Shown here piece after piece: positions 1-64,000 of a stretch of 64,000 nucleotides of DNA. The notes under the pieces are model-generated. The model worked only from the letters and a program-made list of their open reading frames with translations. It made no database searches and was not told where the DNA came from. The stretch is from contig CAZFRO010000006.1 of NCBI GenBank assembly GCA_964521425.1, positions 46,620 to 110,619 on the forward strand, in the 5' to 3' direction. A program made the position numbers and the translations under genes. This DNA is from an uncultured bacterium. Its GTDB lineage: Bacteria; Joyebacterota; Joyebacteria; Joyebacterales; Joyebacteraceae. Every line of letters begins with the position of its first letter. Positions within the stretch are counted from its first letter, which is position 1.

Positions 1-29
1 CGCGTGATCGTACAAAGGGATACGACGGC

Positions 30-1247
30 ATGTCCGAGACGGCGGCGCGCCGGGGAATCACGGCCACCGGAACGATCGGGCGGGCGTCGCTGGGATTCAT
101 CACGGCGCGGACGCATCTCGATGCAACGATTGACGAGAGCGGCAGCGTAACGTCCGTTCGAGCCTCCGGGTATCACAGAACGGAGAGTGAGAGAGAGGGG
201 AAGGACGTGCTCACGGAGACGATCGCCGGTGGCCGCGTGACGGCGTCGGTTCTCGGTGACACGGGAGGTCGCGACTCACCGGGGCAACATCCGGATCAAC
301 CATCGCTGACCCTGGGCGCAAGCCTGCTCCGATTCGCCTTCGATCCTCCGCTGGCCCAGGGGGATCCCCTGAGGCAGCGCTACCGCCTCAGTGGGTCCGA
401 GGTGACACTGGCTTCACTCGATGCCGTTCTCATATCCGGGGATTGGAGAACGGGGGTTGAGTTCGCTCGCTCGACCGCGGGAGGCAGTGCGCTTCTGGCA
501 GGCGTGAGAGTGCGCTTGGGCGCGGTGCGATCATCGCTGGGATGCGGCTATCAGTCGGAGAGCTTCCGGAGTCCCCTCGGCTCATCCCTCCCCGGGACAT
601 CCGGGGGCACGAATGCCCTCGCCGCGTGGCTCAATCTGTCCTATACAGCCCGGGGCGCATGGAGGATCTGGGGGGTCGCCCGCATGACGGGCCATCCGTG
701 GAGGACCTACCACAACACTCTTCCCGAGCCCTCCGGTCTGATCGAGCTCGGGACGGAGCTGAACCTGCAAGGCGTCGGGAGAATCACGTTCGGCGGGAGG
801 CTCCGCGCGCGGTCTGTCGAGGATGGGGAGCCTGAGACAACAGGGCGGGAGGAGGTCCAGACGCAGTGGGTCGTCCTTCGGTCGTCCGGCGCCGGGGACC
901 TGCGGCTGGCAATCCGTCGTTCGGTTGCGGACCTGGACGGTGTCCGGCTGGGGAAGGCTGTGGCCTTGAGCACGCGATCCACGATGCAACTGACCGGACG
1001 CGTCGCTCTGGATTTCGGGACCGTGACTATCACAAGCGAGGGGCAGAGATGCGGGATCACACACTACGAGCCGGGACTCACCGGGGAGATGGGGCTTCGG
1101 ACCTTGAACGACCCCGGAACGAGGTGGTATATTCGGGCTCGGACAACCACTTTCAGTAGCATCTCCGCTACGGCCCGCCTGGCCGGCGGACTTGAGCCGG
1201 GGCGTCTGGAGTTCGGCATTGGACTCGATGCCCGGGGCTGGCAGTAG
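30..1247 (+). CDS. hypothetical protein (Gly/Arg/Leu/Thr-rich, no recognisable motif)
   Basis: 405-aa ORF in the six-frame track. No catalytic or structural motif recognised. The composition fits high-GC coding sequence, but it could be spurious. Confidence 0.3.
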   Translation: MSETAARRGITATGTIGRASLGFITARTHLDATIDESGSVTSVRASGYHRTESEREGKDVLTETIAGGRVTASVLGDTGGRDSPGQHPDQPSLTLGASLLRFAFDPPLAQGDPLRQRYRLSGSEVTLASLDAVLISGDWRTGVEFARSTAGGSALLAGVRVRLGAVRSSLGCGYQSESFRSPLGSSLPGTSGGTNALAAWLNLSYTARGAWRIWGVARMTGHPWRTYHNTLPEPSGLIELGTELNLQGVGRITFGGRLRARSVEDGEPETTGREEVQTQWVVLRSSGAGDLRLAIRRSVADLDGVRLGKAVALSTRSTMQLTGRVALDFGTVTITSEGQRCGITHYEPGLTGEMGLRTLNDPGTRWYIRARTTTFSSISATARLAGGLEPGRLEFGIGLDARGWQ

Positions 1248-1309
1248 GCCTGTTCACAGACGGCGCGCGTGGTGCGCGCTTCTCTATCTCCGACACCGAG
1301 GAGTCCCCT

Positions 1310-2635
1310 ATGACCAACGAAGGCACAGCGCAGGCGTCGTTCGACGAGACCGGTCGAAGCTACGCTCCGCATGAGGCGGTGATCGAAGCATCGCGTTGCC
1401 TCATGTGTGAGGATCCGCCCTGCAATACGGGCTGTCCGGCCAGCGTCGATGTCAGACGCTTCATCCGGAAGATACGCTTCGGGAATCACCGAGGCGCTTC
1501 GCGTCTCATCCGTGAGGCGAACATCATGGTCGGGATCTGTGGCCGCGTCTGTCCACAGGAGATGCTCTGTATGGAGCATTGCACCCGGACCAATCTCGAT
1601 ACACCGATAGATATCGCCGGACTCCAGCGATTCGCAGGCGACGTCGAGTTGGCGTCCTTAGCACCTCTGCCCGACTCCGCAGAGGATCGCAAGGAGCGCG
1701 TCGCCATTATCGGCGCGGGCCCCGCCGGTCTGGGAGCGGCGGTTGAGCTCAGGAAGAGCGGCGTAGGGGTCACGGTCTTCGAGAAGTCCGGTGCTGTGGG
1801 CGGTGTACTGACGAGTGGGATTCCACCGTTTCGCCTGGACCAGATCTTCGCTGCTGAGGAGCTCGACTATGTTCGCCGTCTGGGCGCCGATGTGCAGCTC
1901 AAGCAGGCTGCAGCTGAGCCCGCCGAGCTTCTTGGGCAAGGGTTTGGCGCCGTCTTCATCGGAATAGGGCTCGGGCGTCCGTACACAATCGGCCTCGACG
2001 GCGAGGATCTGCCACGCGTTCACATCGCCTCAGATCTTCTGACCGCTATCTCCATGGGGGAACGTCCCGTCCTCGGATCGCGCGTGGTCGTGATCGGCGG
2101 CGGCAACGTGGCCATGGACGCAGCGATGGCTGCGCTGAGGCTCGGCGCGGACCGCGTGGACGTCTGCTGCCTGGAGTCGTACGAGGAGATGCCGGCCTTC
2201 CGGTCAGAGATCGAGGAGGTCCAGTCGGAAGGCATCGTCTTCCATACACGCACGAGGCCCGTCCGGATCGTCGCGGAAGGGAACAAGGTCGTAGGATACG
2301 AGGGCAAGGGGATCCGCTGGAAGGAACCGGGTCTTCTGATTCCCTCAAACGCAGTTGATGTGCCTGGAACAGAGTTCGGTCTTGCCGCAGACAGCATCAT
2401 CGAGGCGATCGGGACGGGAGTCCTGGACCGCTTTGAGGGAGTGGAGACCGACAAGCGCGGTGTCGTTCGCACTGATCCCGAGACGATGGCGACGTCGCTT
2501 TCGGGCGTCTTCGCAGGCGGCGACGTCGTGAGCGGTGGCGCCACGGCGGTCAGAGCCTACGCCGAAGGCAAGAGGGCTGCGGAGGGCATCATCGCCTTCC
2601 TTGACTCCCGTGGTACCGAAGGAGGTGGGCGCTGA
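1310..2635 (+). CDS. preT: NAD(P)H-dependent dihydropyrimidine dehydrogenase PreT-like subunit (glutamate synthase small-subunit family)
   Basis: N-terminal Cys clusters CLMCEDPPCNTGCP and CGRVCPQEMLCMEHC (Fe-S). Rossmann motifs VAIIGAGPAGLGAA and VVVIGGGNVAMD. SD GAGGAG sits before ATG 1310. The stop overlaps the next start (TGATG). Confidence 0.8.
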   Translation: MTNEGTAQASFDETGRSYAPHEAVIEASRCLMCEDPPCNTGCPASVDVRRFIRKIRFGNHRGASRLIREANIMVGICGRVCPQEMLCMEHCTRTNLDTPIDIAGLQRFAGDVELASLAPLPDSAEDRKERVAIIGAGPAGLGAAVELRKSGVGVTVFEKSGAVGGVLTSGIPPFRLDQIFAAEELDYVRRLGADVQLKQAAAEPAELLGQGFGAVFIGIGLGRPYTIGLDGEDLPRVHIASDLLTAISMGERPVLGSRVVVIGGGNVAMDAAMAALRLGADRVDVCCLESYEEMPAFRSEIEEVQSEGIVFHTRTRPVRIVAEGNKVVGYEGKGIRWKEPGLLIPSNAVDVPGTEFGLAADSIIEAIGTGVLDRFEGVETDKRGVVRTDPETMATSLSGVFAGGDVVSGGATAVRAYAEGKRAAEGIIAFLDSRGTEGGGR

Positions 2636-3873
2636 TGAAGAAAATCGATCTTTCCGTCGAATTCTGTGGCATCCGCTTCCCGAACCCGTTCGTTCTGGCC
2701 GCTGCGCCCCCGACCGATGACGCTGAGATGATAGCGCGTGGTTTCGATGCCGGCTGGGGCGGCGCCGTCGTCAAGACTCTGGGGCTTGAGCACGTCGAGG
2801 TGAATCTGGTCTCTCCGATGATGGCCGGTCTGAGCTACGAGGACAAGGGGCTCATTGGACTTGAGAATATCGACCTCATCTCCGACCGGGACATCAACGA
2901 GGTTCTGGCCGAGGTCTCTGAACTCAAGAAGAGCTACCCGGAGCAGGTTCTCATCGTCAGCATGATGGCCGGCAGCGAAAAGGAGTGGAAGGAGATCACA
3001 CGCCGTGTCCAGGCCGCGGGAGCCGACATGATCGAATGTAGCTTCTCGTGTCCTCACGGCATGCCTGAGAAGGGAATGGGGTCGGCGGTCGGCCAGGATG
3101 CGGCGCTCACGTACGAGCGTGCGAAGTGGGTCGTCGAGGCCGCGGAGGTCCCGGTGCTCATCAAGCTGACTCCGAACGTGACGGACATGCGTCCGATCGC
3201 TCAGAAGGTGAAGGAAGCAGGGGCTGCCGGGGTTACGGCAATCAACACGGTGAAGGCCCTGCTCGGTTTCGACCTCGACACGTTCTCTCCTGTCCCGTCG
3301 GTGAACGGCAAGTCGACGGAGGGTGGATTCTCAGGCCCGGCCATCAAGCCGATCGCCCTCAGATTCGTGGCGGATGTCGCGAGGGACGTCGGTATTCCCG
3401 TGGCCGGAGTCGGTGGTGTCGTGACGTGGAAGGACTCCGTGGAGTTCCTGCTCGCCGGCGCCGGGATCGTGGAGGTCTGCACGGCGGTCATGAGATACGG
3501 GTACGACATCGTCGAAGAGCTGAACGAGGGGCTGGCTCTCTATCTCGAGGACAAGGGGATGAACTCGCCGATGGATCTCATCGGTCTCGGTCTCTCGAAC
3601 ATCGTAAGCCACGAAGCGCTCTCTCGCGAGTACAAGGTCATTGCGAGCATAGACGAGGACCTCTGTGTCGGCTGCGGCCAGTGCGTGATTGCCTGTCGCG
3701 ACGGAGGCCACCAGGCGATCGAGTTCCGCGGTCGACAGGAGGACGGTAGCCTAAGCGACGCCGACGATGCCAGGATTCCAAAGGTCGATGATGAGAAGTG
3801 CATCGGCTGCGGGTTCTGCCGCACCGTCTGTTCGGTCGATGGGTGCATCAGCATGACGCCACGGGAGGACTAG
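2635..3873 (+). CDS. preA: dihydropyrimidine dehydrogenase PreA-like subunit (DHODH-like barrel with two C-terminal 4Fe-4S ferredoxin motifs)
   Basis: 412 aa, the same length class as E. coli PreA. Two C-terminal CxxCxxCxxxC-type motifs: CVGCGQCVIACRDG and CIGCGFCRTVCSVDGC. Translationally coupled to preT. Confidence 0.8.
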   Translation: MKKIDLSVEFCGIRFPNPFVLAAAPPTDDAEMIARGFDAGWGGAVVKTLGLEHVEVNLVSPMMAGLSYEDKGLIGLENIDLISDRDINEVLAEVSELKKSYPEQVLIVSMMAGSEKEWKEITRRVQAAGADMIECSFSCPHGMPEKGMGSAVGQDAALTYERAKWVVEAAEVPVLIKLTPNVTDMRPIAQKVKEAGAAGVTAINTVKALLGFDLDTFSPVPSVNGKSTEGGFSGPAIKPIALRFVADVARDVGIPVAGVGGVVTWKDSVEFLLAGAGIVEVCTAVMRYGYDIVEELNEGLALYLEDKGMNSPMDLIGLGLSNIVSHEALSREYKVIASIDEDLCVGCGQCVIACRDGGHQAIEFRGRQEDGSLSDADDARIPKVDDEKCIGCGFCRTVCSVDGCISMTPRED

Positions 3874-3910
3874 CGAGACGCTGCGGAGGGGATTCTGGAG
3901 GCACAATAGC

Positions 3911-4610
3911 ATGAGGCACGTGCTTGTCATCCTGCTGATGCTGGCGGTCCCGATGGATGAGTGCTTCGCCGGCAATACGGGGTTCGTCCAGACCGACGGA
4001 ACGATGTTAGAGTTGAGCGGACAGCGCTACCTCGACGCCGGCGTCAACTACTGGTACGGCACGAACCTGGCCTCAGCAGGTGTTGGGGGAGACCGCGAGC
4101 GCCCGTGTCGCGAGCTCCACGCACTGCGGTCGCTCGGCGTCACGAATCTACGCATCATGGTCGGGAGTGAAGGACCGGATTCCGAGCCCTGGCGCATCGT
4201 GCCGTCGCTCCAAACGGCCCCGGGGATGTAAAACCCGGAGGTTCTCGTCGGCCTCGACTGCCTGATCAGTGAGATGGAAGAACGTGCGATGAGAGCCGTG
4301 GCCTGTTTCACGAACTTCTGGCACTGGTCCGGCGGGATGGCGCAGTACGTGATCTGGAACGGTGGCGGTCAGATCCCCTTTCTCATTGGGCTACTCAACC
4401 CGTATGTGGGGATTCTCTATTAGAAACGACCCCACGATCATGGCGTGGGAGTTGGCAAACGAGCCCCGTGGATTTCACAACAACGCGGCAGCGTTCAACA
4501 CATGGCTGGACGATACCGTGGCCCACATCAAGTCGCTCGACCCCAACCATCTCGTGACAACCGGCTGTGAAGGAGACACTCCGTACTGGCAGCTCACGCG
4601 GACCAGATGA
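3911..4610 (+). pseudogene. decayed GH5 endo-beta-1,4-mannanase gene (in-frame TAA at 4229-4231, frameshift near 4400-4425, 3' truncated)
   Basis: Fragment 1 (FVQTDGTMLELSGQRYLDAGVNYWY) matches a mannanase N-terminus after a signal peptide. After the TAA the same frame continues FTNFWHWSGGMAQYVIWNGG. The +1 frame then gives DPTIMAWELANEPR, the GH5 catalytic-acid NEP motif, and HLVTTGCEGD, the nucleophile region. Total coding is about 230 aa against roughly 370+ expected. Confidence 0.6.
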
Positions 4611-4959
4611 GCTCCATCGCACTTGGAACATCGGTCGGCGGCGTGCGTGGCAGAGTGCTCTGGAGCTGTGATGCTGCGGCGAGGCACATGACCGTTTCGT
4701 GGCCGGGAAGTGGCGCACGCGTCCCGTCAGGCATCTACTTCGTGGTCGTTGGTGATGAGGTTCCACCACTTGCGGCCAAGATGGTCTACATCCGTTCCGG
4801 ACGCTGAATGCGCCTGTCTGAAGTCTGTCAGACAGCTCGTTACCCTCTCAGCAAGTAATCCCCCGAATCACCAGAGGACTCTGAAACACCCGCTGGAGCA
4901 AGCTCGGTCATCGGCCCCAGGATCGAAAGGCCCACAGAGCGGGCCTTTTTCTCAGAGCT

Positions 4960-5493
4960 AATAGATAGTTATCACAACGTAGCAAGAGCCCTTGCTGGAA
5001 TGACTATCACCCCAGACAGCGGTATATACTGATAATACCATATATAAGTGTGAGTTTTGACTACCATTGTCAAGATTGATCATTGACATGATGGCGAGGA
5101 TGAAGTATGCTCATAGAAACACACCTCACATGACTGCTTCTGATTCGGGCGGGACCGAATACCTTCGTGAGGTGCTGCGACAGGCACATGGACAAGCACA
5201 TATAGGGACGCAAAAAGCGGGCGACTGGGGGATTGGCGTGCAACCAGTCCAGCCGCCCGGGCAAGAGCGGGGTACTTGAACCTGGAGGGTTCGAGCATTC
5301 CCGTCCTTGTGTTTGACCAACATACCCGCGGTCGGGTATCTCGTCAAGGTCTTTCACGTGCCGACTACTGTTGCGCACACGAAGGTGCCGTGAGGCATCG
5401 ACAGTCCTGAGGCCAAGAGGAGGGCGATGGCTGGAAGTGAAGAGGCACGGATGGAAGTCGTTCGGTTTTCTCTCAAAGCAAGGAAGTGACGCA
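4960..5493 (+). promoter_or_regulatory. AT-rich intergenic island upstream of the giant surface-protein gene; contains inverted repeat TTGTCAA-N9-TTGACA (5067-5088) and TATATA tracts
   Basis: GC visibly collapses here (about 40% by eye) relative to flanking sequence above 60%. The -35-like TTGACA hexamers are arranged as a palindrome. Confidence 0.35.
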
Positions 5494-8400
5494 ATGGATA
5501 GGAAATCATTTGTTATGTTCGCCCTTTGTGTACTCATCCTGGGGGCGTGGGCGACAGGACTGTGGGCTGCCGACATCTATGTGCCGGCTGACTACACGAC
5601 GATCCAAGCGGCGATTGATGCCGCCAATCCAGGGGACACCATCTTCGTCGCACCGGGGACCTACAACGAACGGCCGGTAGCGAACAAGAGCGTAACCATC
5701 ACAGGCACAGGCGCCGACGAGACGTACGTGATAATCGACGCCGGCGCCGCGACAAGCGGGTCGTATGGCTTCAGTGTGACGGCCGACAATGTGACCATCA
5801 GCAACCTGACATTGGTTGGCGATACCGGTCTATCCACACCACGCTATGGGTTTAAGCCTTCCAACGTATCTAATCTTACCATGACAAATGTCACCGCAAA
5901 GGAGTTTTACCGTACCGGTGTGGATCTTCTTGGTGTGACCAACGGCGTACTTACCGATGTCACCAGCCAGGATAATAACGGTCACGGGGTCCAGCTCTGC
6001 GACTGCAACGATGTGACCCTGACCAACACTACCCTCAGTGGTAATGCCTGGCAGAATGTCAGTATCGCAACCTGGGGTAATTATTCACCACTGGGTACAA
6101 GCGGTATTGTTTTCAACGGCACCAACACTTTCGGTGAGCTCTTTCAGCTCGAAATGGGTGACTACAACAATCCCGGCGTCCCACCGGCGGGAGACGCCAT
6201 CATCACCTACAGCACGAATCTGGGTGATGGCGCCGATGTCACCGTGCAGGCGGCCGACTTCGGCTTCGCCTTGCACGGAGAGCAGGATGACAGTCCCGAC
6301 CAGGTACGTATCTGGTTCTTCTCGACGCTTACCAATGCTGCGATTGTTCCGGGCCTGGGTGGCGGGGGCCACTGGACCGGCAACGACATGTACATCGAGA
6401 GCCTCACGGACGGCACTCAATTGTACGTAACGCCCGGGTGCAGTATACAGGCAGCCGTCGACGCCGCCAGCGAGGACGACAACATCAGTGTCGCCATCGG
6501 TATCTATCCCGAGTACGTCCACATCACAAAGGACGGCATTACTCTCACGGGCGCCGGCATTGATCAAACGATTATAGATCTGGATGGCCTGGCACCCTAT
6601 GTTCACTATGGTTCAGCCGCCGGTTACTGCGTTGCAGGTCTATTGGTCACCGGCCATGGCTATACGGGCGGAGCCAACGTCGACAGAGTCACTGGCGTTA
6701 CCATTGAACAGCTGACTGTACGAAATGCTGGCCGGAACGCCCCCTGGGTGGATGGCGATGACGGCTGGCGTGATGGCAATGGGGACGGCCTGGGTGATGT
6801 GAGCGGCATCGAGTTCGATGCTGCCTACAGCAACACCGTCCGGTACTGCAAGGTTGATAACAGCACAAACCAGGGCATCTACTTCAATAGACCGATCGTC
6901 TCTCCCAGATGGCACTGTATGGACGTGATTGTGGAGAACTGCACGAGCACCAACAATTACGGCACGGGAATTGCCGCTAACTTTGCATATGGCGATTTTT
7001 CAATTACGCACAATACCGTCTCTGGAAACTACAAGAACGGAATCTACGCCGGAGGCTCAAAGAAAGACACGGGTGATAACGTCTACTACAAGTTCGCCAC
7101 GGGTGACATCTCATACAACGAGGTTCATGACAATTCCACAAACGAGGCGAGTCAAGGCGGTATTCATCTAAAGAAGTACGCACGCTACTTCACCATCGAG
7201 CACAACAACGTCACAGGCCACAATCTCTGGGATGAGGCCTTTGCCATCATGCTTGAAGGTCATAGCACTCACGACAATACCGTAACCCTCAACACGCTAT
7301 CGGAAAATGTCCGAGGGATCGTCGTGTTCGGTGCGGGGGGAGTTGAAGGTGGATCGCACGCACCGGAAGGCGGCTGCCATACCAACTTCATCACGAACAA
7401 CATGATTTCGACCGGTGCGGGGACCCTTGATCCAGGGCAGGCCGCAATCAAAGTGGATGGTGGCTACAATCTCACAATCAGCGACAATGCAATCCACTGC
7501 GAGGGCGTGGGAATACGGATCATGCAGTCAGAGTGGAGCGCAAGCACTGCCTATGACAACACGGTGTCGGGGAATACCATCACCGATGCCATGTTTGCGG
7601 GTATCCGCCTTGACGGCGGCGCCCTGGACAACACATTCACCAACAACATCATTACCGGCACCACGGTTCTGACTTTGGATCCGGGAGGACCGGATGAGAT
7701 CACGCAAGGCGATGGTGTCTTCATCGAGGACGATGCCGGTACTGGCAACGTGTTCAGCGGCAACAGCATCTATGATAATGCTGAGTCGGGCATGGACAAC
7801 GCGCTAGGCACGACAGTCAACGCCTCCGGCAACTGGTGGGGAGACCTGGATCCGTCTGATAACGTTTCTGCCGATGTCGATTACACCCCCTGGCTGGCAC
7901 TCGGAACCGACACCAGTGGTGATCCCGGCTTCCAGGGTGACTTCTCCGAACTCTGGGTTGACGACGACAGCCCGCAGGCTGGCGCTGCCGGCATTATCCA
8001 GGAGGGCATCGACCTGGTCAGCGGCAGCATTGTCAATGTGCTGCCAGGGACGTATCCTGGGAGCATCGTCTTTAGCACTGGGTTCGACACTGACGGGATC
8101 CTCATCGATGGTGACGATGCCTCCTCTCCCGTTATCACAGGGGGCGTCCGCTTCCTGCAGAGCGCGGACATCGATGGGATAGGATTCAAGGATCTTGTCC
8201 TCAAGGGGATCGCGCCCGGTGGCAACTCGATCATCGACTTTGATAACTCGGGAGCGGTGAACAACTTCTCGCTCGTGGACTGCGTGCTCGATGGCGAGGG
8301 CGTGGCCGACCGATACGGACTGACGGGCAACAAGCTCGGGCAGTCACTCACAGTCACCGGTTGCGAGATCAAGGACATCCTCGGCTGGGCAGTGATGGAC

Positions 8401-17138: not shown

Positions 17139-18527
17139 ATGGCAGTCATCATCAAGGGAGGAAGGCTTGTCACGGCGATCGATTCCTACACCGCCGACCT
17201 GTTGGTGGTTGATGGGAAGATCGCCGTGATCGGTGTCGATCTGGCAGTACCTCCCGGTGCAGACGTCTACAACGCCAAGGGGAAGCTCATCCTTCCCGGT
17301 ATCATCGACGCGCACGTCCACGTCGACCTCGAACTGAGAGGGCATGCCTCCTCCGGCTTCCGCGCGACGACGCGGGAGGCTGCATTCGGCGGCGTTACAT
17401 CGTTCCTCACGTACGTCACACCACGCAAGGGTGAAGGACTCATGGATGCCGTGGCGGCTCGCCAGGCACAGGCTAACGGGCAGTGCTACGTGGACTACGG
17501 TCTACATGCGTCGCTCGTGCACTGGGCCGATCGAGAGAGTGATGAGATTCCCCAGCTGATCGAGGCGGGCATCCCGTCCTTCAAGATGTACACCGTCTAC
17601 TCAGATGCGGGGCTGTCGAGCAACGAGGACGAGCTGTACGAGGCGTTCCTTCTCGCCGGTCAGCACGGTGGGCTGATCGAGGTGCACTGCGAGAACGAGT
17701 GGATGATCGAGAACCGCATCACGCGGCTGGCGAATCAGGGAAGACTATCGGCGGCCGACCATGCAGAGAGCAGGCCGGGCTACGTTGAGGGAGAGGCCGT
17801 CGCTGCCGTCATCAGGGCAGCACATAACGCCGGAGCTCCCGTCTATATCGTGCACGTCTCCTCAGGCGAGGCTGTACAGACGATAGCCGAGGCCGATGAT
17901 CTGGGAATCGACATTTTCGCGGAGACGTGTCCGCATCTTCTGCTTCTGGACGAGGAGAAGCTCGCGGCCGCGGACGGCCACCGCTTCGCAACCTGTCCGC
18001 CCATCCGCTCCGAGGCTCACCGCGAGGAACTCTGGGATGCTCTTGAGGAGGAACTCATCCAGGTCGTAGCGACCGACCACGCCGAGTTCATGGCCGAGGC
18101 CAAGGATGAGGGAAGAGCGGATTTCAGGAAGATACCGATGGGCGTTCCCGGCGTCGGGACGCTTCTGCCGCTCATGTGGCAGTTCGGTGTTCGGGAGGGG
18201 AGACTCACAGAGAATCAACTGGTCGATCTTCTGAGTACACGTCCCGCCGAGATCTTCGGATTCTGTCCGGAGAAGGGAACACTGTCGCCCGGGACTGACG
18301 CGGACATCGTCGTCTTCGATCCGGCACTCGACGTGACGATCTCACCGGACGTTCTCCACGGATACACCGACTACTCGCCCTACGAGGGGAGACGGGTCAC
18401 CGGCTGGCCCGTCTGTACGATGGTTCGCGGCAACTGGGTCGTGAAAGACCGCGAGCTCATGGGAGACCACGAACTCGGATCGTTCGTCAAACGCGGCAAG
18501 GTCTGTCAGCGGCCCGGTCGGGTGTAA
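17139..18527 (+). CDS. dihydropyrimidinase / D-hydantoinase (cyclic amidohydrolase, HyuA-like)
   Basis: AGAAGAGGAAG sits before ATG 17139. Metal-binding start PGIIDAHVHV. Amidohydrolase barrel motifs (FKMY, HCENE, VHVSS, ATDHA). Confidence 0.8.
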   Translation: MAVIIKGGRLVTAIDSYTADLLVVDGKIAVIGVDLAVPPGADVYNAKGKLILPGIIDAHVHVDLELRGHASSGFRATTREAAFGGVTSFLTYVTPRKGEGLMDAVAARQAQANGQCYVDYGLHASLVHWADRESDEIPQLIEAGIPSFKMYTVYSDAGLSSNEDELYEAFLLAGQHGGLIEVHCENEWMIENRITRLANQGRLSAADHAESRPGYVEGEAVAAVIRAAHNAGAPVYIVHVSSGEAVQTIAEADDLGIDIFAETCPHLLLLDEEKLAAADGHRFATCPPIRSEAHREELWDALEEELIQVVATDHAEFMAEAKDEGRADFRKIPMGVPGVGTLLPLMWQFGVREGRLTENQLVDLLSTRPAEIFGFCPEKGTLSPGTDADIVVFDPALDVTISPDVLHGYTDYSPYEGRRVTGWPVCTMVRGNWVVKDRELMGDHELGSFVKRGKVCQRPGRV

Positions 18528-18571
18528 TCTCACCAGCTGTCCATCACTCGTCGGCCTTCCGGGGGGATGGC

Positions 18572-19150
18572 ATGACATTCTGGCAGTCACCTGTTGCTCT
18601 GGTCGTAGCGCCGGCCGCAGTGCTCGCGGCCGGCGCGTGGATAGTTAGGCGGCTTCTGGATCACTCGATTGACCGCGACCTGGAGCGGTACCGTAATCAG
18701 CTTGAGCTCGATCGCATCGAGTACCAGACCAAGCTGTCAGCGGTGCATGAGAGGCGTGCGCAGGTCATCGGTGAGCTCTATGAGAAACTGAGCGACGCGC
18801 ACTTCGCTCTCGGTCGCTTGACGACACCGGTGCAGTTCGATACTCGTCCGTACAAGGATAGGCGAGCGGACTCCGTGGGAGACTGCTGCGGGTTCATGGA
18901 CTACCTCCCGCGCGTCCGTATCTATCTAGATGCGGATATCGGCGACAAGTTGGACGAGGTTGCTACTGTCATACACAAGGTGTTTGTGCTGTTTGACACC
19001 ACGCAAGCCGAGTCCGGCGGGGATCCGAGAGACGTAGGTTACTCGCATGAGGCTTGGGACGAGTTCGAGGGCAAGTTCCTACCGGCAATGGAATTGCTGG
19101 AGGATCGATTCCGGGAGCTTCTGGGGACTGAACCTCCCCGGAAGGTATAA
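18572..19150 (+). CDS. hypothetical membrane-anchored protein
   Basis: N-terminal hydrophobic segment VALVVAPAAVLAAGAWIV. No known motif. Confidence 0.4.
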   Translation: MTFWQSPVALVVAPAAVLAAGAWIVRRLLDHSIDRDLERYRNQLELDRIEYQTKLSAVHERRAQVIGELYEKLSDAHFALGRLTTPVQFDTRPYKDRRADSVGDCCGFMDYLPRVRIYLDADIGDKLDEVATVIHKVFVLFDTTQAESGGDPRDVGYSHEAWDEFEGKFLPAMELLEDRFRELLGTEPPRKV

Positions 19151-19228
19151 CTGGCGTCTACAGTCGTCGGGCCGCGAACAGACGGATAGTACCAGTTGAA
19201 TGGCTTCAGAAATGCGCGGCCGTCTCTG

Positions 19229-19774
19229 TCACATGTCCTGCATATCCGCTTCGCCGGCAGGGATCGCATAGGTGCTGTCAGCAATCGTGTCATGAATCCA
19301 GAGCCCAGCCTCGTCACCAGACGAGCGGTACCAGCAGAGACGAGTTCCATCTGGACTCCAAGCAGGATGGTGGTCACGGTGGCCAGCGGTGATCAGCGTG
19401 AGGTTGCCGTCGGGTACCGTTGCCACAAACAGCGCTCCGTCGACCGTGACTGCGATGCGGCTCGTGTCCGGGCTCCACGCCGGACAGTCGCCGCCTCTCA
19501 GAAAGAACTCGAAGGAGTCGGCTTGCGTGAATGCGATCCAGACCCCTCGCAGGTCTGGATCCTCGATGTAGGATCCGTCCGCGTTCACTGTAACGATGCC
19601 GCGGTCGAGATAGGCCACTCTTGATGAAGGTGCCCACGACGGGTGGTCGTGGTGAATCGGATATACGGTGGAAGGAGCGATTGGCGACTCGCCGTTGCAT
19701 CCGATCGGCAAGAGAGCCACCAACACGACGAGCGCGGCAAGGATACGGACACTGCTGCGGGCGACGATGGGCAT
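19229..19774 (-). CDS. lipoprotein with TolB-like beta-propeller repeats
   Basis: Lipobox LLPIGCNG. Repeated motifs PSWAPSSRV, PAWSPDTSRIA and PAWSPDGTRL, matching the PxWSPDG pattern of TolB-type blades. Confidence 0.6.
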   Translation of the reverse strand: MPIVARSSVRILAALVVLVALLPIGCNGESPIAPSTVYPIHHDHPSWAPSSRVAYLDRGIVTVNADGSYIEDPDLRGVWIAFTQADSFEFFLRGGDCPAWSPDTSRIAVTVDGALFVATVPDGNLTLITAGHRDHHPAWSPDGTRLCWYRSSGDEAGLWIHDTIADSTYAIPAGEADMQDM

Positions 19775-19926
19775 ACTCTACTCCTTGAGTGTACACACAA
19801 TCCAAACAATGTATACTGTGGTCGGCTGGCTTGTCAATGTATGATTATGAGCGAGCGCGCGGAAGCTACATGTCCGGCCGCGGTGGCCTCATCCCTCGCA
19901 TAAGTGGACGCTCCCAAAGCGGATGC

Positions 19927-20139
19927 CTACCCAAGCCTGAATCCGGCGTTCTCGATGGCGGCCTTAACGGCACCCATGTCTGCGGTGCCGTCGGCCTCGT
20001 AGGTTACATCTCCACTCTGCAGATCAACAATGACGCCCGAAACCCCGTCGAGCGCCGAGAGCGCCCGTGTCACTGCACTGGAGCAGTGCTCGCACGACAT
20101 GCCCGAGACCTTGATGGTTGGCACTGAATTCTCTCCCAT
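19927..20139 (-). CDS. copZ: heavy-metal-associated domain copper chaperone (CopZ-like)
   Basis: 70 aa. GMSCEHC metal-binding motif in the first loop. Ferredoxin-like length. Confidence 0.75.
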   Translation of the reverse strand: MGENSVPTIKVSGMSCEHCSSAVTRALSALDGVSGVIVDLQSGDVTYEADGTADMGAVKAAIENAGFRLG

Positions 20140-20169
20140 TCGTAGTTGCGGTTGCTCGTGGTTGCGACG

Positions 20170-20370
20170 CTACTTCAGAAGAACAACCCTGGCCGTCGCG
20201 CCTCCGTCCTCTGTTCTCAGCTTCAGGAAATATACGCCAGTCGCAATGTCATCACCAGACAAGTCTGTACCGAGCCACGTGATCTCGTGATCGCCGGCGC
20301 TCCAGATCTCCGCTTCATGCAGGTTGATTGAGCAGCGGGGCGCCAGGAGTGCGTGGAGGCAAGGCCCCAC
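20170..20370 (-). pseudogene. orphan fragment of a T9SS C-terminal sorting domain (gene remnant)
   Basis: 66-aa ORF whose C-terminus (ITWLGTDLSGDDIATGVYFLKLRTEDGGATARVVLLK) matches the distal half of the CTDs seen elsewhere in the window. No upstream cargo domain. Confidence 0.45.
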
Positions 20371-20427
20371 CAGGTGAAGACTACAACATGGAGACTATAT
20401 CATGCAGGGGGCGCCTGCGCGAGCCTC

Positions 20428-20480
20428 TGGGGCTTCACGGACATTGCTGGGGCTTCAGGGACATTACCAGGGCTTCAGGG
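20428..20480. repeat. tandem direct repeat, about 20-21 nt x 2.5 (TGGGGCTTCAcGGACATTgc / TGGGGCTTCAgGGACATTacc / aGGGCTTCAGGGct)
   Basis: Read directly from the sequence. Lies between the CTD remnant and the ssnA promoter. Confidence 0.6.
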
Positions 20481-20491
20481 CTCGAAACCCG

Positions 20492-20520
20492 TTGACATCG
20501 GCGGGGGCTGCATCTAGACT
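20492..20520 (+). promoter_or_regulatory. sigma70-like promoter (TTGACA - 17 nt - TAGACT) upstream of ssnA
   Basis: Consensus -35 hexamer with 17-nt spacing to a TAnnnT -10. Lies 114 nt upstream of TTG 20634. Confidence 0.35.
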
Positions 20521-20633
20521 TATATGTTCGGAAAGTGCCCTTCGTTAGGGCACATTCTAGGGATTGGGGTGTCGTACCGGTGTCGGCGCGGAGCGTGTCG
20601 GACCGTCGTCTTGGTTTATCCAGGAGTGCGAGA

Positions 20634-22031
20634 TTGGCAGACGTCACGAAGATCCTGATGGGCGGAACCGTCTTCACAGGCGGATCTGAGCCCCTGGTCA
20701 TTGAAGGCGGAGCGGTCGCGTTTAAGAGAGACCGGATCGTTGCCATAGGTCCTGTCTCGGAGGTCATTGACGCGCAGCGTGGTGCCGAGGTCATCGATGC
20801 ATCAGGCAAGCTGATCATGTCGGGGTTCGTCAACGCGCACACACATCTCTACAGCGCGCTGGCACGTGGCCTCATGGCCGATATAGCACCGTCCACCAAC
20901 TTTATCGAGATACTCGAACACCTCTGGTGGAAGCTCGATCGCGCCTTGACGCACGAGCATACCTGGTACTCGGCGGCGGCAGGTGCGCTTGATCTCGTGC
21001 GAAGTGGAACGACGACAATCATCGACCACCACGCCAGCCAGGTGAACATCACAGACAGCATGGCCAACGTCGCGGAGGCTCTCAGTGAGATCGGGATCCG
21101 CGCGAATCTCTGCTTCGAGGTCTCAGACAGAGGCGGAGAGACGAAGAGGGAGGAGGGACTGGCCGAGAGCGAGGCCCTCATCAGAGAGCTTGCGGCGGTG
21201 GCGGAAGCATCAGGCTCCGGAATCGGTGATGTCCCGAATAGTGGTGGCGACGTGGATGGAGCGGGACTCCTGAGCGCAAGCGTAGGGCTCCACGCGAGCT
21301 TCACGGTCGATGACGAAACTCTCGACCGCGCCGCGGGTATCGCAAAGGACGCGGGTGTCGGATGTCATATCCACGTGGCGGAGGATAGGGCGGATGTCGA
21401 CGACAGCGTGAAGCGATCAGGGAAGCGTGTTGTCGAGCGACTGCACGAGCACGACATTCTGGGTCGGAAGACCGTCGCCGCGCATTGTATTCATATCAAC
21501 GAGCACGAGCGCGACATCCTGGTCGACACCGACACGATCGTCGTTCACAACGCACAGTCGAACATGAACAACGCGGTCGGATGCGCCGACGTTCCCGGGA
21601 TGCTCGAGGCTGGAGTCCTCGTAGGGCTGGGTACTGATGGGTTCACCGGCAGTATGTTCGATGAGATGAAGGTGGCGAACCTGATCCATCGGCATGAGGC
21701 AGGCGACCCTCGGGTGGGGCACGACGTGGCCGAGAGGCTCTGTCTCAGGAACAACGGCGTGATCGGATCTCGTCTCGTGAACGGTACGGTAGGCGAACTC
21801 TCAGCCGGGGCGCTCGCTGACATCATCGTCCTCGACTACGATCCGCCGACGCCGCTCGAGGCGGCGAACTTCACGGGACACGTGATCTTCGGTCTGACCG
21901 GCTGGATGGTCGAGACGGTCATCATTGGCGGACGGGAGATCCTGCGCGACAGGGAGTTCACAACGGTTGATGCGACAGGCACGGCGGCGCGGGCGAGAGA
22001 ACTCGCGCGCGATCTCTGGGATCGAATGTAA
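20634..22031 (+). CDS. ssnA: putative aminohydrolase SsnA (amidohydrolase superfamily, selenium-dependent molybdenum hydroxylase context)
   Basis: Near-identical motif blocks to E. coli SsnA: HLWWKLDRAL, IIDHHAS, VHNAQSNMNNAVG, LGTDGFTGSMFDEMKVA, ALADIIVLDYDPPTPL. AGGAG sits before TTG 20634. ATG 20658 is an alternative start. Confidence 0.85.
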   Translation: MADVTKILMGGTVFTGGSEPLVIEGGAVAFKRDRIVAIGPVSEVIDAQRGAEVIDASGKLIMSGFVNAHTHLYSALARGLMADIAPSTNFIEILEHLWWKLDRALTHEHTWYSAAAGALDLVRSGTTTIIDHHASQVNITDSMANVAEALSEIGIRANLCFEVSDRGGETKREEGLAESEALIRELAAVAEASGSGIGDVPNSGGDVDGAGLLSASVGLHASFTVDDETLDRAAGIAKDAGVGCHIHVAEDRADVDDSVKRSGKRVVERLHEHDILGRKTVAAHCIHINEHERDILVDTDTIVVHNAQSNMNNAVGCADVPGMLEAGVLVGLGTDGFTGSMFDEMKVANLIHRHEAGDPRVGHDVAERLCLRNNGVIGSRLVNGTVGELSAGALADIIVLDYDPPTPLEAANFTGHVIFGLTGWMVETVIIGGREILRDREFTTVDATGTAARARELARDLWDRM

Positions 22032-22046
22032 GAAATCGGGGAACGT

Positions 22047-23276
22047 GTGAGGGGAGCAAAGGTCATAGCGCTCGAATGCGCGAAGTGTGGACGGGAGTAC
22101 GCGCCGGACGAGGTCCGGTTCACGTGTACCGATTGCGGCGTGGATGGCATCCTCGATGTCCTCTACGACTACGACGATATCGCGTCACGTTTCACAAGGG
22201 AGGATCTCGCTCGTTCGACCGAGCCATCCCACTGGCGCTATCTGCCGCTCATGCCGGTCGAGTCGCGCGGACATGCGCCGGCGCTCCGCGTCGGCTGGAC
22301 GCCCCTCTATCACCCGAAGGGTGTATTGGGGCTGTCCGAACTCTACATCAAGGATGACAGCCTCAATCCGACGGCGTCTCTCAAGGATCGCGCGACCTCC
22401 GTCGCCATGGCGAGAGCGGCCGAGGAGGGTGTCAAGGCCGTTGCCGCGGCATCGACCGGTAACGCCGGCTGTTCGCTTGCCGGCTTCGCAGCGGCAGCTC
22501 AGATGCCGTGCTATATCTTCGTTCCACGAACGGCCCCGCGTCCGAAGGTTGCGCAGCTCCTGGTCTACGGTGCGACCGTCTTCACCGTCGACGGAAGCTA
22601 CGATGACGCCTTCGATCTCGCGAACAGAGCAATCGAGCGATACGACTGGTACAACCGCTGTTGCGCCGTCAATCCGTACCTCGTCGAGGGTAAGAAGACG
22701 GTGGCCTTCGAGATCTGCGAGCAGCTCGACTTCCAGACGCCCGATAAGGTGTTTGTTCCAGTCGGGGACGGCTGCATCATGAGCGGGACGTACAAGGGAT
22801 TCGCGGAGTTCCTCAAGCTCGGGTTCATCGACCGAATGCCCGAACTCATCGGCGTTCAGGCCGAGGGCGCAAGCCCCGTGAAGCGAGTGTTCGAGACCGG
22901 AGGCGAGCTTGTCCCGTGTTCTGCATGCACGATCGCGGACAGCATCGCCGTCGGTCACCCCAGGAACTGGCGGAAGGCCGTCCGGGGAATCACGGCGAGC
23001 CGCGGGACAGTCATGACCGTGACCGACGATGAGATCATCGGCGCCATCCGCGAGCTGGCGGGGGCGACCGGCATCTTCGGTGAGCCGGCCGGAGTGACTG
23101 CCTTCGCGGGCCTCACCAAGGCCGTTCGGGAAGGGACGGTCGGGCGTGACGAGAGGATCGCGGTCCTGATGACAGGAAGCGGTCTCAAGGATACAGACGC
23201 TGCAATGAAGTCGGCGGGTGAACCGGTGGCGATAGGGCAATCGCTGGACGATGTCGAGCGGGCTCTGGCAAGGTAG
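22047..23276 (+). CDS. thrC: threonine synthase-like PLP enzyme (fold type II) with N-terminal zinc-ribbon extension
   Basis: N-terminal CAKCG...CTDCG ribbon. PLP-lysine block SLKDRAT. B. subtilis ThrC-like blocks AASTGNAG, VNPYLVEGKKTVAFEICEQL and LMTGSGLKD. GTG start. Confidence 0.7.
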   Translation: MRGAKVIALECAKCGREYAPDEVRFTCTDCGVDGILDVLYDYDDIASRFTREDLARSTEPSHWRYLPLMPVESRGHAPALRVGWTPLYHPKGVLGLSELYIKDDSLNPTASLKDRATSVAMARAAEEGVKAVAAASTGNAGCSLAGFAAAAQMPCYIFVPRTAPRPKVAQLLVYGATVFTVDGSYDDAFDLANRAIERYDWYNRCCAVNPYLVEGKKTVAFEICEQLDFQTPDKVFVPVGDGCIMSGTYKGFAEFLKLGFIDRMPELIGVQAEGASPVKRVFETGGELVPCSACTIADSIAVGHPRNWRKAVRGITASRGTVMTVTDDEIIGAIRELAGATGIFGEPAGVTAFAGLTKAVREGTVGRDERIAVLMTGSGLKDTDAAMKSAGEPVAIGQSLDDVERALAR

Positions 23277-23344
23277 CAGGGCATCCACATAACCTCGACG
23301 CCCGCTTCAAGAGTGGCGCCGACGGTTCCCTGGAGAGTGAACGG

Positions 23345-23809
23345 ATGCAGGTTGTTCTCACAGTCAACGGCAGAATGCGGAAGGCCGAGGTTCCGCCCGC
23401 AACAACACTCCTTGAACTTCTGCGCGAGCACCTGGGTCTCAAAGGAACCAAGTGTGGATGCGCAAACGGAGAGTGCGGCGCGTGCACCGTCATCCTGGAT
23501 GGCGAACCGGTGACTTCGTGCATCATCTTTGCCGCGCAGTGCGAGGGGCGAGAGGTCCTGACGATAGAGGGACTGAGCCGAGAGGACGGAGAACTCGACC
23601 GCATTCAGCAGGCATTCATCGACGCGGGTGCCGTGCAGTGCGGGTATTGCACGCCCGGAATGATAATGTCGGCAGCAGCGTTTCTCTCGAAGAATCCGTA
23701 TCCCTCACGTGACGACATCGCGGTGGCGCTTTCGGGTAACCTGTGCAGATGCACCGGCTATGTGAAGATCGTGGACGCAGTCGAGGCGGTGTCACTCACG
23801 AATAAGTAG
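23345..23809 (+). CDS. (2Fe-2S)-binding small subunit of molybdopterin-dependent dehydrogenase (XdhC/CoxS-like)
   Basis: Plant-type ferredoxin motif GCANGECGACTV. Second cluster QCGYCTPG and NLCRCTGY. 154 aa. Confidence 0.85.
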   Translation: MQVVLTVNGRMRKAEVPPATTLLELLREHLGLKGTKCGCANGECGACTVILDGEPVTSCIIFAAQCEGREVLTIEGLSREDGELDRIQQAFIDAGAVQCGYCTPGMIMSAAAFLSKNPYPSRDDIAVALSGNLCRCTGYVKIVDAVEAVSLTNK

Positions 23810-23827
23810 GTGGAGAGGACTGATGTC

Positions 23828-24250
23828 ATGGAGTATCTCGAGAGCAAGGACCTGATCTTCATCAGGCTTCACCAGGACGACGAGCTGTTCGATTGCCTGA
23901 GGGAAGTGTGTGTCGCCTGTGATGTCAAGGTGGGGGTGGTGCTGTCGGGAATCGGGATGCTGAAGCAGGCGGAGCTCAATTTTTTCAAGAAGCAGGGCGA
24001 ATATTCGCAGGTGCTCTTCCCTGAACCGCTCGAACTCGTATCACTGACAGGAAATGTCATCTTCCAGGGCGGAGAACACGCGTTTCATCTTCACGCCATC
24101 CTGGCGCGCCCGAACAAGGATACGGTCGCCGGGCACCTCTCGAAGGGGAAGGTGAACGTGACGAACGAGATCGTCATTCTGAAGTCGGATGCGCCGCTTA
24201 AGCGCGAGCTTGATCCGGCAACAGGTCTCATGTCCCTACGTCTCAAATAG
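23828..24250 (+). CDS. PPC/DUF296 domain protein
   Basis: GEHAFHLHAIL motif, characteristic of COG1661/PPC domains. GGTGGAGAGGA sits before ATG 23828. GTG 23810 is an alternative start. Confidence 0.55.
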   Translation: MEYLESKDLIFIRLHQDDELFDCLREVCVACDVKVGVVLSGIGMLKQAELNFFKKQGEYSQVLFPEPLELVSLTGNVIFQGGEHAFHLHAILARPNKDTVAGHLSKGKVNVTNEIVILKSDAPLKRELDPATGLMSLRLK

Positions 24251-24259
24251 GAGAACACG

Positions 24260-25075
24260 ATGAGTCCCACCCCGACAGAGCTGAGGGGCGTAGCCCAGGT
24301 CATCCGTCGTGACATTCTCACGATGCTCCTGGAGGCCGGCTCCGGTCATCCCGGAGGATCGCTCTCGGCCACCGACATCATCACTGTTCTGTACTGGGAA
24401 GTAATGAAGACCAGGCCCGACAGACCGGTGTGGGAAGAGCGGGACCGTTTCGTTCTCTCAAAGGCGCACGCTGCACCGGTTCTCTACGCCGCCCTTGCGC
24501 GTCGTGGCTTCTTCGATGTGAGAGAACTCATGACCTTCCGGAAGATGAAGTCGAAGCTCCAGGGGTTCCCGGACATGCACAAGACGCTGGGCATAGACGC
24601 GTCGGTGGGTTCGCCTGGTCAAGGGCTCTCGATTGCCAACGGCCTCGCGATAGCGGCCAAGCGCGACGCGAAGAACTTCCGTGTCTACTGTCTCATCGGG
24701 GACGGGGAGACGCAGGAGGGACAGATCTGGGAGGCCGCAATGACGGCGGCGCATCATGGTCTGGACAACGTCTGTGCAATCGTTGACCGGAACCGGATGA
24801 TGGGCGACGGGGACACCGAGAAGATCGCGGCGCTCTCGCCGCTCGCAGAGAAGTGGCGAACCTTCAATTGGCACGTTATCGAGACCGACGGGCACGACAT
24901 GGAGCAGCTGCTTCAAGCATTCGCCGAAGCAGCATTGGTGAAGGGGAAGCCCTCGCTGATTCTCGCACGTACCGTGAAGGGCAAGGGTGTTCCCTTCATG
25001 GAGAACAACCCGGAGTGGCACGACAGGAAGATCACAGAAGAGCTGTACGAAGAGGCCATGCAGGCTCTCGCGTAG
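24260..25075 (+). CDS. transketolase, N-terminal (TPP-binding) subunit
   Basis: GHPGGSLSATDIITVLYW TPP motif. GDGETQEG. About 270 aa, the split-transketolase type. Confidence 0.8.
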   Translation: MSPTPTELRGVAQVIRRDILTMLLEAGSGHPGGSLSATDIITVLYWEVMKTRPDRPVWEERDRFVLSKAHAAPVLYAALARRGFFDVRELMTFRKMKSKLQGFPDMHKTLGIDASVGSPGQGLSIANGLAIAAKRDAKNFRVYCLIGDGETQEGQIWEAAMTAAHHGLDNVCAIVDRNRMMGDGDTEKIAALSPLAEKWRTFNWHVIETDGHDMEQLLQAFAEAALVKGKPSLILARTVKGKGVPFMENNPEWHDRKITEELYEEAMQALA

Positions 25076-25119
25076 GAGCCCAGGAGCGCGGCACCAAACG
25101 TCTATCAGGGGCAACACTT

Positions 25120-26142
25120 ATGGCTGAGATGGGGCTTGCCGACATACACCACAGCGCGGCGCAGTTGGAAGCGACGAGCCGTGGATACGAGCGCGGACTC
25201 GTCGAACTCGCAGAGCGGGGTTTTGATATCATCGTCATGGACGCCGATCTCGCCGGGTCGAGCGGAACCGGCGAGTTCAGGAAGCGCTTTCCTGACAGAT
25301 TCATGGACATCGGGCTGTGTGAACAGGACATGATAGGGACTGCTGCCGGGCTGGCGCTGGCCGGCAAGTGCATTTTCGTAACGACCCACGGAATGCTTGC
25401 GGCAGGCAAGGCGTGGGACATCATTCGTTCGACTATCTGCTACGGCACGCTGAACGTGAACATCTGCGGCGCTGACGCCGGGCTCTCGGCGGGCGCAGCT
25501 GGTGGTTCGAGGCAGTCACTCGAGGATGTCGCGGTGATGCGAACGCTCACCGGGATGACGGTCGTCGTTCCGGCTGATTCCGTGGAAGCGAGGAAGGCTA
25601 CCATCGCCGCCTCACGACTTCCCGGTCCCGTCTACCTGCGACTTGCGTCGGCGCGCGTCCCGATCGTTACGACGGATCTGACCCCGTTCACTATGGGGCA
25701 GGCCGAGGTCTACCGGCAGGGTGACGACGTGTCTGTGCTGGCGTGCGGCGTGGTCGTCTACGAAGCGATGAAGGCAGCGCGACAGCTTGAGGATGAGGGA
25801 ATAAGTGTGAGGGTTATCAACTGTCACACGGTCAAACCACTCGATCGTGCGATGGTAAGCAGGGTGGCCGTTGAAACGGGTGCGATCGTCACGGTTGAGG
25901 AGGGCGCCTCCATCGGAGGGCTGGGAGGAGCCTGCGCCGAAGCCCTCGCGCAGGTGGGCCGCCCGGTTCCCATGAAGATCATAGGCATAGAGGACCGCTT
26001 CGGCGAGTCGGGCGAGCACGAGGAACTCCTTCAGCATTTCGGCCTGACGTCGCGCGGGATCGCATCGGCGATTCGCGAAGTACTCGTGATGAAGACAAGT
26101 GGTGCCCAGGGCGGGCGTGTTGAGACGGTAACGAGCGGGTAA
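25120..26142 (+). CDS. transketolase, C-terminal (pyrimidine-binding plus C-terminal domain) subunit
   Basis: FMDIGLCEQDMIGTAAGLA motif. C-terminal domain VINCHTVKPLD. Follows the N-terminal subunit gene. Confidence 0.8.
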   Translation: MAEMGLADIHHSAAQLEATSRGYERGLVELAERGFDIIVMDADLAGSSGTGEFRKRFPDRFMDIGLCEQDMIGTAAGLALAGKCIFVTTHGMLAAGKAWDIIRSTICYGTLNVNICGADAGLSAGAAGGSRQSLEDVAVMRTLTGMTVVVPADSVEARKATIAASRLPGPVYLRLASARVPIVTTDLTPFTMGQAEVYRQGDDVSVLACGVVVYEAMKAARQLEDEGISVRVINCHTVKPLDRAMVSRVAVETGAIVTVEEGASIGGLGGACAEALAQVGRPVPMKIIGIEDRFGESGEHEELLQHFGLTSRGIASAIREVLVMKTSGAQGGRVETVTSG

Positions 26143-26215
26143 GGAACTGAGCGTGTAAGCAGTTGGGCCTACACCGGGGTGCCGCGAGATCGTGGCCCGG
26201 AAGAGGAGAAGCACC

Positions 26216-35514: not shown

Positions 35515-36750
35515 ATGAAGCGACAGGTCTACATAGCTCTCTTCATCGCAATCTTCGCTTCTACCATGGGGGTTGGGTTCATCGGCCCCCTCATGCCATT
35601 CTACGCCAGAAGCCTCGGGGCGGCAGGTCTCACCCTTGGTCTTATCTTCTCCGGGTTCTCGCTCGCCCGCTTCGTCTTCATGCCGTTCATCGGGCGACTG
35701 TCGGACCGGTTTGGACGGAAGTGGTTCATCACGGCAGGGCTCGCCATAGTCACTCTCTTCTCTCTTGCATACATCAAGGTAGACTCAATCGGCAGTCTTC
35801 TCATGGTCCGCTTTCTGCACGGCGCCGCCAGCGGAATGGTAGTTCCGGTGGCCCAGGCCTATATCGGCGACATCGCTCCCAAGGGCCGCGAGGGGAGTGT
35901 GATGGGGACCTTCATGGTCTTCCTCTTCACGGCTTTCGGGATCGGGCCGCTCTTGGCAGGACCTCTGGCTGATCGGTTCGGTCTGGGCGCACCGTTCTAC
36001 GCGATGGGCGCCCTGTCGGGTGTCGCTCTCATCTACGCCATCATCTTCCTTCCGGAACTCGGTCTCCACAAGGAACGCTGGAAAAGCCGCGCGCCAGTTA
36101 TGGTCGTCCTGAAGGACCCCGTCGTTCTGGCGGCCGTGCTCTTCAGAACCACGGTATCATTCGGTCGCGGGCTCGTGATTCCGTTCCTGCCGTTTGTTGC
36201 GGAGGAGCGCGGGGCGTCGCTTTCGGTTATCGGTGTGCTTCTCGCTACGAACATACTCCTCGCCGGGTTCATGCAGATACCGTTCGGCAAGCTCGCGGAT
36301 CGGGTCTCCAAGCCTCTTCTCATGGGATGGGGCATCATCGCGAGCGCCGCCGTCATCGCGGCGATTCCATTCTGCTCCAGTGTCGCATGGCTGTTCGGTC
36401 TGCAGATCGCTACCGGCATATCCCTGGCGCTCGGGCTCCCGGCAGCACTTGCTCTTGCGGCGAAGTGCGGAGACAGGTACAACGGTATGGGAACCGTGAT
36501 GGCCATCTTCAATACCGGGATGAGCGTAGGGCTGATTGTAGCCCCTGTCGCCGGCGGATTCGTTGCCCAACGGTTCGGACTCGACTCTCTGTTTCTCGGG
36601 GGTTCACTGGTCGTGGTCGTAGGCGGTTTTGGAGGATTCTTGTTGCTGATCAGACGCGCGCGGATGATCGGCGCGATGGGCTGTGTCGAGCCGGCGCTCG
36701 AGGCGATCCCCGTCGAGGGAAGGCCGGTTACAGGAAGGAGCACGTCATGA
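35515..36750 (+). CDS. MFS transporter
   Basis: Twelve predicted hydrophobic spans. MFS motif GRLSDRFGRK between TM2 and TM3. Confidence 0.8.
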   Translation: MKRQVYIALFIAIFASTMGVGFIGPLMPFYARSLGAAGLTLGLIFSGFSLARFVFMPFIGRLSDRFGRKWFITAGLAIVTLFSLAYIKVDSIGSLLMVRFLHGAASGMVVPVAQAYIGDIAPKGREGSVMGTFMVFLFTAFGIGPLLAGPLADRFGLGAPFYAMGALSGVALIYAIIFLPELGLHKERWKSRAPVMVVLKDPVVLAAVLFRTTVSFGRGLVIPFLPFVAEERGASLSVIGVLLATNILLAGFMQIPFGKLADRVSKPLLMGWGIIASAAVIAAIPFCSSVAWLFGLQIATGISLALGLPAALALAAKCGDRYNGMGTVMAIFNTGMSVGLIVAPVAGGFVAQRFGLDSLFLGGSLVVVVGGFGGFLLLIRRARMIGAMGCVEPALEAIPVEGRPVTGRSTS

Positions 36751-37760
36751 GGAAACTCACATTTCTTATTCTTCCGCTCGTACTTCTGTCCCTCGCCGGG
36801 ACGGGATGCAGGCAGAGCACTCCGGCACAGGGCACGGATGCCTTCAAGGTCGGAATGGTCTTTGATGTCGGCGGCAAGGGGGATAAGTCGTTCAACGATT
36901 CCGCCTACCGAGGTCTCCTGAGAATCGCCGATGATTTCGAGATCGAGCACACGGAGTTTGAGCCGGGGCAGGATGCGGACAGGGAGACCGGGCTCAGGAA
37001 GCTCGCTCAGGCCGGCTTCGATGTCATCGTCGGTGTCGGGTTCCTCTTCAGTGATTCAATGAGAAGCGTGGCGGCGGACTATCCCGATGTCAGGTTCGCA
37101 TGTGTCGACTTCGATGTGCGGCAGGACGAAGTGCTGCCCGACAATCTTGCGGGTCTCGTCTTCCGGGAGGAAGAGGGGTCGTTCCTTGTCGGAGTTGTCG
37201 CGGGTCTCAAGAGCGAGACGGGTCGACTCGGCTTCGTCGGCGGCATGGACGTTCCGCTCATCCACCGCTTCGAGGCCGGCTTTGTCGCTGGAGCCAAGTA
37301 TGCCAACCCGGCCGTGTCTGTCACCGTCGGGTACGCGGGGTCGACTCCGCAGGCGTTTGCCGACCCGGCGAAGGGCAAGGAGCTGGCGATGCTCCAGTAC
37401 GGCCGCGGCGTAGACATCATCTACCACGCCTCTGGAAACACCGGCATTGGAGTCATCGAAGCTGCGAGAGAGACCGGCAACTTCGCCATCGGTGTCGATT
37501 CGAATCAGAACTACATGGCGCCCGGTCACGTCCTGACCAGCATGGTCAAACGAGTCGATAACGCCGTCTACGCTGTGATTCTGGCAGCATATGAGAACAG
37601 GTTCGAGGGTGGCCTTCGGGAGTTCGGGCTCGCCGAGGATGGCGTCAGCTACGCCATGGACGATTACAATGCGGGGCTCATCTCCGAGTCCATGGTCGAG
37701 GCTGTCGAGGCCGCGAAGGCAGGGATCATTGCTCAGGAGATTGATGTGCCGAGGGAGTAG
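36747..37760 (+). CDS. Bmp/PnrA-family (nucleoside-binding) ABC transporter substrate-binding lipoprotein
   Basis: Lipobox LSLAGTGC. KVGMVFDVGGKGDKSFNDSAYRGL signature of basic-membrane-protein nucleoside SBPs. ATG overlaps the MFS stop (ATGA). Confidence 0.8.
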   Translation: MRKLTFLILPLVLLSLAGTGCRQSTPAQGTDAFKVGMVFDVGGKGDKSFNDSAYRGLLRIADDFEIEHTEFEPGQDADRETGLRKLAQAGFDVIVGVGFLFSDSMRSVAADYPDVRFACVDFDVRQDEVLPDNLAGLVFREEEGSFLVGVVAGLKSETGRLGFVGGMDVPLIHRFEAGFVAGAKYANPAVSVTVGYAGSTPQAFADPAKGKELAMLQYGRGVDIIYHASGNTGIGVIEAARETGNFAIGVDSNQNYMAPGHVLTSMVKRVDNAVYAVILAAYENRFEGGLREFGLAEDGVSYAMDDYNAGLISESMVEAVEAAKAGIIAQEIDVPRE

Positions 37761-37816
37761 CGGCGTCCACCTGATCCTTCGTCGAACGCGAGATCGTTCA
37801 AGGGAGTTGTCACTCG

Positions 37817-39409
37817 ATGTCCCAAAGAACCGCCGTCGAGATGCGAGGTGTAACGAAGCGCTACCCGCGCGTGCTCGCATGCGACGGTGTCGACCTCTCC
37901 GTTTGCCAGGGCGAGATCCACGCCATCATTGGCGAGAACGGGGCAGGCAAGTCGACGCTCATGAAGATCCTCTATGGAATGGTCCGGCCTGATGAGGGTT
38001 CGATCAAGCTCAACGGGAAGCCGCTCATCGGGCACAGCGCCAGCGATTCGATCAAGCTCGGACTCGGTATGGTCCATCAGCATTTCATGCTGATCGATCC
38101 ATTCACGGTCGCCGAGAATGTCGTTCTCGGAGTCGAACCGACCAGAGCGGGCCTCCTCATTGATGGTCGGGCGGCCAGGGAGAGAGTCGAGCGCCTGTCG
38201 ACGGAGTACGGTCTCGCGCTTGACCCGGACGAGCGAATCGAGAATCTGTCCGTGGGGCTCGAGCAGCGCGCCGAGATAGTGAAGGTGCTCTACCGGGGCG
38301 CTGATATCCTGATCCTCGACGAACCGACCGGCGTCCTCACGCCACACGAAGTCACCGAACTCTTCGTCGTCCTCCGGGCGCTTCGCGAGAGCGGCCGGAC
38401 GATCATCTTCATCACACACAAGCTGAACGAGGTCATAGAACTCGCGGACCGCGTCACCGTGATGCGTGACGGCCGCGTGACGGGCGTCGTATCGGCCGCC
38501 GAGACGACACCCGAGGAGCTGGCCAGGATGATGGTCGGGCGCGACGTGCTCCTGAGGGTTGAGCGACAGGAGGCGACGCTCGGCGAACCGATCCTGACGG
38601 TCAGCAAGTTGTCGGCGGTCGGCAGAAAGGGAACTCACGTCCTCGAGAACGTGGATCTTGAGATTCGCTCCGGCGAGATCCTGGGAATAGCCGGTGTTCA
38701 GGGGAACGGACAGACAGAACTCGTGGATGCCATCACGGGGCTTCATGCGACATCGTCGGGGAACGTGACGTTGAGCGGTACGGACATCACGAACCTGAAA
38801 CCGCGTGCAATCCGGGATCTGGGCGTGGCGCACGTTCCGGAGGACAGGTTGGAACGCGGGATCGTGCCGGAGTTCACGGTGGCGGAGAATCTCCTGCTCG
38901 GGCACCATCACCGTGCCGGCTATTCCAGACGAGGCCTTGTCGATGTCGCAAAGATGGAGGAGCATGCCGACACGCTCATAGCCGAACATGATATCAGACC
39001 CGCAGATCCGTCGATCAGCGCCGCCCATCTCTCTGGAGGCAACCAGCAGAAGCTGATAGTCGCCCGGGAGTTCGACGGCGCCCCGACACTCCTTATCGCG
39101 TCGCAGCCGACGCGCGGAGTCGACATAGGGGCTATCGAGTTCGTTCATACGAACATCCTCAAGAAGCGTGACGCCGGTGCGGCCGTGCTGCTCGTCTCGG
39201 CGGAGCTTTCGGAGATCATGACACTGTCGGATCGGATAGCCGTCATGTACGGGGGGCGCATCGTCGCGGAGTTCGAGGGTGGAACTGTGAGCGAGGAGGA
39301 TCTCGGTCGCTACATGACGGGGGCCGGTGATCGCGGAGACGATCGCGATAGCAGCCGCCCGCCAGGTGGCGACTTTCCCGAGCAGACTGCGGCAGGAGGG
39401 GAAGCATGA
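37817..39409 (+). CDS. ABC transporter ATP-binding protein (duplicated ATPase, nucleoside/sugar type)
   Basis: Walker [10 protein letters not shown]. Two signature motifs ([16 protein letters not shown]). 530 aa. Confidence 0.85.
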
Positions 39410-40557
39410 GCCTGCCGGCGGCACTAGGTACGATCACACGAGCCCGCAAGAGTGACGGGACCGGCAGACTTATGAATCTGCTGTCTCCGCTTGTCGCAGT
39501 GCTCGCAGCGTTCCTGGTGGGTGGACTCGTTGTCGCCGCTATCGGCGAAAGCCCTCTCAGGTTCTACTCAATCCTGTTCCGCGGGGCGTTCGGGAGTGTG
39601 GACGGCATCGGACTTGTGCTCTTCAACGCCACGCCCCTCATCTTCGCCGGTCTGGCTGTGGCCTTCGCGTTCCGTTCCGGGCTGTTCAACATCGGAGGCG
39701 AGGGACAGCTCTACATCGGTTCATTTGTCTGCGCGTGGGCGGCCCTCAAGATGCCGGGCGCACCGGCGGTGCTGTTGATTCCGCTCCTCATTCTCGCCTC
39801 CGCTGCAGGCGGAGCGTTTTGGGCGGCGATCCCCGGGTACCTGAAGGCGCGGTTCGGAGTCCACGAAGTCATCAACACGATCATGATGAACTTCATAGCG
39901 GTCGCGCTCACGGGCTATCTCGTTGTCGAGAGGTTCAAGGAGCCCGGACAGATGACGCCGCAGACGGCTGAGATCCCGATCGCGGGAGAGCTACCGCGGC
40001 TGGCGGGCTTCTTCCAGTCAATCGCTGTTCCGCTTCCGAATGCGAATCCGCTGAACGCGTCGTTTCTGATAGCTCTTGTTGCGGTTTGGCTCGCGTGGTT
40101 CATTCTTCACAGAACGACGCTCGGGTATGAAATACGGGCCGTGGGACACAACTCGTCGGCCGCCGAGTACGCCGGCATCAACGTGCGCCGCACGCTCGTG
40201 ATGGCGATGCTTCTGAGCGGGGCCTTCGCCGGTCTTGTGGCGACGAACGAAGTAATGGGGTTCAGGCACAGGTTTCTCGATAATTTCTCGAGCGGCATAG
40301 GCTTCATGGGAATCGCTGTGGCGCTTCTTGGCAGGAACTCCCCTCTGGGAGTTCTGTTTGCAGCGCTCCTGTTCGGTGTTCTGAATACCGGAGCGCTTGA
40401 AGTGGACATCTTCACCGACGTGCCGCGGGAGCTGATACTGGTCGTGCAGGCCGTGACCATCATCCTTGTCGTGGTCGGGAACGAAATAGTGCGGCGCAGA
40501 CTGGCGGGCGGTGCGCAAAAGAGACATCCTTCGAAGGAAGGCGCGGAGGCTTCATGA
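39406..40557 (+). CDS. ABC transporter permease (Bmp-system permease 1)
   Basis: Polytopic. Overlaps the ATPase stop (ATGA). AGGAGGGGA SD. ATG 39472 is an alternative start. Confidence 0.75.
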   Translation: MSLPAALGTITRARKSDGTGRLMNLLSPLVAVLAAFLVGGLVVAAIGESPLRFYSILFRGAFGSVDGIGLVLFNATPLIFAGLAVAFAFRSGLFNIGGEGQLYIGSFVCAWAALKMPGAPAVLLIPLLILASAAGGAFWAAIPGYLKARFGVHEVINTIMMNFIAVALTGYLVVERFKEPGQMTPQTAEIPIAGELPRLAGFFQSIAVPLPNANPLNASFLIALVAVWLAWFILHRTTLGYEIRAVGHNSSAAEYAGINVRRTLVMAMLLSGAFAGLVATNEVMGFRHRFLDNFSSGIGFMGIAVALLGRNSPLGVLFAALLFGVLNTGALEVDIFTDVPRELILVVQAVTIILVVVGNEIVRRRLAGGAQKRHPSKEGAEAS

Positions 40558-42191
40558 GCGACGGTGGGGGACAGGAAGAAAAGCGCGCCAAGGTGAATCA
40601 CTATGAGGCATCTCGGGCGACCGGGATAGTGATCTCGACCGTGTGGGTGATCGGCCTCGCCGTTGCGGCCAAGGCCCTGGCACTCGTCAAGGACATCATC
40701 GTCGCGGCGCGCTTCGGGACGGGTTTCGAGATGGACAGTTATCTCGTGGCTCTCACGATTCCGGGGCTCGTGATAGCGTGGCTTCGTTCACCGATTCGCT
40801 CGGGTTTCGTCCCGCTGTTCACGGAGCGACTGGAGCACGACGGGGAAGAGAGGGCGTGGAATGACGCCGGTATCTTCACAGCCAACCTCCTGCTCATCCT
40901 CTCTCTCATTACCGCGGCTGCTCTGATTCTGGCGCCTGGGCTGGTGTCGCTCGTGGCGCCCGGCTTTGGTGCGTCGAGCCGCGCGCTCGCGACTTCGCTG
41001 ACGCGTGTGATGATCCTCTCCGTACTCTTCTCGGCGATTGCGGGCATGTTTGCGAACATCCTCCACTGCTATCGGAACTTCGCCACCCCCGGACTCGGGC
41101 GCCCCATCAACAACGTCATCATGATTCTGGCAGCTATCTTCCTTACGACGTCACACGGGATCCACGGGTTGGCCTACGGCATCCTCCTGGGCAGTATCGC
41201 GCACGCTGCCGCACTCCTGCCCTCCATCATGCGCCGATCCAAAGGTTTCACGCTCCGCGTCGACTTCAGGCATCCGATGTTCCTCGGTGTCATGCGGCTG
41301 GCGCTTCCTCTCTTCATAGGGATGGCCGGTGCGAAGCTGGACGATGTCGTCGATCGCATCTTCGCCTCGATGCTGGCGGAAGGGAGCATCTCCGGGCTGT
41401 CGTACGCGCTCCGCCTGATAGAGCTGCCGAAGGAGATCCTCATCGTCGGGTTCTCGACGGTGCTCTTCCCGTTCTTCGCCACCATGGCCGCACGCGGCAA
41501 TATCGACGAGCTTGCGGACAAGCTGATGGCCGCAATAAGGATTGCGTTCTTCATCCTCCTCCCTGTCTCCATCGGAATGGCGATGCTGGGCGAGCCCTTC
41601 GTGCGACTCATCTTCCAGCGAGGAGCCTTCGATGATGAGTCGATGAAATTCACAGTGTCCGCGCTTCTACTCTACACGCCCACGATCTGGGCGCTCGGCA
41701 TCTCGAGCATCATGACCTCCGCCTTCGTTGCCATGAAGGACACGAAGCGGCCCGTGGTTGCCGGATTCCTGCGGCTCGGGGTGAAGGTGGGACTTGTCTT
41801 CATCTTCCTACGCATGTTCGAGAGCGCAGGCGTGGCGCTTTCTACTTCCGTCTCGCATGTCTTCAAGCTCGCACTGTTCTTCTTTCTCCTGCCTCGGCAG
41901 CTGAGAGCCGGGCGCTATCCGGCGCTCTTCCGGTCGTTCCTTGCGACCATTCTCACGACTGCAGTGATGGCTGTGGCTCTTCATTTCCTGTCTCCCGTTG
42001 CGATTCGCATAGGACTCAGCGGCGGGTCAATCGGACGGCAGATAGTGGCTCTGGGTGGGATGGGGGCCGTGGGTGTGGGCGTCTACCTTGCCACGGCGCG
42101 GGTCTTCGCGAGAGGTGAACTCGCGGAAACGCTGGAGGCGACCTCGAGCGGTATCGGTGGCATCATCAGACGTGTACGAGGGAAGAAGTAG
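40554..42191 (+). CDS. murJ: lipid II flippase MurJ/MviN family
   Basis: Block-by-block similarity to E. coli MurJ: VKDIIVAARFGTGFEMDSYLVALTIPGLV, LFTERLEHDGEE. About 14 TM. Overlaps the permease stop (ATGA). Confidence 0.8.
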   Translation: MSDGGGQEEKRAKVNHYEASRATGIVISTVWVIGLAVAAKALALVKDIIVAARFGTGFEMDSYLVALTIPGLVIAWLRSPIRSGFVPLFTERLEHDGEERAWNDAGIFTANLLLILSLITAAALILAPGLVSLVAPGFGASSRALATSLTRVMILSVLFSAIAGMFANILHCYRNFATPGLGRPINNVIMILAAIFLTTSHGIHGLAYGILLGSIAHAAALLPSIMRRSKGFTLRVDFRHPMFLGVMRLALPLFIGMAGAKLDDVVDRIFASMLAEGSISGLSYALRLIELPKEILIVGFSTVLFPFFATMAARGNIDELADKLMAAIRIAFFILLPVSIGMAMLGEPFVRLIFQRGAFDDESMKFTVSALLLYTPTIWALGISSIMTSAFVAMKDTKRPVVAGFLRLGVKVGLVFIFLRMFESAGVALSTSVSHVFKLALFFFLLPRQLRAGRYPALFRSFLATILTTAVMAVALHFLSPVAIRIGLSGGSIGRQIVALGGMGAVGVGVYLATARVFARGELAETLEATSSGIGGIIRRVRGKK

Positions 42192-42204
42192 GAGGGCGTG
42201 GGCG

Positions 42205-43107
42205 TTGTTTGAGCTTGTCGTGCTGGACTCTGCTCTCAGGATGGCGACTCCACTCATACTGGCTTCGCTGGGTGGTCTTTTCTCCGAACGCTCCGGCGTG
42301 GTGAACATCGCGCTCGAGGGCATTCTTCTCACCGGAGCCTTCGCGAGCATCCTGGCCACCCACTACACCGGCGACCCATGGATCGGCGTCGCGGCCGGGA
42401 TCTTCGCAGGCATTCTCGTCTCGCTCATACACGCCGCTGTGACGGTCATCTTCAAGGCCGACCAGATAGTGAGCGGTGTCGCCATAAATCTCCTCGCGGC
42501 CGGTGCGACCCAGTTCCTCACGTGGATCACCTGGGGAAGTTCCTCGAACTCACCGTCGGTCGGCGGGATGGCGCGCTGGTCGCTTCCGGAAACATGGGGC
42601 CCCGTCGCGCGCGGGATCAACGTGGTCATCGGGCACTACCCACCTCTCGTCTACGTCGCGCTGGCCGCCGTGGCCGCGGCTCACGTCGTGCTCTGGCACA
42701 CGCCGTTCGGCCTGAGGCTCCGGGCCACCGGCGAACACCCGGCCGCCGTCGACGCGCTGGGAGTTAGTGTAAAGAAGATGCGATTCGCCGGCATACTCCT
42801 GAGTGGAGCGCTCGCCGGATTGGGCGGGGCCTTTCTTGCGCTCAACACGCATCAGTTCGTGAAGAACATGTCGGCCGGACGCGGGTACATCGCTCTCGCA
42901 GCGATGATCTTCGGCAAGTGGAACCCGGTCCGCGCCGCTCTGGCATGTCTGCTCTTCGGGTATGCGGAGGCGGTCCAGATGGGTCTCCAGGGACAGCAGG
43001 TGCCGAGCCAGTTCGTGCAGATGATTCCCTACGTGCTGACGATGGTCGCACTCGTGGGAGTCATCGGAAGAGCCCGTCCGCCGGCAGCGATCGGGAAGCC
43101 ATACTAG
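42205..43107 (+). CDS. ABC transporter permease (Bmp-system permease 2)
   Basis: ATPLILASLGGLFSERSGVVNIALEG, the typical N-terminus of the second nucleoside ABC permease. AGGAGGG sits before TTG 42205. ATG 42241 is an alternative start. Confidence 0.7.
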   Translation: MFELVVLDSALRMATPLILASLGGLFSERSGVVNIALEGILLTGAFASILATHYTGDPWIGVAAGIFAGILVSLIHAAVTVIFKADQIVSGVAINLLAAGATQFLTWITWGSSSNSPSVGGMARWSLPETWGPVARGINVVIGHYPPLVYVALAAVAAAHVVLWHTPFGLRLRATGEHPAAVDALGVSVKKMRFAGILLSGALAGLGGAFLALNTHQFVKNMSAGRGYIALAAMIFGKWNPVRAALACLLFGYAEAVQMGLQGQQVPSQFVQMIPYVLTMVALVGVIGRARPPAAIGKPY

Positions 43108-43187
43108 AAGCGCACACGGTGACACTCGGAAGGCTATGCCTGATAGCGAACCCGGTGGCACTCGAAACGCCATTCCAGGAGTGGATC

Positions 43188-45227
43188 ATGAACAGACTCT
43201 CCAGAACAGCCCTGACGGTGCTTATCGCCACACTGTCCGTCATGGGAATCACGATGCTCGCAGCGACTGCACTTGCCACCGATCTGGCATCGCTGATCGC
43301 TGATGATCCGTATCCTGTTGAATTCGGTGCGGCGCCGCTGCTTGAGCGACCACCCACTGTCACGGGCTTCACAGGCTCGAGGGCGATCATCGAGTTCACG
43401 ACGATTGTGGAGACACCACCCGGTCTCATTCGATTCGGCCCGCTCCACGAGGCTGCTGGAATCGAGCGGCCGGCATACAGGAAGATCACATCAGAGGACA
43501 ACGAGGACTGGACGCGCGAGCACACGATTCTGGTGAACGTCTCGGCACTTGAATCGTCGGCGTACGACTCGAGCTACATGAAGAATGGTGGAGGCGTTGT
43601 CGCGTACCGGCTCGAGGTGTTCGATCCCACGTTCAATGTTGTAAGGACGTTCGACCGCCGCTTCCGCTACTCGCGGTCGGGCGCACGAAGGGACGGGGAG
43701 TACGCGCTGGCAGAGACCATTGTGCTCGGTCCGTGCGTGGACCGCGTCGGACCAGGGTACTTCATTGTGTCCTGGGAGACGGACACACCATCACCCGGAG
43801 GAATCGTCATCAGGGAGGGCGGCGTAGAGCAGGCGATAGCAGGGGGCTTGGAGAACGAGCGGGTCATCGCGGAGAGCGGCGCCTCTCGACGTCATGAGGT
43901 GCTTGTGGCAGGCCTCGCACCCGACACTCGCTACGCATACCGGGTTCAGCACGGCAATGCCAAGCCGCTCACGCGCTGGTACGACGTGCGGACCGCCCCG
44001 GACGCCGGCAGCAGGAAGCCCTTCACTTTTGCGTTTGCCTCAGACTCCCGATCCGGTGCGGGCGGGGGAGAGGAGAGCATCGAGGGCGTCAACTACGCCG
44101 GGCTGAAGGCCGTCCTCGCGGGGGCCAAGGCACACGGCGCGGATCTCTTTCTCTTCGGCGGCGATCTCGTCAACGGTTACACGAGTTCGGAGGAACGCTT
44201 CGTGACCCAGCTCGACTCCTGGCGAAGGGCGTGCGACCAGGTCGCGTTCTCGATGCCGATCTACGAAGGCATGGGCAATCACGAGCAGGTTGGAGACTAC
44301 CTCGAGGTGGCCGATCCTGAGCGCGACGGGAAGGTGATTCTCATGTACCGCGACCGGCCGGGCGAGGACAGCGTGGAGGCTCTCTTCTCGGGGCGGTTCG
44401 TGAATCCCCCGGGAAGCTGTTACGGCAATACCCAGCCCGATAGCGAGCATTCAGACTTCGGGGGCGTGGAGAGGAGCGGACCCGGCTACGGTGAGACCGT
44501 CTACTCCTTCAACTACGACAACTGCCACTTCGTATCGATCAACTCGAACTACTGGGTTACCGGGGTCCACCATTCACACAACACCGCACGTTGGCCCAGC
44601 GATCACGACGGTGTCGCCTACGCGCTCGGCCTCTTCGGGGGCAACAGGGAGGGCTACCTTCTTCCCGGACAGCTCGAGTGGCTTGAGACCGATCTCGACG
44701 TCGCTCAGTCCGATCCCGACATCGACTGGATCTTTGTCTTCACGCACGAGCCGGCCTTCCCGACCGGAGGGCACGCCTACGATGCGATGTTCTGGAGAGA
44801 CGAGGAGCTGACCGGCAACGACGGACTGAACGATTCAAGTGCTCCCAGAGGCGATGTGATCGACATGCGGAACAGGTTCTGGAACATCCTGTCGAGTCAC
44901 GACAAGGTCCTGGCCTTCATGTGTGGAGACGAGCACAACTACAGCCGCACACTCATAGACTCCGATATCCATCCGACCTACGAAACTCCGGTCTGGCACT
45001 TCGTAAGCGGGGGCGCCGGTGCGCCGTTCTACGCGCAGGACACAACGGTTCCGTGGACGGATCACGTGAAAGCCTTCTCTCCGGTCAATCACTACTGCAT
45101 TTTCCACATCGATGGAAAGCGAGTGGGGCTCAGCGTCTACGCGACGAGTGGTGCTCTTGTTGACGAGGTGAAGAACCTCGGTGCTATGGCAGGAAGGAGC
45201 ATTGACTCTACCCCGCAGACCCCCTAG
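43188..45227 (+). CDS. secreted calcineurin-like metallophosphoesterase (purple-acid-phosphatase-like) with N-terminal beta-sandwich domain
   Basis: Signal peptide MNRLSRTALTVLIATLSVMGITMLAATALA. Motifs GGDLVNGY, GMGNHE, FVFTHEPAF and MCGDEHNYSR. Confidence 0.7.
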   Translation: MNRLSRTALTVLIATLSVMGITMLAATALATDLASLIADDPYPVEFGAAPLLERPPTVTGFTGSRAIIEFTTIVETPPGLIRFGPLHEAAGIERPAYRKITSEDNEDWTREHTILVNVSALESSAYDSSYMKNGGGVVAYRLEVFDPTFNVVRTFDRRFRYSRSGARRDGEYALAETIVLGPCVDRVGPGYFIVSWETDTPSPGGIVIREGGVEQAIAGGLENERVIAESGASRRHEVLVAGLAPDTRYAYRVQHGNAKPLTRWYDVRTAPDAGSRKPFTFAFASDSRSGAGGGEESIEGVNYAGLKAVLAGAKAHGADLFLFGGDLVNGYTSSEERFVTQLDSWRRACDQVAFSMPIYEGMGNHEQVGDYLEVADPERDGKVILMYRDRPGEDSVEALFSGRFVNPPGSCYGNTQPDSEHSDFGGVERSGPGYGETVYSFNYDNCHFVSINSNYWVTGVHHSHNTARWPSDHDGVAYALGLFGGNREGYLLPGQLEWLETDLDVAQSDPDIDWIFVFTHEPAFPTGGHAYDAMFWRDEELTGNDGLNDSSAPRGDVIDMRNRFWNILSSHDKVLAFMCGDEHNYSRTLIDSDIHPTYETPVWHFVSGGAGAPFYAQDTTVPWTDHVKAFSPVNHYCIFHIDGKRVGLSVYATSGALVDEVKNLGAMAGRSIDSTPQTP

Positions 45228-45307
45228 AATCTTTGTACCACGTTAGCCATCTTACAGACAACACCACGCGCCGCCCCTTCGGGCGGCCAACGAGGGGGTA
45301 TGCTACG

Positions 45308-46603
45308 ATGAGACGACGCGCAACCAGGGCGTTCCTTGTTCTCTTAGCACTTCCGGTCGTTCTGGCGGGGTGCAGCGAGAGCGAAGTCAATCCGTACGAT
45401 GCGCTACAGGATCCGAATCCACCCGTGGTGACGAGCTTCGTCTACTCCGGAGGAGAGGCCAGCTGGTCGACCGATGAGGAGGCGCTCTGCGTCCTTGAGT
45501 ATGGCCCCGTCGGTGGCGACTACGAGCACTACGTCTACGGGTCCGGGAAGTACCACTCGACATTCCACAGCGTTACGCTCCTCGGCATGGACGAGGGCGT
45601 GGAGTACGCCGTGCGTATCAGGAGTATGGACAGGGCGGGCAACGAGGCGTACGACACCGCGATAGCGCTTCCGGACACAATCGTCGGCGCAGCATTCGGT
45701 GGTGAGACAATGTCCCTTTCCATGATCGATGTGGGATGGGGACTGTCGGAACTGCTTAAGACACCGGGTGGCGAGTACATTCTCATAGACGCCGGCAGCA
45801 ACCAGCTTGATGACCACCATCACATTCATACTGCCGACGTACTCAATTTCCTTGTCACAAAAGATGTCAGCTCGCTCAAGGCTGCGGTAATGACCCATAG
45901 CCACGAGGATCACTACGGGGGACTCTCTGCAGAGGATGGCGTTCTCGACTCTTTTTGGGTAGGCGAGATGATCCTGCCCGACCCGACCACCCTCTACAGG
46001 TCCATTCCGCTGAGTATTCTGGGTAAGGCCGAGGAGCATGACATCCCGATCACATACGTCAAGCAAGGTGACACCTCGGACAGCGTACCCGGTCTGGACT
46101 GGGACGATACGCCAGGATTTCGCGTCCAGGTCCTCTCGGCCGGTGTGGGTGGGACCATCGCAGGGCCAGACGACTCGGCTGCAGAGGGCATGAAGGGTAA
46201 CAACGACTCAGTGGTTCTCCGCATGACGTTCGGGAGTGTCTCCTTCATCACAACGGGTGACGCCGAGCACTTCACGGAGTTCGGGATCATTGATGAGTTT
46301 GGGCGGTTGGGGGCCAGGGCACAGGTTCTTCAGATCGCGCACCACGGCAGCGACGACTCGAGTTCCGAGCAGTGGCTCGAGAACGTGTCGCCGCGTGTCG
46401 CTCTCATCTCGTGTGCGATGGTCGAGAACGCTCTCGTGAAGGAGGTCGTGCTCCAGGGCTGCCGTGCCGTCGATGCCGATTACTTCGTCACGGACAAGGT
46501 GTTCCCGAACATGTCCCGCAGTGCGGATCCTGAGTACGGCAACCTGATCACCATGACAGATGGGGAGTCGATCGAGGTCATGGCGGAGCATCACGACTGG
46601 TAG
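45308..46603 (+). CDS. metallo-beta-lactamase-fold lipoprotein, ComEC/Rec2 C-terminal-domain-like hydrolase
   Basis: Lipobox LAGCSESE. YILIDAGSN, MTHSHEDHYGGL (HxHxDH), TTGDAEH and IAHHGSDDSS blocks, as in the ComEC MBL domain. Confidence 0.7.
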   Translation: MRRRATRAFLVLLALPVVLAGCSESEVNPYDALQDPNPPVVTSFVYSGGEASWSTDEEALCVLEYGPVGGDYEHYVYGSGKYHSTFHSVTLLGMDEGVEYAVRIRSMDRAGNEAYDTAIALPDTIVGAAFGGETMSLSMIDVGWGLSELLKTPGGEYILIDAGSNQLDDHHHIHTADVLNFLVTKDVSSLKAAVMTHSHEDHYGGLSAEDGVLDSFWVGEMILPDPTTLYRSIPLSILGKAEEHDIPITYVKQGDTSDSVPGLDWDDTPGFRVQVLSAGVGGTIAGPDDSAAEGMKGNNDSVVLRMTFGSVSFITTGDAEHFTEFGIIDEFGRLGARAQVLQIAHHGSDDSSSEQWLENVSPRVALISCAMVENALVKEVVLQGCRAVDADYFVTDKVFPNMSRSADPEYGNLITMTDGESIEVMAEHHDW

Positions 46604-46674
46604 CGTCTCCGGCAGCAACGCAGGAATTCTCATGAACGAGACGTGTGTGGCCGGCCGCGACATAAGGACAGGCG

Positions 46675-47649
46675 ATGACCTGGCTCGAGACTCTGAGACG
46701 CAAGAAGTTCATGGACCCGCTCACGGCGGCGCTCTATCTGGTGCCGGCCGCGGTCATTGTCGTGGTCTTCAGGATGGTACCCATCGCCTCGGCGTTCGTC
46801 CTGAGCTTCTTCGATGTCAAGATGGGCAGGATCCGCGGGTTCGTTGGTCTGGCTCAGTACATCAGGCTCTTCCAGGATCCGACGTTCTTCAACTCGCTGG
46901 GAACGACGGCCTACTACGTCGCGGGCGTCGTCCCCGCCAGCCTCTTCCTGTCGCTTCTGGCGGCGGTGCTCCTGAACAAGAAGATCCGGGCGCTCGGCTT
47001 CTACAGAACCGTTTACTTCCTGCCGGTTGTGACGTCGCTCGTGGCCATATCCATGGTGTGGAAGTGGATATTCCATCCGCGGCTGGGGCTACTGAACTAC
47101 GTCTTCGAGATCCTGGGCGGCAACGCGATGCTGTGGCTCGACGAGCCGCGCGGCATCTTCGAGATGATGGCGTCCGGTCTCGGATGGGCGTGGTGGCCGA
47201 ACGGTTTCTCCGGGCCGAGTCTCGCCCTCATCGCCGTCATCATCGTCGCGATATGGCGAGGCATCGGCTACAACATCGTCATCTTCCTGGCAGGGCTTCA
47301 GAACATACCGGATCAGTACTACGAGGCAGCCAGAATAGACGGGGCGAACTCACGAGGGGTCTTCTGGCGGGTCACATGGCCGCTTTTGTCACCGACGACG
47401 TTCTATGTGCTCCTGTCCACGACCATCACATCGTTCCAGGTCTTCACACAGATCTATCTCATGACAGGTCCACCGGTTGGTGGACCGATGGGCACAACGA
47501 AGGTAATCGTCTACTACCTCTTCGAGAAGGGATTCGACGCGGGGGGGAACATGGGATACGCGAGCGCCGTGGCCCTCATTCTCTTCCTCATTATCCTGTC
47601 GCTGACTCTTGTGCAGCGGCGACTCGTCGAGAGCAGGGTCTACTACTAG
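46675..47649 (+). CDS. carbohydrate ABC transporter permease (MalF/UgpA-like)
   Basis: Six TM. EAARIDGAN EAA-loop motif. AAGGACAGG SD. Confidence 0.8.
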   Translation: MTWLETLRRKKFMDPLTAALYLVPAAVIVVVFRMVPIASAFVLSFFDVKMGRIRGFVGLAQYIRLFQDPTFFNSLGTTAYYVAGVVPASLFLSLLAAVLLNKKIRALGFYRTVYFLPVVTSLVAISMVWKWIFHPRLGLLNYVFEILGGNAMLWLDEPRGIFEMMASGLGWAWWPNGFSGPSLALIAVIIVAIWRGIGYNIVIFLAGLQNIPDQYYEAARIDGANSRGVFWRVTWPLLSPTTFYVLLSTTITSFQVFTQIYLMTGPPVGGPMGTTKVIVYYLFEKGFDAGGNMGYASAVALILFLIILSLTLVQRRLVESRVYY

Positions 47650-47708
47650 CGCGCGTACCAGTACAGGTGAGGCACAGCTAGCACGCGTACCAGCACGGGT
47701 GAGGTTCG

Positions 47709-48734
47709 GTGGCTCCAATGGAACAGACAGCGACACTGCACGACAGAGAACTCAACGCCGGCTACCGCATGAAGCGGACAGCGGGCATGGCCGGCGTCTA
47801 TGCGGCCTTGGCCGTGGGTGTTGTGCTCATGATCGTGCCGTTCTGGTGGATGGTCTCGACCTCTCTCAAGTCTCCGCTTGAGATTCTCGAGTTCCCTCCC
47901 ACGTGGATTCCGACGGGGCACTTCGCCGAACTGGCGGATGGAACGTGGGAAGAGGTCTACATCGTTTCGAAGGACAAGATTGCGGGAACCGTGGACGTCA
48001 GGTCGCTGGACGGAGGTATCGAGCGCACGGTCGCCTCGAGCGCGGTCGCGGACAGGATCCGTTTCCGCTTCAGAAACTACGCGGAGGCATGGAGTCAGGC
48101 TCCGTTCGCCAGATACTATTTCAATACGATTCTGATCACCATCTTCGTGGTCATGGGCGTCCTCGTGACATCGTCGCTCGCGGCCTACGCCTTCGCGCGC
48201 ATGAAGTTCTGGGGGAGGGACAACATCTTCCTCATCTTCCTGTCGATGATGATGGTTCCGCAGCCTGTCTATCTGGTTCCGTCCTACATCATTCTCGTGA
48301 AGCTCGGGTGGATTGACACCTATCAGGCTCTGATAGTCCCGTGGTTCGCACACATCTTCAGCATTTTTCTCCTGAGACAGCACTTCAAGACGATACCAAA
48401 CGATCTCTACGATGCCGCGATCATCGACGGCTGCAGCAGGTTCGCATTTCTCTGGCGGGTCATGCTTCCTCTGTCCAAGGCAGTACTCGTCGCGGTTGTC
48501 ATCTTCACGGTCGTGGGAACGTGGAACTCGTTCCTGTGGCCTCTCGTGATGACGAACACGCCGGAAGTGCGACCGCTCCAGGTCGGTCTCGCCCGGTTCT
48601 CACAGGAGCAGGGGACAAGTCACGAACTAATGATGGCGGCGGCTGCCTTCTCGGTTGCACCGCTCATCATCGCCTACTTCTTCGCACAGAAGCAGATAAT
48701 CCAGAGCATGGCCACTTCGGGCTTGAAGGGCTAG
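47709..48734 (+). CDS. carbohydrate ABC transporter permease (MalG/UgpE-like)
   Basis: DAAIIDGCS EAA-loop. MKRTAG at 47769 is an alternative start. Confidence 0.8.
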   Translation: MAPMEQTATLHDRELNAGYRMKRTAGMAGVYAALAVGVVLMIVPFWWMVSTSLKSPLEILEFPPTWIPTGHFAELADGTWEEVYIVSKDKIAGTVDVRSLDGGIERTVASSAVADRIRFRFRNYAEAWSQAPFARYYFNTILITIFVVMGVLVTSSLAAYAFARMKFWGRDNIFLIFLSMMMVPQPVYLVPSYIILVKLGWIDTYQALIVPWFAHIFSIFLLRQHFKTIPNDLYDAAIIDGCSRFAFLWRVMLPLSKAVLVAVVIFTVVGTWNSFLWPLVMTNTPEVRPLQVGLARFSQEQGTSHELMMAAAAFSVAPLIIAYFFAQKQIIQSMATSGLKG

Positions 48735-48785
48735 CAGGAGCATGGCCACGTCGAGCCCTGAGGATCAGTTGATGGAGGAATCGGA

Positions 48786-50081
48786 ATGAAGCACAAGCTC
48801 AAGAAGCACTGGCTGCTGCGGGTTCTCCTCGTGACATCCGTTCTCGCCGTAACGCTTGCCGGGTGTGGTGGTGGGGACGAGGGTGGAGCCGACGGCGTGA
48901 CGCGTCTGCAGTTCTGGCATGCCATGGGGGGGCCGCTCGGTGACGCGCTCGATGTGCTCGTCGCGGAGTTCAACGAGAGTCACAGTGACATCGAGATCCA
49001 GTCGGTGAGCATGGGGCGCTACCAGGCGCTCTCGCAGAAGATCATGGCGTCCGTCGCAGCCGGCGAGCCGCCGGATCTGGCGCAGGTCTACGAGGCGTGG
49101 ACCGAGAACCTGATAGAGAACGGCAGTGCCGCGCCCCTGTCGCCGTATGTCAACGGACCGAACGGGCTTTCGCAGGAAGAACTCGACGACTTCATCCCGG
49201 GCATGATCGCGAACAGCACGTGGGAAGGTGAGATCTACTCGTTCCCCTTCAACAAGAGCGTCCGGGGCCTCTATTGGAACAAGGACGCGTTCGCAGAGGT
49301 GGGTCTCACACGCGCTCCCACGAACTGGGACGAGTATCTCGAGTACGCCAAGAAGCTCACACGCGACACCGACGGGGACGACGAGATCGATCAGTGGGGG
49401 ACGGCGGGGCAGATAAGCGCGTGGATGTTCGAGAACCTGCTCGTCCAGAACGGCGGGAGTATTCTCACAGCCGACGGCACGCGCGCTGCGTTCGATAGCC
49501 CCGAGGGAATCGAAGCCCTCGAGTTCATGGTGGAGCTTCTCACTGAGTACGGGAAGGTGACGTCCGGGTACGAGTACCAGAATGATTTCCAGGCGGGCAA
49601 GATAGGCATGATAGAAGGCTCCACCGTCTCGCTCGCGTTCATGGAGGGCAAATACACGTTCGACATGGCGCTCGCGCCGCTTCCGGAGAATAAGAAGAAG
49701 GCGTCCTTCTTCGCGGGCACCAACGTCGTCATCTTCGCGGATTCATGCGACGAGAACAAGACGGCTGCGTGGGAATTCGTGAAGTGGTTCACGAGTCCCG
49801 AGATCACGGCGCGCTGGGCCGCGATGACCGGGTACGCTCCGGTCAGACAGAGTGCAATGAACCTGCCCGTCATGCAGGAGAGGTTCGCGGAGGTCGAGGG
49901 ACTCGACCGCGTGTTCACGCAGCTCGACTACGCCGCGTTTGAGCCACGGTCCGCGGCCTGGTATGCGGGACGAAAGTACCTTGAGGAGAGCGGTGTCGAG
50001 GCCGCCCTCAGAAAGCAGATGATTCCGAGTGATGCACTGGCAGCCGCAGCAGTGGCCGTCAATGCCGAGCTTGCGCAATAG
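48786..50081 (+). CDS. extracellular solute-binding lipoprotein, family 1 (sugar ABC)
   Basis: Lipobox LAGCGGG. GGAGGAA SD. Typical SBP1 length and motifs. Confidence 0.8.
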   Translation: MKHKLKKHWLLRVLLVTSVLAVTLAGCGGGDEGGADGVTRLQFWHAMGGPLGDALDVLVAEFNESHSDIEIQSVSMGRYQALSQKIMASVAAGEPPDLAQVYEAWTENLIENGSAAPLSPYVNGPNGLSQEELDDFIPGMIANSTWEGEIYSFPFNKSVRGLYWNKDAFAEVGLTRAPTNWDEYLEYAKKLTRDTDGDDEIDQWGTAGQISAWMFENLLVQNGGSILTADGTRAAFDSPEGIEALEFMVELLTEYGKVTSGYEYQNDFQAGKIGMIEGSTVSLAFMEGKYTFDMALAPLPENKKKASFFAGTNVVIFADSCDENKTAAWEFVKWFTSPEITARWAAMTGYAPVRQSAMNLPVMQERFAEVEGLDRVFTQLDYAAFEPRSAAWYAGRKYLEESGVEAALRKQMIPSDALAAAAVAVNAELAQ

Positions 50082-50129
50082 ATCCACATCGACGTGGAAA
50101 TCGATCGAGATCCACTTAAGGAGGAATAG

Positions 50130-51275
50130 ATGACACGACGCGGGAAGCACGGAGCGGTAGCCACGCTGGCACTGGCTGCACTGCTTGTTGCCGGCGTAGT
50201 CGCGGCTCAGGAGTTGACGATCTGCGAGGTGCAGCAGTACGACGCGAGCGGCTACTCACCATACAACGGGGAGACGGTGGCCGTCAGGGGGATTGTTACA
50301 TTCCCGCCGGGGTATGTCGTTCCCGGTGAACCGCCTGGACACACCTCGATGTACATCCAGTCGGGCGGCTGCGGAATCAACGTCTTCTGCTTCGATGAGC
50401 CGGCACTGGTTGACGTGGCACTCGGCGACAGCGTCAGAGTGACCGGTCAGGTCGAGGAGTATGTCGGCTCGAGCGCAGGAGCCACCACCGAGATATTGTG
50501 TGACAGCGGGGCGGACATCGAACTCCTTGTGGAGGGCGCGAGATTCGTAGAGCCGCTTGAACTCACGCTGTCGGATGGAATGATCGGGGAGGATCTCGAG
50601 GGCGTGCTTGTGAGAACTGTCGGAGTCATAACACTCCACCTGGGCTTCAAGATCGAACTCGAGGAACTGGACGACCCCGTTATCTACCAGGGTTACAACG
50701 ACAGCGTGGACTTCAACGTCTATGAAGTTGGGGACACGCTCGATGTGGCAGGAGTCGTCCTTCAGTACGACAGAAACCCACCGTACCTGGAGGGATTCGA
50801 GATCGTGCCACGCTTCCAGAGCGATATGAAGCACTTCGTGCCGTTTCCTCCGCCGTACGTCGGGTTCTCCTCCGATGTGCTGATCTCATTCCGTCAGATC
50901 ACGGCTGTCGACACAGCGGGCATGGCCGTGCTCGGAGACGAGAAGGCGCCTGTCTTCTACCCCGATATCGGGGAGATTCTGCCGATCTACTACAAGGCGC
51001 CTGCCGAGAGCCGCACCATTATGAAGCTCTACGATCTACAGGGCAGACTTGTACGCACGCTTCTGGATGAGGACTACGACGGTTACTCGGGTCTTCCAAA
51101 CCACTACGAGCAGCTCTTCCCGTACACCATGGGTGTGCGAGGCTGGGACGGGCGGGACGATCTCAGGCGGCTGGCTCCGGCCGGCACCTACATCTGTCGC
51201 TTTGAGGCGACGAAGCCGGGCGGGTCGACCGAAGTGGTCACGGCGCCTCTCGTCGTCGGAGCCAGGCTCAAGTGA
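50130..51275 (+). CDS. secreted OB-fold/beta-sandwich module protein (ExeM/NucH N-terminal-like, no nuclease domain) with T9SS CTD
   Basis: AAGGAGGAA SD. Signal peptide. ICEVQQYDASGYSPYNGETVAVRGIVT...MYIQSGGCGINVF...VRVTGQVEEYVGSSAGATTEI. LQYDRNPPYLEGFEIVPRFQSDM. CTD: IYYKAPAESRTIMKLYDLQGRLVRTLLDE...WDGRDDLRRLAPAGTYICRFE. Confidence 0.7.
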   Translation: MTRRGKHGAVATLALAALLVAGVVAAQELTICEVQQYDASGYSPYNGETVAVRGIVTFPPGYVVPGEPPGHTSMYIQSGGCGINVFCFDEPALVDVALGDSVRVTGQVEEYVGSSAGATTEILCDSGADIELLVEGARFVEPLELTLSDGMIGEDLEGVLVRTVGVITLHLGFKIELEELDDPVIYQGYNDSVDFNVYEVGDTLDVAGVVLQYDRNPPYLEGFEIVPRFQSDMKHFVPFPPPYVGFSSDVLISFRQITAVDTAGMAVLGDEKAPVFYPDIGEILPIYYKAPAESRTIMKLYDLQGRLVRTLLDEDYDGYSGLPNHYEQLFPYTMGVRGWDGRDDLRRLAPAGTYICRFEATKPGGSTEVVTAPLVVGARLK

Positions 51276-51313
51276 TTCACCTGCCCGGAGATGAAGCTGA
51301 AAGGACTGAGCGT

Positions 51314-54300
51314 ATGAAGCTGAAGAGGGTAATTCTACTCGGGGTTCTCACTCTACTCATCGCGACCGCGGCATCGGCGGATGTGATAAACATCGCTGAT
51401 GTCAACGCTGACGATGAGGATGGGCACCCTATTCTGATGAACGATATCGTGACCATCGAGGGTGTTGTGACGGCGGGAACGGGGGCGTTTGCAGACACGA
51501 ACGAGATCTACGTCCAGGACGCCACGGGCGGAGTCCTCGTGATGCAGGTTCTCACGGCCGCCCCGTTCGTCGCTCCCGGTGACAGCGTCCGTGTGACGGG
51601 CAGTGTGGGCGTTGTCTACTTCAAGCGGACAATGCTGAGAGTGGGGGGAGGTGTCGCGGGATCACGAATCGACGTCCTGAGCACCGGTAATCCCGTGCCT
51701 GCACCGCTTGAACTCACTGCCCGTGACCTCTCTACATCGGGCGAGGATTACGAAGGAACATACGCGGTCGTGCGCGATGTATCACTTCTCCATCCGGGCG
51801 ACTGGCCGAGCACCGAGTACACGGACTTCCGCGAGCTTGACATCACGGATGCCGACACATCGTGTTGGCTCTGGGTGCACCCGTTCACCGATGTCGACGG
51901 CTCCTCGGCCCCTCTCGGGCAGTTCGATGTCTATGGCTTCGTCTCTCCTGACCCCACGCAGCCGAACAACGACGGCTACGGGCTCATTCCGAAAGCCAGG
52001 ATGGATATCCGCTCGGCAGGCTCGGGAGCAGGCTTCGCCACCGCGTCCCCGGAGTGGGTGTTCACGGGTGACGAGCAGGACATCGAGATCTCGCTTGTCG
52101 GAGAGTGCGACGCCCTCAGCCGGATAAGCGTGGCGATTCCGGGCGGATGGACCTTCTCGGGAGATGCGGCAGACATCGGTCTCGACGGCGCCGCGTTCCT
52201 GACGGCGGAGGTCGTGGCGCATCAGGACAGCACAAACACAACACTCATCACCATCCGGGGTGCGAATCTTATCTACGGTTCACCCGGTGACATCACCATC
52301 GAGAGCATGACCGTGCCCTCAACGGCCGGCGACTACGAATTCGTGGTCGGCACGTCCGTCCCGGGTGAGGATCCTGTCGTCATCGGCGATGGGGCCTGGG
52401 TGCACGTGGCAACGACAGGTGAGCCGGGTGATGTCGTCATCAACGAACTCTATCCAAACAGCGATGCCACAGGCGACATCGCGGAGTTCATCGAGCTTCA
52501 CAACCCATCCCGTGGAACGGTCGACATCTCCGGGTGGGTCCTGACCGATGTGGATGACTCGGGAACCTGCGGTGGCTCCAATCTCTGGGAGTTCCCGGTA
52601 GGTTCGGAGATCCCTGACGACGGCTACATTGTCGTTGCGCGTCACGCGATCGGCTACTACGTGCGCTTCGGTGTTGACCCCGATTACGAGCTTGTCGACG
52701 ATGACTACGCGGTCGATCCCGACGACGGTGGGGTTCCGAATCTCATGCTCATGTCACCGGTCGACGGCAACAGCCAGACGAGTCAGGAAATCATCCTGAT
52801 GGGCGGGGACGATGAGAACGGTGCGGTGCTGGAGGGCAAGCGCGTCTACGAGGCCGTCTATCTCTACACGGACAGGCTCAAGACCGACCTCATCGATGCC
52901 GTCGAGTACCGTGACCCGATCTACCTGGATGAGGATTTCTGCACAGGGGAGCCGGAACTCGGCGGTGATGATGACGCATTTGTTCCAGGCTTCGTTCCCC
53001 TGGACTACACGCTCGGTAGAGACGCGGTCTCGACTGACACGAACGCGAGTTCGACCGACCTCATCCTCTCATCAACACCGACTCCGGGTGACGTGAACGT
53101 TCCGACGGATACCGCACCGCCCGGCCTGGCCATGGTGACTGCTGCGGGGGATCGCTTTGTCAAGGTCGAGTTCTCGGAGCGGGTGGACGAGGATGATGCG
53201 ACGAACATCTCGAACTACGCGCTCAATGGGGGGCGTGAGATCTTGCGCGCACTGTTCTCCAGGGAAGAGCGGACGGTGTTTCTCTACGCGTCCGTCGACA
53301 GCACTGGGTTTCCGTACGAGCTTGACGTCAGCGGCGTCGCCGACGTCGCGGGGAATCAGATGATGACCGACTCCGCATCGTTCATAGGTTACTATCAGCA
53401 CTCAACACCGCTGTCCGAGATACAGGCCTACGACGAATACGGTCTCTCCCCTCTTGAGGGAGAGAGGGTCATCGCTCTTGGATTCGTCTCGGTTCCCCCC
53501 GGTGTCTTTCAGGTGGGCAAGACGAGTTTCTACATCCAGGATCTGGACGGGTACGGCATAAATATCTTCACGTCAGACCTTCTCCCTGATCCGCCCTCCA
53601 CGGGTGACCTCATCGAGATCGTCGGGGAGGTCGAGGAGTACATCTCCGGTGGGAACGGTGCGACAACGGAGATAATCGGAAGCGACGATGTTCCATTGAC
53701 CCTGATGGTACACGCGCGGGAACTCCACGCCATAGAGCCCGCCGTCATGCGCACCGGAGACATTGCGGACGAGGCGCTTGAGGGAACGCTCATAACGACG
53801 TCGGGTGTCATCATGAGTCTGGAGGGATTCGCCATCTACATCGATGACGGTTCCGGTTCCATCCAGGCCTATCAGAACTTCACCGACCTTGATTTCTCGA
53901 AGTACGCTTTCGGTGACAGCATCGGCGTGACCGGTGTTCTCCTCCAGTACGACTACTCGTCTCCGTTCTTCGGCGGGTATGAGCTGGCTCCGCGCTATGA
54001 GAGCGACATGGAGATCATGGAGGCGCACTTCGTTGCCGAAGCGGCAGTCACGGCGACGGCGCGAGTGCTCGACATCGACGAGGATGAAGTCATCGAGATA
54101 TCATACAACGGACCGCAGGCGAGCCACATCGCGGTCAGGGTCTTCGATCTTCAGGGCCGGTCGGTGGCGACGCTCTACGATGGTTGGTGCCTGGGACCAC
54201 AGAGAGCGACGTGGGACGGGAAGGATGACAGAGGTAAGGACCTGCCACCTGGCGTCTATGTCTGTCAGGTTCAGGCTAGAGCAAGAACCGGCGAGGCCGC

Positions 54301-54346
54301 GGGGAATGCGGCTGTGCCGATAGTTATCGGAATGAAGCTCCAATAG
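51314..54346 (+). CDS. secreted multi-domain T9SS cargo: OB-like module, Ig-like, lamin-tail domain (LTD), Ig-like, second OB-like module, CTD
   Basis: Signal peptide MKLKRVILLGVLTLLIATAASA. LTD signature VVINELYPNSDATGDIAEFIELHNPSRGTVDISGWVLTD. OB-like modules paralogous to gene 50130 (LLQYDYSSPFFGGYELAPRYESDME). CTD: RVFDLQGRSVATLYDG...WDGKDDRGKDLPPGVYVCQVQ. Confidence 0.8.
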   Translation: MKLKRVILLGVLTLLIATAASADVINIADVNADDEDGHPILMNDIVTIEGVVTAGTGAFADTNEIYVQDATGGVLVMQVLTAAPFVAPGDSVRVTGSVGVVYFKRTMLRVGGGVAGSRIDVLSTGNPVPAPLELTARDLSTSGEDYEGTYAVVRDVSLLHPGDWPSTEYTDFRELDITDADTSCWLWVHPFTDVDGSSAPLGQFDVYGFVSPDPTQPNNDGYGLIPKARMDIRSAGSGAGFATASPEWVFTGDEQDIEISLVGECDALSRISVAIPGGWTFSGDAADIGLDGAAFLTAEVVAHQDSTNTTLITIRGANLIYGSPGDITIESMTVPSTAGDYEFVVGTSVPGEDPVVIGDGAWVHVATTGEPGDVVINELYPNSDATGDIAEFIELHNPSRGTVDISGWVLTDVDDSGTCGGSNLWEFPVGSEIPDDGYIVVARHAIGYYVRFGVDPDYELVDDDYAVDPDDGGVPNLMLMSPVDGNSQTSQEIILMGGDDENGAVLEGKRVYEAVYLYTDRLKTDLIDAVEYRDPIYLDEDFCTGEPELGGDDDAFVPGFVPLDYTLGRDAVSTDTNASSTDLILSSTPTPGDVNVPTDTAPPGLAMVTAAGDRFVKVEFSERVDEDDATNISNYALNGGREILRALFSREERTVFLYASVDSTGFPYELDVSGVADVAGNQMMTDSASFIGYYQHSTPLSEIQAYDEYGLSPLEGERVIALGFVSVPPGVFQVGKTSFYIQDLDGYGINIFTSDLLPDPPSTGDLIEIVGEVEEYISGGNGATTEIIGSDDVPLTLMVHARELHAIEPAVMRTGDIADEALEGTLITTSGVIMSLEGFAIYIDDGSGSIQAYQNFTDLDFSKYAFGDSIGVTGVLLQYDYSSPFFGGYELAPRYESDMEIMEAHFVAEAAVTATARVLDIDEDEVIEISYNGPQASHIAVRVFDLQGRSVATLYDGWCLGPQRATWDGKDDRGKDLPPGVYVCQVQARARTGEAAGNAAVPIVIGMKLQ

Positions 54347-54398
54347 AGGATTCCATTACGAGGGTCTTTGATCGAAAGCGATCCAGAAGGAGGCAAGG

Positions 54399-55280
54399 GT
54401 GAAAGGGATACGAATTGCAACCGCCGCGGCCGTCTTGGTCTGCCTCGTGCTTCCCGGCGTGGCCGGGGCCGCCGGCGTCTTTGACAACCTGATTCTCTCA
54501 CCGCGTGCGCGAGCCATGGGTGGGGCGTTTGTGGCGCTCTCAGATGATGAGACCGCGATCTTCACGAACCCCGCGGCTCTCGCGATGCAGGATGAGATCG
54601 GGATCTACTCGTCGTACGTGGATCTCTACGGCTACGATTTCCTGAAGCTCGGCTCCGGAGCCGTGACTATTCCCACTGACGTGGGAACCTTCGGAATCGG
54701 GGCCCGCTACTTCTCCACCGAATACGACGGCAGCGAACTCGAGAGCGAGTACTCGTTCGTGGTCGGCCAGGGCGTGATGCTGATGGAGGATGTGCATTCC
54801 TCCCTCGCGGTCGGATACGGACTGAGCCTCTACGGACTGAGTTTCCCGACCGAGTCCGTGGGAGGCGTGGAACTCGGGTCCGCCAACACCTTCGGCGTCG
54901 ACATCGGTGTGATAGGTACACTGAGAGGACGCACGCGGTTCGGCTTCTTCGCGAAGAACATCAACAACCCGAAGCTCGGCGACCCGGACGCGAAGGATCT
55001 CCCGCAGTGGTTCACGGCGGGCGTCTGCTACAGTCCGTACGGAGGTGTTCAGACTTGTCTCGAGATCCAGAAGCAGACCACGGAGGATCTGAGGGCCTGC
55101 TTCGGTCTTGAGTTCGAGATCAGCGACTACCTGACACTCCGCGGAGGCATCCAGAATCAGCCGAACAGGCTCTCGTTCGGGTTCGGCACCGGATGGAAGA
55201 TGGTCAAGCTCGACTACAGCTACACATCACACGAGACACTGCCGGGAAGTCACGTCTATGGCCTCGGCATCAAGTTCTAG
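54399..55280 (+). CDS. FadL/PorV/PorQ-superfamily outer-membrane beta-barrel
   Basis: GAAGGAGG sits before GTG 54399. Signal peptide. N-terminal plug-like motif SPRARAMGGAFVALSDDETAIFTNPAALA. Alternating amphipathic strands. C-terminal GLGIKF, an aromatic terminus. Confidence 0.6.
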   Translation: MKGIRIATAAAVLVCLVLPGVAGAAGVFDNLILSPRARAMGGAFVALSDDETAIFTNPAALAMQDEIGIYSSYVDLYGYDFLKLGSGAVTIPTDVGTFGIGARYFSTEYDGSELESEYSFVVGQGVMLMEDVHSSLAVGYGLSLYGLSFPTESVGGVELGSANTFGVDIGVIGTLRGRTRFGFFAKNINNPKLGDPDAKDLPQWFTAGVCYSPYGGVQTCLEIQKQTTEDLRACFGLEFEISDYLTLRGGIQNQPNRLSFGFGTGWKMVKLDYSYTSHETLPGSHVYGLGIKF

Positions 55281-55313
55281 TTTGCGGCCGATCAAGGGAC
55301 GGAGGGAGGTACG

Positions 55314-57791
55314 ATGAAACGACTCAGAGCCATGGGGTTTGTGGCGGTGTTGGTCTGTCTCATTCTGGCCGCTAATGCCCCATGTGTTCGCGCCGAGGAG
55401 CAGCTCGATCTGAATCGCGCAACACTCGAGGAGATACGGGCACTGCCCATCTCCGAGGACGTTGTCGAGGTGATCTGGCAGTACAGGGAGTACACCTCCT
55501 ATTTCAGGAGCGTCTACGACCTGAGAACACTCCCTGGCGTGGCAATAGAGGATTTTCTGCGGATCAAACCGCTTGTGAAGATCGTTCCGGTGCTGATCGA
55601 GGATGAGGAGCTTCTGCGAATCAACGAGATCTACTACCGGATCAGACAGTGGGAATCGGAGGAGGGTGGTGGTGAGGCGCTCGTGGATCACTGGATCGAT
55701 CTTGCGAAGGATCCCGTGAACATCAACACGGCGAGCTACAACGAGATCGCTAATCTCCAGAGCGTGTCGCCTCCGGACGCGGCGGCCATCTTCAAGAACA
55801 TGCGGAAGAACCGCGTGGAGCGGAGATCGCAGCTGAGAAACATTCCGGGGCTGACGTACTGGGGCTACTACAACGTGCGGAATTTCGTGCGTTACGATGA
55901 GCCCGCTGATGATGCCCCGTTTAGGGGAAGCTACCAGTTCCGGATCTACGACACTCCGTCTATCTTCGATACGGAGGAGCTTCTCAAGGAGGACCGGAAC
56001 TTCGCCGACGGAGGGTACGATTCCTGGTGGGATCGTCTCAATCTGGACGGCGCGGGTCCCATCTACCAGCACAAGTTCCGCGGAAGATGGGGGCAGGACA
56101 TTAACGCGGGGGCGCTGGCGCACAAGGGGTTCGGTGATGACGAACTTACCGCGTTCAAGTTCCACGCGACGATACGGGACAAGTCGATCGGTCCGGTGAC
56201 TTTCGACAACATAGTCATTGGCAACTACGCCCTCGCCTTTGGGCAGGGCCTGGTGATGCAGAACACCGACTACTTCAAGCCGAGGAACTCCGGCTACGGG
56301 TGGGACAAGAGGTACATGGGTGTTCTGGGTGATATCTCGCCGACACAGCAGTATCAGCTCAACGGTGTCGCCACGGAGATGACGCTCGGCAACGTGAAGA
56401 GCGTGGTCTTCTACTCTGATGACTGGAAGGATGCCGTTCTCAATCCCGACGGCACCATCAACCAGTACATCATCATGTCTCCTCGTATCAGCAACGACGA
56501 CCTGGCCGCGGCCGGCATGCGCGACATGAAGGACGTCGTTCACGAACAGACGGTAGGCGCGAATATCAAGTACGGCTTCGCGCCCGGTACGTGGATCGGC
56601 GTGAGCGCTTACGAGAGTCGCTACAACAAGTACTGGAAGTCGGGTTACGATCCGAACGGCACGATGGACGTCGCCTGGATCGTTCCGGAGGACAACGAGG
56701 ACAAACTTGTTGCCGCCGACGCCGAGTACTTCTCAAGTTACACAAGTCCGGGCAAGTTCAGACGCGTCTTCGGTGCGGAGTTCCAGTACGTCCTGGACAA
56801 CGTCGCCTTTGCCGGCGAGTACGCCTCGCTCGACAAGGACGGGGAGATCTTTGACCTTGAGGAGGATGCAAACGCGTTCGTCGTCAATGCCTACGCGTCC
56901 TACAGCAACCTGAGCTTCCTCGCTCTCTACCGGGACTACGATGTGGATTTCGACAATCCTTACAGTCGTGCGTTCTCCGAGTACAAGCGGTACAAGGGGA
57001 CGATACTCGAGGATCAGTACTATCTGTCGGATCCGATCTACGGTCTTCTCTACGTGAATTCCGTGGCGCCGCAGGCGGAACGGGGGCTGTACATCAACTC
57101 TCGATACAGGTTCTCCGACCGTCTGACTCCGTCGATCGAGTACGATGTCTGGGAGCGCAAGGCCGACGGTGCCGACTACTCCCGCCTGGTCGTCAAGCTC
57201 AGATTTCAGCCCATCTACAACATCGTGATGAATCTGAGACAGAAGTGGCAGGGACGTCTGGGTGAGAACACGCTGACACCTCAAGCCTACGAGCAGGTCG
57301 AGACCCGGTTCAGACTCGAGTACAGGCTCTCGAAGTACGATGAAGTCGAGTTCATGCTGTCGAGATCATGGATCGAGTGGCCGCCGAGGCCGCGGCTCTC
57401 GGGCAATCCGGAGGCTGACGGCGAGTATCCGGACATCGGATCGGCCGCGGTCCCGTCGTATGCGATTGGGGCCGCCGTCACCCACAACTTCAGTGACTGG
57501 TTGAAGGTGACGGGATCGGTTCTCTACTACGACGGCTTCATCTGGCTCTTCGAGGATGGGTCGTTCACGGTCATTGACGACCACGCCTTCAGGTACTGGA
57601 TATCGATCTCGGATCGTATCTCCGATCACCTGTCACTCAGGTTCAGGTGGACCAACAACCAGTCGTTCCCCCTGAGCTATGTGGACGCGAGGGAATACGG
57701 GGAGAACCCGCCGGGTGATCCGGAGCCGAACGGGTTCTACGTCAGGGACGATAATGCAGGGTACCGAATCCAGCTTGACTACTCGTGGTAG
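55314..57791 (+). CDS. outer-membrane beta-barrel protein with two N-terminal ComEA-type helix-hairpin-helix DNA-binding domains
   Basis: Signal peptide. HhH 1: DLNRATLEEIRALPISEDVVEVIWQYRE...LRTLPGVAIEDF. HhH 2: VNINTASYNEIANLQSVSPPDAAAIFKNMRKNRV...LRNIPGLT. A Tyr/Gly-rich region of about 650 aa has beta-strand periodicity and ends LDYSW. Confidence 0.7.
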   Translation: MKRLRAMGFVAVLVCLILAANAPCVRAEEQLDLNRATLEEIRALPISEDVVEVIWQYREYTSYFRSVYDLRTLPGVAIEDFLRIKPLVKIVPVLIEDEELLRINEIYYRIRQWESEEGGGEALVDHWIDLAKDPVNINTASYNEIANLQSVSPPDAAAIFKNMRKNRVERRSQLRNIPGLTYWGYYNVRNFVRYDEPADDAPFRGSYQFRIYDTPSIFDTEELLKEDRNFADGGYDSWWDRLNLDGAGPIYQHKFRGRWGQDINAGALAHKGFGDDELTAFKFHATIRDKSIGPVTFDNIVIGNYALAFGQGLVMQNTDYFKPRNSGYGWDKRYMGVLGDISPTQQYQLNGVATEMTLGNVKSVVFYSDDWKDAVLNPDGTINQYIIMSPRISNDDLAAAGMRDMKDVVHEQTVGANIKYGFAPGTWIGVSAYESRYNKYWKSGYDPNGTMDVAWIVPEDNEDKLVAADAEYFSSYTSPGKFRRVFGAEFQYVLDNVAFAGEYASLDKDGEIFDLEEDANAFVVNAYASYSNLSFLALYRDYDVDFDNPYSRAFSEYKRYKGTILEDQYYLSDPIYGLLYVNSVAPQAERGLYINSRYRFSDRLTPSIEYDVWERKADGADYSRLVVKLRFQPIYNIVMNLRQKWQGRLGENTLTPQAYEQVETRFRLEYRLSKYDEVEFMLSRSWIEWPPRPRLSGNPEADGEYPDIGSAAVPSYAIGAAVTHNFSDWLKVTGSVLYYDGFIWLFEDGSFTVIDDHAFRYWISISDRISDHLSLRFRWTNNQSFPLSYVDAREYGENPPGDPEPNGFYVRDDNAGYRIQLDYSW

Positions 57792-57859
57792 CCGAGGCGG
57801 GGGCAATGGATATGAATCGAGAGCAAAGTCAGGGAATCAATAGATTGGGGAGGCAGAAG

Positions 57860-59086
57860 ATGCGACGAGGATTCACGGTCGTGATGGCTCTCCTCGCTGT
57901 CGCGAGTCTGTGCGGGAGCGCCGCGGCGTTCTCGTACGCAGAGTGGCACTACGGGGAGTTCGTACCAGCCGGCGACGCCAGGTCGCTGGCGCTTGGTGGG
58001 GCCGGACTCGCGTCCGCAGACGGGGCGCGTGGTGCGGGACTGAACCCCGCGCTGGTTGCGAAGACTGTCGGGCTCGAGCTTGCTATGAGCGCGATGCTGC
58101 TCACTGCGGAGGAGTCAAGAGAGGCGCCTCTCTACGACAGTTTTGAGGGCATCATCGGTTACAACACTTACGCATTCAACACGACGATGTACGATCGCTA
58201 CGTCGGGACGATCTCGTGGAAGCCGTCGGGCGACTACGACTGGGCTCCGGCTGTGGCGATCGGATACCACCCACGGCTGGACATGTCCTACAGCTACCAC
58301 GTCCAGTACAGGGACTCCGACACGCAGGCTGAGCCGATGGACAAGATTCTCTACGACTACTGGAACGAGGGCGAGGGCGGCGTCAACGCCTACACCGTGA
58401 CCCTGGCCCACGAGGTCGTACCGGAAGTCTACCTGGGGCTCGGCGTCGACTTCCTGAGAGGGCAGGCGGACGCAGAGGAGCGGTGGGTCTATCCGGAGTA
58501 CTCCGAGGAGACCGATGTAGACGGCTGGTTCGAATTGGATGGTTTCTCGGGGACCCAATTCACCGTCGGGCTTCTGGTCGAGAAGCTGCATCGTGTGGAC
58601 GTGGCCGTCGTATATCGCTCGAGCTTCGAACTGGCCGCCGACTACAGCGGTGAGAGCACGGAGGACGAGGCGGACGACGGGAACCTCACGTATTCGTATC
58701 CCTCAGCGATCGGTGTGGGGTTCGAGTACCACCCGCGCAACGAGATAATGACCACCGTGAGTCTGGATATCGAATACACGGAGTGGTCGAAGTTTGAGGA
58801 CAGCCTCACTGACGATCTGGATCTCAGCGACACGATCGAGTACCGCGTGGGCGTGGAGCATCAGTTCTTCAACACGACACAGGCCCGGTTTGGTTTCCTC
58901 TACCAGCCTTCCTACATGGATGACGAGACCACGAGAGCTGCATTCAGCATCGGTCTCGGGTTGGACCTCGTTGGCGTGAGGTTGGATGTAGGGGGGCAGC
59001 TTGGCGTGAGGGAGTACGATATCGAAGACGGTCGCATCCGTGAGACGACGACCACGGCGATGGTGAGTCTTTCGCACCGATTCTAG
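57860..59086 (+). CDS. FadL/PorV-like outer-membrane beta-barrel (paralogous fold to 54399)
   Basis: GGGGAGG sits before ATG 57860. Signal peptide. Motif ARSLALGGAGLASADGARGAGLNPA. Ends SLSHRF. Confidence 0.55.
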   Translation: MRRGFTVVMALLAVASLCGSAAAFSYAEWHYGEFVPAGDARSLALGGAGLASADGARGAGLNPALVAKTVGLELAMSAMLLTAEESREAPLYDSFEGIIGYNTYAFNTTMYDRYVGTISWKPSGDYDWAPAVAIGYHPRLDMSYSYHVQYRDSDTQAEPMDKILYDYWNEGEGGVNAYTVTLAHEVVPEVYLGLGVDFLRGQADAEERWVYPEYSEETDVDGWFELDGFSGTQFTVGLLVEKLHRVDVAVVYRSSFELAADYSGESTEDEADDGNLTYSYPSAIGVGFEYHPRNEIMTTVSLDIEYTEWSKFEDSLTDDLDLSDTIEYRVGVEHQFFNTTQARFGFLYQPSYMDDETTRAAFSIGLGLDLVGVRLDVGGQLGVREYDIEDGRIRETTTTAMVSLSHRF

Positions 59087-59118
59087 CCGCCCGGTCTCCG
59101 GGCGAGGAGAAGTAGACA

Positions 59119-60873
59119 ATGATAATTCGACGAAGGCTCACGCTGGTACTTGCGGTTGCCATAGCTGTCCTTGCTGTGGCGCCGGCGTGGGGCGCTTCAG
59201 ACACCGATGGATTGTTCCGCCTGTCTGTCGTGTTCACGAACGACATACACGGTGGGATCGACCCGTCGGGAGCTACCTTTATGAACAGGGAGTTCCCGCC
59301 GCCTCTGGGTGGAGCCGCCTCGGCTGTCACCTACATTGAGATGTTGCGGGAGAGGGCGAGGGAAGAGGGTGGAGCTGTCCTGCTGATTGATCAGGGCGAC
59401 ATCTTTCAGGGTACTCCGGTCGGCAACTTCCGGAAGGGTGAGTCCGTCATCGAGTACTTCAATCATGTCGGATTCGATCTCTGGACGATCGGCAACCACG
59501 ATTTCGATGAGGGAGCCGAGAACCTCTGGCACCTGATCGAGATGTCAGAAATGCCGGTACTCTCGGCGAACCTGGTGTGGGAGGAGACCGGAGAACCGGT
59601 CGAGCACGTCGAGCCCTACATCATCAAGGACTACGGCGGCGTCAAGGTGGCCATCGTAGGACTGACGACGACGGACACTCCCAAGATGGCTTTTCCCGCT
59701 CATGTTGCGGGCGTGAAGTTCCTGTCTTCCATCGAGACGGCGGAGCGCTACGTCAAGGAAGTCAGAGAGGCAGGGGCGGACATCGTCATCTTCTCCGGGC
59801 ATATGGGGCTTCCGTACGATCCCATCTCCGGCTATGCGAAGCTCATCGAAGAAGAGCAGGAGCGGGACGAGGAGGCCGTGCGCGAGCCGCTTGAGGAGAA
59901 GAAGTGGGGTGCGCATGCGATGGAGATCGCCCACAAGGTGCCCGGCATCGACGCCTTCTTCGCCGGTCATATCCATAAGGGATTTGATGAGCCGTGGGAG
60001 GAGCCGTCCACACACACCATCATCTTCCAGACCTACGGGCGGGGCTCCGGAGTTGGCAACGTCGATCTCCTGATCGACCCCGTGACGAAGACGCTGGTCG
60101 GATATGAACTTCCGTCGTACCGTGGTGACCTCATCACGCTCTTCGAGGATCAGTGGTGGCCGAATGAGGAGACCACTGAGATGATCACCGCTCTGGTCGA
60201 TGAGGCGGAAGTCGGGATGGACCGCATCATTGGCTACACCGATATCGATCTTTCGCGGGGAGGAGATGGTGAGACCAGAATGGGGAACCTGGTCTGCAGC
60301 GCCATGCTCGAAGAAGTTGATGCTGATTTCGCGTTCACGAACCTCGGTGGTATCCGGGACGAGATCCCGACCGGCCCCGTGACGCCGCGCCAGGTCTTCA
60401 AGGTTCTTCCGTTTGGCAACAGCCTCATGGTGTTCGAGATGGACGGGAGGCTCTTGAAGGAAGTAGTCGAGTATCGCGTCAGCGCCGACCACCATGGTGT
60501 CTACATGGCCGGTGGCAGGATCGTCTACAACAAGACACGACCGGACTACGACCGCGTGACCTCCTTCACGATCGGTGGTGAGCCATGGGAGGCGGACCGC
60601 ATCTACCGCGTCGTCACGAGTGACTTCCTTGCGGTGGGCAATGCGGGTCTCTACATGCTTCCCGACATACCTGATGACAAGAAGCGGAGAACCTCGACGA
60701 CGTGTATGGACGCGGCTGTCCACTACATTGAACGTCATACTCCGATAGGACCTCAGCTCGACGGGCGATGGGTGAGGGATGATGAGGCCGAGGTCAGTGC
60801 CGCTCTCATCGCAGCCATGGAGGGCATGGAGCCCTTAGCACCCCCCGTGGAGGAGGCTAGCGGGCCCTACTAG
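59119..60873 (+). CDS. secreted bifunctional metallophosphatase / 5'-nucleotidase (UshA family)
   Basis: GAGGAGAAG SD. Signal peptide. VVFTNDIHGG, DQGDIFQGTPVGNF and GNHDFDEG metallophosphatase motifs. C-terminal 5'-nucleotidase domain (FTNLGGIRDEIPTGPVT, FGNSL). Confidence 0.85.
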   Translation: MIIRRRLTLVLAVAIAVLAVAPAWGASDTDGLFRLSVVFTNDIHGGIDPSGATFMNREFPPPLGGAASAVTYIEMLRERAREEGGAVLLIDQGDIFQGTPVGNFRKGESVIEYFNHVGFDLWTIGNHDFDEGAENLWHLIEMSEMPVLSANLVWEETGEPVEHVEPYIIKDYGGVKVAIVGLTTTDTPKMAFPAHVAGVKFLSSIETAERYVKEVREAGADIVIFSGHMGLPYDPISGYAKLIEEEQERDEEAVREPLEEKKWGAHAMEIAHKVPGIDAFFAGHIHKGFDEPWEEPSTHTIIFQTYGRGSGVGNVDLLIDPVTKTLVGYELPSYRGDLITLFEDQWWPNEETTEMITALVDEAEVGMDRIIGYTDIDLSRGGDGETRMGNLVCSAMLEEVDADFAFTNLGGIRDEIPTGPVTPRQVFKVLPFGNSLMVFEMDGRLLKEVVEYRVSADHHGVYMAGGRIVYNKTRPDYDRVTSFTIGGEPWEADRIYRVVTSDFLAVGNAGLYMLPDIPDDKKRRTSTTCMDAAVHYIERHTPIGPQLDGRWVRDDEAEVSAALIAAMEGMEPLAPPVEEASGPY

Positions 60874-60911
60874 CAGCCCTAAGAGGTTCAGTAGCAGCAG
60901 ATTGTGAGATG

Positions 60912-60937
60912 CCCGCCTGGCCGGACGGCCGGGCGGG
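60912..60937 (+). terminator. GC-rich hairpin downstream of 5'-nucleotidase gene (CCCGCC..CCGG ACGG CCGG GCGGG), no U-tract
   Basis: Inverted repeat read directly from the sequence, about 40 nt after the stop. Confidence 0.3.
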
Positions 60938-61017
60938 TGTCGCGCAACACGGCGCCAATGCCCTGCGGGCCGGGTCGCGATGCACACATGTACGGCCCTG
61001 TGTTCTGTGGGTAGCGC

Positions 61018-61046
61018 TGGACAAGTGATGCTCTGTGTGGTATAAT
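61018..61046 (+). promoter_or_regulatory. strong sigma70-like promoter: TGGACA - 17 nt - TGgTATAAT (extended -10)
   Basis: Perfect TATAAT at 61041-61046 with an upstream TG. The -35 TGGACA lies at 61018-61023. Followed by a leader of about 160 nt before ATG 61211. Confidence 0.5.
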
Positions 61047-61210
61047 CTAACGTCGGGAAAAATCACCCTTCCCGAGGGTGGGGTTGTTGCGCCTTCGGGG
61101 CGGAGTGAGGTTGTTTATCCAAAGGGATGACAGGTGGAGGGAGTGACCTGGGAATCGCTTCCCCGATAGATTTGTTGGCAACGGTGGGAGAACACCAAGG
61201 AGGTCGTGTG

Positions 61211-64000
61211 ATGATGAAGCTGTCTGTTCTGGTCGCAGCCGTGCTCGTTCTGGTATTCGGCGCGGCCATGGCTAATCCTTCAGGTACCGATGTTGTTATC
61301 AATGAGATCTACCCGGACGCCAACGAGTACTATGACGGCGCCGAGTTCATTGAGCTCTACAATCCGACCGGAAGTTCGATTGACATCGGCGGATTTGTTC
61401 TCTGCGGAGTCGAGTACGACCAGCTCTGCGGAGGCGAAGACCGCTGGCAGTTCCCGTTTGGGACGACCATCGCCGCCGGGGGCTACATCACGGTCGCGAA
61501 GGACGGGGCCGACGGTGACGACGGATTCTACGAGGAGTTCGGGATCTACCCCGACTTCGAGATGTTCGATGCGTCGTTTGAGTTCGATAACGACAGCATG
61601 TTTGTCCCAAACATGAATCTCCTGGACCCCGATCCTGCGACCGGCTACAGCGACGAGATACAGCTGGTCGGCGGCAAGGGCTACGGCACCATGTGCGGCG
61701 GCTACAGCAATGGTGACGTTGTGTATCTGTACACGACAGGATCTCTGATAACTCTGGTCGACCTTGTCGAGTACGCCGATATGGAGGTCTGCACCGAGGA
61801 TCCGTGTTTCGGCGATGACGGTATCCCGGACAATGCGTTCGACGAGATCCCGTACCTCGGCAACACACTTGGTCGTGACGCCTCCAGCACGGACACCGAT
61901 AGCAGCATCACGGACTGGCAGATGCAGGCTCCCACGCCCGGCGTTCAGAACATTCAGAACACGCCGCCGTGGATTCGTTCGGTCATGTACTCGCCGATCC
62001 CACCGATGGACACGGACGCCGTCGACATCACGGCTGTCGTGACCGATGATGGCAGCGTAGATTCAGTCATGGTCTACTACCGTGTGGACGCGGGGCCGTG
62101 GGGCACAGTTGCCGCATCGGGAGTGGACACACTCTACACGGGTACCATTGCGGCCCAGGCGAACGGATCCCAGGTCCAGTACTTCGTGCGTGCCGTCGAC
62201 AATCATGGCGCCGGCATCAACTACCCGTCCGAGGGTTTCTCTGATCCGTACGCCTACTCGGTCGGCTTCACGACCATCTACGATGTGCAGTTCGTACCTT
62301 TTGGTGGCGATGCGTCGCCTCTCGAAGGCCAGACTGTCAACGTGACGGGTATTGTGACTGCAGCGAAGGGCGAGTTCTCCGATTCATTCTGCATGATCCA
62401 CGAAGGCAATACGTACTTCGAGGGCATCAAGATCTACGCCACGTACAACTACGACGGCGAGATCAATGAGGGTGACGAGATCACGGTCTCCGGTTTTGTG
62501 ACCGAGTACTACGGTGAGACCGAGATCTATGTTCCTTTCAATGAGGCAGTCACGATTCTCTCGACGGGCAATGCGAACTACGGCTATGCCGCAGTCACAA
62601 CGGCCGACATCGATCCTGATGACACCGGCTCCGAGGCGTATGAAGGTCAGCTCATCAGCGTCAGCAACGTGACGGTGACGGCCGAGCCCGACGGCTACGG
62701 CCAGTGGTACATCGAGGATGCCTCGGCAGTGGGTGCCATGGTCGATGACTACGGGTACTACAGCTACACCCCGCAGCTCTTTGATGTGCTCGACGAGGTT
62801 CGTGGCGTACTGATGTACAGCTACGACCAGTTCAAGATCGAGCCGCGGTACGACGAAGATATCGTTGGTCCGCCGAGGATCGCGGACGTTCGCTACTCGC
62901 CGATACCGCCGGTGGCCGGCAATGTCACGATTACTGCCGACATCACCGACAACCAGGGCATCAGTTCGGCAACGCTGAACTACGCTCTTTCGGCGGCAGG
63001 TCCCTTCAGCCAGACGCCGATGACGACATCGCGCGATATCTACTCCGCGACGATCGGTCCGTACGTCGATGGCAACAGGATCTACTACTTCATCGAGGCC
63101 AGCGACGGCGTGATGGATGCCAGGAAGCCGACTGCGGGCTCGTACAGCCTCTACATCGGCATGGTCGACATCTTCGACATCCAGTTTGTCGCCGCCCCTG
63201 GTGTGGATGACACGTCACCGCTCGACACGCTTGCGGTCAACACGACCGGTATCGTGACGGCGGAGCCGGGTGTCTACAGCGACTACTATTTCACGATCCA
63301 GACCGAGGACGTGGCACGCGGTGCGTGGCAGGGAATCAAGGTCTACGATCGCACCGGTTCGGCGAGCTTCGAGCGCGGCGATGAGATCATCGTCTGTGGC
63401 GAGGTTCAGGAGAACTGGGGCGAGACTGAGGTCTCCCTGCACTTCGTCGAGGGAGCAGTCCTCGTCGAGTCGCGCGGCAGCATGCCGGATGCAGTCTCCA
63501 TCGCTACGGCCGATCTCCAGACCAAGACCACCGGCGAGCAGTACGAGGGCGTCTACGTTCACGCCGAGGACGCTACGGTCATGGTTGCGGACATGGGCTA
63601 CGGCGAATGGGCCATCACAAACGGGGCCGCTGGTGATACGTGCCGCGTCGATGATGACGCTCCGTACACCTACGAGCCGGTAGAGGGCGACAACGTCTTC
63701 GTTCTTGGTACGGTCATGTTCTCGTATGGCAACTACAAGCTCGAGCCGCGCGGCGATGACGATATCGCCGTCAATCCGGTCGGTGTCGAAGACGGCATCG
63801 TCGGTGCCAAGCTCGATCTCGGCCAGAACATGCCGAACCCGTTCAACCCGAAGACGACCATCGCCTTCACACTGCCTGAGCCGACGGATGTCACGATCGA
63901 GGTCTACGATGTGACCGGTCGCAGGATCGTCACACTCATGAGCGACCGCCTCGAAGCGGGTGGTCACTTCGTCGAGTGGTCGGGACGTGGTGACAACGGT
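61211..64000 (+). CDS. secreted multi-domain T9SS cargo (3' end beyond window): lamin-tail domain, FN3/Ig-like modules, two OB-like modules, CTD beginning at about 63815
   Basis: AAGGAGG sits before ATG 61211. Signal peptide MMKLSVLVAAVLVLVFGAAMA. LTD: VVINEIYPDANEYYDGAEFIELYNPTGSSIDIGGFVLCG. OB-like: IYDVQFVPFGG...TVNVTGIVTA and IFDIQFVAAPG...NTTGIVTA. CTD start: NMPNPFNPKTTIAFTL...VTIEVYDVTGRRIVTL. Confidence 0.8.
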   Translation, partial: MMKLSVLVAAVLVLVFGAAMANPSGTDVVINEIYPDANEYYDGAEFIELYNPTGSSIDIGGFVLCGVEYDQLCGGEDRWQFPFGTTIAAGGYITVAKDGADGDDGFYEEFGIYPDFEMFDASFEFDNDSMFVPNMNLLDPDPATGYSDEIQLVGGKGYGTMCGGYSNGDVVYLYTTGSLITLVDLVEYADMEVCTEDPCFGDDGIPDNAFDEIPYLGNTLGRDASSTDTDSSITDWQMQAPTPGVQNIQNTPPWIRSVMYSPIPPMDTDAVDITAVVTDDGSVDSVMVYYRVDAGPWGTVAASGVDTLYTGTIAAQANGSQVQYFVRAVDNHGAGINYPSEGFSDPYAYSVGFTTIYDVQFVPFGGDASPLEGQTVNVTGIVTAAKGEFSDSFCMIHEGNTYFEGIKIYATYNYDGEINEGDEITVSGFVTEYYGETEIYVPFNEAVTILSTGNANYGYAAVTTADIDPDDTGSEAYEGQLISVSNVTVTAEPDGYGQWYIEDASAVGAMVDDYGYYSYTPQLFDVLDEVRGVLMYSYDQFKIEPRYDEDIVGPPRIADVRYSPIPPVAGNVTITADITDNQGISSATLNYALSAAGPFSQTPMTTSRDIYSATIGPYVDGNRIYYFIEASDGVMDARKPTAGSYSLYIGMVDIFDIQFVAAPGVDDTSPLDTLAVNTTGIVTAEPGVYSDYYFTIQTEDVARGAWQGIKVYDRTGSASFERGDEIIVCGEVQENWGETEVSLHFVEGAVLVESRGSMPDAVSIATADLQTKTTGEQYEGVYVHAEDATVMVADMGYGEWAITNGAAGDTCRVDDDAPYTYEPVEGDNVFVLGTVMFSYGNYKLEPRGDDDIAVNPVGVEDGIVGAKLDLGQNMPNPFNPKTTIAFTLPEPTDVTIEVYDVTGRRIVTLMSDRLEAGGHFVEWSGRGDNG

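Follow-up and report, generated by a model that had tools for sequence, protein, structure and literature searches.

Anaerobic, ATP-yielding purine breakdown has been described recently, including its pathway chemistry (bioRxiv 10.1101/2025.05.19.654654 and 10.1101/2025.04.24.650524). The E. coli purine cluster and the EEP-domain proteins ExeM and Xds serve as points of comparison for the locus discussed here, which belongs to an uncultured Candidatus Eisenbacteria bacterium. In the window, by which we mean the whole 64,000-nucleotide stretch of DNA analysed, three gene modules lie head to tail on a single strand. Specifically, they are a purine fermentation module (17.1-35.5 kb, with PreT/PreA apart at 1.3-3.9 kb), an import module (35.5-45.2 kb) made up of an MFS transporter and an ABC importer of the BMP family, and a surface module running from 45.3 kb to past 64 kb (to ~68 kb). 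Each module occurs alone in other lineages; here, they are aligned on one strand.

A sequence-only reading had proposed that the DNA from 17 to 64 kb encodes a coherent line from extracellular nucleic-acid breakdown to purine fermentation. Its observation is confirmed, and its interpretation is partly supported. All of the gene categories it named (the purine set, import genes, phosphoesterases, and surface proteins) are present where it placed them. The feature runs further than it supposed: PreT/PreA and an HHH_3-family protein lie at 1-3.9 kb, and the last LTD gene passes the 3' end. The single-strand layout holds for the three modules but is broken by three small minus-strand genes at 19.2-20.4 kb. 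The line is interrupted by unrelated genes: CopZ and PD40 at 19-20.4 kb, a block of cohesin and beta-helix genes at 5-16 kb, and MurJ within the ABC operon.

What the analysis shows is which families the proteins belong to, which folds their domains have, how the genes are ordered, and that this order is conserved. Independent assemblies from ENA, JGI, and Logan have the same arrangement, which rules out an assembly artefact. Between plus-strand genes from 20.6 to 64 kb, the intergenic gaps, taken from called gene coordinates, are mostly <120 bp, and the genes may be co-expressed. No riboswitch or shared regulator was found at the locus, and promoter-like and terminator-like sites did not exceed chance. 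All features below are on the plus strand.

The Purine Fermentation Module

This module represents the reductive (2,8-dioxopurine-like) purine pathway in a selenium-type variant. SsnA, the hydantoinase, PreA, carbamate kinase, YqeB, and adenine deaminase score above curated cut-offs, as does MurJ in the import module. At the 5' edge lies the C-terminal part of an HHH_3-family protein (1-1247), directly before PreT. Its ORF leaves the window, the frame staying open ahead of an ATG at position 30, and its product shares 34% identity with the C-terminal two-thirds of an HHH_3 protein of 669 aa encoded just before PreT in relative L091. The PreT-like, GltD-like FeS/FAD subunit (1310-2635; Pfam Fer4_20 and Pyr_redox_2), with 32% identity to the central part of E. 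coli YgfK, is a candidate for the electron-input half of a 2,8-dioxopurine (or dihydropyrimidine) reductase. PreA (2635-3873; NF006183, 528 bits vs. cut-off 335), an FMN DHO_dh barrel with 2x[4Fe-4S], is a candidate dearomatising reductase in the YgfK/UacX role. PreT adjoins the purine cluster in L091 and L092, where PreA orthologues occupy the same position (80% and 51% identity, respectively).

Two ring-opening enzymes are encoded. The D-hydantoinase/dihydropyrimidinase (17139-18527; TIGR02033, 419.6 bits vs. 393.25) aligns with E. coli HyuA from 17139 onwards over 456 aa (34% identity), and we propose for it the HyuA role in the second ring opening. Its conserved neighbour is an alpha/beta hydrolase (16143-17057; Pfam Hydrolase_4), with a 49% orthologue at the same position in L091. 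The SsnA aminohydrolase (20658-22031; NF005540, 528 vs. 444; TIGR03314, 504 vs. 455) is 37% identical to E. coli SsnA. SsnA is the enzyme that marks the reductive purine pathway.

Next comes a threonine-synthase-like fold-type II PLP enzyme (22047-23276; Pfam PALP). Its top NCBIfam match, ThrC, scores below or close to the cut-off, and it has no YgeX match; we propose that it acts as the terminal deaminating lyase in place of YgeX. The module also encodes a PCC/PPC-domain protein conserved in Eisenbacteria loci (23828-24250; PF03479, 88 bits) and a split transketolase at 24260-26142 (N subunit, 24260-25075; C subunit, 25120-26142; Pfam Transketolase_N, Transket_pyr, and Transketolase_C), which is 76-93% conserved in relatives and possibly provides a pentose link. 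A class I/II aminotransferase (26216-27370; Pfam Aminotran_1_2, 245 bits) reaches no NCBIfam equivalog cut-off.

The sequence-only reading had included a hydroxylase in the purine set. Two subunits of an XDH-family molybdenum hydroxylase are indeed present: the 2Fe-2S small subunit (23345-23809; Pfam Fer2 and Fer2_2; 48% identical to E. coli XdhC) and the FAD-binding medium subunit in the YgfM/XdhB role (29765-30625; Pfam FAD_binding_5 and CO_deh_flav_C; 31% identical to E. coli XdhB). The Mo-binding catalytic subunit is absent from the window; six-frame comparison with XdhA and the Mo portion of XdhD from E. coli returned nothing at 1e-5. Between the two subunit genes lie maturation genes. 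Specifically, 27461-28063 encodes a MocA-like molybdenum cofactor cytidylyltransferase (Pfam NTP_transf_3), an assignment at family level only because the TIGR03310 score falls short of its cut-off (145 vs. 186). The following two genes correspond to the halves of E. coli YqeB: an XdhC-family maturation factor (28097-28927; Pfam XdhC_CoxI and XdhC_C) to the N-terminal half (35% identity to residues 2-252), and a YqeB-type selenium-dependent molybdenum cofactor maturation protein (28924-29760; TIGR03309, 313.9 vs. 220) to the C-terminal half (49% identity to residues 268-524).

The energy-yielding end of the module contains tandem carbamoyltransferases, both matching Pfam OTCace_N and OTCace, which are 33% and 29% identical to E. 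coli YgeW. For carbamoyltransferase 1 (30736-31788), the top NCBIfam match is N-acetylornithine carbamoyltransferase (287 vs. 288). Assignment as a YgeW equivalog was ruled out (185 vs. 453), leaving it in the OTCase family. Carbamoyltransferase 2 (31802-32806) is a distinct paralogue that meets no NCBIfam cut-off. Orthologues in L092 and L093 are 71% identical to the first enzyme and 54-61% identical to the second, which always immediately follows the first. We propose that each enzyme phosphorolyses one of the two ureido groups. Carbamate kinase (32816-33754; TIGR00746, 388.5 vs. 358.25; 51% identical to E. coli YqeA), the family that makes ATP from carbamoyl phosphate, and adenine deaminase (33758-35470; TIGR01178, 664.7 vs. 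472.5; Pfam Adenine_deam_C, 226 bits) complete the module. Unlike the E. coli purine cluster, the locus lacks the Mo catalytic subunit, YgeY, and YgeX and possesses two tandem OTCase-family carbamoyltransferases and the ThrC-like PLP enzyme, a set that also occurs in other phyla. Guanine deaminase and purine permease had no match in the window.

The Import Module

The MFS transporter (35515-36750; Pfam MFS_1) has only superfamily-level NCBIfam matches, among them a weak PunC match. It is followed by a BMP/PnrA-family ABC importer (36747-43107) composed of a lipoprotein binding protein (36747-37760; Pfam Bmp), a fused double ATPase (37817-39409; Pfam ABC_tran twice), and two permeases (39406-40557 and 42205-43107; Pfam BPD_transp_2 in each). 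MurJ (40554-42191; Pfam MurJ; TIGR01695, 270 vs. 235.6) lies between the permease genes. The importer's gene order is maintained in Eisenbacteria, and in Chloroflexota at least 11 loci have BMP ABC genes beside adenine deaminase.

A second ABC system, of the CUT1 (UgpAEB-like) type, belongs to the surface module (46675-50081) and has no ATPase gene. It consists of permeases (46675-47649 and 47709-48734; top NCBIfam matches UgpA and UgpE, below cut-off) and a lipoprotein binding protein (48786-50081; top match UgpB, below cut-off), and it is kept alongside the surface module in L094, L095, and L100. An ORF at 46560-47681 was rejected as being in the wrong frame; the true gene is the permease at 46675-47649. 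BMP and UgpB-like binding proteins bind many different ligands, and those encoded here score far under any equivalog cut-off. We infer the substrates and the direction of transport.

The Surface Module

The outer-membrane module looks suited to nucleic-acid binding and dephosphorylation. The sequence-only reading had placed nuclease and phosphoesterase candidates at 43-46 and 59-61 kb. Candidates of both kinds are present, together with the 5'-nucleotidase, but the window contains no canonical nuclease domain. A secreted purple-acid-phosphatase-like metallophosphoesterase with a signal peptide (43188-45227; weak Pfam Pur_ac_phosph_N and Metallophos matches) is variable: it was detected in 6 relatives but not in 5 others. 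The adjacent lipoprotein (45308-46603; LAGC lipobox) carries a ComEC-type metallo-beta-lactamase (MBL) domain. It matches the ComEC/Rec2 C-terminal region (TIGR00361, 3.3e-27), its nearest solved relatives in the PDB are ComEC beta-lactamase-like domains (E = 1e-12), and its HSHEDH motif is intact. This lipoprotein is the candidate nuclease.

Also proposed were DNA-binding surface proteins at 50-64 kb. LTD, OB-fold, and HHH proteins do occupy this region, and its surface proteins carry signal peptides and T9SS-type C-terminal domains. A secreted protein (50130-51275) combines nucleic-acid-type OB folds with a T9SS-like C-terminal domain; in the LTD/OB-fold proteins, the modelled OB folds resemble RPA. 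The large LTD surface protein (51314-54346; Pfam LTD 48.5 vs. 34.3; weak DUF5689, FlgD_ig, and OB matches) has an OB-like/DUF5689 N-terminus, then a lamin-tail domain, Ig-like repeats, an OB region homologous to the 50130-51275 protein (residues 714-1024, 33% identity), and a T9SS-like C-terminal domain. The second LTD protein (61214-64000; 956 aa in full) leaves the window at the 3' end. It has an ExeM/NucH-like OB region, with the ExeM_NucH model match confined to positions 1-115, and a T9SS type A sorting domain (TIGR04183, 38.4 vs. 23); the gene is complete in L004, with LTD, FlgD_ig, and Por_Secre_tail. Neither LTD protein has a nuclease domain. Unlike ExeM and Xds, the LTD/OB proteins here lack the EEP domain.

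Two further proteins from this region, at 54399-55280 and 57860-59086, were rejected as DNA binders and are FadL/PorV-type barrels. The first is a PorV/PorQ-family outer-membrane barrel (NF033709, E = 2e-21, 76.8 bits vs. a cut-off of 90), and the second is FadL/BamG/PorV-like (Pfam Toluene_X, 30.9 vs. 29.7; BamG and PorV weak). Between them lies an HHH-barrel fusion (55314-57791), in which two ComEA-like helix-hairpin-helix domains (residues ~30-190) precede a predicted ~24-strand outer-membrane beta-barrel (residues ~200-825) with the C-terminus DYSW. An UshA-like 5'-nucleotidase with a signal peptide follows (59119-60873; Pfam Metallophos and 5_nucleotid_C, 112 bits; top NCBIfam match UshA, below cut-off).

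Conservation and Recurrence across Relatives

In 17/17 Eisenbacteria loci around adenine deaminase (78-97% identity), gene order is kept wherever the locus reaches, spanning the PCC gene to the CUT1 permease. The functional theme is thus real rather than a chance juxtaposition. The whole 45-68 kb block is retained in L094 and in two metagenome loci (L087 and L088), and several relatives carry purine and surface markers on one contig. In the close relative L091, PreTA and an HHH_3 protein directly adjoin the purine cluster. Conservation of the full arrangement holds among close Eisenbacteria relatives; elsewhere, the modules separate.

The purine module is found without the surface module in other phyla. 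L092 and L093 (Caldiserica) share the carbamoyltransferase-carbamoyltransferase-kinase-ThrC-like run, and L092 additionally encodes the Mo, FeS, and FAD subunits together with PreTA and an SsnA-like protein. In Anaerolineae, adenine deaminase, carbamoyltransferases, the kinase, the BMP ABC genes, and the ThrC-like gene are clustered.

Conversely, a surface core of LTD-barrel-HHH barrel-barrel-5'-nucleotidase recurs with unrelated flanks in six distant loci, whose HHH proteins are 36-53% identical. The LTD match is found in 5/6, the core surface protein being cut by the contig end in L099. A ~290-aa gene lacking a Pfam match directly precedes the HHH gene in 6/6, with similarity to the 54399-55280 barrel detected in L095 and L096 (38-41%). 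After the HHH gene, each of the six loci has a gene of ~410-445 aa, with similarity to the 57860-59086 barrel in L095 and L096 (30-31%) and Toluene_X matches in L095 and L099. The 45-46% tier (L095 and L100) has an M16 peptidase gene upstream of the module, and housekeeping genes flank the core in L096-L099. In 6/6 distant loci, a Metallophos and 5_nucleotid_C gene ends the core. The surface proteins thus co-vary with a nucleotide gene rather than with glycan genes, the opposite of the pattern that the sequence-only reading had named as refuting it. Phosphorus scavenging is an equally natural account of the surface and phosphoesterase half.

A Possible Salvage-to-Energy Route

In the explanation that we favour for the whole locus, type IX-secreted lamin-tail and RPA-like OB-fold proteins would hold DNA or RNA at the cell surface. 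The ComEC-type MBL lipoprotein would act as the candidate nuclease, joined in some relatives by the purple-acid-phosphatase-like esterase. Fragments could cross, or be anchored at, the outer membrane via the HHH-barrel fusion and its flanking FadL/PorV-type barrels. A periplasmic 5'-nucleotidase would convert nucleotides to nucleosides; uptake of nucleosides or bases would fall to the BMP-family ABC transporter and perhaps also to the MFS protein. Purine breakdown would then proceed from adenine deaminase to the molybdenum hydroxylase, with its catalytic subunit presumably encoded outside the locus, and on to the PreTA-type reductase. SsnA and the hydantoinase would open the rings, the two carbamoyltransferases would yield carbamoyl phosphate, carbamate kinase would produce ATP, and the ThrC-like PLP enzyme would release the C3 unit.

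The earlier claim of a complete route from DNA to ATP does not hold within the window because the Mo subunit, a nucleoside-cleaving enzyme (phosphorylase or hydrolase), guanine deaminase, deoxyribose genes, and a canonical nuclease are missing from it. Nor is one locus sufficient to infer the suggested lifestyle specialised on necromass nucleic acids. Rather, three separable modules are joined in one clade, the full arrangement being found in close Eisenbacteria relatives only. Together, these modules plausibly, and in our judgement somewhat probably, constitute a salvage-to-energy line for nucleic acids.

A co-directional gene array and its proposed function

The best-supported reading of this Candidatus Eisenbacteria locus is a modular line in which surface capture and cleavage would be followed by dephosphorylation, then by import, and finally by reductive purine fermentation with ATP derived from carbamoyl phosphate. 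Three modules compose the line: surface genes (45.3 to ~68 kb), import genes (35.5–45.2 kb), and purine genes (17.1–35.5 kb, together with PreT and PreA at 1.3–3.9 kb). Their families, folds, and motifs, their order, and the conservation of that order are established.

Coding lies almost wholly on the + strand, and the G+C content of the window is 59–65%. A tRNA scan of the window found none, and an Rfam scan of the whole window at gathering scores found no riboswitch or other RNA. Proteins identical to those of the window are encoded on ~20 independently assembled contigs from ENA, JGI, and Logan (e.g., Ga0118726_1000274 and SUTE22-1 scaffold_629), and independent contigs carry the locus ~12 kb past the 3' end of the window. 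Because the same arrangement occurs on independent contigs, an assembly artefact is excluded. Searching species-representative genomes with the adenine deaminase revealed 17 loci with 78–97% identity, all of whose taxon-named members are Candidatus Eisenbacteria or Ca. Effluviviaceae. Below this group, identity falls sharply to ≤59%, in other phyla.

Pfam and NCBIfam scans of all + strand genes recovered every gene category that an earlier, sequence-only reading of this DNA had listed, with the hydantoinase starting at 17139 and SsnA at ~20658. The claim that these genes form a complete route from environmental DNA to ATP does not survive: the window lacks a Mo subunit, a nucleoside-to-base enzyme, a guanine deaminase, deoxyribose catabolism, and a canonical nuclease.

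A probable variant of the anaerobic purine pathway

In the known anaerobic pathway, XdhD/DOPDH reduces urate to 2,8-dioxopurine, YgfK or the PydA-like UacX dearomatises the 2,8-dioxopurine ring, and SsnA and HyuA open the rings to yield 2,3-diureidopropionate. YgeW and carbamate kinase then generate ATP, and YgeY and YgeX complete the route to pyruvate (bioRxiv 10.1101/2025.05.19.654654, 10.1101/2025.04.24.650524). The window has much in common with the E. coli ygeW–xdhD cluster and with the C. sporogenes and C. difficile clusters. Specifically, all possess SsnA, a HyuA-type hydantoinase, a PydA/YgfK-type reductase (split as PreT and PreA in the window), XDH-family FeS and FAD subunits, and MocA. 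They also share YqeB, which acts in selenium-cofactor maturation, a PALP-fold enzyme, and a gene pair in which carbamate kinase comes after an OTCase-family carbamoyltransferase. The known hosts are gut Bacillota and Enterobacteriaceae, whereas the window derives from an uncultured lineage represented by metagenome assemblies.

Scores exceed the curated cut-offs for the marker enzyme SsnA, YqeB, adenine deaminase, carbamate kinase, and the HyuA-type hydantoinase. SsnA reaches 528 for NF005540 (cut-off 444) and 504 for TIGR03314 (cut-off 455), with 37% identity to E. coli SsnA. The hydantoinase (TIGR02033) is 34% identical to E. coli HyuA, and the carbamate kinase (TIGR00746) is 51% identical to E. 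coli YqeA. The XDH-family subunits show 48% identity to XdhC and 31% to XdhB. YqeB scores 314 against a TIGR03309 cut-off of 220 and is divided between two genes in the window, hence the two identities to its E. coli counterpart of 35% and 49%. These genes overlap (28097–29760), one encoding the XdhC-like N-terminal half and the other the TIGR03309 C-terminal half of what is a 541-aa protein in E. coli.

Unlike the known reductive purine clusters, the window lacks genes for a purine permease, for YgeX, YgeY, and YqeC, and for the catalytic Mo subunit. No window gene matches the Pfam families Ald_Xan_dh_C or MoCoBD, and E. coli XdhA and XdhD, searched by tblastn against the six-frame window, match only the FeS N-terminus. 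A hidden or frameshifted Mo subunit is ruled out by the lack of any six-frame match, and the 18.5–20.5 kb gap holds unrelated small genes. The Mo subunit is also absent from L091, one of the homologous loci compared, and is present at the cluster head in L092, a locus outside Eisenbacteria. Likewise, YgeX and YgeY have no six-frame match in the window at 1e-5, E. coli YqeC finds no homologue in the six-frame window, and the E. coli purine permeases find no six-frame match there. The window also has genes that the known clusters lack, namely those for PCC, a split transketolase, and an aminotransferase, which among the loci examined occur in Eisenbacteria only.

PreT and PreA (1310–3873) lie 13 kb from the purine cluster in the window and adjoin SsnA-type clusters in L091 and L092. 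They fit the role of YgfK/UacX, as a candidate PydA/YgfK/UacX-type flavin reductase. What separates them from the purine cluster in the window is a segment at 3.9–16.1 kb whose products (5371–16029) are four cohesin proteins and a right-handed beta-helix protein of 1906 aa, all bearing FlgD_ig/T9SS-like tails. L091 has no such block between the PreA and alpha/beta hydrolase genes; there, PreA, the hydrolase, the hydantoinase, and SsnA are close together. Thus, the block is a lineage-specific insertion.

Another insertion of ~2 kb (18572–20520) lies between the hydantoinase and SsnA, whose genes are adjacent in L091. It encodes a small TM protein, a PD40-like lipoprotein (19229–19774, minus strand), a CopZ-like HMA protein with a GMSCEHC motif (19927–20139, minus strand), and a fragment resembling a T9SS tail (20170–20370).

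A further departure from the known clusters is a pair of tandem carbamoyltransferases (30736–31788 and 31802–32806), neither of which is a YgeW equivalog. Against YgeW they score 185 and 122 bits (cut-off 453), with identities of 33% and 29%. Both genes fall below every equivalog cut-off, the best match being N-acetylornithine carbamoyltransferase (287 vs. 288). We reject their assignment as ordinary ArgF/ArcB: they lie below all OTC, PTC, and AOTC cut-offs (one by 1 bit), and carbamate kinase together with a ThrC-like enzyme accompanies them throughout. The window PALP gene is this ThrC-like gene; the known clusters have diaminopropionate ammonia-lyase instead.

The run carbamoyltransferase–carbamoyltransferase–kinase–ThrC-like recurs in L092, in L093 from Caldiserica, and in Anaerolineae. 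The tandem pair occupies 30736–32806 in the window, 6958–9036 in L092, and 6879–8967 in L093. In L092 and L093, both outside Eisenbacteria, identity is 71% for carbamoyltransferase 1 and 54–61% for carbamoyltransferase 2. The ThrC-like gene follows the kinase in L092, L093, and Anaerolineae and stands earlier in the same cluster in Eisenbacteria. The two carbamoyltransferases are separate, deeply conserved paralogues. We infer that both ureido groups of 2,3-diureidopropionate would be removed by phosphorolysis and that the ThrC-like enzyme would replace YgeX. If so, the substrate-level ATP yield could double: this variant may harvest two carbamoyl phosphates, and thus two ATP, per purine.

A putative nucleoside importer

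A BMP lipoprotein, a fused double ATPase, and two BPD_transp_2 permeases, encoded in one operon, make up a standard BMP ABC importer. The binding protein scores 72 bits against a B6-type BMP model (cut-off 400), a family-level match only, and we keep the ligand assignment at family level for that reason. The adenine deaminase context in two phyla is suggestive of a nucleoside ligand. A BMP ABC importer adjoins adenine deaminase in at least 11 Chloroflexota loci, and in four Anaerolineae loci it sits between carbamate kinase and the ThrC-like gene.

We note that a MurJ lipid II flippase gene (40554–42191, TIGR01695 above cut-off) lies between the two BMP permease genes and overlaps both neighbours by a few bases. 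Of the 13 Eisenbacteria loci long enough to include this position, 12 have the gene there and L016 lacks it. A purple-acid-phosphatase-like esterase gene (43188–45227) follows and was detected in 6 of the 11 relatives reaching that position.

The surface module

The first surface gene (45308–46603) specifies a lipoprotein with a metallo-beta-lactamase-like (MBL) domain, a LAGC lipobox, and an intact HSHEDH motif. Among families and solved structures, the beta-lactamase-like nuclease domains of ComEC come nearest to it. The ComEC channel (Competence/DUF4131) is not matched; the similarity covers the MBL portion only (TIGR00361 model positions 440–633), and no multi-pass membrane segments are predicted. 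Next comes a CUT1 ABC system consisting of two permeases and a UgpB-like lipoprotein without an ATPase gene. An ORF at 46560–47681 that had been taken for an unknown protein is a wrong frame of one of its permease genes (46675–47649).

The surface proteins previously noticed at 50–64 kb are present, but two of them are FadL/PorV-type barrels. A 1010-aa protein (51314–54346) carries a lamin-tail domain (LTD) above the Pfam cut-off, and its OB region is 33% identical to that of the neighbouring 50130–51275 protein, which has the same type of tail. FlgD_ig-type tails occur on the proteins beginning at 50130, 51314, and 5371 and are homologous to each other. The last window gene (61214 onward) codes for another LTD protein, whose sorting domain matches TIGR04183 (38.4 vs. 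a cut-off of 23) and whose ExeM_NucH match covers positions 1–115 of 546 only, i.e., the OB part. PDB sequence searches with both LTD proteins and the HHH-barrel protein described below returned only FlgD-like tails and marginal HHH matches.

Beyond the window, at ~64.3–68 kb (L004 15195–18849), the order continues with two genes, for an InhA-like MAM metalloprotease bearing a T9SS tail and for a 215-aa LTD protein, and then with Na/Ca exchanger, DUF7544, and MurQ-like genes. L087, L088, and L094 lack the protease but keep the 215-aa LTD protein.

ExeM of Shewanella and Xds of Vibrio are characterized extracellular nucleases of LTD–OB–EEP build in which the OB region is essential for activity (PMC6085458, PMC6746945). 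Like ExeM and Xds, the window proteins have a signal peptide, a lamin-tail domain, and an OB-fold nucleic-acid-binding region. In contrast to them, the window proteins have T9SS C-terminal sorting domains and no C-terminal EEP nuclease domain, for which no Pfam match exists in the window LTD/OB proteins. Their build suggests binding modules that lack a catalytic part.

An HHH domain–barrel fusion

Between these LTD genes lies the gene for an 825-aa protein (55314–57791), here called the HHH barrel, which has a signal peptide, two HHH domains, and a C-terminus reading DYSW. Modelled with 54 sequences (pLDDT 81, pTM 0.77), it forms ~24 long beta-strands, and its fold matches usher and AlgE pores as closely as TonB-dependent receptors. 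Within barrel residues 200–825, arginine occupies 12 of 42 invariant columns against 6.2% of the composition (binomial 6e-6). These conserved arginines are only suggestive of an anion-binding lumen and may constitute an anion-binding ladder of the OprP type. The family is rare: at E ≤ 1e-30, a search of 1.84 billion cluster representatives found 177. A bolder notion, which we consider less likely than not, is that the HHH barrel represents a new class of outer-membrane channel that admits DNA or oligonucleotides for catabolism. The tethered ComEA-like domains would then act as a periplasmic ratchet.

A second HHH_3 family is encoded directly upstream of PreT, at 1–1247 in the window, where the window start cuts the gene, and at 176–2185 in L091 (669 aa). 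We rejected this first ORF of the window as a relative of the HHH barrel: pairwise BLAST is not significant, although a GQGLV-type motif is shared by eye.

The HHH_3/ComEA similarity and the ComEC-type MBL domain raise the possibility that the HHH barrel, the MBL lipoprotein, and the OB proteins serve natural competence, or tether cells to an eDNA matrix. Several features make this very improbable. The locus contains no ComEC membrane channel domain, pilus, secretin, or DprA. ComEA has a membrane anchor, whereas in the window protein the HHH domains continue into a large outer-membrane barrel, and the MBL domain, unlike that of ComEC, belongs to a free-standing lipoprotein without a channel. 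Finally, the genetic context is catabolic: the core operon always closes with a gene for a 5'-nucleotidase, a degradative enzyme.

Bacteroidota polysaccharide utilisation loci, in which SusC/SusD occur together with enzymes and surface binding proteins, share the operon logic of this locus: a large outer-membrane barrel, surface binders, degradative enzymes, and an inner-membrane importer. The differences are that the putative substrate is nucleic acid and that T9SS substrates take the place of surface lipoproteins. Moreover, no import- or surface-module gene has a Pfam match to TonB_dep_Rec, Plug, or SusD, and no plug or TonB box was detected in them.

Conservation and modular composition

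Six distant loci (L095–L100), in which the HHH protein is 36–53% identical, preserve a core order of large surface protein, ~290-aa barrel, HHH barrel, ~430-aa barrel, and 5'-nucleotidase. The whole run from the MBL gene to the 5'-nucleotidase is kept in L095 and L100, and the five-gene core is kept in L096, L097, and L098. L099 is cut by a contig end, which leaves of its upstream surface protein the T9SS-type tail only. The MBL gene also lies near the HHH gene in L089, a partial locus with 34% identity. The flanks of the six distant loci are unrelated (genes for M16 peptidase, A2M-family, AAA_2/ClpB-type ATPase, RsgA, and MoaA). Across them, the surface proteins travel with the nucleotide-degrading 5'-nucleotidase and not with glycan genes; covariation with the latter is what the sequence-only reading had said would refute it. 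The five-gene core may be an undescribed “nucleic-acid utilisation” apparatus of T9SS-bearing uncultured bacteria.

On the opposite strand, a gene of the alkaline phosphatase superfamily (Sulfatase/Phosphodiest) adjoins the core in L097 (4510–6030), L098 (3270–4859), and L099 (6777–8132). Its product may be a phosphodiesterase partner of the surface core.

This gene also counts in favor of another explanation, that the surface and phosphoesterase half of the locus is a Pho-type system. Such a system would strip phosphate from nucleic acids and phosphodiesters by way of the purple-acid-phosphatase-like enzyme, the MBL protein, the 5'-nucleotidase, and the UgpB-like ABC system, with bases as a by-product. 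In its favor are the two metallophosphoesterases in the locus, the best matches of the CUT1 system to UgpA, UgpE, and UgpB, and the role of extracellular nucleases in phosphorus acquisition (PMC8289736). The Ugp-like scores, however, are far under cut-off (131 vs. 411), the locus has no Pst, PhoU, or PhoB genes, and the module adjoins a nucleoside-type importer and an ATP-yielding purine pathway. We regard phosphorus scavenging as an improbable primary role, and one that is compatible with use for energy.

Within the clade of the window, the modular line is kept. Wherever the 17 genome loci reach it, all 17 preserve the order PCC...carbamate kinase–adenine deaminase–MFS–BMP ABC–(phosphatase)–MBL–permease. 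The block from MBL to DUF7544 is kept in the metagenome loci L087 and L088 and in L094, and purine and surface markers share single contigs (e.g., JBDRIO010000011.1, CAYNQF010000005.1, and WJLY01000009.1). Conservation of the entire array, which the sequence-only reading had proposed to examine, extends this far and no further: the order persists within the clade, but the surface module is joined to the import and purine modules only there. The appearance of a one-locus pipeline reflects a clade-specific fusion of modules, and we temper the inference of lifestyle accordingly.

The modules could be three independent, operon-sized units that are neighbours by recent common descent in one Eisenbacteria clade, the purine cluster operating on free purines or urate and the surface module serving another purpose. 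The modules do occur apart in other lineages, their full fusion is confined to relatives with 78–97% identical adenine deaminase, and lineage-specific insertions and the MurJ gene interrupt the array. Transcription signals can be read in the same direction. In a sigma-70 promoter and terminator scan of 44–64 kb, counts were not above shuffled controls. The best promoter-like matches, both near consensus, TTGACT-17-TAGAAT at 45202–45230, on the boundary between the import module and the MBL gene, and the strong TGGACA-17-TATAAT with TG at 61018–61046, in the 340-bp gap before the last LTD gene, fit several transcription units. No regulator shared by the three modules was found.

Against mere juxtaposition, each module is nucleotide-related by itself, and together they are arranged as successive steps in an unbroken gene order across 17 species-level genomes. 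Anaerolineae independently hold a BMP ABC importer within purine genes, a PNP gene lies near the core in L096 (and in that locus only), and an HHH_3-family protein is encoded directly upstream of PreT in both the window and L091. On balance, juxtaposition without joint function seems unlikely to us, and we favor the modular line. For that line, we infer the substrates at every step, nuclease activity, the topology and transport function of the HHH barrel, double phosphorolysis, and co-regulation.

Relation to known DNA foragers, and outlook

Foraging on DNA has been described for Ca. Izemoplasmatales of marine sediments (Wasmund et al. 2021, PMC8289736). The concept is shared: one genome combines anaerobic purine catabolism with nucleoside transporters and with nucleases and nucleotidases that act outside the cell, and purine deaminases adjoin xanthine dehydrogenase genes (PMC8289736). 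In Ca. Izemoplasmatales, the steps are encoded at several loci, with nucleases of known families (PMC8289736), whereas the window unites surface binding, import, and fermentation in one ~65-kb co-directional array without a canonical nuclease, in a diderm with T9SS-type substrates. Both the idea of a DNA-foraging anaerobe (PMC8289736) and the reductive purine pathway are already published. New are the lineage of the host, the joining of three modules in one ~65-kb array, the cross-phylum carbamoyltransferase–carbamoyltransferase–kinase–ThrC-like variant, and, above all, the conserved outer-membrane core with its ComEA–barrel fusion, of which we found no description in the searchable literature. 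Our literature search likewise found no study of purine or nucleic-acid use in Eisenbacteria; an activated-sludge secretome paper reports one Eisenbacteria MAG with several nucleases.

Extracellular DNA and RNA constitute a large pool of carbon, nitrogen, and phosphorus. To our knowledge, how nucleic-acid fragments cross the outer membrane of diderm bacteria as food, rather than for transformation, is poorly understood. The locus offers a testable candidate for such uptake: a rare family that couples ComEA-like DNA-binding domains to an usher-sized barrel, and whose gene is always in an operon with those for surface OB/LTD proteins and a 5'-nucleotidase. On the catabolic side, the anaerobic purine pathway was solved only in 2025, and surveys of MAGs find it enriched in host-associated microbiomes and in Bacillota. 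The locus widens this range: its variant of the pathway belongs to an uncultured candidate phylum that is represented in metagenomes. The chemistry and ATP yield of the cross-phylum version with two carbamoyltransferases and a ThrC-like enzyme are open to tests with purified enzymes. In the Eisenbacteria clade, the five-gene apparatus may have been welded to this variant of the purine pathway.

What the first reader, a model, noticed from the sequence alone, without database searches (positions are those of the whole stretch)
43188..46603. Secreted PAP-like phosphoesterase plus ComEC-type metallo-beta-lactamase lipoprotein as candidate extracellular nucleases
Both proteins have export signals (a signal peptide; a lipobox LAGC). 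Both carry intact metal-binding motifs: GDLVNGY/GNHE/GDEHNY, and HSHEDH/HHGSDDS. Stand-alone ComEC-C-terminal-like MBL domains are predicted nucleases. They sit between the nucleoside importer and the LTD/HhH surface locus.
Basis: partly seen in the sequence, partly recalled or inferred. Interest (0 to 1): 0.5.

Follow-up and report, generated by a model that had tools for sequence, protein, structure and literature searches.

The report
ComEC-like nuclease heads DNA-scavenging operon
An uncultured Eisenbacteria genome encodes two exported metal enzymes, a lipoprotein resembling the DNA-cutting domain of the competence protein ComEC and a purple-acid-phosphatase-like enzyme, inside a gene island for nucleic-acid catabolism, where they probably digest captured DNA or RNA into importable pieces.

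Summary

**Gene B (45308-46603)** is a 431-aa lipoprotein: a beta-sandwich followed by a metallo-beta-lactamase (MBL) domain.
- Its nearest relatives by sequence and by fold are ComEC C-terminal nuclease domains, not beta-lactamases or glyoxalases.
- In eight independent loci, down to 32% identity, B is the first gene of a conserved block: B, two UgpA/E-like permeases, a UgpB-like binding protein, an OB-fold protein, an LTD/OB protein and a PorV-like barrel. An HhH-headed putative outer-membrane barrel follows wherever the locus extends that far.

**Gene A (43188-45227)** is a secreted purple-acid-phosphatase (PAP)/PhoD-like metallophosphoesterase.
- It is an accessory gene, absent beside B in most related loci.
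- In other lineages it sits inside xanthine-dehydrogenase/purine-nucleoside-phosphorylase operons.

The whole 64-kb window is a nucleobase and nucleoside catabolism island.

**Best reading:** B is the envelope nuclease of a nucleic-acid scavenging operon. A and a UshA-like enzyme trim the products to nucleosides.

No enzyme activity has been tested. B may be periplasmic or surface-exposed. The importer's ligand is unresolved.

The parts
43188..45227 (+). Gene A: secreted PAP/PhoD-like metallophosphoesterase, 679 aa
43188..43277 (+). A: Sec signal peptide (aa 1-30, ...ATALA/TD)
   Evidence: Read directly from the sequence. Helix 3-25 with low pLDDT in the model.
43311..43994 (+). A: two N-terminal beta-sandwich (FN3-like) domains; the second matches the PAP N-terminal domain (aa 193-269)
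   Evidence: All-beta secondary structure over aa 42-268. Pfam PF16656, aa 193-269. FN3 domains among the fold hits.
44022..45170 (+). A: catalytic metallophosphoesterase domain. Motifs: D286-x-R288, G325-D326-x3-G330-Y331, G363-N364-H365-E366, H520, H529, G580-D581-E582-H583.
   Evidence: Column counts over 57 homologues show these residues invariant or at least 90% conserved. D581 is His in 5 of 57.
45202..45230 (+). Sigma-70-like promoter match (TTGACT-17-TAGAAT), 78 nt upstream of B
   Evidence: Matches in the region are not enriched over shuffles, so this is weak. It is consistent with B being the first gene of its block in L005, L006, L007 and L093.
45308..46603 (+). Gene B: lipoprotein with a ComEC-C-terminal-type MBL domain, 431 aa
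45308..45373 (+). B: lipoprotein signal peptide, lipobox LAGC, Cys22
   Evidence: Sequence. A Cys after the signal helix is present in nearly all full-length homologues: 31 of 45 match a strict lipobox, and most of the rest have L-[PFW]-G-C. It is followed by S/A-E/Q-x-E.
45425..45682 (+). B: N-terminal beta-sandwich (FN3/PAP_N-like) domain, aa 40-125
   Evidence: AF2 strands 41-107. Weak PF16656 match, E 0.02. The same module is repeated 8-24 times in giant proteins.
45704..46600 (+). B: MBL domain, aa 133-431. Motifs: D161, H197-x-H199-x-D201-H202, N298-N-x-S301, D318, H345-H346-G-S348.
   Evidence: Invariant columns. Residue-by-residue alignment to the ComEC domain 9ic4. Foldseek TMt 0.84 to 9ic4.
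46675..48734 (+). Two CUT1-type ABC permeases, best matched by UgpA (3e-39) and UgpE (1.9e-32)
   Evidence: 50-85% identical in all related loci.
48786..50081 (+). Lipoprotein substrate-binding protein, UgpB-like
   Evidence: NCBIfam UgpB 5.5e-38 against the next-best carbohydrate SBP at 9e-21. PDB best hits are 7c0t/7c0f (T. thermophilus) at 2.6e-37, tied with the sugar binder 7bvt at 6e-37. Lipobox LAGC.
50130..51275 (+). Secreted 381-aa protein with OB-fold modules and a FlgD_ig-like C-terminal domain
   Evidence: The five-ortholog profile hits the N-terminal part of an EEP nuclease (9sf8), E 1e-4. PF01336 is found in 4 of 5 orthologues. Weak ExeM/NucH N-terminal match.
51272..54346 (+). 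Secreted 1024-aa protein: DUF5689-like/OB, lamin-tail domain, second OB module, FlgD_ig-like C-terminal domain. No nuclease domain found.
54399..55280 (+). PorV/PorQ-family outer-membrane barrel
   Evidence: NCBIfam NF033709 2.2e-21. Ends in ...GLGIKF.
55314..57791 (+). 825-aa protein: signal peptide, two ComEA-like HhH units, then about 620 aa of probable outer-membrane beta-barrel
   Evidence: HHH_3 9.4e-14 and ComEA models 4e-7. No Pfam match for the C-terminal part. C-terminal beta-signal YRIQLDYSW. Conserved in L001, L003 and L093.
57785..59086 (+). BamG/FadL-like outer-membrane barrel
59119..60873 (+). Secreted UshA-like 5'-nucleotidase / cyclic-nucleotide phosphodiesterase
   Evidence: NCBIfam UshA 6.9e-58. 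Signal peptide.
36747..43107 (+). Bmp/PnrA-type nucleoside ABC importer (lipoprotein SBP, ATPase, two permeases) with a MurJ gene inserted between the permeases
   Evidence: Synteny in L001 and L003.
33758..35470 (+). Adenine deaminase
   Evidence: TIGR01178 9.3e-200, above the cut-off.

Best explanation
**Proposed mechanism (B's role about 0.55 likely)**
1. Gene B is the nuclease/phosphodiesterase of a conserved nucleic-acid scavenging operon of Candidatus Eisenbacteria and relatives.
2. Surface proteins carrying OB-fold and lamin-tail domains, together with a ComEA-like HhH head on a putative outer-membrane barrel, capture DNA (or RNA).
3. The lipid-anchored B enzyme is a binuclear-metal MBL of the ComEC C-terminal type. 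It cuts the captured polymer into short oligo- or mononucleotides.
4. A UgpAEB-like ABC importer encoded immediately downstream takes up phosphate-containing products.
5. The secreted UshA-like nucleotidase, and gene A where it is present, strip phosphate from the remainder.
6. The Bmp-type ABC system imports the resulting nucleosides. They feed the adenine deaminase, xanthine-dehydrogenase, carbamate-kinase and dihydropyrimidine-dehydrogenase genes of the same island.

Gene A is an accessory PAP/PhoD-like phosphomono-/diesterase acting on nucleotides, not the primary nuclease.

**Shown:** gene structures, folds, active-site conservation, nearest relatives, operon conservation, neighbourhood content.

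**Inferred:** every enzymatic activity, the substrates, the cellular compartment and the ligand of the importer.
For: **B resembles the ComEC nuclease domain**
- TIGR00361 ComEC_Rec2, E 2.8e-27.
- The six best PDB sequence hits are all ComEC.
- Foldseek 9ic4: E 7e-19, TMt 0.84.
- Seven of the eight predicted ComEC metal ligands are identical, including the ComEC-typical motif III Asn. All are invariant in 53 homologues.
- ComEC C-terminal domains are Mn2+-dependent endonucleases and 5'-3' exonucleases. They bind DNA weakly on their own and are stimulated by an OB fold or a ComEA domain (PMC8579336, PMC12455585). That matches an operon supplying OB and HhH proteins separately.

**The operon is conserved**
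- B, permease, permease, SBP, OB protein, LTD protein and PorV-like barrel (plus the HhH barrel) recur in the window, L001, L003, L005, L006 and L093. Truncated copies occur in L007 and L013. B identity ranges from 32 to 59%.
- B comes first, after divergently transcribed genes, in L005, L006, L007 and L093.
- No other nuclease domain was found in the operon.

**The context is nucleic-acid catabolism**
- UshA-like nucleotidase, Bmp nucleoside importer, adenine deaminase, XdhC/FAD subunit, two carbamoyltransferases, a carbamate-kinase-like gene, PreT/PreA-like genes and amidohydrolases.

**Gene A**
- Homologues at 42% identity sit between xanthine dehydrogenase and amidohydrolase + purine nucleoside phosphorylase genes in L010 and L012.
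- PPD1, the top Foldseek match, also has an extra N-terminal FN3-like domain. It cleaves diphosphonucleotides, phosphodiesters and DNA in vitro (PMC4062093).

**The importer**
- All three parts score best against Ugp models.
- The SBP keeps the Tyr (GRYQAL), Glu (QVYEAW), Ser (PFNKS) and Tyr (TGYAPV). These are shared with the T. thermophilus protein and replaced in the sugar binder 7bvt.
- PMC12718374 states that two Tyr and two Ser are phosphate ligands conserved in UgpB, GPC-binding and U3G-dinucleotide-binding proteins but not in glucose binders. My mapping of those residues is by motif and memory, so it is a lead only.
Against: - No activity has been measured for any member of either family.
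- Motif II of B is HxHxDH, as in the phosphorylcholine esterase Pce and ordinary Zn-MBLs. The ComEC signature is HxDxDH (PMC8579336). Metal and substrate preference may therefore differ.
- Pce is the second-best structural match.
- The OB-fold assignments rest on weak scores: E 1e-4 to 5e-6, below Pfam thresholds.
- The barrel nature of the HhH protein is inferred from sequence only.
- The SBP is as similar to a cyclic-oligosaccharide binder (7bvt) as to the T. thermophilus protein.
- Long-range synteny within one phylum can persist without functional coupling.
- A's context is uninformative in three other loci: L008, L009 and L011.
- A full-length B relative at 26% identity (L095) lacks the operon.
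Confidence: 0.55

Rival explanations
1. B is a Pce-like or glycerophosphodiesterase-like phosphodiesterase acting on non-nucleic phosphodiesters, such as phosphocholine- or glycerophosphate-decorated polymers or lipid head groups. It releases G3P or glycerophosphodiesters for the Ugp-like importer. The OB/LTD/HhH genes would be unrelated adhesins.
For: - Motif II HxHxDH equals that of Pce rather than ComEC (PMC8579336).
- Pce 1wra is the second-best fold match: E 9e-13, TMt 0.64.
- Both permeases and the SBP score best against UgpA, UgpE and UgpB.
Against: - ComEC domains match far better: sequence E 1e-12 against 0.1 for Pce, and TMt 0.84 against 0.64.
- Motif III is Asn, as in ComEC, not the His of Pce.
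- No choline-binding repeats were found.
- The operon always carries LTD/OB proteins, and the HhH-headed barrel wherever the locus extends that far. It ends with a 5'-nucleotidase.
- The island has no glycerol-phosphate or lipid catabolism genes.
Confidence: 0.2
2. B is a detached ComEC nuclease module serving natural transformation. It would degrade the non-transforming strand alongside a ComEC that lacks its own MBL domain, with the HhH protein acting as ComEA.
For: - The closest characterised relatives act in competence.
- ComEC proteins without the Lactamase_B domain are common, and the domain has been gained and lost repeatedly (PMC6299819).
- ComEA-like HhH units are encoded in the same operon.
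Against: - No competence-channel, pilus, DprA or ComF gene was detected in the 64-kb window or the related loci.
- Every neighbour is catabolic or a transporter.
- B is co-transcribed with an ABC importer, not a channel.
- Whether the genome encodes an MBL-less ComEC could not be tested here.
Confidence: 0.1
3. A is a general phosphate-scavenging phosphatase or phytase (PhoD/PAP type) with no specific link to nucleic acid or to B. Its position here would be incidental.
For: - A is absent beside B in most related loci.
- Three homologue contexts are uninformative.
Against: - There are two independent gene arrangements tying the family to purine and nucleoside catabolism: next to the nucleoside importer here and in L003/L004, and inside Xdh-PNP operons in L010 and L012.
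- The best Foldseek match, PPD1, is a nucleotide-directed PAP (PMC4062093).
Confidence: 0.3

Closest known systems
ComEC C-terminal beta-lactamase-like nuclease domain (Moorella thermoacetica / M. glycerini, PDB 9ic4; B. subtilis ComEC)
   Same: - MBL fold: TMt 0.84, 25% identity.
- Shared motifs: motif I Asp, motif III Asn (NNxS), motif IV Asp, motif V HHGS.
- Located outside the cytoplasmic membrane.
- Expected binuclear-metal hydrolysis of DNA phosphodiesters.
- Dependent on a separate DNA-binding module (PMC8579336, PMC12455585).
   Different: - B is a free-standing lipoprotein, with no competence channel and no DUF4131 OB domain in the same polypeptide.
- It carries an FN3-like domain instead.
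- Motif II is HxHxDH, not HxDxDH.
- Its genomic context is catabolic.
Pce/CbpE teichoic-acid phosphorylcholine esterase (PDB 1wra)
   Same: A secreted stand-alone MBL phosphodiesterase with the HxHxDH motif. It is the second-best fold match.
   Different: - Much weaker similarity: sequence E 0.1 and TMt 0.64.
- Pce has His at motif III.
- Pce has choline-binding repeats, which B lacks.
'DNA-degradation loci' of Candidatus Izemoplasmatales, and ExeM/NucH-type extracellular nucleases
   Same: - Secreted nuclease functions co-localise with nucleotidases, transporters and a large protein carrying nucleic-acid-binding and lamin-tail domains (PMC8289736).
- The OB modules here resemble the N-terminal part of ExeM/NucH and EEP nucleases.
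   Different: - Those loci use EEP or other classical nuclease domains fused to the LTD/OB protein.
- Here the LTD/OB proteins have no nuclease domain, and the candidate nuclease is a separate ComEC-type MBL.
- The importer here is Ugp-like.
- Outer-membrane barrels are part of this operon.
Haloarchaeal Hvo_1477 relatives carrying a COG2333 MBL domain
   Same: Surface lipoproteins implicated in growth on extracellular DNA. Some homologues carry a ComEC-like MBL domain (PMC3929857).
   Different: - The demonstrated factor, Hvo_1477, is a thermonuclease-domain protein.
- The role of the MBL domain there is untested.
- Different domain architecture and a different domain of life.
Purple acid phosphatases (kidney bean PAP, lupin PPD1) and B. 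subtilis PhoD
   Same: - N-terminal FN3-like domain plus metallophosphoesterase core.
- Conserved motif I Asp, GD, GNHE, motif IV His and the last His.
- PPD1 also has an extra N-terminal FN3-like domain and cleaves nucleotide pyrophosphate/phosphodiester bonds and DNA in vitro (PMC4062093).
   Different: - Only 13-22% identity, and no PDB hit by sequence.
- Motif I is DxR, not DxG.
- Tyr lies at +5 from the bridging Asp rather than +3.
- Motif V is GDxH, not GHxH.
- An additional invariant His529.
- No PhoD Pfam match.
UgpBAE glycerol-phosphate importer and the T. thermophilus U3G (dinucleotide)-binding CUT1 protein
   Same: - Best family-model matches for all three importer parts.
- Top PDB hit is the 7c0t/7c0f series. 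From memory, these entries are the dinucleotide-binding protein of Chandravanshi et al. 2021, which is cited in PMC12718374.
   Different: - All scores are far below the equivalog cut-offs.
- There is equal similarity to a cyclic-oligosaccharide binder (7bvt).
- The ligand is unknown.
- No ATPase gene is in the operon.

Membership tests
ComEC/Rec2 (TIGR00361) full-length competence protein | Polytopic competence channel domain, and a whole-protein score above the cut-off | tested here: not met
   B is 431 aa, and its only hydrophobic helix is the signal peptide. It scores 95.2 bits against a cut-off of 190, matching model positions 440-633 only.
ComEC C-terminal MBL (COG2333-type) domain | MBL alpha-beta/beta-alpha fold closest to ComEC domains | tested here: met
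   Foldseek 9ic4: E 7e-19, TMt 0.84. PDB sequence hits 1-6 are all ComEC.
ComEC C-terminal MBL (COG2333-type) domain | Motif III Asn in place of His (NNxS), motif IV Asp, motif V HHGS | tested here: met
   N298, S301, D318, H345 and H346 are invariant in 53 sequences and align to NNNS / D / HHGS of 9ic4 (PMC8579336).
ComEC C-terminal MBL (COG2333-type) domain | Motif II HxDxDH (Asp replacing the second His) | tested here: not met
   B has H197-S-H199-E-D201-H202. Position 199 is His in 52 of 53 homologues. 9ic4 has HPDADH (PMC12455585).
ComEC C-terminal MBL (COG2333-type) domain | Metal-dependent DNase activity | not testable with these tools
   Needs recombinant protein.
Class B beta-lactamases / glyoxalase II | Significant sequence or fold similarity ranking above other MBL clades | tested here: not met
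   NDM and other lactamases reach only E 0.15-0.5 by sequence. By fold, glyoxalase II and NDM reach E 4e-4 or worse, ranked 47th or lower. bla models fall far below their cut-offs.
Pce/CbpE phosphorylcholine esterase | MBL with motif III His, plus choline-binding repeats | tested here: not met
   Motif III is Asn298. No choline-binding repeat was found in Pfam. Sequence E is 0.1.
Bacterial lipoprotein | Signal peptide ending in a lipobox with invariant Cys | tested here: met
   LAGC at aa 19-22. The Cys is conserved in nearly all full-length homologues. Lipidation itself is not testable here.
Purple acid phosphatase | Five motifs: DxG, GDxxY, GNH(D/E), VxxH, GHxH (seven ligands) | tested here: inconclusive
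   GD, GNHE, motif IV His520 and the final His583 are present and invariant. Motif I is DxR, Tyr331 is at +5, and motif V is GDEH with Asp581 (His in 5 of 57). PPD1 ligand list from PMC4062093.
Purple acid phosphatase | N-terminal FN3-like domain plus metallophosphoesterase core, with PAPs as the nearest fold | tested here: met
PhoD alkaline phosphatase/phosphodiesterase | PhoD / PhoD_N Pfam match; Tat signal | tested here: not met
Mre11/SbcD-type metallophosphoesterase nucleases | Nearest fold among the metallophosphoesterases | tested here: not met
Nucleic-acid ('DNA-degradation') utilisation locus | Co-localised secreted nuclease candidate, nucleotidase, DNA-binding surface proteins and nucleoside/nucleobase transport and catabolism | tested here: met
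   Concept from PMC8289736. Function was not tested.

The most novel reading that the evidence does not exclude
The B-headed operon is a self-contained catabolic DNA-uptake machine that reuses the parts of the competence apparatus without the ComEC channel.
1. OB/LTD surface proteins catch DNA.
2. An outer-membrane barrel with a ComEA-like HhH head passes the DNA inward.
3. A free ComEC-type MBL lipoprotein chops it.
4. A UgpB-clade ABC importer takes up the resulting di- or oligonucleotides intact.

This would be a polysaccharide-utilisation-locus analogue for nucleic acids, and a rare bacterial (oligo)nucleotide importer.
Probability: 0.25. Interest if true: 0.8.

Novelty: new variant of a known kind. 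Interest (0 to 1): 0.55.

Why it matters
Extracellular DNA is a major phosphorus, nitrogen and carbon pool in sediments and soils. Some demonstrated DNA consumers, such as the Fusibacteraceae in PMC8289736, carry no recognisable extracellular nuclease gene.

- A stand-alone ComEC-type MBL acting as the nuclease of a conserved scavenging operon would add a nuclease class that current screens for DNA degraders do not count.
- It would give a predicted nutritional niche to Candidatus Eisenbacteria, an uncultured phylum.
- It would show the OB + MBL + HhH logic of the competence machinery redeployed for catabolism.
- If the Ugp-like importer carries nucleotides or dinucleotides, that would be an unusual transport activity with a directly testable binding protein.

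Tried and rejected
**Rejected after testing**
- Beta-lactamase or glyoxalase identity for B.
- A hidden nuclease domain in the LTD protein or the HhH protein: none found, even at E<=1.
- Mre11-type nuclease identity for A.
- A and B as an obligate pair.

**Led nowhere**
It returned mostly MBL-only or ComEC hits from many phyla, with only one informative locus (L013). A phylum-wide tally of operon conservation was therefore not possible.
- The afdb50 fold library was unavailable.
- The promoter/terminator scan found no more sites than shuffled sequence. The site upstream of B is therefore only suggestive.
- tRNA and Rfam scans of the window were empty.
- Literature searches found nothing on Eisenbacteria nucleic-acid metabolism or on stand-alone ComEC-type nucleases in catabolic loci.
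- The SBP ligand could not be resolved, because the best PDB hits tie between a phosphate-ester binder and a sugar binder.
- A sequence search of A against the PDB gave no hit.
- Whether the genome has its own ComEC could not be examined.

Full report
**1.

The interval contains two co-directional genes on the + strand.

Gene A (43188-45227, 679 aa):
- It begins with a Sec-type signal peptide ending ATALA/TD.
- It contains GDLVNGY, GNHE and GDEHNY exactly as reported.

Gene B (45308-46603, 431 aa):
- The mechanical ORF starts at 45233, but all homologues start at the MRRR codon.
- It has the lipobox LAGC (Cys22), HSHEDH and HHGSDDS.

Pfam assigns A to Metallophos (E 4e-7) plus the purple-acid-phosphatase N-terminal domain (E 1e-6, 0.6 bit under the gathering score). 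It assigns B to Lactamase_B (E 4e-5). Homologues named by their sources are 'Candidatus Eisenbacteria bacterium', a candidate phylum.

**2. What B is**

*Nearest relatives*
- NCBIfam's best model for B is ComEC/Rec2. The E-value is 2.8e-27, confined to the MBL part of that model and below the whole-protein cut-off.
- Against all PDB sequences, the six best hits are ComEC proteins or their isolated beta-lactamase-like domains (best 9ic4, E 1.1e-12). Pce/CbpE reaches E 0.1 and the NDM-type lactamases reach E 0.15-0.5.
- An AlphaFold model built on 53 homologues is confident (pLDDT 91.0). It shows a signal helix, a beta-sandwich (aa 40-125) and an MBL domain (aa 133-431).
- Foldseek against the PDB ranks the Moorella glycerini ComEC domain first (E 7e-19, TM 0.84 on the target). 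Pce comes second (9e-13, TM 0.64). RNase J, CPSF73 and other nucleic-acid MBLs follow. Glyoxalase II and NDM-1 appear only at E >= 4e-4.

*Active site*
- Invariant across the family: D161, H197, D201, H202, N298, S301, D318, E320, H345 and H346.
- The residue-level alignment to 9ic4 gives identity at motif I Asp, motif III Asn (NNxS), motif IV Asp and motif V HHGS.
- There is one systematic difference. Motif II is HxHxDH (His199 in 52 of 53 sequences), whereas ComEC has HxDxDH.
- Silale et al. (PMC8579336) single out the motif II Asp and the motif III Asn as the two departures of ComEC from Pce. B therefore has one ComEC-type and one Pce-type feature.
- ComEC C-terminal domains are experimentally Mn2+-dependent phosphodiesterases. 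They act as endonuclease plus 5'-3' exonuclease, have no phosphomonoesterase activity, and bind DNA very weakly. Their activity rises markedly when an OB fold or a ComEA DNA-binding domain is attached (PMC8579336, PMC12455585).

*Family size*
- An exhaustive search of 1.84 billion representatives found 25,464 relatives at E <= 1e-3.
- Only 37 reached E <= 1e-30, and these include giant proteins that match only through repeats of the N-terminal module.
- Roughly thirty clusters among the 150 listed hits share the full beta-sandwich + MBL architecture at about 400-470 aa.
- The N-terminal module also occurs as an 8-24-fold repeat in giant proteins.

**3. B heads a conserved operon**

Loci carrying B relatives at 32-59% identity all show the same order:

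B, two CUT1 permeases, SBP, ~350-aa OB protein, ~1000-aa LTD protein, ~290-aa PorV-like barrel, ~820-aa HhH protein.

- The loci are L001, L003, L005, L006, L007, L013 and L093. L007 and L013 run off the contig.
- In L005, L006, L007 and L093 the genes immediately upstream of B are on the opposite strand. B is therefore the first gene of the unit.
- The Bmp-type nucleoside importer remains nearby but is separate in those loci.
- In the window, a sigma-70-like match lies 78 nt upstream of B. The scan as a whole is not enriched over shuffles.
- A full-length relative at 26% identity (L095) is not followed by the ABC operon genes.

Every product of the block has a signal peptide. B, the SBP and the Bmp protein are lipoproteins, and the barrels end in F or W.

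*The downstream proteins*
- **381-aa protein.** A five-ortholog profile hits the N-terminal module of an endonuclease/exonuclease/phosphatase-family structure (9sf8, E 1e-4). The OB-fold family PF01336 is found in 4 of 5 orthologues (best 5e-6), and there is a weak ExeM/NucH N-terminal match.
- **1024-aa protein.** It has a lamin-tail domain (1.3e-12), DUF5689-like and OB modules (sub-threshold) and a FlgD_ig-like C-terminal domain. No nuclease domain appears, even at E <= 1.
- **825-aa protein.** It has two ComEA-type HhH units. About 620 residues follow with no family match, ending in an outer-membrane beta-signal (YRIQLDYSW). Reading this as a barrel is an inference.
- **End of the block.** It closes with a BamG/FadL-like barrel and a secreted UshA-like 5'-nucleotidase (6.9e-58).

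B is thus the only recognisable phosphodiesterase of polymers in an operon otherwise made of DNA-binding, outer-membrane, import and nucleotidase functions.

**4. The importer**

- Both permeases and the SBP score best against UgpA (3e-39), UgpE (1.9e-32) and UgpB (5.5e-38). All are far under the equivalog cut-offs. The next-best SBP model, a carbohydrate binder, scores 9e-21.
- In the PDB, the SBP's best hits are the 7c0t/7c0f series from Thermus thermophilus (2.6e-37). These are tied with the cyclic maltosyl-maltose binder 7bvt (6.2e-37), followed by UgpB/UspB proteins at about 1e-28 (7bvt identified in PMC13084667).
- From memory, the 7c0f series is the uridylyl-3'-5'-phosphoguanosine (dinucleotide)-binding protein of Chandravanshi et al. 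2021. PMC12718374 cites that work. It states that two Tyr and two Ser contacting the phosphate are strictly conserved in UgpB, GPC-binding and U3G-binding proteins, but not in glucose binders.
- In the alignments, the window SBP shares with the Thermus protein the Tyr of G-x-Y-x-x-L, the Glu of the QVYE/QAFE segment (only the window SBP has Tyr before it), the Ser of PFNKS and the Tyr of TGY-x-PV. 7bvt has Ser, Leu, Asn and Met at those places.
- My mapping of these onto the published ligand numbers is by motif and recollection of E. coli UgpB. I treat it as a lead that the importer carries a phosphate ester, not as a test.

**5. What A is**

*Fold*
- A has no PDB relative detectable by sequence.
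- Its model (pLDDT 90.6) shows two N-terminal beta-sandwiches and a metallophosphoesterase core.
- Foldseek ranks lupin PPD1 first (1.7e-19), then PhoD (2.4e-17), then kidney-bean PAP (3e-16).

*Active site across 57 homologues*
- D286 (56 of 57) and R288, G325-D326, G330, N364 (56 of 57), H365, H520, H529, E582 and H583 are invariant or nearly so.
- Relative to the PAP ligand set given for PPD1 (PMC4062093), motif I is DxR, the Tyr lies five rather than three residues after the bridging Asp, and motif V is GDxH (Asp581, His in 5 of 57).
- A is therefore a divergent PAP/PhoD-like enzyme, not a canonical member of either family.
- PPD1 is notable for having an extra N-terminal FN3-like domain, as A does. 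It cleaves diphosphonucleotides and phosphodiesters and, in vitro, DNA (PMC4062093).

*Context*
- A lies between the nucleoside importer and B in the window and in L003/L004.
- It is absent there in L001/L002, L005-L007, L013 and L093.
- Homologues at 42% identity (P0170, P0178) sit in a different arrangement: AllF, AllG, three xanthine-dehydrogenase subunits, A, amidohydrolase, purine nucleoside phosphorylase.
- Three other contexts are uninformative.
- Two independent arrangements beside purine and nucleoside genes support a role in releasing nucleosides from nucleotides. Nothing supports A as the primary nuclease.

**6. The wider window**

The whole 64 kb is a nucleobase and nucleoside catabolism island.
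- PreT/PreA-like dihydropyrimidine dehydrogenase and amidohydrolases lie at the 5' end.
- XdhC, a molybdopterin-dehydrogenase FAD subunit, MobA, two carbamoyltransferase paralogues and a carbamate-kinase-like gene follow.
- Adenine deaminase scores 9e-200, above the cut-off.
- Then come an MFS transporter and the Bmp-type ABC importer.

**7. Mechanism proposed, and its status**

*Shown:* folds, conserved metal sites, nearest relatives, export signals, operon conservation and neighbourhood.

*Inferred:* B cuts captured DNA or RNA. The OB/LTD/HhH proteins supply the DNA affinity that ComEC-type MBL domains lack. The UshA-like enzyme and A dephosphorylate the products. The two ABC systems import phosphate-bearing fragments and nucleosides respectively.

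The compartment is open.
- In a diderm, B could face the periplasm like the ComEC C-terminal domain.
- Alternatively it could be surface-exposed. The conserved acidic residues right after the lipidated Cys (S-E-x-E) recall, from memory, the Bacteroidota lipoprotein export signal. This is a lead only.

**8. Rivals**
- A Pce-like or glycerophosphodiesterase role feeding a true Ugp system (0.2).
- A detached ComEC nuclease working in transformation (0.1).
- For A, a general phosphate-scavenging phosphatase (0.3).

**9. Novelty**

*Already known*
- ComEC MBL nuclease activity is established.
- DNA-degradation loci with LTD/OB proteins, nucleotidases and transporters have been described in Izemoplasmatales (PMC8289736).
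- Haloarchaeal surface nucleases sometimes carry a COG2333 domain (PMC3929857).

*Not found described*
- A free-standing ComEC-type MBL lipoprotein as the lead gene of a conserved operon. That operon combines a UgpB-clade importer, nuclease-less OB/LTD proteins and an HhH-headed outer-membrane protein.

I rate it a new variant of a known kind, of moderate interest. That is higher than the two enzymes alone would merit, because of the operon they reveal. It is held down because nothing is biochemically tested and several domain assignments are weak.

Noticed in passing
window 55314-57791 (+): An 825-aa protein joins two ComEA-like HhH DNA-binding units to about 620 residues that match no Pfam family, even at E<=1. 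It ends in an outer-membrane beta-signal (…YRIQLDYSW). It may be an outer-membrane barrel with a DNA-binding head. It is conserved in L001, L003 and L093.
   Followed up: partly
window 40554-42191 (+): A MurJ-family flippase gene is inserted between the two permease genes of the Bmp-type nucleoside ABC importer in the window, L001 and L003. It is not there in L005/L006. I found no explanation.
   Followed up: no
window 46675-50081 (+): The UgpAEB-like ABC importer has no ATPase gene in the operon. Its permeases are much better conserved across loci (50-85% identity) than B itself (32-59%).
   Followed up: partly
window 5371-15447 (+), 50130-54346 (+): A 1906-aa beta-helix protein, three cohesin-domain proteins and both OB/LTD proteins all end in the same FlgD_ig-like C-terminal domain. 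PorV/PorQ-like barrels are encoded nearby. This looks like the lineage's secretion or anchoring tag, T9SS-like.
   Followed up: no
window 1310-3873, 17058-22031, 27371-33754 (+): The window also carries PreT/PreA-like dihydropyrimidine dehydrogenase, amidohydrolases, MobA, XdhC, a molybdopterin-dehydrogenase FAD subunit, two OTCase-like carbamoyltransferases and a carbamate-kinase-like gene. Together these form an anaerobic purine/pyrimidine catabolism island around the finding.
   Followed up: partly
window 60873-63215: About 2.3 kb has no ORF longer than 130 aa and no tRNA or Rfam match. A near-consensus sigma-70-like promoter (TGGACA-17-TATAAT with an extended TG) sits at 61018-61046.
   Followed up: no
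window 45425-45682 (B aa 40-125): The N-terminal beta-sandwich of B is homologous to a module repeated 8-24 times in giant (1,100-6,300 aa) proteins found in the representative search. It also weakly resembles the PAP N-terminal domain that A carries.
   Followed up: no
L010 7001-8953, L012 7001-8959: Homologues of A (42% identity) are embedded in AllF-AllG-xanthine dehydrogenase-amidohydrolase-purine nucleoside phosphorylase operons in other metagenomic lineages. It is unusual to find a secreted-type phosphoesterase inside an otherwise cytoplasmic pathway operon.
   Followed up: partly

What the first reader, a model, noticed from the sequence alone, without database searches (positions are those of the whole stretch)
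50130..64000. T9SS-linked surface locus resembling a nuclease-less extracellular DNA capture system
Three co-directional secreted proteins (50130, 51314, 61211) share paralogous OB-like modules (I(Y/F)D(V/I)Q...GxxVxVxGVVTA...EYxGxTE(I)...(Y/F)xLxPRxxxD(I/M)). Two also carry lamin-tail domains (VVINE(L/I)YP...EF(I)EL(H/Y)NP...(D/I)(I/G)SGWVL). Both architectural elements occur in ExeM/NucH-type extracellular nucleases, but no endonuclease/exonuclease/phosphatase domain is present here. Instead all three end in T9SS CTDs. They are interleaved with two FadL/PorV-like barrels, an outer-membrane barrel bearing tandem ComEA-type HhH DNA-binding domains and a secreted UshA-type 5'-nucleotidase. The combination suggests DNA binding at the cell surface, hydrolysis by separate secreted enzymes and nucleotide dephosphorylation. 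The author is not aware of a described system with this composition.
Basis: partly seen in the sequence, partly recalled or inferred. Interest (0 to 1): 0.85.

Follow-up and report, generated by a model that had tools for sequence, protein, structure and literature searches.

The report
Conserved surface DNA-scavenging gene cassette
This stretch of an uncultured Eisenbacteria genome carries a gene cassette, conserved in hundreds of related species, that most likely catches DNA at the cell surface and passes it through a previously undescribed outer-membrane channel fused to DNA-binding domains, to be broken down as food.

Summary
Three co-directional secreted proteins share five paralogous tandem-OB modules. 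Two also carry lamin-tail domains, and all three end in T9SS-type C-terminal domains (CTDs). They are interleaved with two FadL/PorV-family barrels, an 825-aa barrel with two ComEA-type HhH domains, and a UshA-like 5'-nucleotidase.

The array [OB/LTD-CTD protein]–[PorV/Q-like barrel]–[HhH barrel]–[FadL-like barrel]–[5'-nucleotidase] recurs in MAGs of at least nine FCB phyla; 508 species genomes encode the HhH barrel. The OB modules have nucleic-acid-type OB folds (RPA, HIN). They match DUF5689 and the N-terminus of a solved EEP-domain protein. The HhH protein models as a ~24-strand barrel (closest: PapC usher) with periplasmic HhH domains.

Three corrections:
- The locus is not nuclease-less. 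A ComEC-type metallo-β-lactamase lipoprotein lies 3.5 kb upstream in the same gene array. It sits inside the cassette in other phyla, and a PLD-type nuclease takes that place in one distant variant.
- The system extends upstream to about 43–45 kb.
- A related system is published: Bacteroides ddb loci and the Riemerella transformation genes. It uses a TonB-dependent transporter instead.

Proteins next to the PorV/Q-like barrel carry a distinct CTD subtype. Function is inferred, not shown. I call it a new variant of a known kind.

The parts
43188..45227 (+). Secreted purple-acid-phosphatase-like metallophosphoesterase (candidate phosphatase or phosphodiesterase). Membership of the unit is tentative.
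   Evidence: Pfam Metallophos plus Pur_ac_phosph_N. Signal peptide MNRLSRTALTVLIATLSVMG.... It ends 5 nt before the ORF that contains the MBL gene (the MBL start codon at 45308 is 80 nt downstream). Conservation was not assessed because it lies outside the 10-kb flanks fetched.
45308..46603 (+). Lipoprotein with a free-standing ComEC-type metallo-β-lactamase domain: the candidate nuclease of the system.
   Evidence: TIGR00361 ComEC_Rec2 positions 440-633, E 3e-27. PDB ComEC β-lactamase-like domains 9ic4_A at 1e-12, plus 30bt_A and 9vc6_A. Lipobox LAGC and HSHEDH (HxHxDH) motif. An orthologue is found in 17 of 36 loci with full flanks, and between E and F in L062, L066, L073 and L083. Nuclease activity of the ComEC MBL domain is published (PMC8579336, PMC12455585).
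46675..50081 (+). CUT1-family (UgpA/UgpE/UgpB-like) ABC importer: two permeases and a lipoprotein binding protein, with no ATPase gene alongside. Candidate inner-membrane importer of the breakdown product.
   Evidence: Pfam BPD_transp_1 twice, SBP_bac_1/8. NCBIfam UgpA/E/B well below the equivalog cut-offs. Co-located with the cassette in 22 of 36 loci with full flanks, and downstream in the distant variant L087.
50130..51275 (+). Protein A: signal peptide, one tandem-OB module (aa 27-236) and a variant T9SS-type CTD.
51314..54346 (+). Protein B: signal peptide, DUF5689-like OB module (aa 21-225), LTD (aa 370-444), Ig-like domain, second OB module (aa 691-905) and a variant CTD ending PIVIGMKLQ.
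   Evidence: Pfam LTD 48.5 bits; DUF5689 E 3.8e-5 covering 3-203 of 217; FlgD_ig 23.2 bits. Module paralogy. A protein of this kind precedes C in 53 loci, and 49 of those carry the variant CTD tail.
54399..55280 (+). Protein C: small FadL/PorV/PorQ-family outer-membrane barrel. Proposed dock for the variant-CTD protein.
   Evidence: NF033709 PorV_fam 76.8 bits (cut-off 90); PorQ and PorV N-terminal motif hits. Profile matches only PorV 6h3i_F, E 2.3e-6. Homologous to E: hhalign probability 98.7%, E 2.5e-16. Present directly upstream of D in 65 of 67 loci.
55314..57791 (+). Protein D: signal peptide, two ComEA-type HhH domains (aa 28-89 and 133-193), then a barrel of about 24 strands (aa ~200-825). 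Proposed outer-membrane conduit with a periplasmic DNA ratchet.
57860..59086 (+). Protein E: FadL-family outer-membrane barrel, probably 14 strands by family. Role open: scaffold or small-molecule channel.
   Evidence: Toluene_X 30.9 bits, above the gathering cut-off. BamG model 64 bits against a 250 cut-off. Profile vs PDB: 9hiv_F 8e-19, TbuX/TodX, BamG 9n2d_B, PorV, FadL. Found downstream of D in at least 57 of 69 loci.
59119..60873 (+). Protein F: UshA-like 5'-nucleotidase with a type I signal peptide and no CTD, so probably periplasmic.
   Evidence: Metallophos plus 5_nucleotid_C, 112 bits. UshA model 196.7 bits against a 600 cut-off. Present in 46 of 53 loci with enough downstream sequence.
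61018..61046 (+). σ70-like promoter match ahead of G, suggesting G is a separate transcription unit.
   Evidence: TGGACA-17-TATAAT with TG, 11 of 12. This is a consensus match only, and the total number of matches in the region is not above the shuffled expectation.
61211..64000 (+). Protein G (957 aa; runs about 84 nt past the window): LTD (aa 23-185), two Ig-like domains, two OB modules (aa 353-555 and 651-865) and a canonical type A T9SS CTD.
   Evidence: LTD 52.3 bits; NF033681 positions 1-115 at 56 bits; Por_Secre_tail. Full length read from L002. CTD has the PNPFNP and GVYFYKL...KMVLLK motifs. G-like genes follow F in most Eisenbacteria, Gemmatimonadota and Zixibacteria loci.

Best explanation
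The region is the core of a surface apparatus for scavenging extracellular nucleic acid, conserved across the Fibrobacterota-Chlorobiota-Bacteroidota (FCB) superphylum.

Proposed steps:
1. Proteins A, B and G are exported by the type IX secretion system and display tandem-OB modules (DUF5689 / ExeM-N-terminal type), some with lamin-tail domains, that bind DNA outside the cell.
2. A and B carry a locus-specific CTD subtype. Through it they stay docked to the small PorV/PorQ-like barrel C, as PorZ is held by PorQ.
3. The polymer or its fragments cross the outer membrane through D, a barrel of about 24 strands. Its two periplasmic ComEA-type HhH domains hold the incoming strand.
4. A ComEC-type metallo-β-lactamase lipoprotein cuts the DNA. 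Other esterases may help.
5. The periplasmic 5'-nucleotidase F removes phosphate.
6. The Ugp-like and BMP-family ABC importers take up the products, which feed the purine and pyrimidine catabolic genes that fill the rest of the window.

Shown here: gene content, homologies, predicted folds and conserved synteny. Inferred: DNA binding, docking of CTDs on C or E, passage through D, and the order of steps.
For: **Synteny**
- The HhH barrel is encoded in 508 species genomes.
- C lies upstream in 65 of 67 loci, E downstream in at least 57 of 69, and F in 46 of 53.
- This holds across Eisenbacteria, Zixibacteria, Gemmatimonadota, Ignavibacteria, Krumholzibacteriota, Fibrobacteraceae, KSB1, Calditrichota and Marinimicrobia, while the flanking genes differ.

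**Nucleic-acid signature**
- Proteins preceding C in ten phylum-diverse loci carry LTD and/or PF01336/PF12869 OB folds, above the gathering cut-off in four of them, and no catalytic domain.
- Of 86 module sequences, 36 hit PF01336 and 13 hit DUF5689, best E 7.4e-10.
- The module profile hits the N-terminus of the EEP-domain protein 9sf8_A at E 2.9e-13.
- The fold matches RPA, HIN and aaRS OB folds. This is the same HIN resemblance reported for DdbD (PMC12478041).

**Enzymes**
- ComEC-type MBL gene, placed between E and F in four loci of other phyla.
- PLDc_2 Nuc-like gene at that position in L087.
- 5'-nucleotidase.

**Channel D**
- AF2 model with 24 long strands; closest structure is the PapC pore.
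- The canonical short-turn / long-loop alternation puts the N-terminal HhH domains in the periplasm.
- The HhH profile matches ComEA and EEPD1.
- Arg makes up 20 of 106 conserved barrel positions against a 6.2% background, Fisher p 3e-7.

**Docking**
- 49 of 53 proteins adjacent to C have the tail P[ILVM][VIT][VI][GAS]x1-3[LM], and none has the PNPF motif.
- Precedents: PorQ holding PorZ (PMC10947112) and BamG holding BamH (PMC12611786).

**Genomic context in the window**
- Adenine deaminase, XdhC and an Xdh flavoprotein subunit, PreT/PreA-like dihydropyrimidine dehydrogenase, and a BMP-family ABC transporter.
Against: - Nothing has been tested biochemically.
- The OB modules are strongly acidic: net charge -28 to -31, pI about 4. 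That is unusual for DNA binders. However, every secreted protein of this locus has a pI of 4.0-4.9, so it may be a property of the organism.
- The first hairpin of each HhH domain lacks the G-I-G motif of ComEA: 'LPIS...' replaces 'LPGIG...'.
- The barrel also has 26 conserved acidic positions, so the arginine enrichment is not specific evidence for a phosphate path.
- No model of a C-D-E complex could be built, and model coordinates could not be inspected for pore size or a plug.
- A subset of loci (Calditrichota type, e.g. L068 and L081) has only the OB protein, C and D, followed by housekeeping genes. Catabolic enzymes are therefore not obligatory partners.
- The substrate of the Ugp-like importer is unknown.
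Confidence: 0.55

Rival explanations
1. It is a DNA-uptake machine for natural transformation, an FCB counterpart of the pilus/secretin/ComEA route. The OB proteins catch double-stranded DNA, D plus its HhH ratchet brings it intact into the periplasm, and it is handed to ComEC. Catabolism is secondary. This reading does not exclude the best explanation.
For: - ComEA-type HhH domains are fused to the channel.
- The DUF5689-type OB protein RA0C_RS04920, its partner barrel and an HhH protein are each essential for transformation in Riemerella (PMC8459023).
- A minimal OB-C-D form exists without a nucleotidase or nuclease in Calditrichota-type loci, twice next to recO.
- A barrel of about 24 strands is the size class of PapC, which passes folded pilins.
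Against: - In most loci the cassette is fused in an operon-like array to a 5'-nucleotidase (46 of 53). It often also carries a nuclease and an ABC importer. Those would destroy transforming DNA.
- In this window it sits next to purine and pyrimidine catabolic genes.
- No comEC, dprA or comF gene was seen in any of the fetched neighbourhoods.
Confidence: 0.17
2. It is a surface display or adhesion module. The OB/LTD proteins are eDNA-binding or matrix-binding adhesins held on dedicated PorV-like barrels. D is an anchoring outer-membrane protein whose HhH domains have a structural periplasmic role. No polymer crosses the membrane.
For: - A locus-specific CTD subtype lies next to a PorV/Q-like barrel.
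- FadL-family barrels serve as anchors in the T9SS and in the Bacteroidota BAM complex (PMC10947112, PMC12611786).
- LTD has been discussed as a tethering domain (PMC6746945).
- The first HhH hairpins are degenerate.
Against: - It does not explain the conserved linkage to a periplasmic 5'-nucleotidase, to nucleases of two unrelated families at the same position, and to an ABC importer.
- It does not explain why such a large barrel, with conserved charged loops, is kept at 36-45% identity across phyla.
Confidence: 0.1
3. The substrate is another anionic phosphodiester polymer or organophosphate, such as teichoic-acid-like glycerol-phosphate polymers or RNA only. On this view the locus is mainly a phosphate-scavenging (Pho-type) system.
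For: - The closest named relatives of the ABC importer are UgpA/E/B, the glycerol-3-phosphate and glycerophosphodiester transporter.
- A purple-acid-phosphatase-like esterase and a 5'-nucleotidase are both phosphate-releasing enzymes.
- HhH and OB folds bind backbones without sequence specificity.
Against: - The OB module is homologous specifically to modules of DNA-handling proteins: ExeM/NucH-type EEP proteins and DUF5689/DdbD.
- The associated hydrolases are of ComEC type and Nuc/PLD type.
- The Ugp scores are far below the equivalog cut-offs: 130 bits against 411.
- Nucleobase catabolism genes lie next door.
- RNA as a substrate is not excluded and would fit the best explanation.
Confidence: 0.08

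Closest known systems
ddbABCDEF DNA-utilization loci of gut Bacteroidales, and the Riemerella anatipestifer transformation genes RA0C_RS04915/04920 (PMC12478041, PMC8459023)
   Same: - Same logic: a surface DNA-binding protein, an outer-membrane transporter, nucleases and periplasmic processing.
- One homologous component. DdbD and RA0C_RS04920 are DUF5689 proteins with a HIN-like tandem-OB model. The modules here hit DUF5689 (13 of 86, best E 7.4e-10) and HIN folds.
- An HhH protein is also needed in Riemerella.
   Different: - There is no TonB-dependent or CarboxypepD_reg barrel here. The channel is an unrelated barrel of about 24 strands with fused HhH domains, flanked by two FadL-family barrels.
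- The binders are T9SS cargo (type I signal peptide plus CTD) rather than lipoproteins.
- The nuclease candidates are of ComEC-MBL or PLD type.
- A 5'-nucleotidase and an ABC importer are part of the array.
- It is found in non-Bacteroidota FCB phyla.
ExeM / NucH / Xds extracellular nucleases (LTD + OB + EEP; PMC6085458, PMC6746945)
   Same: - LTD and an N-terminal OB module. NF033681 positions 1-115 match G, and the module profile matches the EEP-domain protein 9sf8_A residues 3-174.
- In Xds the OB domain is required for activity and the LTD is dispensable.
   Different: - The EEP catalytic domain is absent from A, B and G and from all 13 orthologous-position proteins scanned.
- The modules are duplicated and attached to T9SS CTDs.
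ComEA (periplasmic DNA receptor and ratchet of competent bacteria; PMC3879209, PMC9747964)
   Same: Two HHH_3 domains with significant profile matches to ComEA structures (8dss_A at 5.4e-7). Predicted periplasmic location.
   Different: - The domains are fused to a large outer-membrane barrel instead of being a small soluble or inner-membrane-anchored protein.
- The first hairpin of each domain lacks GIG.
- It is in tandem.
- There are no competence genes nearby.
T9SS PorV/PorQ and Bacteroidota BamG (FadL-family 14-strand scaffolding barrels; PMC5562754, PMC10947112, PMC12611786)
   Same: C and E belong to the same superfamily. C is encoded next to a CTD protein, as would be expected for a PorQ-PorZ-like pair.
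   Different: - Both score below the family cut-offs for PorV, PorQ and BamG.
- C is shorter, at 293 aa.
- They are encoded in a cargo-specific cassette rather than with the secretion or BAM machinery.
- Binding to a CTD is untested.
PapC-type usher translocation pore (PDB 2vqi)
   Different: About 10% identity. No usher Pfam match, no plug or chaperone-binding domains, and no pilus genes. This is a resemblance in size only.

Membership tests
ExeM/NucH family extracellular endonuclease (NF033681) | Endonuclease/exonuclease/phosphatase catalytic domain | tested here: not met
   No PF03372 hit in A, B or G. NF033681 matches only positions 1-115 of 546, at 56 bits against a 300-bit cut-off.
ExeM/NucH family extracellular endonuclease (NF033681) | N-terminal OB module and lamin-tail domain | tested here: met
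   LTD scores above the gathering cut-off in B and G. The module profile hits the EEP-domain protein 9sf8_A residues 3-174 at E 2.9e-13.
ddb / Riemerella-type DNA-utilization or uptake locus | DUF5689 surface DNA-binding protein | tested here: inconclusive
   The B N-terminal module scores 25.4 bits against a 28.6 gathering cut-off, covering 3-201 of 217. Of 86 family modules, 13 hit DUF5689, best E 7.4e-10. This indicates homology, but at subfamily distance.
ddb / Riemerella-type DNA-utilization or uptake locus | TonB-dependent (CarboxypepD_reg/SusC-like) transporter paired with the DUF5689 protein | tested here: not met
   No TonB-dependent receptor, Plug or CarboxypepD_reg hit in any gene from 42.9 to 64 kb. 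D matches only HHH_3, and its barrel is closest to PapC.
ddb / Riemerella-type DNA-utilization or uptake locus | Secreted nucleases encoded in the locus | tested here: inconclusive
   A ComEC-type MBL lipoprotein lies upstream. Its activity is untested, and whether it is related to DdbA/B/F was not tested.
ComEA | HHH_3 helix-hairpin-helix DNA-binding domain | tested here: met
   PF12836 51.7 bits, above the 27 cut-off, two stretches. Profile vs ComEA structures 5.4e-7.
ComEA | Non-specific double-stranded DNA binding in the periplasm | not testable with these tools
   Topology inferred from the AF2 strand and loop pattern. The first hairpins are degenerate.
T9SS PorV/PorQ family (NF033709) | Score above the family cut-off | tested here: not met
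   C scores 76.8 bits against 90. PorQ 31 against 220. PorV 19.7 against 250. PorV 6h3i_F is the only PDB match of the C profile.
FadL/TodX family (PF03349) | Pfam gathering score | tested here: met
   E scores 30.9 against 29.7. Its profile matches TbuX, TodX, FadL and BamG structures.
UshA-type 5'-nucleotidase | Metallophos plus 5_nucleotid_C two-domain architecture with a signal peptide | tested here: met
   The UshA equivalog cut-off is not reached (196.7 against 600), so substrate range is open.
T9SS type A C-terminal sorting domain | Por_Secre_tail / TIGR04183 match and conserved motifs | tested here: inconclusive
   G, truncated in the window, scores 22.3 against 23. It has the canonical PNPFNP and KMVLLK motifs. 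A and B lack PNPF and have a distinct tail, but are homologous to canonical CTDs at E 1e-9 to 1e-15. Secretion is untested.
ComEC/Rec2 | Metallo-β-lactamase nuclease domain with HxHxDH | tested here: met
ComEC/Rec2 | Polytopic competence membrane channel domain | tested here: not met
   The protein is a 431-aa lipoprotein. It matches only positions 440-633 of 663 of the model, and no competence-domain hit was found.
Chaperone-usher pore (PapC) | Usher family sequence signature and plug domain | tested here: not met

The most novel reading that the evidence does not exclude
D founds a new class of outer-membrane nucleic-acid translocon. It would be a TonB-independent, pilus-independent barrel of about 24 strands with a built-in periplasmic ComEA-type ratchet. 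It would be served by T9SS-displayed tandem-OB receptors that are docked, through a dedicated CTD subtype, to cognate PorV-like barrels. That would be a third route for DNA across a Gram-negative outer membrane, beside secretin plus type IV pilus and the Bacteroidota DdbC-type TonB-dependent transporter. It would be widespread in uncultured FCB phyla of sediments and soils.
Probability: 0.35. Interest if true: 0.85.

Novelty: new variant of a known kind. Interest (0 to 1): 0.7.

Why it matters
Extracellular DNA is a major pool of phosphorus, nitrogen and carbon in sediments and soils. How it crosses the outer membrane without a type IV pilus and secretin is understood only for the recently described Bacteroidota TonB-dependent system.

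This cassette points to a different, widely distributed solution in at least nine mostly uncultured FCB phyla. It gives a concrete, testable candidate channel: an HhH-fused barrel family with no Pfam or NCBIfam model. It also gives a testable rule linking a CTD subtype to a cargo-specific PorV-like barrel.

The result also assigns a likely role to many 'hypothetical' LTD/OB proteins in metagenomes, and marks these lineages as probable DNA degraders.

Tried and rejected
- Single-sequence PDB searches with A, C and E gave nothing useful. Profiles were needed.
- The search for homologous proteins with the module profile A3 returned only 12 fragments and no information on architecture.
- The afdb50 fold library was unavailable, so no annotated AlphaFold relatives of D could be listed.
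- The 337-nt gap before G was checked for a structured leader. It has no Rfam match even at E 1, and its folding z-score is -1.2. It was rejected as an RNA element.
- E as BamG: rejected, 64 bits against a 250-bit cut-off.
- The arginine enrichment in D's barrel was considered as evidence for a phosphate path. It was downgraded because conserved acidic positions are as numerous.
- Literature searches for an HhH-fused outer-membrane barrel, or for this cassette in Eisenbacteria, found no description.

Full report
**What is there.** From 42.9 kb to the window's end, all genes lie on the + strand with very short gaps. In order they are:
- a secreted purple-acid-phosphatase-like esterase (43188-45227)
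- a lipoprotein with a ComEC-type metallo-β-lactamase domain (45308-46603)
- a UgpA/E/B-like ABC importer (46675-50081)
- protein A (50130-51275), B (51314-54346), C (54399-55280), D (55314-57791), E (57860-59086) and F (59119-60873)
- after a 337-nt gap, protein G (61211 onward)

The identical DNA occurs on metagenome contigs of about 69-70 kb (ENA ERZ23498658, JGI 3300009378). Those contigs show that G is 957 aa and is followed by an InhA-like M6 peptidase with a CTD and another LTD protein. The best-matching named genomes are Candidatus Eisenbacteria MAGs.

**Check of the observation.**
- The five OB-like modules (one in A, two in B, two in G) are clearly paralogous: E 7e-39 and 2e-32 within pairs, and 5e-8 to 1e-5 between pairs.
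- LTD is above Pfam's cut-off in B and G. D has two HHH_3 stretches. E passes the FadL/Toluene_X cut-off. F has Metallophos plus 5_nucleotid_C.
- C is a PorV/PorQ-family relative below the curated cut-off. Its profile finds only PorV among solved structures. C and E are homologous to each other.
- No EEP or other nuclease catalytic domain is present in A, B or G. The ExeM/NucH model matches only its first 115 positions.
- The C-terminal domains of A, B and G are homologous to each other and to five further CTDs: those of four other proteins in the window and of the InhA-like peptidase just downstream of it.

**What the modules are.** An AlphaFold2 model of A (pLDDT 80) gives two OB folds plus an Ig-like CTD.
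- Foldseek aligns about 200 columns to HIN-200 domains and tandem-OB SSBs.
- Of 86 module sequences collected from related loci, 36 hit PF01336 and 13 hit DUF5689, best E 7.4e-10.
- The module profile hits residues 3-174 of a solved 'EEP domain-containing protein' (9sf8_A) at E 2.9e-13.

So the module is the OB unit of ExeM/NucH/Xds-type nucleases. In Xds that unit is required for activity, while the LTD is dispensable (PMC6746945). It is also related to DUF5689. It is not a carbohydrate-binding module.

**What D is.** The AlphaFold2 model has pLDDT 80.4 and pTM 0.76. It shows two helical HhH domains followed by 24 long β-strands. Connections of 2-5 residues alternate with loops of up to 46 residues. 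This is the canonical outer-membrane-protein pattern, and it puts the N-terminal HhH domains in the periplasm (topology is an inference).
- No Pfam or NCBIfam model covers the barrel.
- The HhH region matches the HhH pair of EEPD1 (7.6e-14) and ComEA structures (5.4e-7). The first hairpin of each domain has lost the GIG motif.
- In the barrel, arginine is the most enriched conserved residue: 20 of 106 positions against a 6.2% background, p 3e-7. Conserved acidic positions are equally many, so this is weak evidence.

**Conservation.** A profile scan of one genome per species found 508 genomes encoding a D relative. The 80 best come from Eisenbacteria, Zixibacteria, Gemmatimonadota, Ignavibacteria, Krumholzibacteriota, Fibrobacteraceae, KSB1, Calditrichota and Marinimicrobia MAGs. 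In the 1.84-billion-protein library there are 176 clusters at E ≤ 1e-30. In the fetched loci:
- C precedes D in 65 of 67.
- E follows D in at least 57 of 69.
- F is present in 46 of 53.
- A Ugp-like importer is present in 22 of 36.
- The MBL gene is present in 17 of 36.

The protein in front of C always belongs to the LTD/OB class and never carries a catalytic domain. Genes outside the cassette differ from locus to locus. In a census of 107 flanking gene clusters, LTD was the only non-housekeeping family that recurred and no glycoside hydrolase family was among the 25 of 131 families listed.

Three variants are informative:
- The MBL gene sits between E and F in L062, L066, L073 and L083.
- A distant D subfamily (L087) has OB-CTD, a C-like barrel, D, an OMP, a 181-aa PLDc_2 Nuc-like protein, and then the Ugp-like importer.
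- Calditrichota-type loci keep only the OB protein, C and D.

Two unrelated nuclease families recruited to the same position, together with a 5'-nucleotidase and an importer, are the strongest argument that the substrate is nucleic acid.

**A new detail: a CTD subtype.** Of the 53 complete proteins encoded directly upstream of C, 49 end in a tail of the form P[ILVM][VIT][VI][GAS]x1-3[LM], for example 'APIVVGMKLQ'. None has the PNPF motif of canonical type A CTDs. G-like proteins downstream of F mostly have the canonical form, PNPFNP...GVYFY...KMVLLK. In the window, A and B carry the variant. G, the InhA-like peptidase and four other CTD proteins (5371-15447) carry the canonical form. PorQ collects and anchors PorZ (PMC10947112), PorV shuttles CTD cargo (PMC5562754), and the FadL-family BamG docks on BamA and holds the surface lipoprotein BamH (PMC12611786). 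By analogy, I infer that C, and perhaps E, docks the variant-CTD binders next to D.

**Mechanism proposed.** The steps are surface capture by OB/LTD proteins, passage through D helped by its periplasmic HhH domains, cleavage by the MBL lipoprotein, dephosphorylation by F, and import by ABC systems. A ComEA-like ratchet for the second step was shown for *Vibrio cholerae* ComEA (PMC3879209). The MBL domain's relatives in ComEC are metal-dependent nucleases (PMC8579336, PMC12455585, PMC13539106). The rest of the window supports a catabolic purpose. It holds a PreT/PreA-like dihydropyrimidine dehydrogenase, amidohydrolases, XdhC, an Xdh flavoprotein subunit, two YgeW-like carbamoyltransferases, adenine deaminase and a BMP-family (nucleoside-type) ABC transporter. 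Only gene content, homology, predicted folds and synteny are shown. Binding, docking, transport and the order of events are inferred.

**Caveats.**
- All secreted proteins here are very acidic (pI 4.0-4.9). The OB modules carry a net charge of -28 to -31. This argues against simple electrostatic DNA binding, unless cations or local basic patches mediate it, and it may reflect the organism's habitat.
- The HhH hairpins are partly degenerate.
- I could not inspect model coordinates, build complexes, or find a cultured carrier.

**Comparison with known systems.** The nearest described systems are the Bacteroides ddbABCDEF DNA-utilization loci and the Riemerella transformation genes (PMC12478041, PMC8459023). 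They share the logic and the DUF5689-type OB binder. They differ in using a TonB-dependent transporter, lipoprotein display and other nucleases. The LTD plus OB combination is that of ExeM/NucH/Xds, but the catalytic domain is missing, so these proteins are not members of that family. D works like ComEA fused to a pore but belongs to no described barrel family. Literature searches found no description of such a protein or cassette.

**Verdict.** The finding is a new variant of the recently recognised DNA-utilization and uptake loci. Its outer-membrane component may be a new class of DNA channel. Interest 0.70.

Noticed in passing
window 1310-35470: Most of the upstream window is a nucleobase catabolism island: PreT/PreA-like dihydropyrimidine dehydrogenase (1310-3873), amidohydrolases (17058-18527, 20535-22031), a PLP enzyme (22047-23276), MobA-like and XdhC genes (27371-28927), an Xdh FAD-binding subunit (29765-30625), two carbamoyltransferases (30736-32806) and adenine deaminase (33758-35470).
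   Followed up: partly
window 36327-40557: BMP-family (nucleoside-type, CUT2) ABC transporter: binding protein, fused double ATPase and permease. It is followed by the housekeeping gene murJ (40554-42191), which separates it from the phosphoesterase and MBL genes.
   Followed up: no
window 5371-15447: Four consecutive secreted proteins with canonical FlgD_ig/type A CTDs. One is a 1906-aa β-helix (NosD/pectate-lyase-like) protein and three have cohesin-like domains. Function unknown.
   Followed up: no
window 42918-64000 (all secreted products): Every predicted extracytoplasmic protein of the locus is strongly acidic, with pI 4.0-4.9, while the membrane permeases are basic. This suggests adaptation to a saline habitat, and it bears on any DNA-binding claim.
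   Followed up: partly
window 50988-51272 and 54083-54343; loci L003-L088: Proteins encoded directly before the PorV/Q-like gene carry a distinct CTD subtype. It has the tail 'AP(I/V)VVGxxL(K/N/D)' and a 'Y(I/V)C(H/R/Q)' strand, and it lacks PNPF. It occurs in 49 of 53 such proteins across phyla. This may define a cargo-specific sorting or anchoring class.
   Followed up: yes
L002 19000-21813 and 22007-22478 (just beyond the window's end): Downstream of G lie an InhA-like M6 metallopeptidase with a MAM-like domain and a canonical CTD, and then another LTD protein. An LTD protein at this position forms the largest recurrent flanking cluster, 12 loci.
   Followed up: partly
window 61018-61046: A near-consensus σ70-type promoter (TGGACA-17-TATAAT, extended -10) lies 165 nt before G. 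The leader shows no significant structure and has no Rfam match.
   Followed up: yes
L081 12541-15498; also one other flanking cluster: In the minimal Calditrichota-type form the HhH barrel gene is followed directly by ksgA, recO and a class II tRNA synthetase. recO recurs in two flanking clusters. This may be coincidence or a hint of a link to recombination.
   Followed up: no
L071 (CAZADO010000179.1): This contig is labelled 'uncultured Alphaproteobacteria' but carries the same LTD-C-D arrangement, with the same ORF lengths and near-identical match statistics, as L068 (an unclassified MAG). It is probably a binning or labelling error.
   Followed up: no
L087 13469-14011: A 181-aa PLDc_2 protein (Nuc-like, 91 bits) lies inside a distant variant of the cassette, followed by a 282-aa protein with no family match and then the Ugp-like importer.
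   Followed up: partly

What the first reader, a model, noticed from the sequence alone, without database searches (positions are those of the whole stretch)
54399..59086. Two FadL/PorV/PorQ-like barrels bracket the HhH barrel
Genes 54399 and 57860 share the N-terminal motif (S/A)(P/A)R(A/S)(M/L)(A)(L/M)GGA...(S/A)DD/G...(F/L)NPA(A/L)(L/V)A and aromatic C-termini. In T9SS organisms PorV-type barrels shuttle CTD cargo, and PorQ-type barrels anchor surface components. Their position between CTD-cargo genes suggests locus-specific shuttle or anchor proteins. They could alternatively be FadL-type substrate channels for nucleosides or hydrophobic compounds.
Basis: inference. Interest (0 to 1): 0.5.

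Follow-up and report, generated by a model that had tools for sequence, protein, structure and literature searches.

The report
Accessory barrels of a DNA-scavenging module
Two small outer-membrane barrels, one related to the secretion carrier PorV and one to the assembly subunit BamG, are fixed partners of a large barrel carrying DNA-binding domains, in a gene module conserved across several uncultured phyla that probably captures and imports extracellular DNA for food.

Summary
Genes 54399-55280 (293 aa) and 57860-59086 (408 aa) are homologous 14-stranded FadL-superfamily barrels with a shared N-terminal hatch motif and C-terminal Phe. They flank an 825-aa barrel protein that starts with two ComEA-type helix-hairpin-helix (HhH) domains.

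The order [quoted passage not shown] recurs in every locus found through the HhH barrel: 25/25 have barrel 1 and 20/20 have barrel 2. This holds down to 22% identity and in Elusimicrobia. In three contigs barrel 1 is fused to HhH domains.

The window is otherwise full of nucleotide and nucleobase catabolism genes.

Best reading (confidence about 0.5): the two barrels are dedicated subunits of an outer-membrane DNA-capture/uptake complex. Barrel 1 would bridge the HhH barrel and the CTD-bearing DNA receptor, as PorV bridges SprA and cargo. Barrel 2's role is less clear. The genomic association is shown; physical contact and DNA transport are inferred.

The parts
54399..55280 (+). Barrel 1: 293-aa PorV-like 14-stranded outer-membrane barrel (signal peptide about aa 1-24, hatch aa 29-63, C-terminal Phe)
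54495..54584 (+). Hatch motif of barrel 1 (LSPRARAMGGAFVALSDDETAIFTNPAALA), the most conserved segment of the family
   Evidence: R36, D50, N57 and L61 are invariant in alignment A1. Mean information is 3.14 bits, against 2.59 for the mature protein.
55314..57791 (+). HhH barrel: signal peptide, two ComEA-type HHH_3 domains (aa 28-89 and 133-193), then a region of about 630 aa with no known relative, inferred to be a beta-barrel, ending in Trp
   Evidence: Pfam HHH_3 is found twice. The profile hits ComEA and EEPD1 HhH domains only. The C-terminal region has just 199 relatives among 1.84 billion cluster representatives. The barrel fold itself was not modelled here.
57860..59086 (+). Barrel 2: 408-aa BamG/FadL-like outer-membrane barrel with hatch (GDARSLALGGAG...LNPALVA) and C-terminal Phe
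   Evidence: The family profile hits B. thetaiotaomicron BamG at E=6.4e-14 and P. gingivalis BamG at 3e-6, CymD at 2e-3 and PorV at 0.15. Foldseek gives TM 0.69-0.74 to BamG chains and 0.65-0.70 to FadL. Pfam Toluene_X scores 30.9 bits (cutoff 29.7). NCBIfam BamG scores 64 bits, far below the cutoff of 250.
57971..58060 (+). Hatch motif of barrel 2
   Evidence: N62, P63 and A64 are invariant, and R41, G46 and G47 nearly invariant, in alignment A2.
51314..54346 (+). LTD1024: secreted surface protein with DUF5689, lamin-tail domain, Ig-like domain, OB fold and a FlgD_ig-type CTD, immediately upstream of barrel 1
   Evidence: Pfam domains. The gene caller starts it at ATG 51314, giving 1010 aa. 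Its CTD belongs to a subtype that travels with barrel 1.
50130..51275 (+). OB381: secreted OB-fold protein carrying the same CTD subtype
   Evidence: Weak ExeM/NucH and OB-fold hits. CTD HMM E=2e-29. CTD clustering.
59119..60873 (+). UshA-like 5'-nucleotidase with signal peptide, immediately downstream of barrel 2
   Evidence: Pfam Metallophos plus 5_nucleotid_C. It holds this position in the Eisenbacteria loci and in L082-L085.
61214..64000 (+). LTD956: second LTD protein with a different (Por_Secre_tail/FlgD_ig) CTD type, cut by the window end
   Evidence: Gene calls and Pfam families on the same contig. Its CTD falls in a separate clade. A promoter-like site lies at 61018-61046.
46675..50081 (+). 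CUT1-type ABC importer: two permeases and a lipoprotein solute-binding protein, with no ATPase gene in the locus
   Evidence: BPD_transp_1 twice and SBP_bac_1. LAGC lipobox in the binding protein. Syntenic in the Eisenbacteria loci and in L084.
42918..46603 (+). Purple-acid-phosphatase-like metallophosphoesterase and an MBL-fold lipoprotein (candidate phosphodiesterases or nucleases)
   Evidence: Pfam. Lipobox. An MBL-fold gene is also present in L084.

Best explanation
The two barrels are dedicated accessory subunits of an outer-membrane machine built around the HhH barrel, whose job is to capture extracellular DNA and bring it, or its fragments, into the periplasm for breakdown.

Proposed steps (all inferred, none shown):
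1. The LTD/OB proteins are exported using their C-terminal sorting domain and sit on the cell surface as DNA receptors.
2. Barrel 1, a PorV paralogue, docks on the HhH barrel and holds the receptor's CTD with its extracellular loops, as PorV bridges the SprA translocon and the CTD of cargo.
3. DNA passes the outer membrane at the HhH barrel, and the periplasmic ComEA-like HhH domains bind it and prevent back-sliding.
4. Barrel 2, a BamG-like FadL-fold barrel, either packs against the HhH barrel as a structural or gating subunit, as BamG packs against BamA, or less likely lets small products through.
5. Periplasmic phosphoesterases and the 5'-nucleotidase release nucleosides and phosphate, and ABC transporters take these up.

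Shown here: fold and family assignment of both barrels, the invariant gene order across phyla, the barrel 1-HhH fusions, the CTD subtype co-distribution, and the catabolic context.

Inferred: every physical contact, the membrane topology, and DNA as the transported substrate.
For: Family assignment:
- Barrel 2 profile against BamG gives E=6e-14, with Foldseek TM 0.69-0.74.
- All 32 members of alignment A1 hit PorV_fam, and all 34 members of A2 hit BamG best.

Synteny in loci selected through the HhH barrel, not through the small barrels (L082-L106):
- Barrel 1 lies directly upstream in 25/25.
- Barrel 2 lies directly downstream in 20/20 with enough sequence.
- A CTD-bearing gene lies upstream of barrel 1 in 23/23 with enough sequence; Pfam finds an LTD in the seven of these that were scanned.
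- This holds down to 22% HhH-barrel identity (L103, L104, L106) and in Elusimicrobia (L056).
- Gaps are small (33, 68 and 32 nt) and no terminator-like site lies on the + strand.

Gene fusion: barrel 1 carries one or two C-terminal HHH_3 domains in L056, L105 and L106.

Each pairwise link also occurs alone:
- A short-form HhH barrel plus a 273-aa PorV-like barrel, with no CTD gene, in eight Gemmatimonadota/Latescibacterota-type loci.
- An OB+CTD protein plus a barrel 1 orthologue, with no HhH barrel, in five Cloacimonadota loci.

CTD evidence:
- The CTDs of OB381, LTD1024 and their counterparts in other phyla form one clade. That clade is separate from the other CTDs of the same genomes.
- 27 of 69 distant PorV-family genes have a CTD gene ending within 450 nt upstream, against an expected 0.01 per gene.

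Loop conservation: extracellular loops L1, L4, L6 and L7 of barrel 1 are as conserved as its strands.

Precedents:
- PorV bridges SprA and the cargo CTD (PMC10994853).
- PorP-like barrels anchor cognate type B CTD proteins encoded next to them (PMC9143113, PMC12618676).
- BamG is a FadL-fold barrel bound to BamA that anchors BamH (PMC12611786).

Context: the neighbours are phosphoesterases, a 5'-nucleotidase and ABC importers, plus dihydropyrimidine dehydrogenase, adenine deaminase and amidohydrolases. In Cloacimonadota they are thymidine kinase, nucleoside phosphorylase and a Na/Pi cotransporter.
Against: - No interaction was tested; conserved gene order would equally fit proteins that share a pathway without touching.
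Its strand number, any lateral opening and whether DNA could pass are unknown.
- Barrel 1 has very short extracellular loops compared with PorV (293 versus about 400 aa). Those loops are what bind the CTD in PorV.
- Short-form loci lack any CTD gene nearby, so CTD anchoring cannot be the universal role of this subfamily.
- Barrel 2 keeps the FadL hatch/NPA motif and a break in the third strand (141-144), so a transport role is not excluded.
- No nuclease domain was identified in the module.
- The trees are neighbour-joining on short, divergent alignments, and the CTD HMM was seeded from LTD1024.
- Whether these genomes have SprA, PorU or a motor is unknown.
Confidence: 0.5

Rival explanations
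1. Pathway partners only: one or both barrels are FadL-type passive channels. They would let small products of extracellular nucleic-acid breakdown, or unrelated hydrophobic compounds, cross the outer membrane. They would sit in the operon for co-expression, not as subunits of a complex.
For: Barrel 2 passes the Pfam Toluene_X threshold (30.9 versus 29.7 bits). It superposes on FadL almost as well as on BamG (TM 0.65-0.70). It keeps the hatch with an invariant NPA and a broken third strand in the model. The 5'-nucleotidase, which is not a barrel partner, is conserved in the same module, so synteny alone does not prove contact.
Against: FadL channels move hydrophobic molecules by lateral release into the membrane (established knowledge; summarised in PMC12611786). 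The locus otherwise deals with hydrophilic nucleotides and nucleosides. Barrel 2 is closer in sequence to BamG, a non-transporting FadL fold, than to any transporter. Barrel 1 is clearly PorV-like and not FadL-like (E=5e-20 versus 0.28), lacks long binding loops, and is fused to DNA-binding domains in three contigs.
Confidence: 0.2
2. Housekeeping type IX secretion components: barrel 1 is the organism's general PorV carrier and barrel 2 its PorQ-type anchor. On this view they merely happen to be encoded between CTD cargo genes.
For: PorV_fam and PorQ are the best NCBIfam hits for barrel 1. The genome encodes many CTD proteins, seven in this window. No other PorV-like gene lies in the window.
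Against: Scores are below every curated cutoff: PorV_fam 76.8 of 90, PorQ 31 of 220, PorV 20 of 250. Barrel 2 is BamG/FadL-like, not PorQ-like. Other Eisenbacteria carry a canonical PorV_fam gene (195 bits) in a different context. Four CTD genes elsewhere in the window have no such barrel next to them. The subfamily is tied to the HhH barrel in every module locus.
Confidence: 0.07
3. Assembly helpers: barrel 2 (BamG-like), and perhaps barrel 1, act transiently with the BAM machinery to fold and insert the unusually large HhH barrel. They would not be part of the mature complex.
For: BamG is the closest characterised relative of barrel 2 and is required for outer-membrane protein insertion in Bacteroidota (PMC12611786). 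F. johnsoniae has a BamG paralogue of unknown role.
Against: The BamG model score is far below the cutoff (64 of 250). No bamA or bamH-like gene is nearby. Short-form HhH barrels manage without a barrel 2 neighbour. Dedicated one-client assembly factors of this fold are not known.
Confidence: 0.1
4. Surface DNA anchoring rather than uptake: the complex displays HhH and LTD/OB domains to hold extracellular DNA on the cell, for matrix or adhesion. The small barrels would act as anchors, and no DNA would be transported.
For: LTD, OB and HhH domains are all DNA-binding modules. N-terminal passenger plus C-terminal barrel is also the autotransporter layout (established knowledge).
Against: A C-terminal HhH fusion on barrel 1 should be periplasmic, because barrel C-termini face the periplasm (established topology). 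The surrounding genes are catabolic and importers, not matrix genes.
Confidence: 0.08

Closest known systems
PorV (type IX secretion carrier, F. johnsoniae; PDB 6h3i/8gl6 chain F)
   Different: Barrel 1 is about 100 residues shorter with minimal loops. It falls below the PorV (20 of 250 bits) and PorV/PorQ family (77 of 90 bits) cutoffs. Its large partner is an HhH-domain barrel, not SprA. In some lineages it is fused to DNA-binding HhH domains. It looks dedicated to one locus rather than serving all type A cargo.
PorP/SprF-like carriers with cognate type B CTD proteins; also PorQ-PorZ
   Same: The gene pair 'CTD protein then small barrel' recurs, with the barrel acting as a dedicated anchor for the neighbour's CTD (PMC9143113, PMC12618676). 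A distinct CTD subtype co-distributes with barrel 1. In L056 a CHU_C-type protein followed by a PorP_SprF barrel sits in the same locus.
   Different: Barrel 1 gives no PorP_SprF hit in the Pfam or NCBIfam scans at E<=1. Its CTD is FlgD_ig-like, with CHU_C only at E=0.15. The pair is embedded in a four-gene core with the HhH barrel and barrel 2.
BamG (FadL-fold subunit of the Bacteroidota BAM complex; PDB 9hiv_F, 9hjm_F, 9n2d_B)
   Same: BamG is the closest characterised relative of barrel 2 by sequence profile (E=6e-14) and fold (TM 0.69-0.74). It shows that a FadL-fold barrel can be a structural partner of a larger barrel and an anchor for a surface protein.
   Different: Barrel 2 scores 64 of 250 bits on the BamG model. 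It is encoded in a DNA-scavenging module, not with BAM genes. No lipoprotein equivalent to BamH is present in the module. Its N-terminal tail before the hatch motif is short (about 16 aa), compared with the extended 32-residue tail of BamG.
FadL/TodX hydrophobic-compound channels
   Same: Both barrels share the fold, the hatch and the NPA motif. Barrel 2 passes the Pfam Toluene_X threshold.
   Different: There is no hydrophobic-substrate context. Barrel 1 fails the Pfam threshold (15 of 29.7 bits). Both are closer to non-transporting relatives.
ComEA plus PilQ DNA uptake in competent diderm bacteria
   Same: A ComEA-type HhH DNA-binding module is associated with an outer-membrane conduit. ComEA pulls DNA into the periplasm (PMC3879209, abstract as listed).
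   Different: Here the HhH domains are covalently fused to beta-barrels instead of being a free periplasmic protein. There are no secretin or pilus genes in the locus. The context is catabolic, not recombination.

Membership tests
FadL superfamily (fold level) | 14-stranded outer-membrane barrel with an N-terminal hatch inside the lumen | tested here: met
FadL/TodX transporters (Pfam PF03349 Toluene_X) | Score at or above the Pfam gathering threshold (29.7 bits) | tested here: inconclusive
   Barrel 1 scores 15.4 bits (not met). Barrel 2 scores 30.9 bits (just met).
FadL/TodX transporters | Conserved NPA motif in the hatch | tested here: met
   Barrel 1 has N57-P58-A59 and barrel 2 has N62-P63-A64, invariant or nearly so. 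The motif is shared with PorV-family proteins, so it does not discriminate.
FadL/TodX transporters | Kink in strand S3 giving a lateral opening, and a hydrophobic substrate groove in long extracellular loops | not testable with these tools
   The barrel 2 model shows a break at residues 141-144 of the third strand, but model coordinates could not be inspected. Barrel 1 has no long loops.
PorV/PorQ family (NCBIfam NF033709) | Score at or above the curated cutoff (90 bits) | tested here: not met
   Barrel 1 scores 76.8 bits and barrel 2 scores 33 bits. Canonical members from other Eisenbacteria score 194-195 bits.
PorV (NF033710) and PorQ (NF033711) equivalogs | Score at or above the curated cutoffs (250 and 220 bits) | tested here: not met
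   Barrel 1 scores 19.7 on PorV and 31.2 on PorQ. Barrel 2 scores 9.8 on PorV and gives no PorQ hit.
PorV (homology level) | Significant sequence-profile match to experimentally characterised PorV | tested here: met
   The A1 profile against 6h3i_F gives E=5.4e-20 and 75 bits. For barrel 2 it is not met (E=0.15).
T9SS carrier/anchor barrels (PorV, PorQ, PorP-like) | Genetic linkage to a CTD-bearing protein | tested here: met
   For barrel 1, a CTD gene lies directly upstream in every module locus with upstream sequence. It also does so in 27 of 69 distant relatives, against 0.01 expected per gene. A distinct CTD subtype travels with it. No such link was seen for barrel 2.
T9SS carrier/anchor barrels | Genome encodes the T9SS core (SprA/Sov, PorU, PorK-N, motor) | not testable with these tools
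No core gene was seen among the window ORFs scanned. No paper links Eisenbacteria and T9SS.
PorP/SprF family (PF11751, TIGR03519) | Family model hit and a type B (CHU_C) CTD partner | tested here: not met
   Barrel 1 gives no PorP_SprF hit at E<=1. Only 2 of 32 relatives hit TIGR03519. The LTD1024 CTD hits CHU_C at E=0.15 only.
BamG (NCBIfam NF053685) | Score at or above the curated cutoff (250 bits) | tested here: not met
   Barrel 2 scores 64 bits, and the best of its 34 relatives reaches E=1.7e-22.
BamG | Part of the BAM complex with BamA and BamH | not tested
   No BamA- or BamH-like gene appears in any of the module loci examined. Physical association cannot be tested here.

The most novel reading that the evidence does not exclude
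The four-gene core (LTD/OB receptor with CTD, PorV-like barrel, HhH barrel, BamG-like barrel) encodes a previously undescribed three-barrel outer-membrane DNA importer. It is found in Eiseniibacteriota, Elusimicrobia and related uncultured phyla. In this reading a PorV paralogue has been re-used to tether a surface DNA receptor to a DNA-conducting barrel. ComEA-like domains fused to the barrels would ratchet DNA into the periplasm, with no secretin or pilus. It would be a nucleic-acid counterpart of the Bacteroidota SusCD 'utilisome'.
Probability: 0.3. Interest if true: 0.85.

Novelty: new variant of a known kind. Interest (0 to 1): 0.62.

Why it matters
PorV-type and BamG-type barrels are known only as parts of the type IX secretion and BAM machines of Bacteroidota. 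Here each has a paralogue tied to a different large barrel that carries competence-type DNA-binding domains. The module is conserved across several uncultured phyla.

If the proposed complex is real, it extends the idea that FadL-fold barrels serve as adaptors docking on bigger barrels. It would also give a concrete, testable candidate for how diderm bacteria without a known competence secretin take up extracellular DNA as a phosphorus, nitrogen and carbon source. That process matters in sediments and soils, where these lineages live.

A separate point is that the gene pair 'CTD protein followed by a PorV-family barrel' is common outside Bacteroidota. Cognate carrier/anchor pairs may therefore not be limited to type B CTDs.

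Tried and rejected
- Single-sequence searches of both barrels against PDB sequences gave nothing useful. Family profiles were needed.
- Pairwise BLASTP of the two barrels was barely significant. The hhalign profile comparison settled the homology.
- The HhH-barrel profile shows no relation to barrel 2. It hits no solved structure beyond its HhH domains, so it is not a FadL or Omp85 relative detectable by sequence.
- Pfam finds no PorV or PorP domain in barrel 1.
- The AlphaFold-database fold library was unavailable.
- Literature searches linking Eisenbacteria to T9SS, or PorV to ComEA/HhH, found nothing. One search failed on term syntax.
- Housekeeping PorV/PorQ was considered and rejected. 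Genuine BamG was considered and rejected (64 of 250 bits, no BAM genes nearby). PorP/SprF membership was considered and rejected (no model hit).
Full report
**Observation**

The + strand between 54399 and 59086 carries three tightly spaced genes.
- Barrel 1 runs from GTG 54399 to 55280 (293 aa).
- A protein of 825 aa runs from 55314 to 57791. It has a signal peptide and two ComEA-type HHH_3 domains, followed by about 630 residues of unknown family ending in Trp.
- Barrel 2 runs to 59086. Its likely start is ATG 57860 (408 aa), which has a GGGGAGG ribosome-binding site and is the start chosen by an independent gene caller on an identical contig. The upstream GTG 57785 is probably not used.

Gaps between the genes are 33, 68 and 32 nt. 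Both small proteins have signal peptides, the motif R-x-x-A-[ML]-G-G-A ... D-[DG] ... N-P-A, and a terminal Phe.

Pairwise BLASTP between them is marginal. Profile-profile alignment of the two families gives 98% probability and E=1.6e-13 over 228 columns. AlphaFold2 models (pLDDT 86.4 and 85.0) show barrels with an N-terminal hatch.

**What each barrel is**

Barrel 1 is a PorV relative.
- Its family profile finds F. johnsoniae PorV at E=5.4e-20, while a FadL homologue scores only 0.28.
- Foldseek's top hit is PorV in the substrate-bound translocon.
- It still falls below every curated NCBIfam threshold: PorV/PorQ family 76.8 of 90 bits, PorQ 31 of 220, PorV 20 of 250. It is about 100 residues shorter than PorV.

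Barrel 2 is different.
- Its profile finds Bacteroides BamG at E=6.4e-14 and Porphyromonas BamG at 3e-6, then the FadL-type channel CymD at 2e-3, and PorV only at 0.15.
- Foldseek gives TM 0.69-0.74 to BamG chains, 0.65-0.70 to FadL and 0.43 to PorV.
- It just passes Pfam Toluene_X (30.9 versus 29.7 bits) but reaches only 64 of the 250 bits required for BamG.

BamG is a FadL-fold barrel that binds the back of BamA and anchors the surface lipoprotein BamH (PMC12611786).

**Organism and locus**

Named homologues come from Candidatus Eisenbacteria, now Eiseniibacteriota. The gene order is:
1. Metallophosphoesterase.
2. MBL-fold lipoprotein.
3. Two ABC permeases and a binding lipoprotein.
4. OB-fold protein with a CTD (OB381).
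5. LTD/OB protein with a CTD (LTD1024).
6. Barrel 1.
7. HhH barrel.
8. Barrel 2.
9. UshA-like 5'-nucleotidase.
10. A second LTD protein with a CTD.

The rest of the window encodes a dihydropyrimidine dehydrogenase pair, amidohydrolases, adenine deaminase and another ABC importer. The setting is therefore nucleic-acid and nucleobase scavenging. No T9SS core gene was seen among the window ORFs that were scanned.

**Comparative evidence**

The whole order, from the first ABC permease to the second LTD protein, is kept in Eisenbacteria loci from 97% down to 63% barrel-1 identity.

Loci retrieved through the HhH barrel, independently of the small barrels, show the same core. These comprise four contexts at 36-46% identity and 21 metagenome contigs, four of them at only 22% identity.
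- Barrel 1 lies directly upstream in 25 of 25.
- Barrel 2 lies directly downstream in all 20 with enough sequence.
- A CTD-bearing gene lies upstream of barrel 1 in all 23 with enough sequence. Pfam finds an LTD in the seven of these that were scanned.

An Elusimicrobia genome has the same four genes.

In that genome, in a near-identical metagenome contig and in a third, unrelated contig, barrel 1 is fused at its C-terminus to one or two HHH_3 domains. Barrel C-termini face the periplasm (established topology), so these DNA-binding domains should be periplasmic.

Two partial forms also exist.
- In eight Gemmatimonadota/Latescibacterota-type loci, a 273-aa PorV-like barrel precedes a shorter HhH barrel of 570-600 aa. 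That protein is homologous to the long form (jackhmmer E about 1e-36), shares the FGQGL motif and ends in Trp. These loci have no CTD gene and no barrel 2.
- In five Cloacimonadota loci, a barrel 1 orthologue (34-37% identity) follows an OB-fold/CTD protein with no HhH barrel nearby. In the locus annotated (L015) the neighbours are thymidine kinase, a nucleoside phosphorylase and a Na/Pi cotransporter.

In a neighbour-joining tree the HhH-linked barrels, together with a few CTD-linked ones without an HhH barrel, fall in two adjacent clades. The canonical PorV/PorQ genes of other Eisenbacteria lie apart; those score 195 bits and sit in a different context.

**Link to CTDs**

The window has seven CTD proteins, and only LTD1024 is followed by a PorV-like barrel. 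In a tree of CTDs, those of OB381, LTD1024 and their counterparts in other phyla, including Cloacimonadota, form one clade. The CTDs of the downstream LTD protein, the beta-helix protein and the cohesin proteins of the same genomes lie elsewhere.

Among more distant PorV-family genes, 27 of 69 have a CTD-ending ORF within 450 nt upstream on the same strand. Chance would give about 0.01 per gene. Their cargo domains are diverse: FG-GAP, beta-helix and Ig-like.

This parallels the known pairing of type B CTD proteins with PorP/SprF-like carriers that then anchor them (PMC9143113, PMC12618676). [quoted passage not shown]

Extracellular loops L1, L4, L6 and L7 of barrel 1 are as conserved as its strands. 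That is unusual for surface loops and fits a fixed protein partner. The loop assignment rests on the model and on standard topology.

**Interpretation**

The best-supported reading (about 0.5) is that both barrels are dedicated subunits of an outer-membrane complex centred on the HhH barrel, which captures extracellular DNA and passes it to periplasmic phosphoesterases and importers. Barrel 1 would act as the PorV-like adaptor between the large barrel and the CTD of the LTD/OB receptor. Each of those two links is also seen on its own in some lineage, and the HhH fusion ties barrel 1 to DNA handling.

Barrel 2's role is less constrained. It may be a BamG-like structural or gating partner, or a channel for products.

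The rivals are:
- pathway-only FadL-type channels (0.2);
- assembly helpers (0.1);
- surface DNA anchoring without uptake (0.08);
- housekeeping PorV/PorQ (0.07).

Family assignment, synteny, fusions, CTD co-distribution and context are shown. Contacts, topology and the transported substrate are inferred.

**Limits**

- No nuclease domain was identified.
- The trees are distance-based on short alignments.
- The CTD HMM was seeded from this locus.
- Taxon labels of metagenome bins may be wrong.
- The presence of sprA and porU in these genomes could not be checked.

**Novelty**

No paper in the searchable library combines PorV with ComEA or HhH domains. The HhH-barrel domain has only 199 relatives among 1.84 billion cluster representatives. 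The barrels themselves are new variants of known kinds. The module they belong to appears undescribed.

Noticed in passing
L056 9623-11290; L105 about 6068-7300; L106 2217-3848: The barrel 1 homologue is fused at its C-terminus to one (L056, L105) or two (L106) ComEA-type HHH_3 domains, just upstream of the HhH barrel.
   Followed up: partly
L056 9623-9990: A 23S_rRNA_IVP (four-helix bundle, bAvd-like) coding region runs in frame, with no stop codon, into the barrel 1-like ORF. It may be a real fusion, a lost stop or an assembly artefact.
   Followed up: no
L019 9998-12518; also L021, L022, L027, L028, L032, L036, L051: A two-gene short form occurs in Gemmatimonadota/Latescibacterota-type genomes. 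It is a 273-aa PorV-like barrel plus a 570-600-aa protein with one HhH domain and a smaller homologous barrel. There is no LTD, CTD or FadL-like gene nearby.
   Followed up: partly
L015 5183-13276 (Cloacimonadota; L014, L016-L018 are similar): The barrel 1 orthologue follows an OB-fold/FlgD_ig-CTD protein. In L015 the neighbours are thymidine kinase, a nucleoside phosphorylase, signal peptidase II and a Na/Pi cotransporter with PhoU domains. No HhH barrel lies within 10 kb.
   Followed up: partly
L025, L030, L033, L034, L038, L046, L049, L050, L055, L061, L068, L071, L074 and others: Gene pairs of a large surface protein ending in a FlgD_ig/CHU_C-like CTD, followed by a PorV/PorQ-family barrel, are common in many uncultured phyla (27 of 69). 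The cargo domains are diverse (FG-GAP, beta-helix, Ig-like).
   Followed up: partly
window 5371-15447: Four consecutive FlgD_ig-CTD proteins: a 1906-aa beta-helix/NosD-like protein and three cohesin-domain proteins. None is followed by a PorV-like barrel.
   Followed up: no
window 1310-3873, 17058-23276, 33758-40557: The rest of the window is rich in nucleobase and nucleoside catabolism and uptake genes. It holds a dihydropyrimidine-dehydrogenase-like pair, two amidohydrolases, a PLP enzyme, adenine deaminase, an MFS transporter, and a two-domain ABC ATPase with a BPD_transp_2 permease.
   Followed up: partly
window 46675-50081: The CUT1-type ABC importer in the module has two permeases and a binding lipoprotein but no ATPase gene in the locus.
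   Followed up: no
window 51272-51314: The longest ORF for LTD1024 starts at GTG 51272 and overlaps the OB381 stop codon. The gene caller prefers ATG 51314 (1010 aa), which begins a typical signal peptide (MKLKRVILLG...).
   Followed up: partly
window 61018-61046: A strong sigma-70-like promoter match (11 of 12, with extended -10 TG) lies just before the second LTD gene. No terminator-like site lies on the + strand between 46500 and 61000. This suggests one long operon followed by a separate unit.
   Followed up: no
L043 3969-12425; L045 4263-12452; L078 similar: Other Eisenbacteria carry a canonical PorV/PorQ-family gene (195 bits). In L045 it is preceded by a SusC/TonB-like protein and an unannotated protein of about 1000 aa, and followed by a GWxTD-domain protein. 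In L043 the preceding ~1000-aa protein has a weak type A sorting tail.
   Followed up: partly

What the first reader, a model, noticed from the sequence alone, without database searches (positions are those of the whole stretch)
55314..57791. Outer-membrane beta-barrel fused to two ComEA-type helix-hairpin-helix domains
After the signal peptide, two segments match the ComEA DNA-binding domain closely: DLNRATLEEIRALP...VIWQYRE...LRTLPGV and VNINTASYNEIANLQ...IFKNMRKNR...LRNIPGLT. A Tyr/Gly-rich region of about 650 aa follows, with strand periodicity ending in an aromatic residue (…LDYSW), the hallmark of an outer-membrane barrel. ComEA is normally a small periplasmic or membrane-anchored protein that ratchets DNA inward during competence. 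A ComEA-barrel fusion would be an outer-membrane DNA receptor or conduit.
Basis: partly seen in the sequence, partly recalled or inferred. Interest (0 to 1): 0.8.

Follow-up and report, generated by a model that had tools for sequence, protein, structure and literature searches.

The report
Outer-membrane barrel with ComEA-like domains
This gene encodes a large outer-membrane pore carrying two ComEA-like (DNA-uptake type) domains on its periplasmic side; it sits in a gene cassette conserved across many uncultured bacterial phyla that looks built to capture outside DNA and use it as food, which would be an undescribed route for DNA across the outer membrane.

Summary

The fusion defines a small family: 198 clusters at 50% identity among 1.84 billion proteins, with HHH_3 in 43 of 46 diverse members. 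All examined members are MAGs labelled with FCB-type phyla (Eisenbacteria, Zixibacteria, Gemmatimonadota, Fibrobacteraceae, Calditrichota, Krumholzibacteriota, WOR-3).

The gene lies in a conserved cassette: LTD/OB/DUF5689 surface protein with a variant sorting domain, a PorV-like barrel (74/78 loci), the HhH-barrel, a FadL-like barrel (70/72), and 5'-nucleotidase (52/56). A ComEC-type MBL lipoprotein or PLD-type genes are often present. The rest of the window encodes nucleoside import and purine/pyrimidine catabolism, with no ComEC channel or secretin.

Strand topology puts the HhH modules in the periplasm, so "surface DNA receptor" is unlikely. The best reading is a nucleic-acid import pore for scavenging (confidence about 0.5). 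DNA binding and pore openness are untested, and the HhH hairpins are degenerate. I found no published description.

The parts
55314..57791 (+). HhH-barrel ORF (825 aa plus stop)
55314..55394 (+). Sec-type signal peptide (res 1-27, cleavage about VRA/EE)
   Evidence: only hydrophobic 19-mer in the protein; pLDDT below 50 at res 21-27
55401..55589 (+). HhH module 1 (res 30-92), ComEA-like; hairpins LPIS... and LPGV...
   Evidence: HHH_3 and TIGR00426 stretch 30-85; family conservation N34, L44, P45, G75
55590..55709 (+). acidic helical linker (res 93-132; family mean net charge -5)
   Evidence: helices 98-105, 107-115, 121-132; E117, G118, E121, D125, D129 conserved; charge
55710..55901 (+). HhH module 2 (res 133-196), best HHH_3 stretch 133-193; net +6 in this protein
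   Evidence: invariant N138, D155, A156, R189
55923..57788 (+). about 24-strand outer-membrane beta-barrel (res 204-825), C-terminal ...QLDYSW
54399..55280 (+). PorV-like 14-strand barrel (293 aa), universal upstream partner
57860..59086 (+). FadL/BamG-like barrel (408 aa from the called start)
   Evidence: Pfam Toluene_X 30.9 bits, cutoff 29.7; NCBIfam BamG 64 bits, sub-threshold; start from gene calls; directly downstream in 70/72 loci
59119..60873 (+). UshA-like 5'-nucleotidase with Sec signal peptide
   Evidence: Metallophos + 5_nucleotid_C; UshA 196.7 bits; within 5.5 kb downstream in 52/56 loci
51314..54346 (+). surface protein: DUF5689-like + LTD + Big_5 + OB + variant CTD (1010 aa)
   Evidence: variant CTD
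50130..51275 (+). OB-fold protein with variant CTD (381 aa), paralogue of the C-terminal third of the LTD protein; weak ExeM/NucH N-terminal match
45308..46603 (+). lipoprotein (LAGC lipobox) with a stand-alone ComEC/Rec2-type MBL domain: candidate periplasmic DNA nuclease
   Evidence: TIGR00361 94.9 bits, E 3e-27, model positions 440-633/663; lipobox; placed between the FadL-like gene and 5'-NT in 7 loci
46675..50081 (+). UgpA/E/B-like ABC importer: permeases 46675-47649 and 47718-48734, lipoprotein SBP 48786-50081
   Evidence: co-located upstream in many loci
61211..64000 (+). second LTD + ExeM/NucH-N-terminal-like OB protein with a generic T9SS type-A CTD; runs off the window end

Best explanation
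The protein is the central outer-membrane pore of a conserved extracellular nucleic-acid scavenging cassette.

Proposed sequence of events (shown or inferred is marked):
1. Secreted proteins built from LTD, OB-fold and DUF5689-like modules carry a cassette-specific C-terminal sorting domain. They are held at the cell surface by the dedicated PorV-like barrel and capture DNA. Domains, variant CTD and PorV fold are shown; anchoring and DNA capture are inferred.
2. DNA or oligonucleotides pass the outer membrane through the roughly 24-strand barrel, whose lumen-facing strand residues are rich in conserved Arg/Lys. The barrel and its charge pattern are shown; passage is inferred.
3. The two ComEA-like HhH modules, tethered at the periplasmic mouth, hold the incoming strand and present it to periplasmic hydrolases. 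Periplasmic location is inferred from strand topology; DNA binding is inferred from homology.
4. The hydrolases are a ComEC-type MBL lipoprotein, PLD-type genes in WOR-3, and a Metallophos enzyme. The UshA-like 5'-nucleotidase then releases nucleosides and phosphate. Enzyme identities are shown by HMM.
5. Products enter through the adjacent Ugp-like and PnrA/Bmp-like ABC importers and feed the purine/pyrimidine catabolic enzymes encoded in the same 64 kb.

Because only two HhH modules are tethered per pore, they more likely act as a guide or retention clamp than as the multi-copy ratchet formed by free ComEA. Processive hydrolysis could give the process its direction.

For: Lumen: the family-averaged charge of lumen-facing strand residues is +29.9/-19.6, with 15 near-invariant Arg/Lys.

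Family: the fusion is invariant, with HHH_3 in 43/46 members down to about 23% identity, and the barrel is not found in other architectures apart from two TPR-bearing members.

Cassette: PorV-like directly upstream in 74/78 loci, FadL-like directly downstream in 70/72, 5'-NT nearby in 52/56. The same order holds on Mb-scale contigs. In WOR-3 the 5'-NT is replaced by two PLDc_2 genes.

Window context: PnrA/Bmp and Ugp-like importers, adenine deaminase, xanthine dehydrogenase subunits, dihydropyrimidine dehydrogenase, carbamate kinase and split transketolase.
Against: No experiment exists for any member; all examined members come from MAGs. DNA binding by the HhH modules is unproven. The first hairpin of each module lacks the canonical Gly-x-Gly (LPIS.., LQSVSP..), the second hairpins keep only one Gly, and the ComEA equivalog HMMs are far from threshold. 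HhH-like folds also occur in non-DNA proteins, and there are faint GspK/T2SSK matches. I could not inspect model coordinates, so it is unknown whether the lumen is open, occluded by the highly conserved long loops (FGQGLVM..NTD, res 308-320; YDxxFDNPY.R.FS, res 541-556), or capped by the HhH modules. No recognisable endonuclease domain is present in the surface proteins. The invariant pairing with a PorV-like barrel and a CTD-bearing protein also fits a protein export or anchoring role. No energy source for import is evident: there is no TonB plug and no pilus genes in the window.
Confidence: 0.5

Rival explanations
1. Dedicated export or anchoring platform for the DNA-binding surface proteins. 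By analogy with SprA-PorV in type IX secretion, or with 24-strand ushers that pass Ig-like domains one by one, the large barrel would be the translocon or docking partner for the variant-CTD proteins encoded just upstream. The PorV-like barrel would collect and hold their CTD. The HhH modules would be protein-interaction or structural domains. DNA would be degraded outside the cell, and only small products would enter through the FadL-like or other porins.
Against: HHH_3 with ComEA-like structure is retained in 43/46 members across deep divergence. That is hard to explain for a protein translocon. A ComEC-type MBL nuclease lipoprotein and a Sec-dependent 5'-nucleotidase without a CTD imply that nucleic-acid substrates reach the periplasm. 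Other CTD proteins in the window, and LTD2 next door, use the generic CTD and have no such barrel. There is no similarity to SprA, and no usher plug or chaperone genes.
Confidence: 0.22
2. Outer-membrane entry step of natural transformation. The barrel would replace the PilQ secretin and pilus, the fused HhH modules would replace free ComEA, and DNA would be passed to a ComEC channel encoded elsewhere in the genome.
For: ComEA-type domains. In Riemerella, another member of the FCB group, pilus-independent transformation requires a DUF5689 surface protein, an outer-membrane barrel and an HhH-domain protein (PMC8459023). JGI labels family members 'DNA uptake protein ComE-like'. Uptake for food and uptake for genes are not mutually exclusive.
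Against: The window has no ComEC channel, ComF, DprA or secretin. The cassette is linked to degradative enzymes (5'-NT in 52/56 loci, MBL, PLD) and, here, to nucleobase catabolism and nucleoside importers. The ComEC-like protein present has only the nuclease domain, not the channel.
Confidence: 0.12
3. A general porin or an outer-membrane tether. The periplasmic HhH region would bind another periplasmic polymer or protein, as SLH-domain porins OmpM and SlpA tether the outer membrane. The DNA-related neighbours would be functionally unconnected.
Against: Those matches have low scores (TM 0.2-0.3). Synteny with nucleic-acid proteins holds across at least seven phylum-level labels. The family is small and specialised, whereas housekeeping tethers are usually ubiquitous in a phylum.
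Confidence: 0.06

Closest known systems
ComEA (competence DNA receptor; PF12836/TIGR01259; PDB 2DUY, 8DSS, 8DFK)
   Different: ComEA is a small soluble or inner-membrane-anchored protein that acts in many copies. Here two divergent modules are covalently fused to an outer-membrane barrel. The equivalog HMM thresholds are not met and the first hairpins lack Gly-x-Gly.
Bacteroidota DNA-utilisation / transformation loci (B. thetaiotaomicron ddbABCDEF; Riemerella RA0C_RS04915/04920 plus HhH protein RA0C_RS02645)
   Same: An outer-membrane transporter encoded next to a surface DUF5689-type DNA-binding protein and nucleases, in the FCB lineage. An HhH protein is needed in Riemerella. The ddb locus has a nutritional role (PMC12478041, PMC8459023).
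   Different: Those systems use a TonB-dependent transporter with a plug. This barrel has no Plug, TonB_dep_Rec or CarboxypepD_reg match and is unrelated in sequence. The partner protein matches DUF5689 only weakly (24.1 bits, cutoff 28.6; 8/33 relatives) and is dominated by LTD and OB domains. PorV-like and FadL-like barrels are additional parts. The HhH is fused rather than separate.
PilQ secretin with type IV pilus (canonical Gram-negative DNA uptake)
   Same: Proposed role as the outer-membrane passage for DNA, working with a ComEA-type domain.
   Different: A secretin is a multimeric gated channel driven by pilus retraction. This is a monomeric barrel of about 24 strands, with no Secretin domain and no pilus genes nearby.
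SprA-PorV (type IX secretion translocon, PDB 6H3I) and BamA-BamG
   Same: A PorV/FadL-type 14-strand barrel encoded with, and presumably docking on, a much larger barrel. CTD-bearing proteins are encoded alongside.
   Different: SprA is a 36-strand barrel unrelated to this protein and exports folded proteins. Here the large barrel carries ComEA-like domains, and the CTD is a distinct variant.
Periplasmic-domain-plus-porin polymer conduits (PgaA, BcsC, PelB, AlgE/AlgK) and 24-strand ushers (FimD, PapC)
   Different: Those systems export polysaccharide or pilins. The sequences are unrelated and there is no usher plug or chaperone. The direction proposed here is inward and the polymer is nucleic acid.

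Membership tests
ComEA / HHH_3 DNA-binding domain | Match to Pfam PF12836 above the gathering score | tested here: met
   51.7 bits against 27, two stretches; 43/46 family members at E<1e-3
ComEA / HHH_3 DNA-binding domain | Match to the ComEA-specific models TIGR01259 / TIGR00426 at their cutoffs | tested here: not met
   30 bits against 152.35 and 29.9 bits against 53.1
ComEA / HHH_3 DNA-binding domain | Fold of the (HhH)2 domain | tested here: met
ComEA / HHH_3 DNA-binding domain | Canonical Gly-hydrophobic-Gly hairpins that contact the DNA backbone | tested here: not met
   First hairpins are L44-P45-I-(P/S) and Q149-N-V-S-P-V-D-A with no Gly. Second hairpins are P-G75-(M/I/V)-T and P-G179-L-S-Y-W-G with one Gly. 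ComEA has GVG and GIG (alignment).
ComEA / HHH_3 DNA-binding domain | Binds DNA; small free periplasmic or membrane-anchored protein | not testable with these tools
   DNA binding needs EMSA. The architecture clearly differs, since the domains are fused to a 625-aa barrel.
Outer-membrane beta-barrel protein | Signal peptide, amphipathic antiparallel strands closing a barrel, C-terminal aromatic beta-signal | tested here: met
TonB-dependent transporter (DdbC / RA0C_RS04915 type) | Plug domain, TonB box and 22-strand TonB_dep_Rec barrel (plus CarboxypepD_reg in Bacteroidota) | tested here: not met
Ddb-type DNA-utilisation locus | Adjacent DUF5689 surface DNA-binding protein | tested here: inconclusive
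   The upstream protein hits DUF5689 at 24.1 bits (cutoff 28.6). 8/33 orthologous partners hit at E<1e-3.
Ddb-type DNA-utilisation locus | Secreted or periplasmic nucleases in the locus | tested here: inconclusive
   ComEC-type MBL lipoprotein, Metallophos enzymes and PLDc_2 genes in WOR-3. No activity data and no homologue of DdbA/B/F was sought.
Secretin (PilQ) | Secretin and N-domains; multimeric channel | tested here: not met
   No Secretin match. The model is a monomeric barrel.
Chaperone-usher usher | Usher Pfam domain, plug, N- and C-terminal domains, chaperone gene | tested here: not met
PorV/PorQ family (for the neighbour 54399-55280) | NCBIfam PorV_fam at cutoff; PorV fold | tested here: inconclusive

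The most novel reading that the evidence does not exclude
This family is the pore of a third way of moving polymeric DNA across a Gram-negative outer membrane, independent of the pilus, the secretin and TonB. It would be a monomeric barrel of about 24 strands with built-in ComEA-like modules, working in a three-barrel complex with PorV-like and FadL-like partners that tether LTD/OB DNA-catching proteins at its mouth. It would be widespread in uncultured FCB-type phyla and used mainly for feeding on environmental DNA.
Probability: 0.35. Interest if true: 0.85.

Novelty: new variant of a known kind. Interest (0 to 1): 0.7.

Why it matters
Extracellular DNA is a large pool of phosphorus, nitrogen and carbon in sediments and soils. 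How Gram-negative bacteria get polymeric DNA through the outer membrane is known only for the pilus/secretin competence machine and, recently, for a TonB-dependent system in Bacteroidota. A conserved cassette in many uncultured phyla that couples a large barrel carrying ComEA-type domains to DNA-binding surface proteins, a ComEC-type nuclease domain, 5'-nucleotidase and importers would be a further solution. It also places parts of the competence machine (ComEA HhH, ComEC MBL) in an apparently catabolic setting, which bears on the long-running question of whether DNA uptake serves nutrition or genetic exchange. The family gives concrete constructs to test: HhH modules for DNA binding, the barrel for conductance, and the variant CTD with the PorV-like barrel for anchoring.

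Tried and rejected

2. Model coordinates are not exposed. Pore radius, loop occlusion and the position of the HhH modules could not be measured. I used the DSSP strand map plus alignment-based in/out assignment instead.

3. Net charge of the HhH modules: module 1 is -2 and the family mean is -3.1, which looked like evidence against DNA binding. The aligned HhH segment of genuine B. subtilis-type ComEA (8dfk) is also -2, so I dropped the criterion as uninformative.

4. The two HhH modules show no BLASTP similarity to each other, so a recent internal duplication is not supported.

5. I asked whether the Riemerella HhH protein RA0C_RS02645 belongs to this family. The most distant members with about 300-aa N-terminal regions turned out to be WOR-3/TA06, not Bacteroidota. 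No Bacteroidota member appeared among the sequences examined.

6. Promoter and terminator scans give counts no higher than shuffled sequence. They are used only as a weak hint of operon limits (sites at 45202-45230 and 61018-61046).

7. Rfam gives no structured RNA in the window.

8. ORF 46560-47681 ('unk373'), which I first treated as a gene, is in the wrong frame. The real gene is the permease 46675-47649.

9. Literature searches for a ComEA-barrel fusion, for this cassette, or for DNA uptake in these phyla found nothing relevant.
Full report
**1. What is in the sequence**

ORF 55314..57791 on the + strand encodes 825 aa. The only hydrophobic helix is an N-terminal signal peptide, MKRLRAMGFVAVLVCLILAANAPCVRA/EEQ.

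Residues 30-92 and 133-196 together pass Pfam HHH_3 (PF12836) at 51.7 bits against a cutoff of 27, as two stretches. The ComEA-specific NCBIfam models are hit only weakly: TIGR01259 at 30 bits against 152, and TIGR00426 at 29.9 against 53.1. The remaining 625 aa match no Pfam or NCBIfam model even at E<=1.

AlphaFold2 with a 60-sequence alignment (A1) gives a confident model with mean pLDDT 84.5 and pTM 0.81. It has two helical HhH modules joined by three conserved acidic helices (res 98-132), then about 24 long beta-strands between res 204 and 824.

- PapC, Wzi, AlgE, TonB-dependent receptors and MtrB at lower scores.

Foldseek agrees, with low TM-scores of 0.2-0.3. The fold class is clear, but there is no close solved relative.

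In the family alignment all 24 strands show alternating hydrophobic and polar faces. The protein ends in ...QLDYSW, with Q820, D822 and Y823 conserved.

**2. Topology**

Strand hairpins are joined alternately by turns of 2-5 residues and by long loops (213-249, 310-348, 373-408, 438-481, 543-588, 689-712, 785-813). With an even strand number this is the classic OMP topology: short periplasmic turns, long external loops, and both termini in the periplasm.

By this inference the HhH modules are periplasmic, not surface-exposed. I could not examine coordinates. Whether the lumen is open, constricted by the very conserved loops (FGQGLVM..NTD and YD..FDNPY.R.FS), or capped by the HhH region remains unknown.

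Lumen-facing strand positions carry much conserved charge. The family-averaged values are +29.9 and -19.6, and 15 Arg/Lys are near-invariant. This fits a polyanion path but does not prove one.

**3. The family**

A word-indexed search found more than 160 full-length relatives of 800-950 aa. Where named, they are from Candidatus Eisenbacteria and are annotated only as hypothetical, 'helix-hairpin-helix domain-containing' or 'ComE-like'.

An exhaustive HMMER scan of 1.84 billion representatives with the barrel alone found only 198 clusters. Full-length members are nearly all 750-900 aa, with the barrel starting at residue 190-330.

- HHH_3 is present in 43 of 46 diverse members, down to about 23% identity. 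Two members carry TPR repeats.
- 377 species-level genomes encode a relative. All of the top 80 are MAGs, labelled Eisenbacteria, Zixibacteria, Gemmatimonadota, Ignavibacteria, Krumholzibacteriota, Fibrobacteraceae and Calditrichota.
- The most distant members are from WOR-3 and TA06.

The fusion is thus an old, defining architecture of a small family confined, as far as examined, to FCB-type lineages. No cultured carrier was identified.

**4. Conserved cassette**

In 87 loci, tblastn with the window's proteins gives these results:
- The PorV-like gene lies directly upstream in 74/78 testable loci. The other four have it just beyond my gap limit.
- The FadL-like gene lies directly downstream in 70/72.
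- A UshA-like 5'-nucleotidase lies within 5.5 kb in 52/56.
- A ComEC-type MBL gene is inserted between them in 7 loci.

Gene calls on long contigs show the same order. In WOR-3 one locus keeps OB/CTD protein, 292-aa protein, HhH-barrel and 386-aa protein, but follows them with two PLDc_2 genes instead of 5'-NT. A second WOR-3 locus keeps only the roughly 273-aa gene plus the barrel. The minimal pair is therefore PorV-like plus HhH-barrel.

The protein encoded just before the PorV-like gene is variable in length. Among 33 diverse examples it contains LTD in 24, OB fold in 14, Big_5 in 9, DUF5689 in 8 and a FlgD_ig-type CTD in 16. None has a recognisable nuclease catalytic domain.

In 65/67 loci this protein ends in the same motif, WDGRD..G.Y.CH......AP(I/V)VV(G/A)..L.. 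An alignment with other CTD proteins of the window shows this is a distinct variant. It lacks the PNPFNP start of generic T9SS type-A CTDs and has an extra roughly 9-residue tail. The downstream LTD2 protein and the beta-helix and cohesin proteins at 5-16 kb carry the generic form. A dedicated CTD/PorV-like pairing is the simplest inference.

**5. Wider context in the window**

All genes from about 45.3 to 60.9 kb are on the + strand, with gaps of -4 to 68 nt. In order they are:
- a lipoprotein with a stand-alone ComEC/Rec2-type MBL domain (TIGR00361 94.9 bits, E 3e-27, model positions 440-633);
- a Ugp-like ABC importer;
- an OB/CTD protein;
- the LTD/OB/CTD protein;
- the PorV-like barrel;
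- the HhH-barrel;
- the FadL-like barrel;
- the 5'-nucleotidase.

Upstream lie a Metallophos/purple-acid-phosphatase-like protein and a PnrA/Bmp-type ABC importer. Further upstream are adenine deaminase, carbamate kinase, two carbamoyltransferases, xanthine-dehydrogenase subunits with XdhC and MobA, a split transketolase, amidohydrolases and a PreT/PreA-like dihydropyrimidine dehydrogenase.

No ComEC channel, secretin, ComF or DprA is present. The window reads as a nucleic-acid-to-nucleobase catabolic region.

**6. Interpretation**

The best-supported reading has confidence about 0.5. The HhH-barrel is the outer-membrane passage of a DNA/oligonucleotide scavenging apparatus.
- Variant-CTD LTD/OB proteins are anchored by the PorV-like barrel and catch DNA at the surface.
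- The barrel lets DNA through.
- The tethered HhH modules hold the incoming strand in the periplasm.
- MBL, PLD and Metallophos enzymes and the 5'-nucleotidase degrade it.
- ABC importers take up the products.

Shown: the domain identities, the folds, the synteny and the catabolic context. Inferred: periplasmic orientation, DNA binding, passage through the barrel, CTD anchoring and the three-barrel complex.

In V. cholerae, ComEA promotes DNA uptake by binding incoming DNA in the periplasm (PMC3879209). From general knowledge, free ComEA does this in many copies. Two tethered modules are therefore more plausibly a clamp or guide than a true ratchet.

The precedent for pilus-independent DNA transport in this superphylum is the TonB-dependent DdbC/DdbD pair of B. 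thetaiotaomicron and its Riemerella homologues. The Riemerella system also needs a separate HhH protein (PMC12478041, PMC8459023). LTD plus OB is the non-catalytic part of the ExeM nuclease (PMC6085458).

**7. Rivals**

- (a) An export or anchoring platform for the variant-CTD proteins, like SprA-PorV or an usher (0.22). It is favoured by the invariant CTD/PorV-like linkage and the usher-like strand number. It is disfavoured by the deeply conserved ComEA-type domains and by the periplasmic ComEC-type nuclease and 5'-NT.
- (b) The outer-membrane step of natural transformation (0.12). It cannot be excluded because the rest of the genome was not searchable, but the cassette is tied to degradative enzymes.
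- (c) A porin or outer-membrane tether unrelated to DNA (0.06).

The main weaknesses of the leading model are the degenerate HhH hairpins, the sub-threshold ComEA-specific HMMs, the unknown state of the lumen, and the lack of any energy source or experimental data.

**8. Novelty and verdict**

Six of the seven full-text searches were aimed at a ComEA-barrel fusion, this cassette, or DNA uptake in these phyla, and none found a description. Databases name members only generically.

The protein is not a member of the ComEA equivalog, TBDT, secretin or usher families. It works, at most, like a combination of a ComEA and a polymer porin. I rate it a new variant of a known kind (outer-membrane DNA uptake/utilisation systems) with interest 0.7. 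If DNA translocation is demonstrated, it would be a distinct, widespread mechanism (probability about 0.35, interest 0.85).

Noticed in passing
window 45308-46603 (+): Lipoprotein (LAGC lipobox) consisting of a stand-alone ComEC/Rec2-type metallo-beta-lactamase domain (TIGR00361 94.9 bits, model positions 440-633/663) without the ComEC channel. In seven other loci the orthologue sits between the FadL-like gene and the 5'-nucleotidase. It is a candidate periplasmic DNA nuclease.
   Followed up: partly
window 54074-54343 and 51003-51272; compared with 10819-11088, 11736-12005, 14257-14526, 15175-15444 and L088:18499-18768: There are two subtypes of C-terminal sorting domain. The generic T9SS type-A form starts ...PNPFNP... 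and ends ...MVLLK. A cassette-specific variant lacks PNPFNP and has an extra ...AP(I/V)VV(G/A)xxLx tail. The variant occurs only on proteins encoded directly upstream of the PorV-like gene and is conserved from WOR-3 to Eisenbacteria.
   Followed up: partly
window 1310-3873, 17058-18527, 20535-35470: Dense set of nucleobase-catabolism genes: PreT/PreA-like dihydropyrimidine dehydrogenase, two amidohydrolases, a PLP enzyme, xanthine-dehydrogenase 2Fe-2S and FAD subunits with XdhC and MobA, split transketolase, an aminotransferase, two OTCase-like carbamoyltransferases, carbamate kinase and adenine deaminase. It looks like an anaerobic purine/pyrimidine degradation region.
   Followed up: no
window 5371-16029 (+): A 1906-aa right-handed beta-helix protein followed by four cohesin-domain proteins. 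All but the last carry FlgD_ig-type CTDs. This may be a surface scaffold unrelated to the finding.
   Followed up: no
window 36327-43107 (+): PnrA/Bmp-type ABC importer (SBP, ATPase, two BPD_transp_2 permeases). A MurJ-like ORF (40554-42191) lies between the two permease genes and overlaps the listed start of the second. The start coordinates there need checking.
   Followed up: no
window 46560-47681 vs 46675-47649 (+): The longest ORF here (373 aa, no domain) is in the wrong reading frame. Gene calls on the source contigs place a 324-aa BPD_transp_1 permease at 46675-47649. This is an example of long spurious ORFs in 60% GC DNA. Many antisense ORFs of more than 150 aa across the window are likely spurious for the same reason.
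   Followed up: yes
L078, L081, L083: Three MAG contigs labelled 'bacterium (Ejby)', 'Fibrobacter sp.' and 'Gemmatimonas sp.' encode identical C-terminal sequences in the upstream protein. At least some submitter taxonomy labels in this family are therefore inconsistent or mis-binned, and the phylum list should be read with that caveat.
   Followed up: no
L086:13598-14748 (WOR-3 locus): In a WOR-3 relative, two PLDc_2 genes take the place of the 5'-nucleotidase downstream of the FadL-like gene. From memory, PLDc_2 includes Nuc-type PLD nucleases. The downstream enzyme module appears to have been swapped while the barrel core is kept.
   Followed up: no
L088:19000-22478 (just beyond the window's 3' end): Downstream of LTD2 the source contig encodes an InhA-like/MAM-domain protein of about 937 aa and yet another LTD protein. 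The surface-protein cluster therefore continues past the window.
   Followed up: no
P0229 (1251 aa), P0237 (944 aa): Two of the 46 scanned family members match TPR repeat families. The two atypically long members, P0229 and P0237, are the likely ones, but I did not check which members match. A TPR-plus-barrel arrangement would recall polysaccharide-export porins such as PgaA, BcsC and PelB.
   Followed up: no
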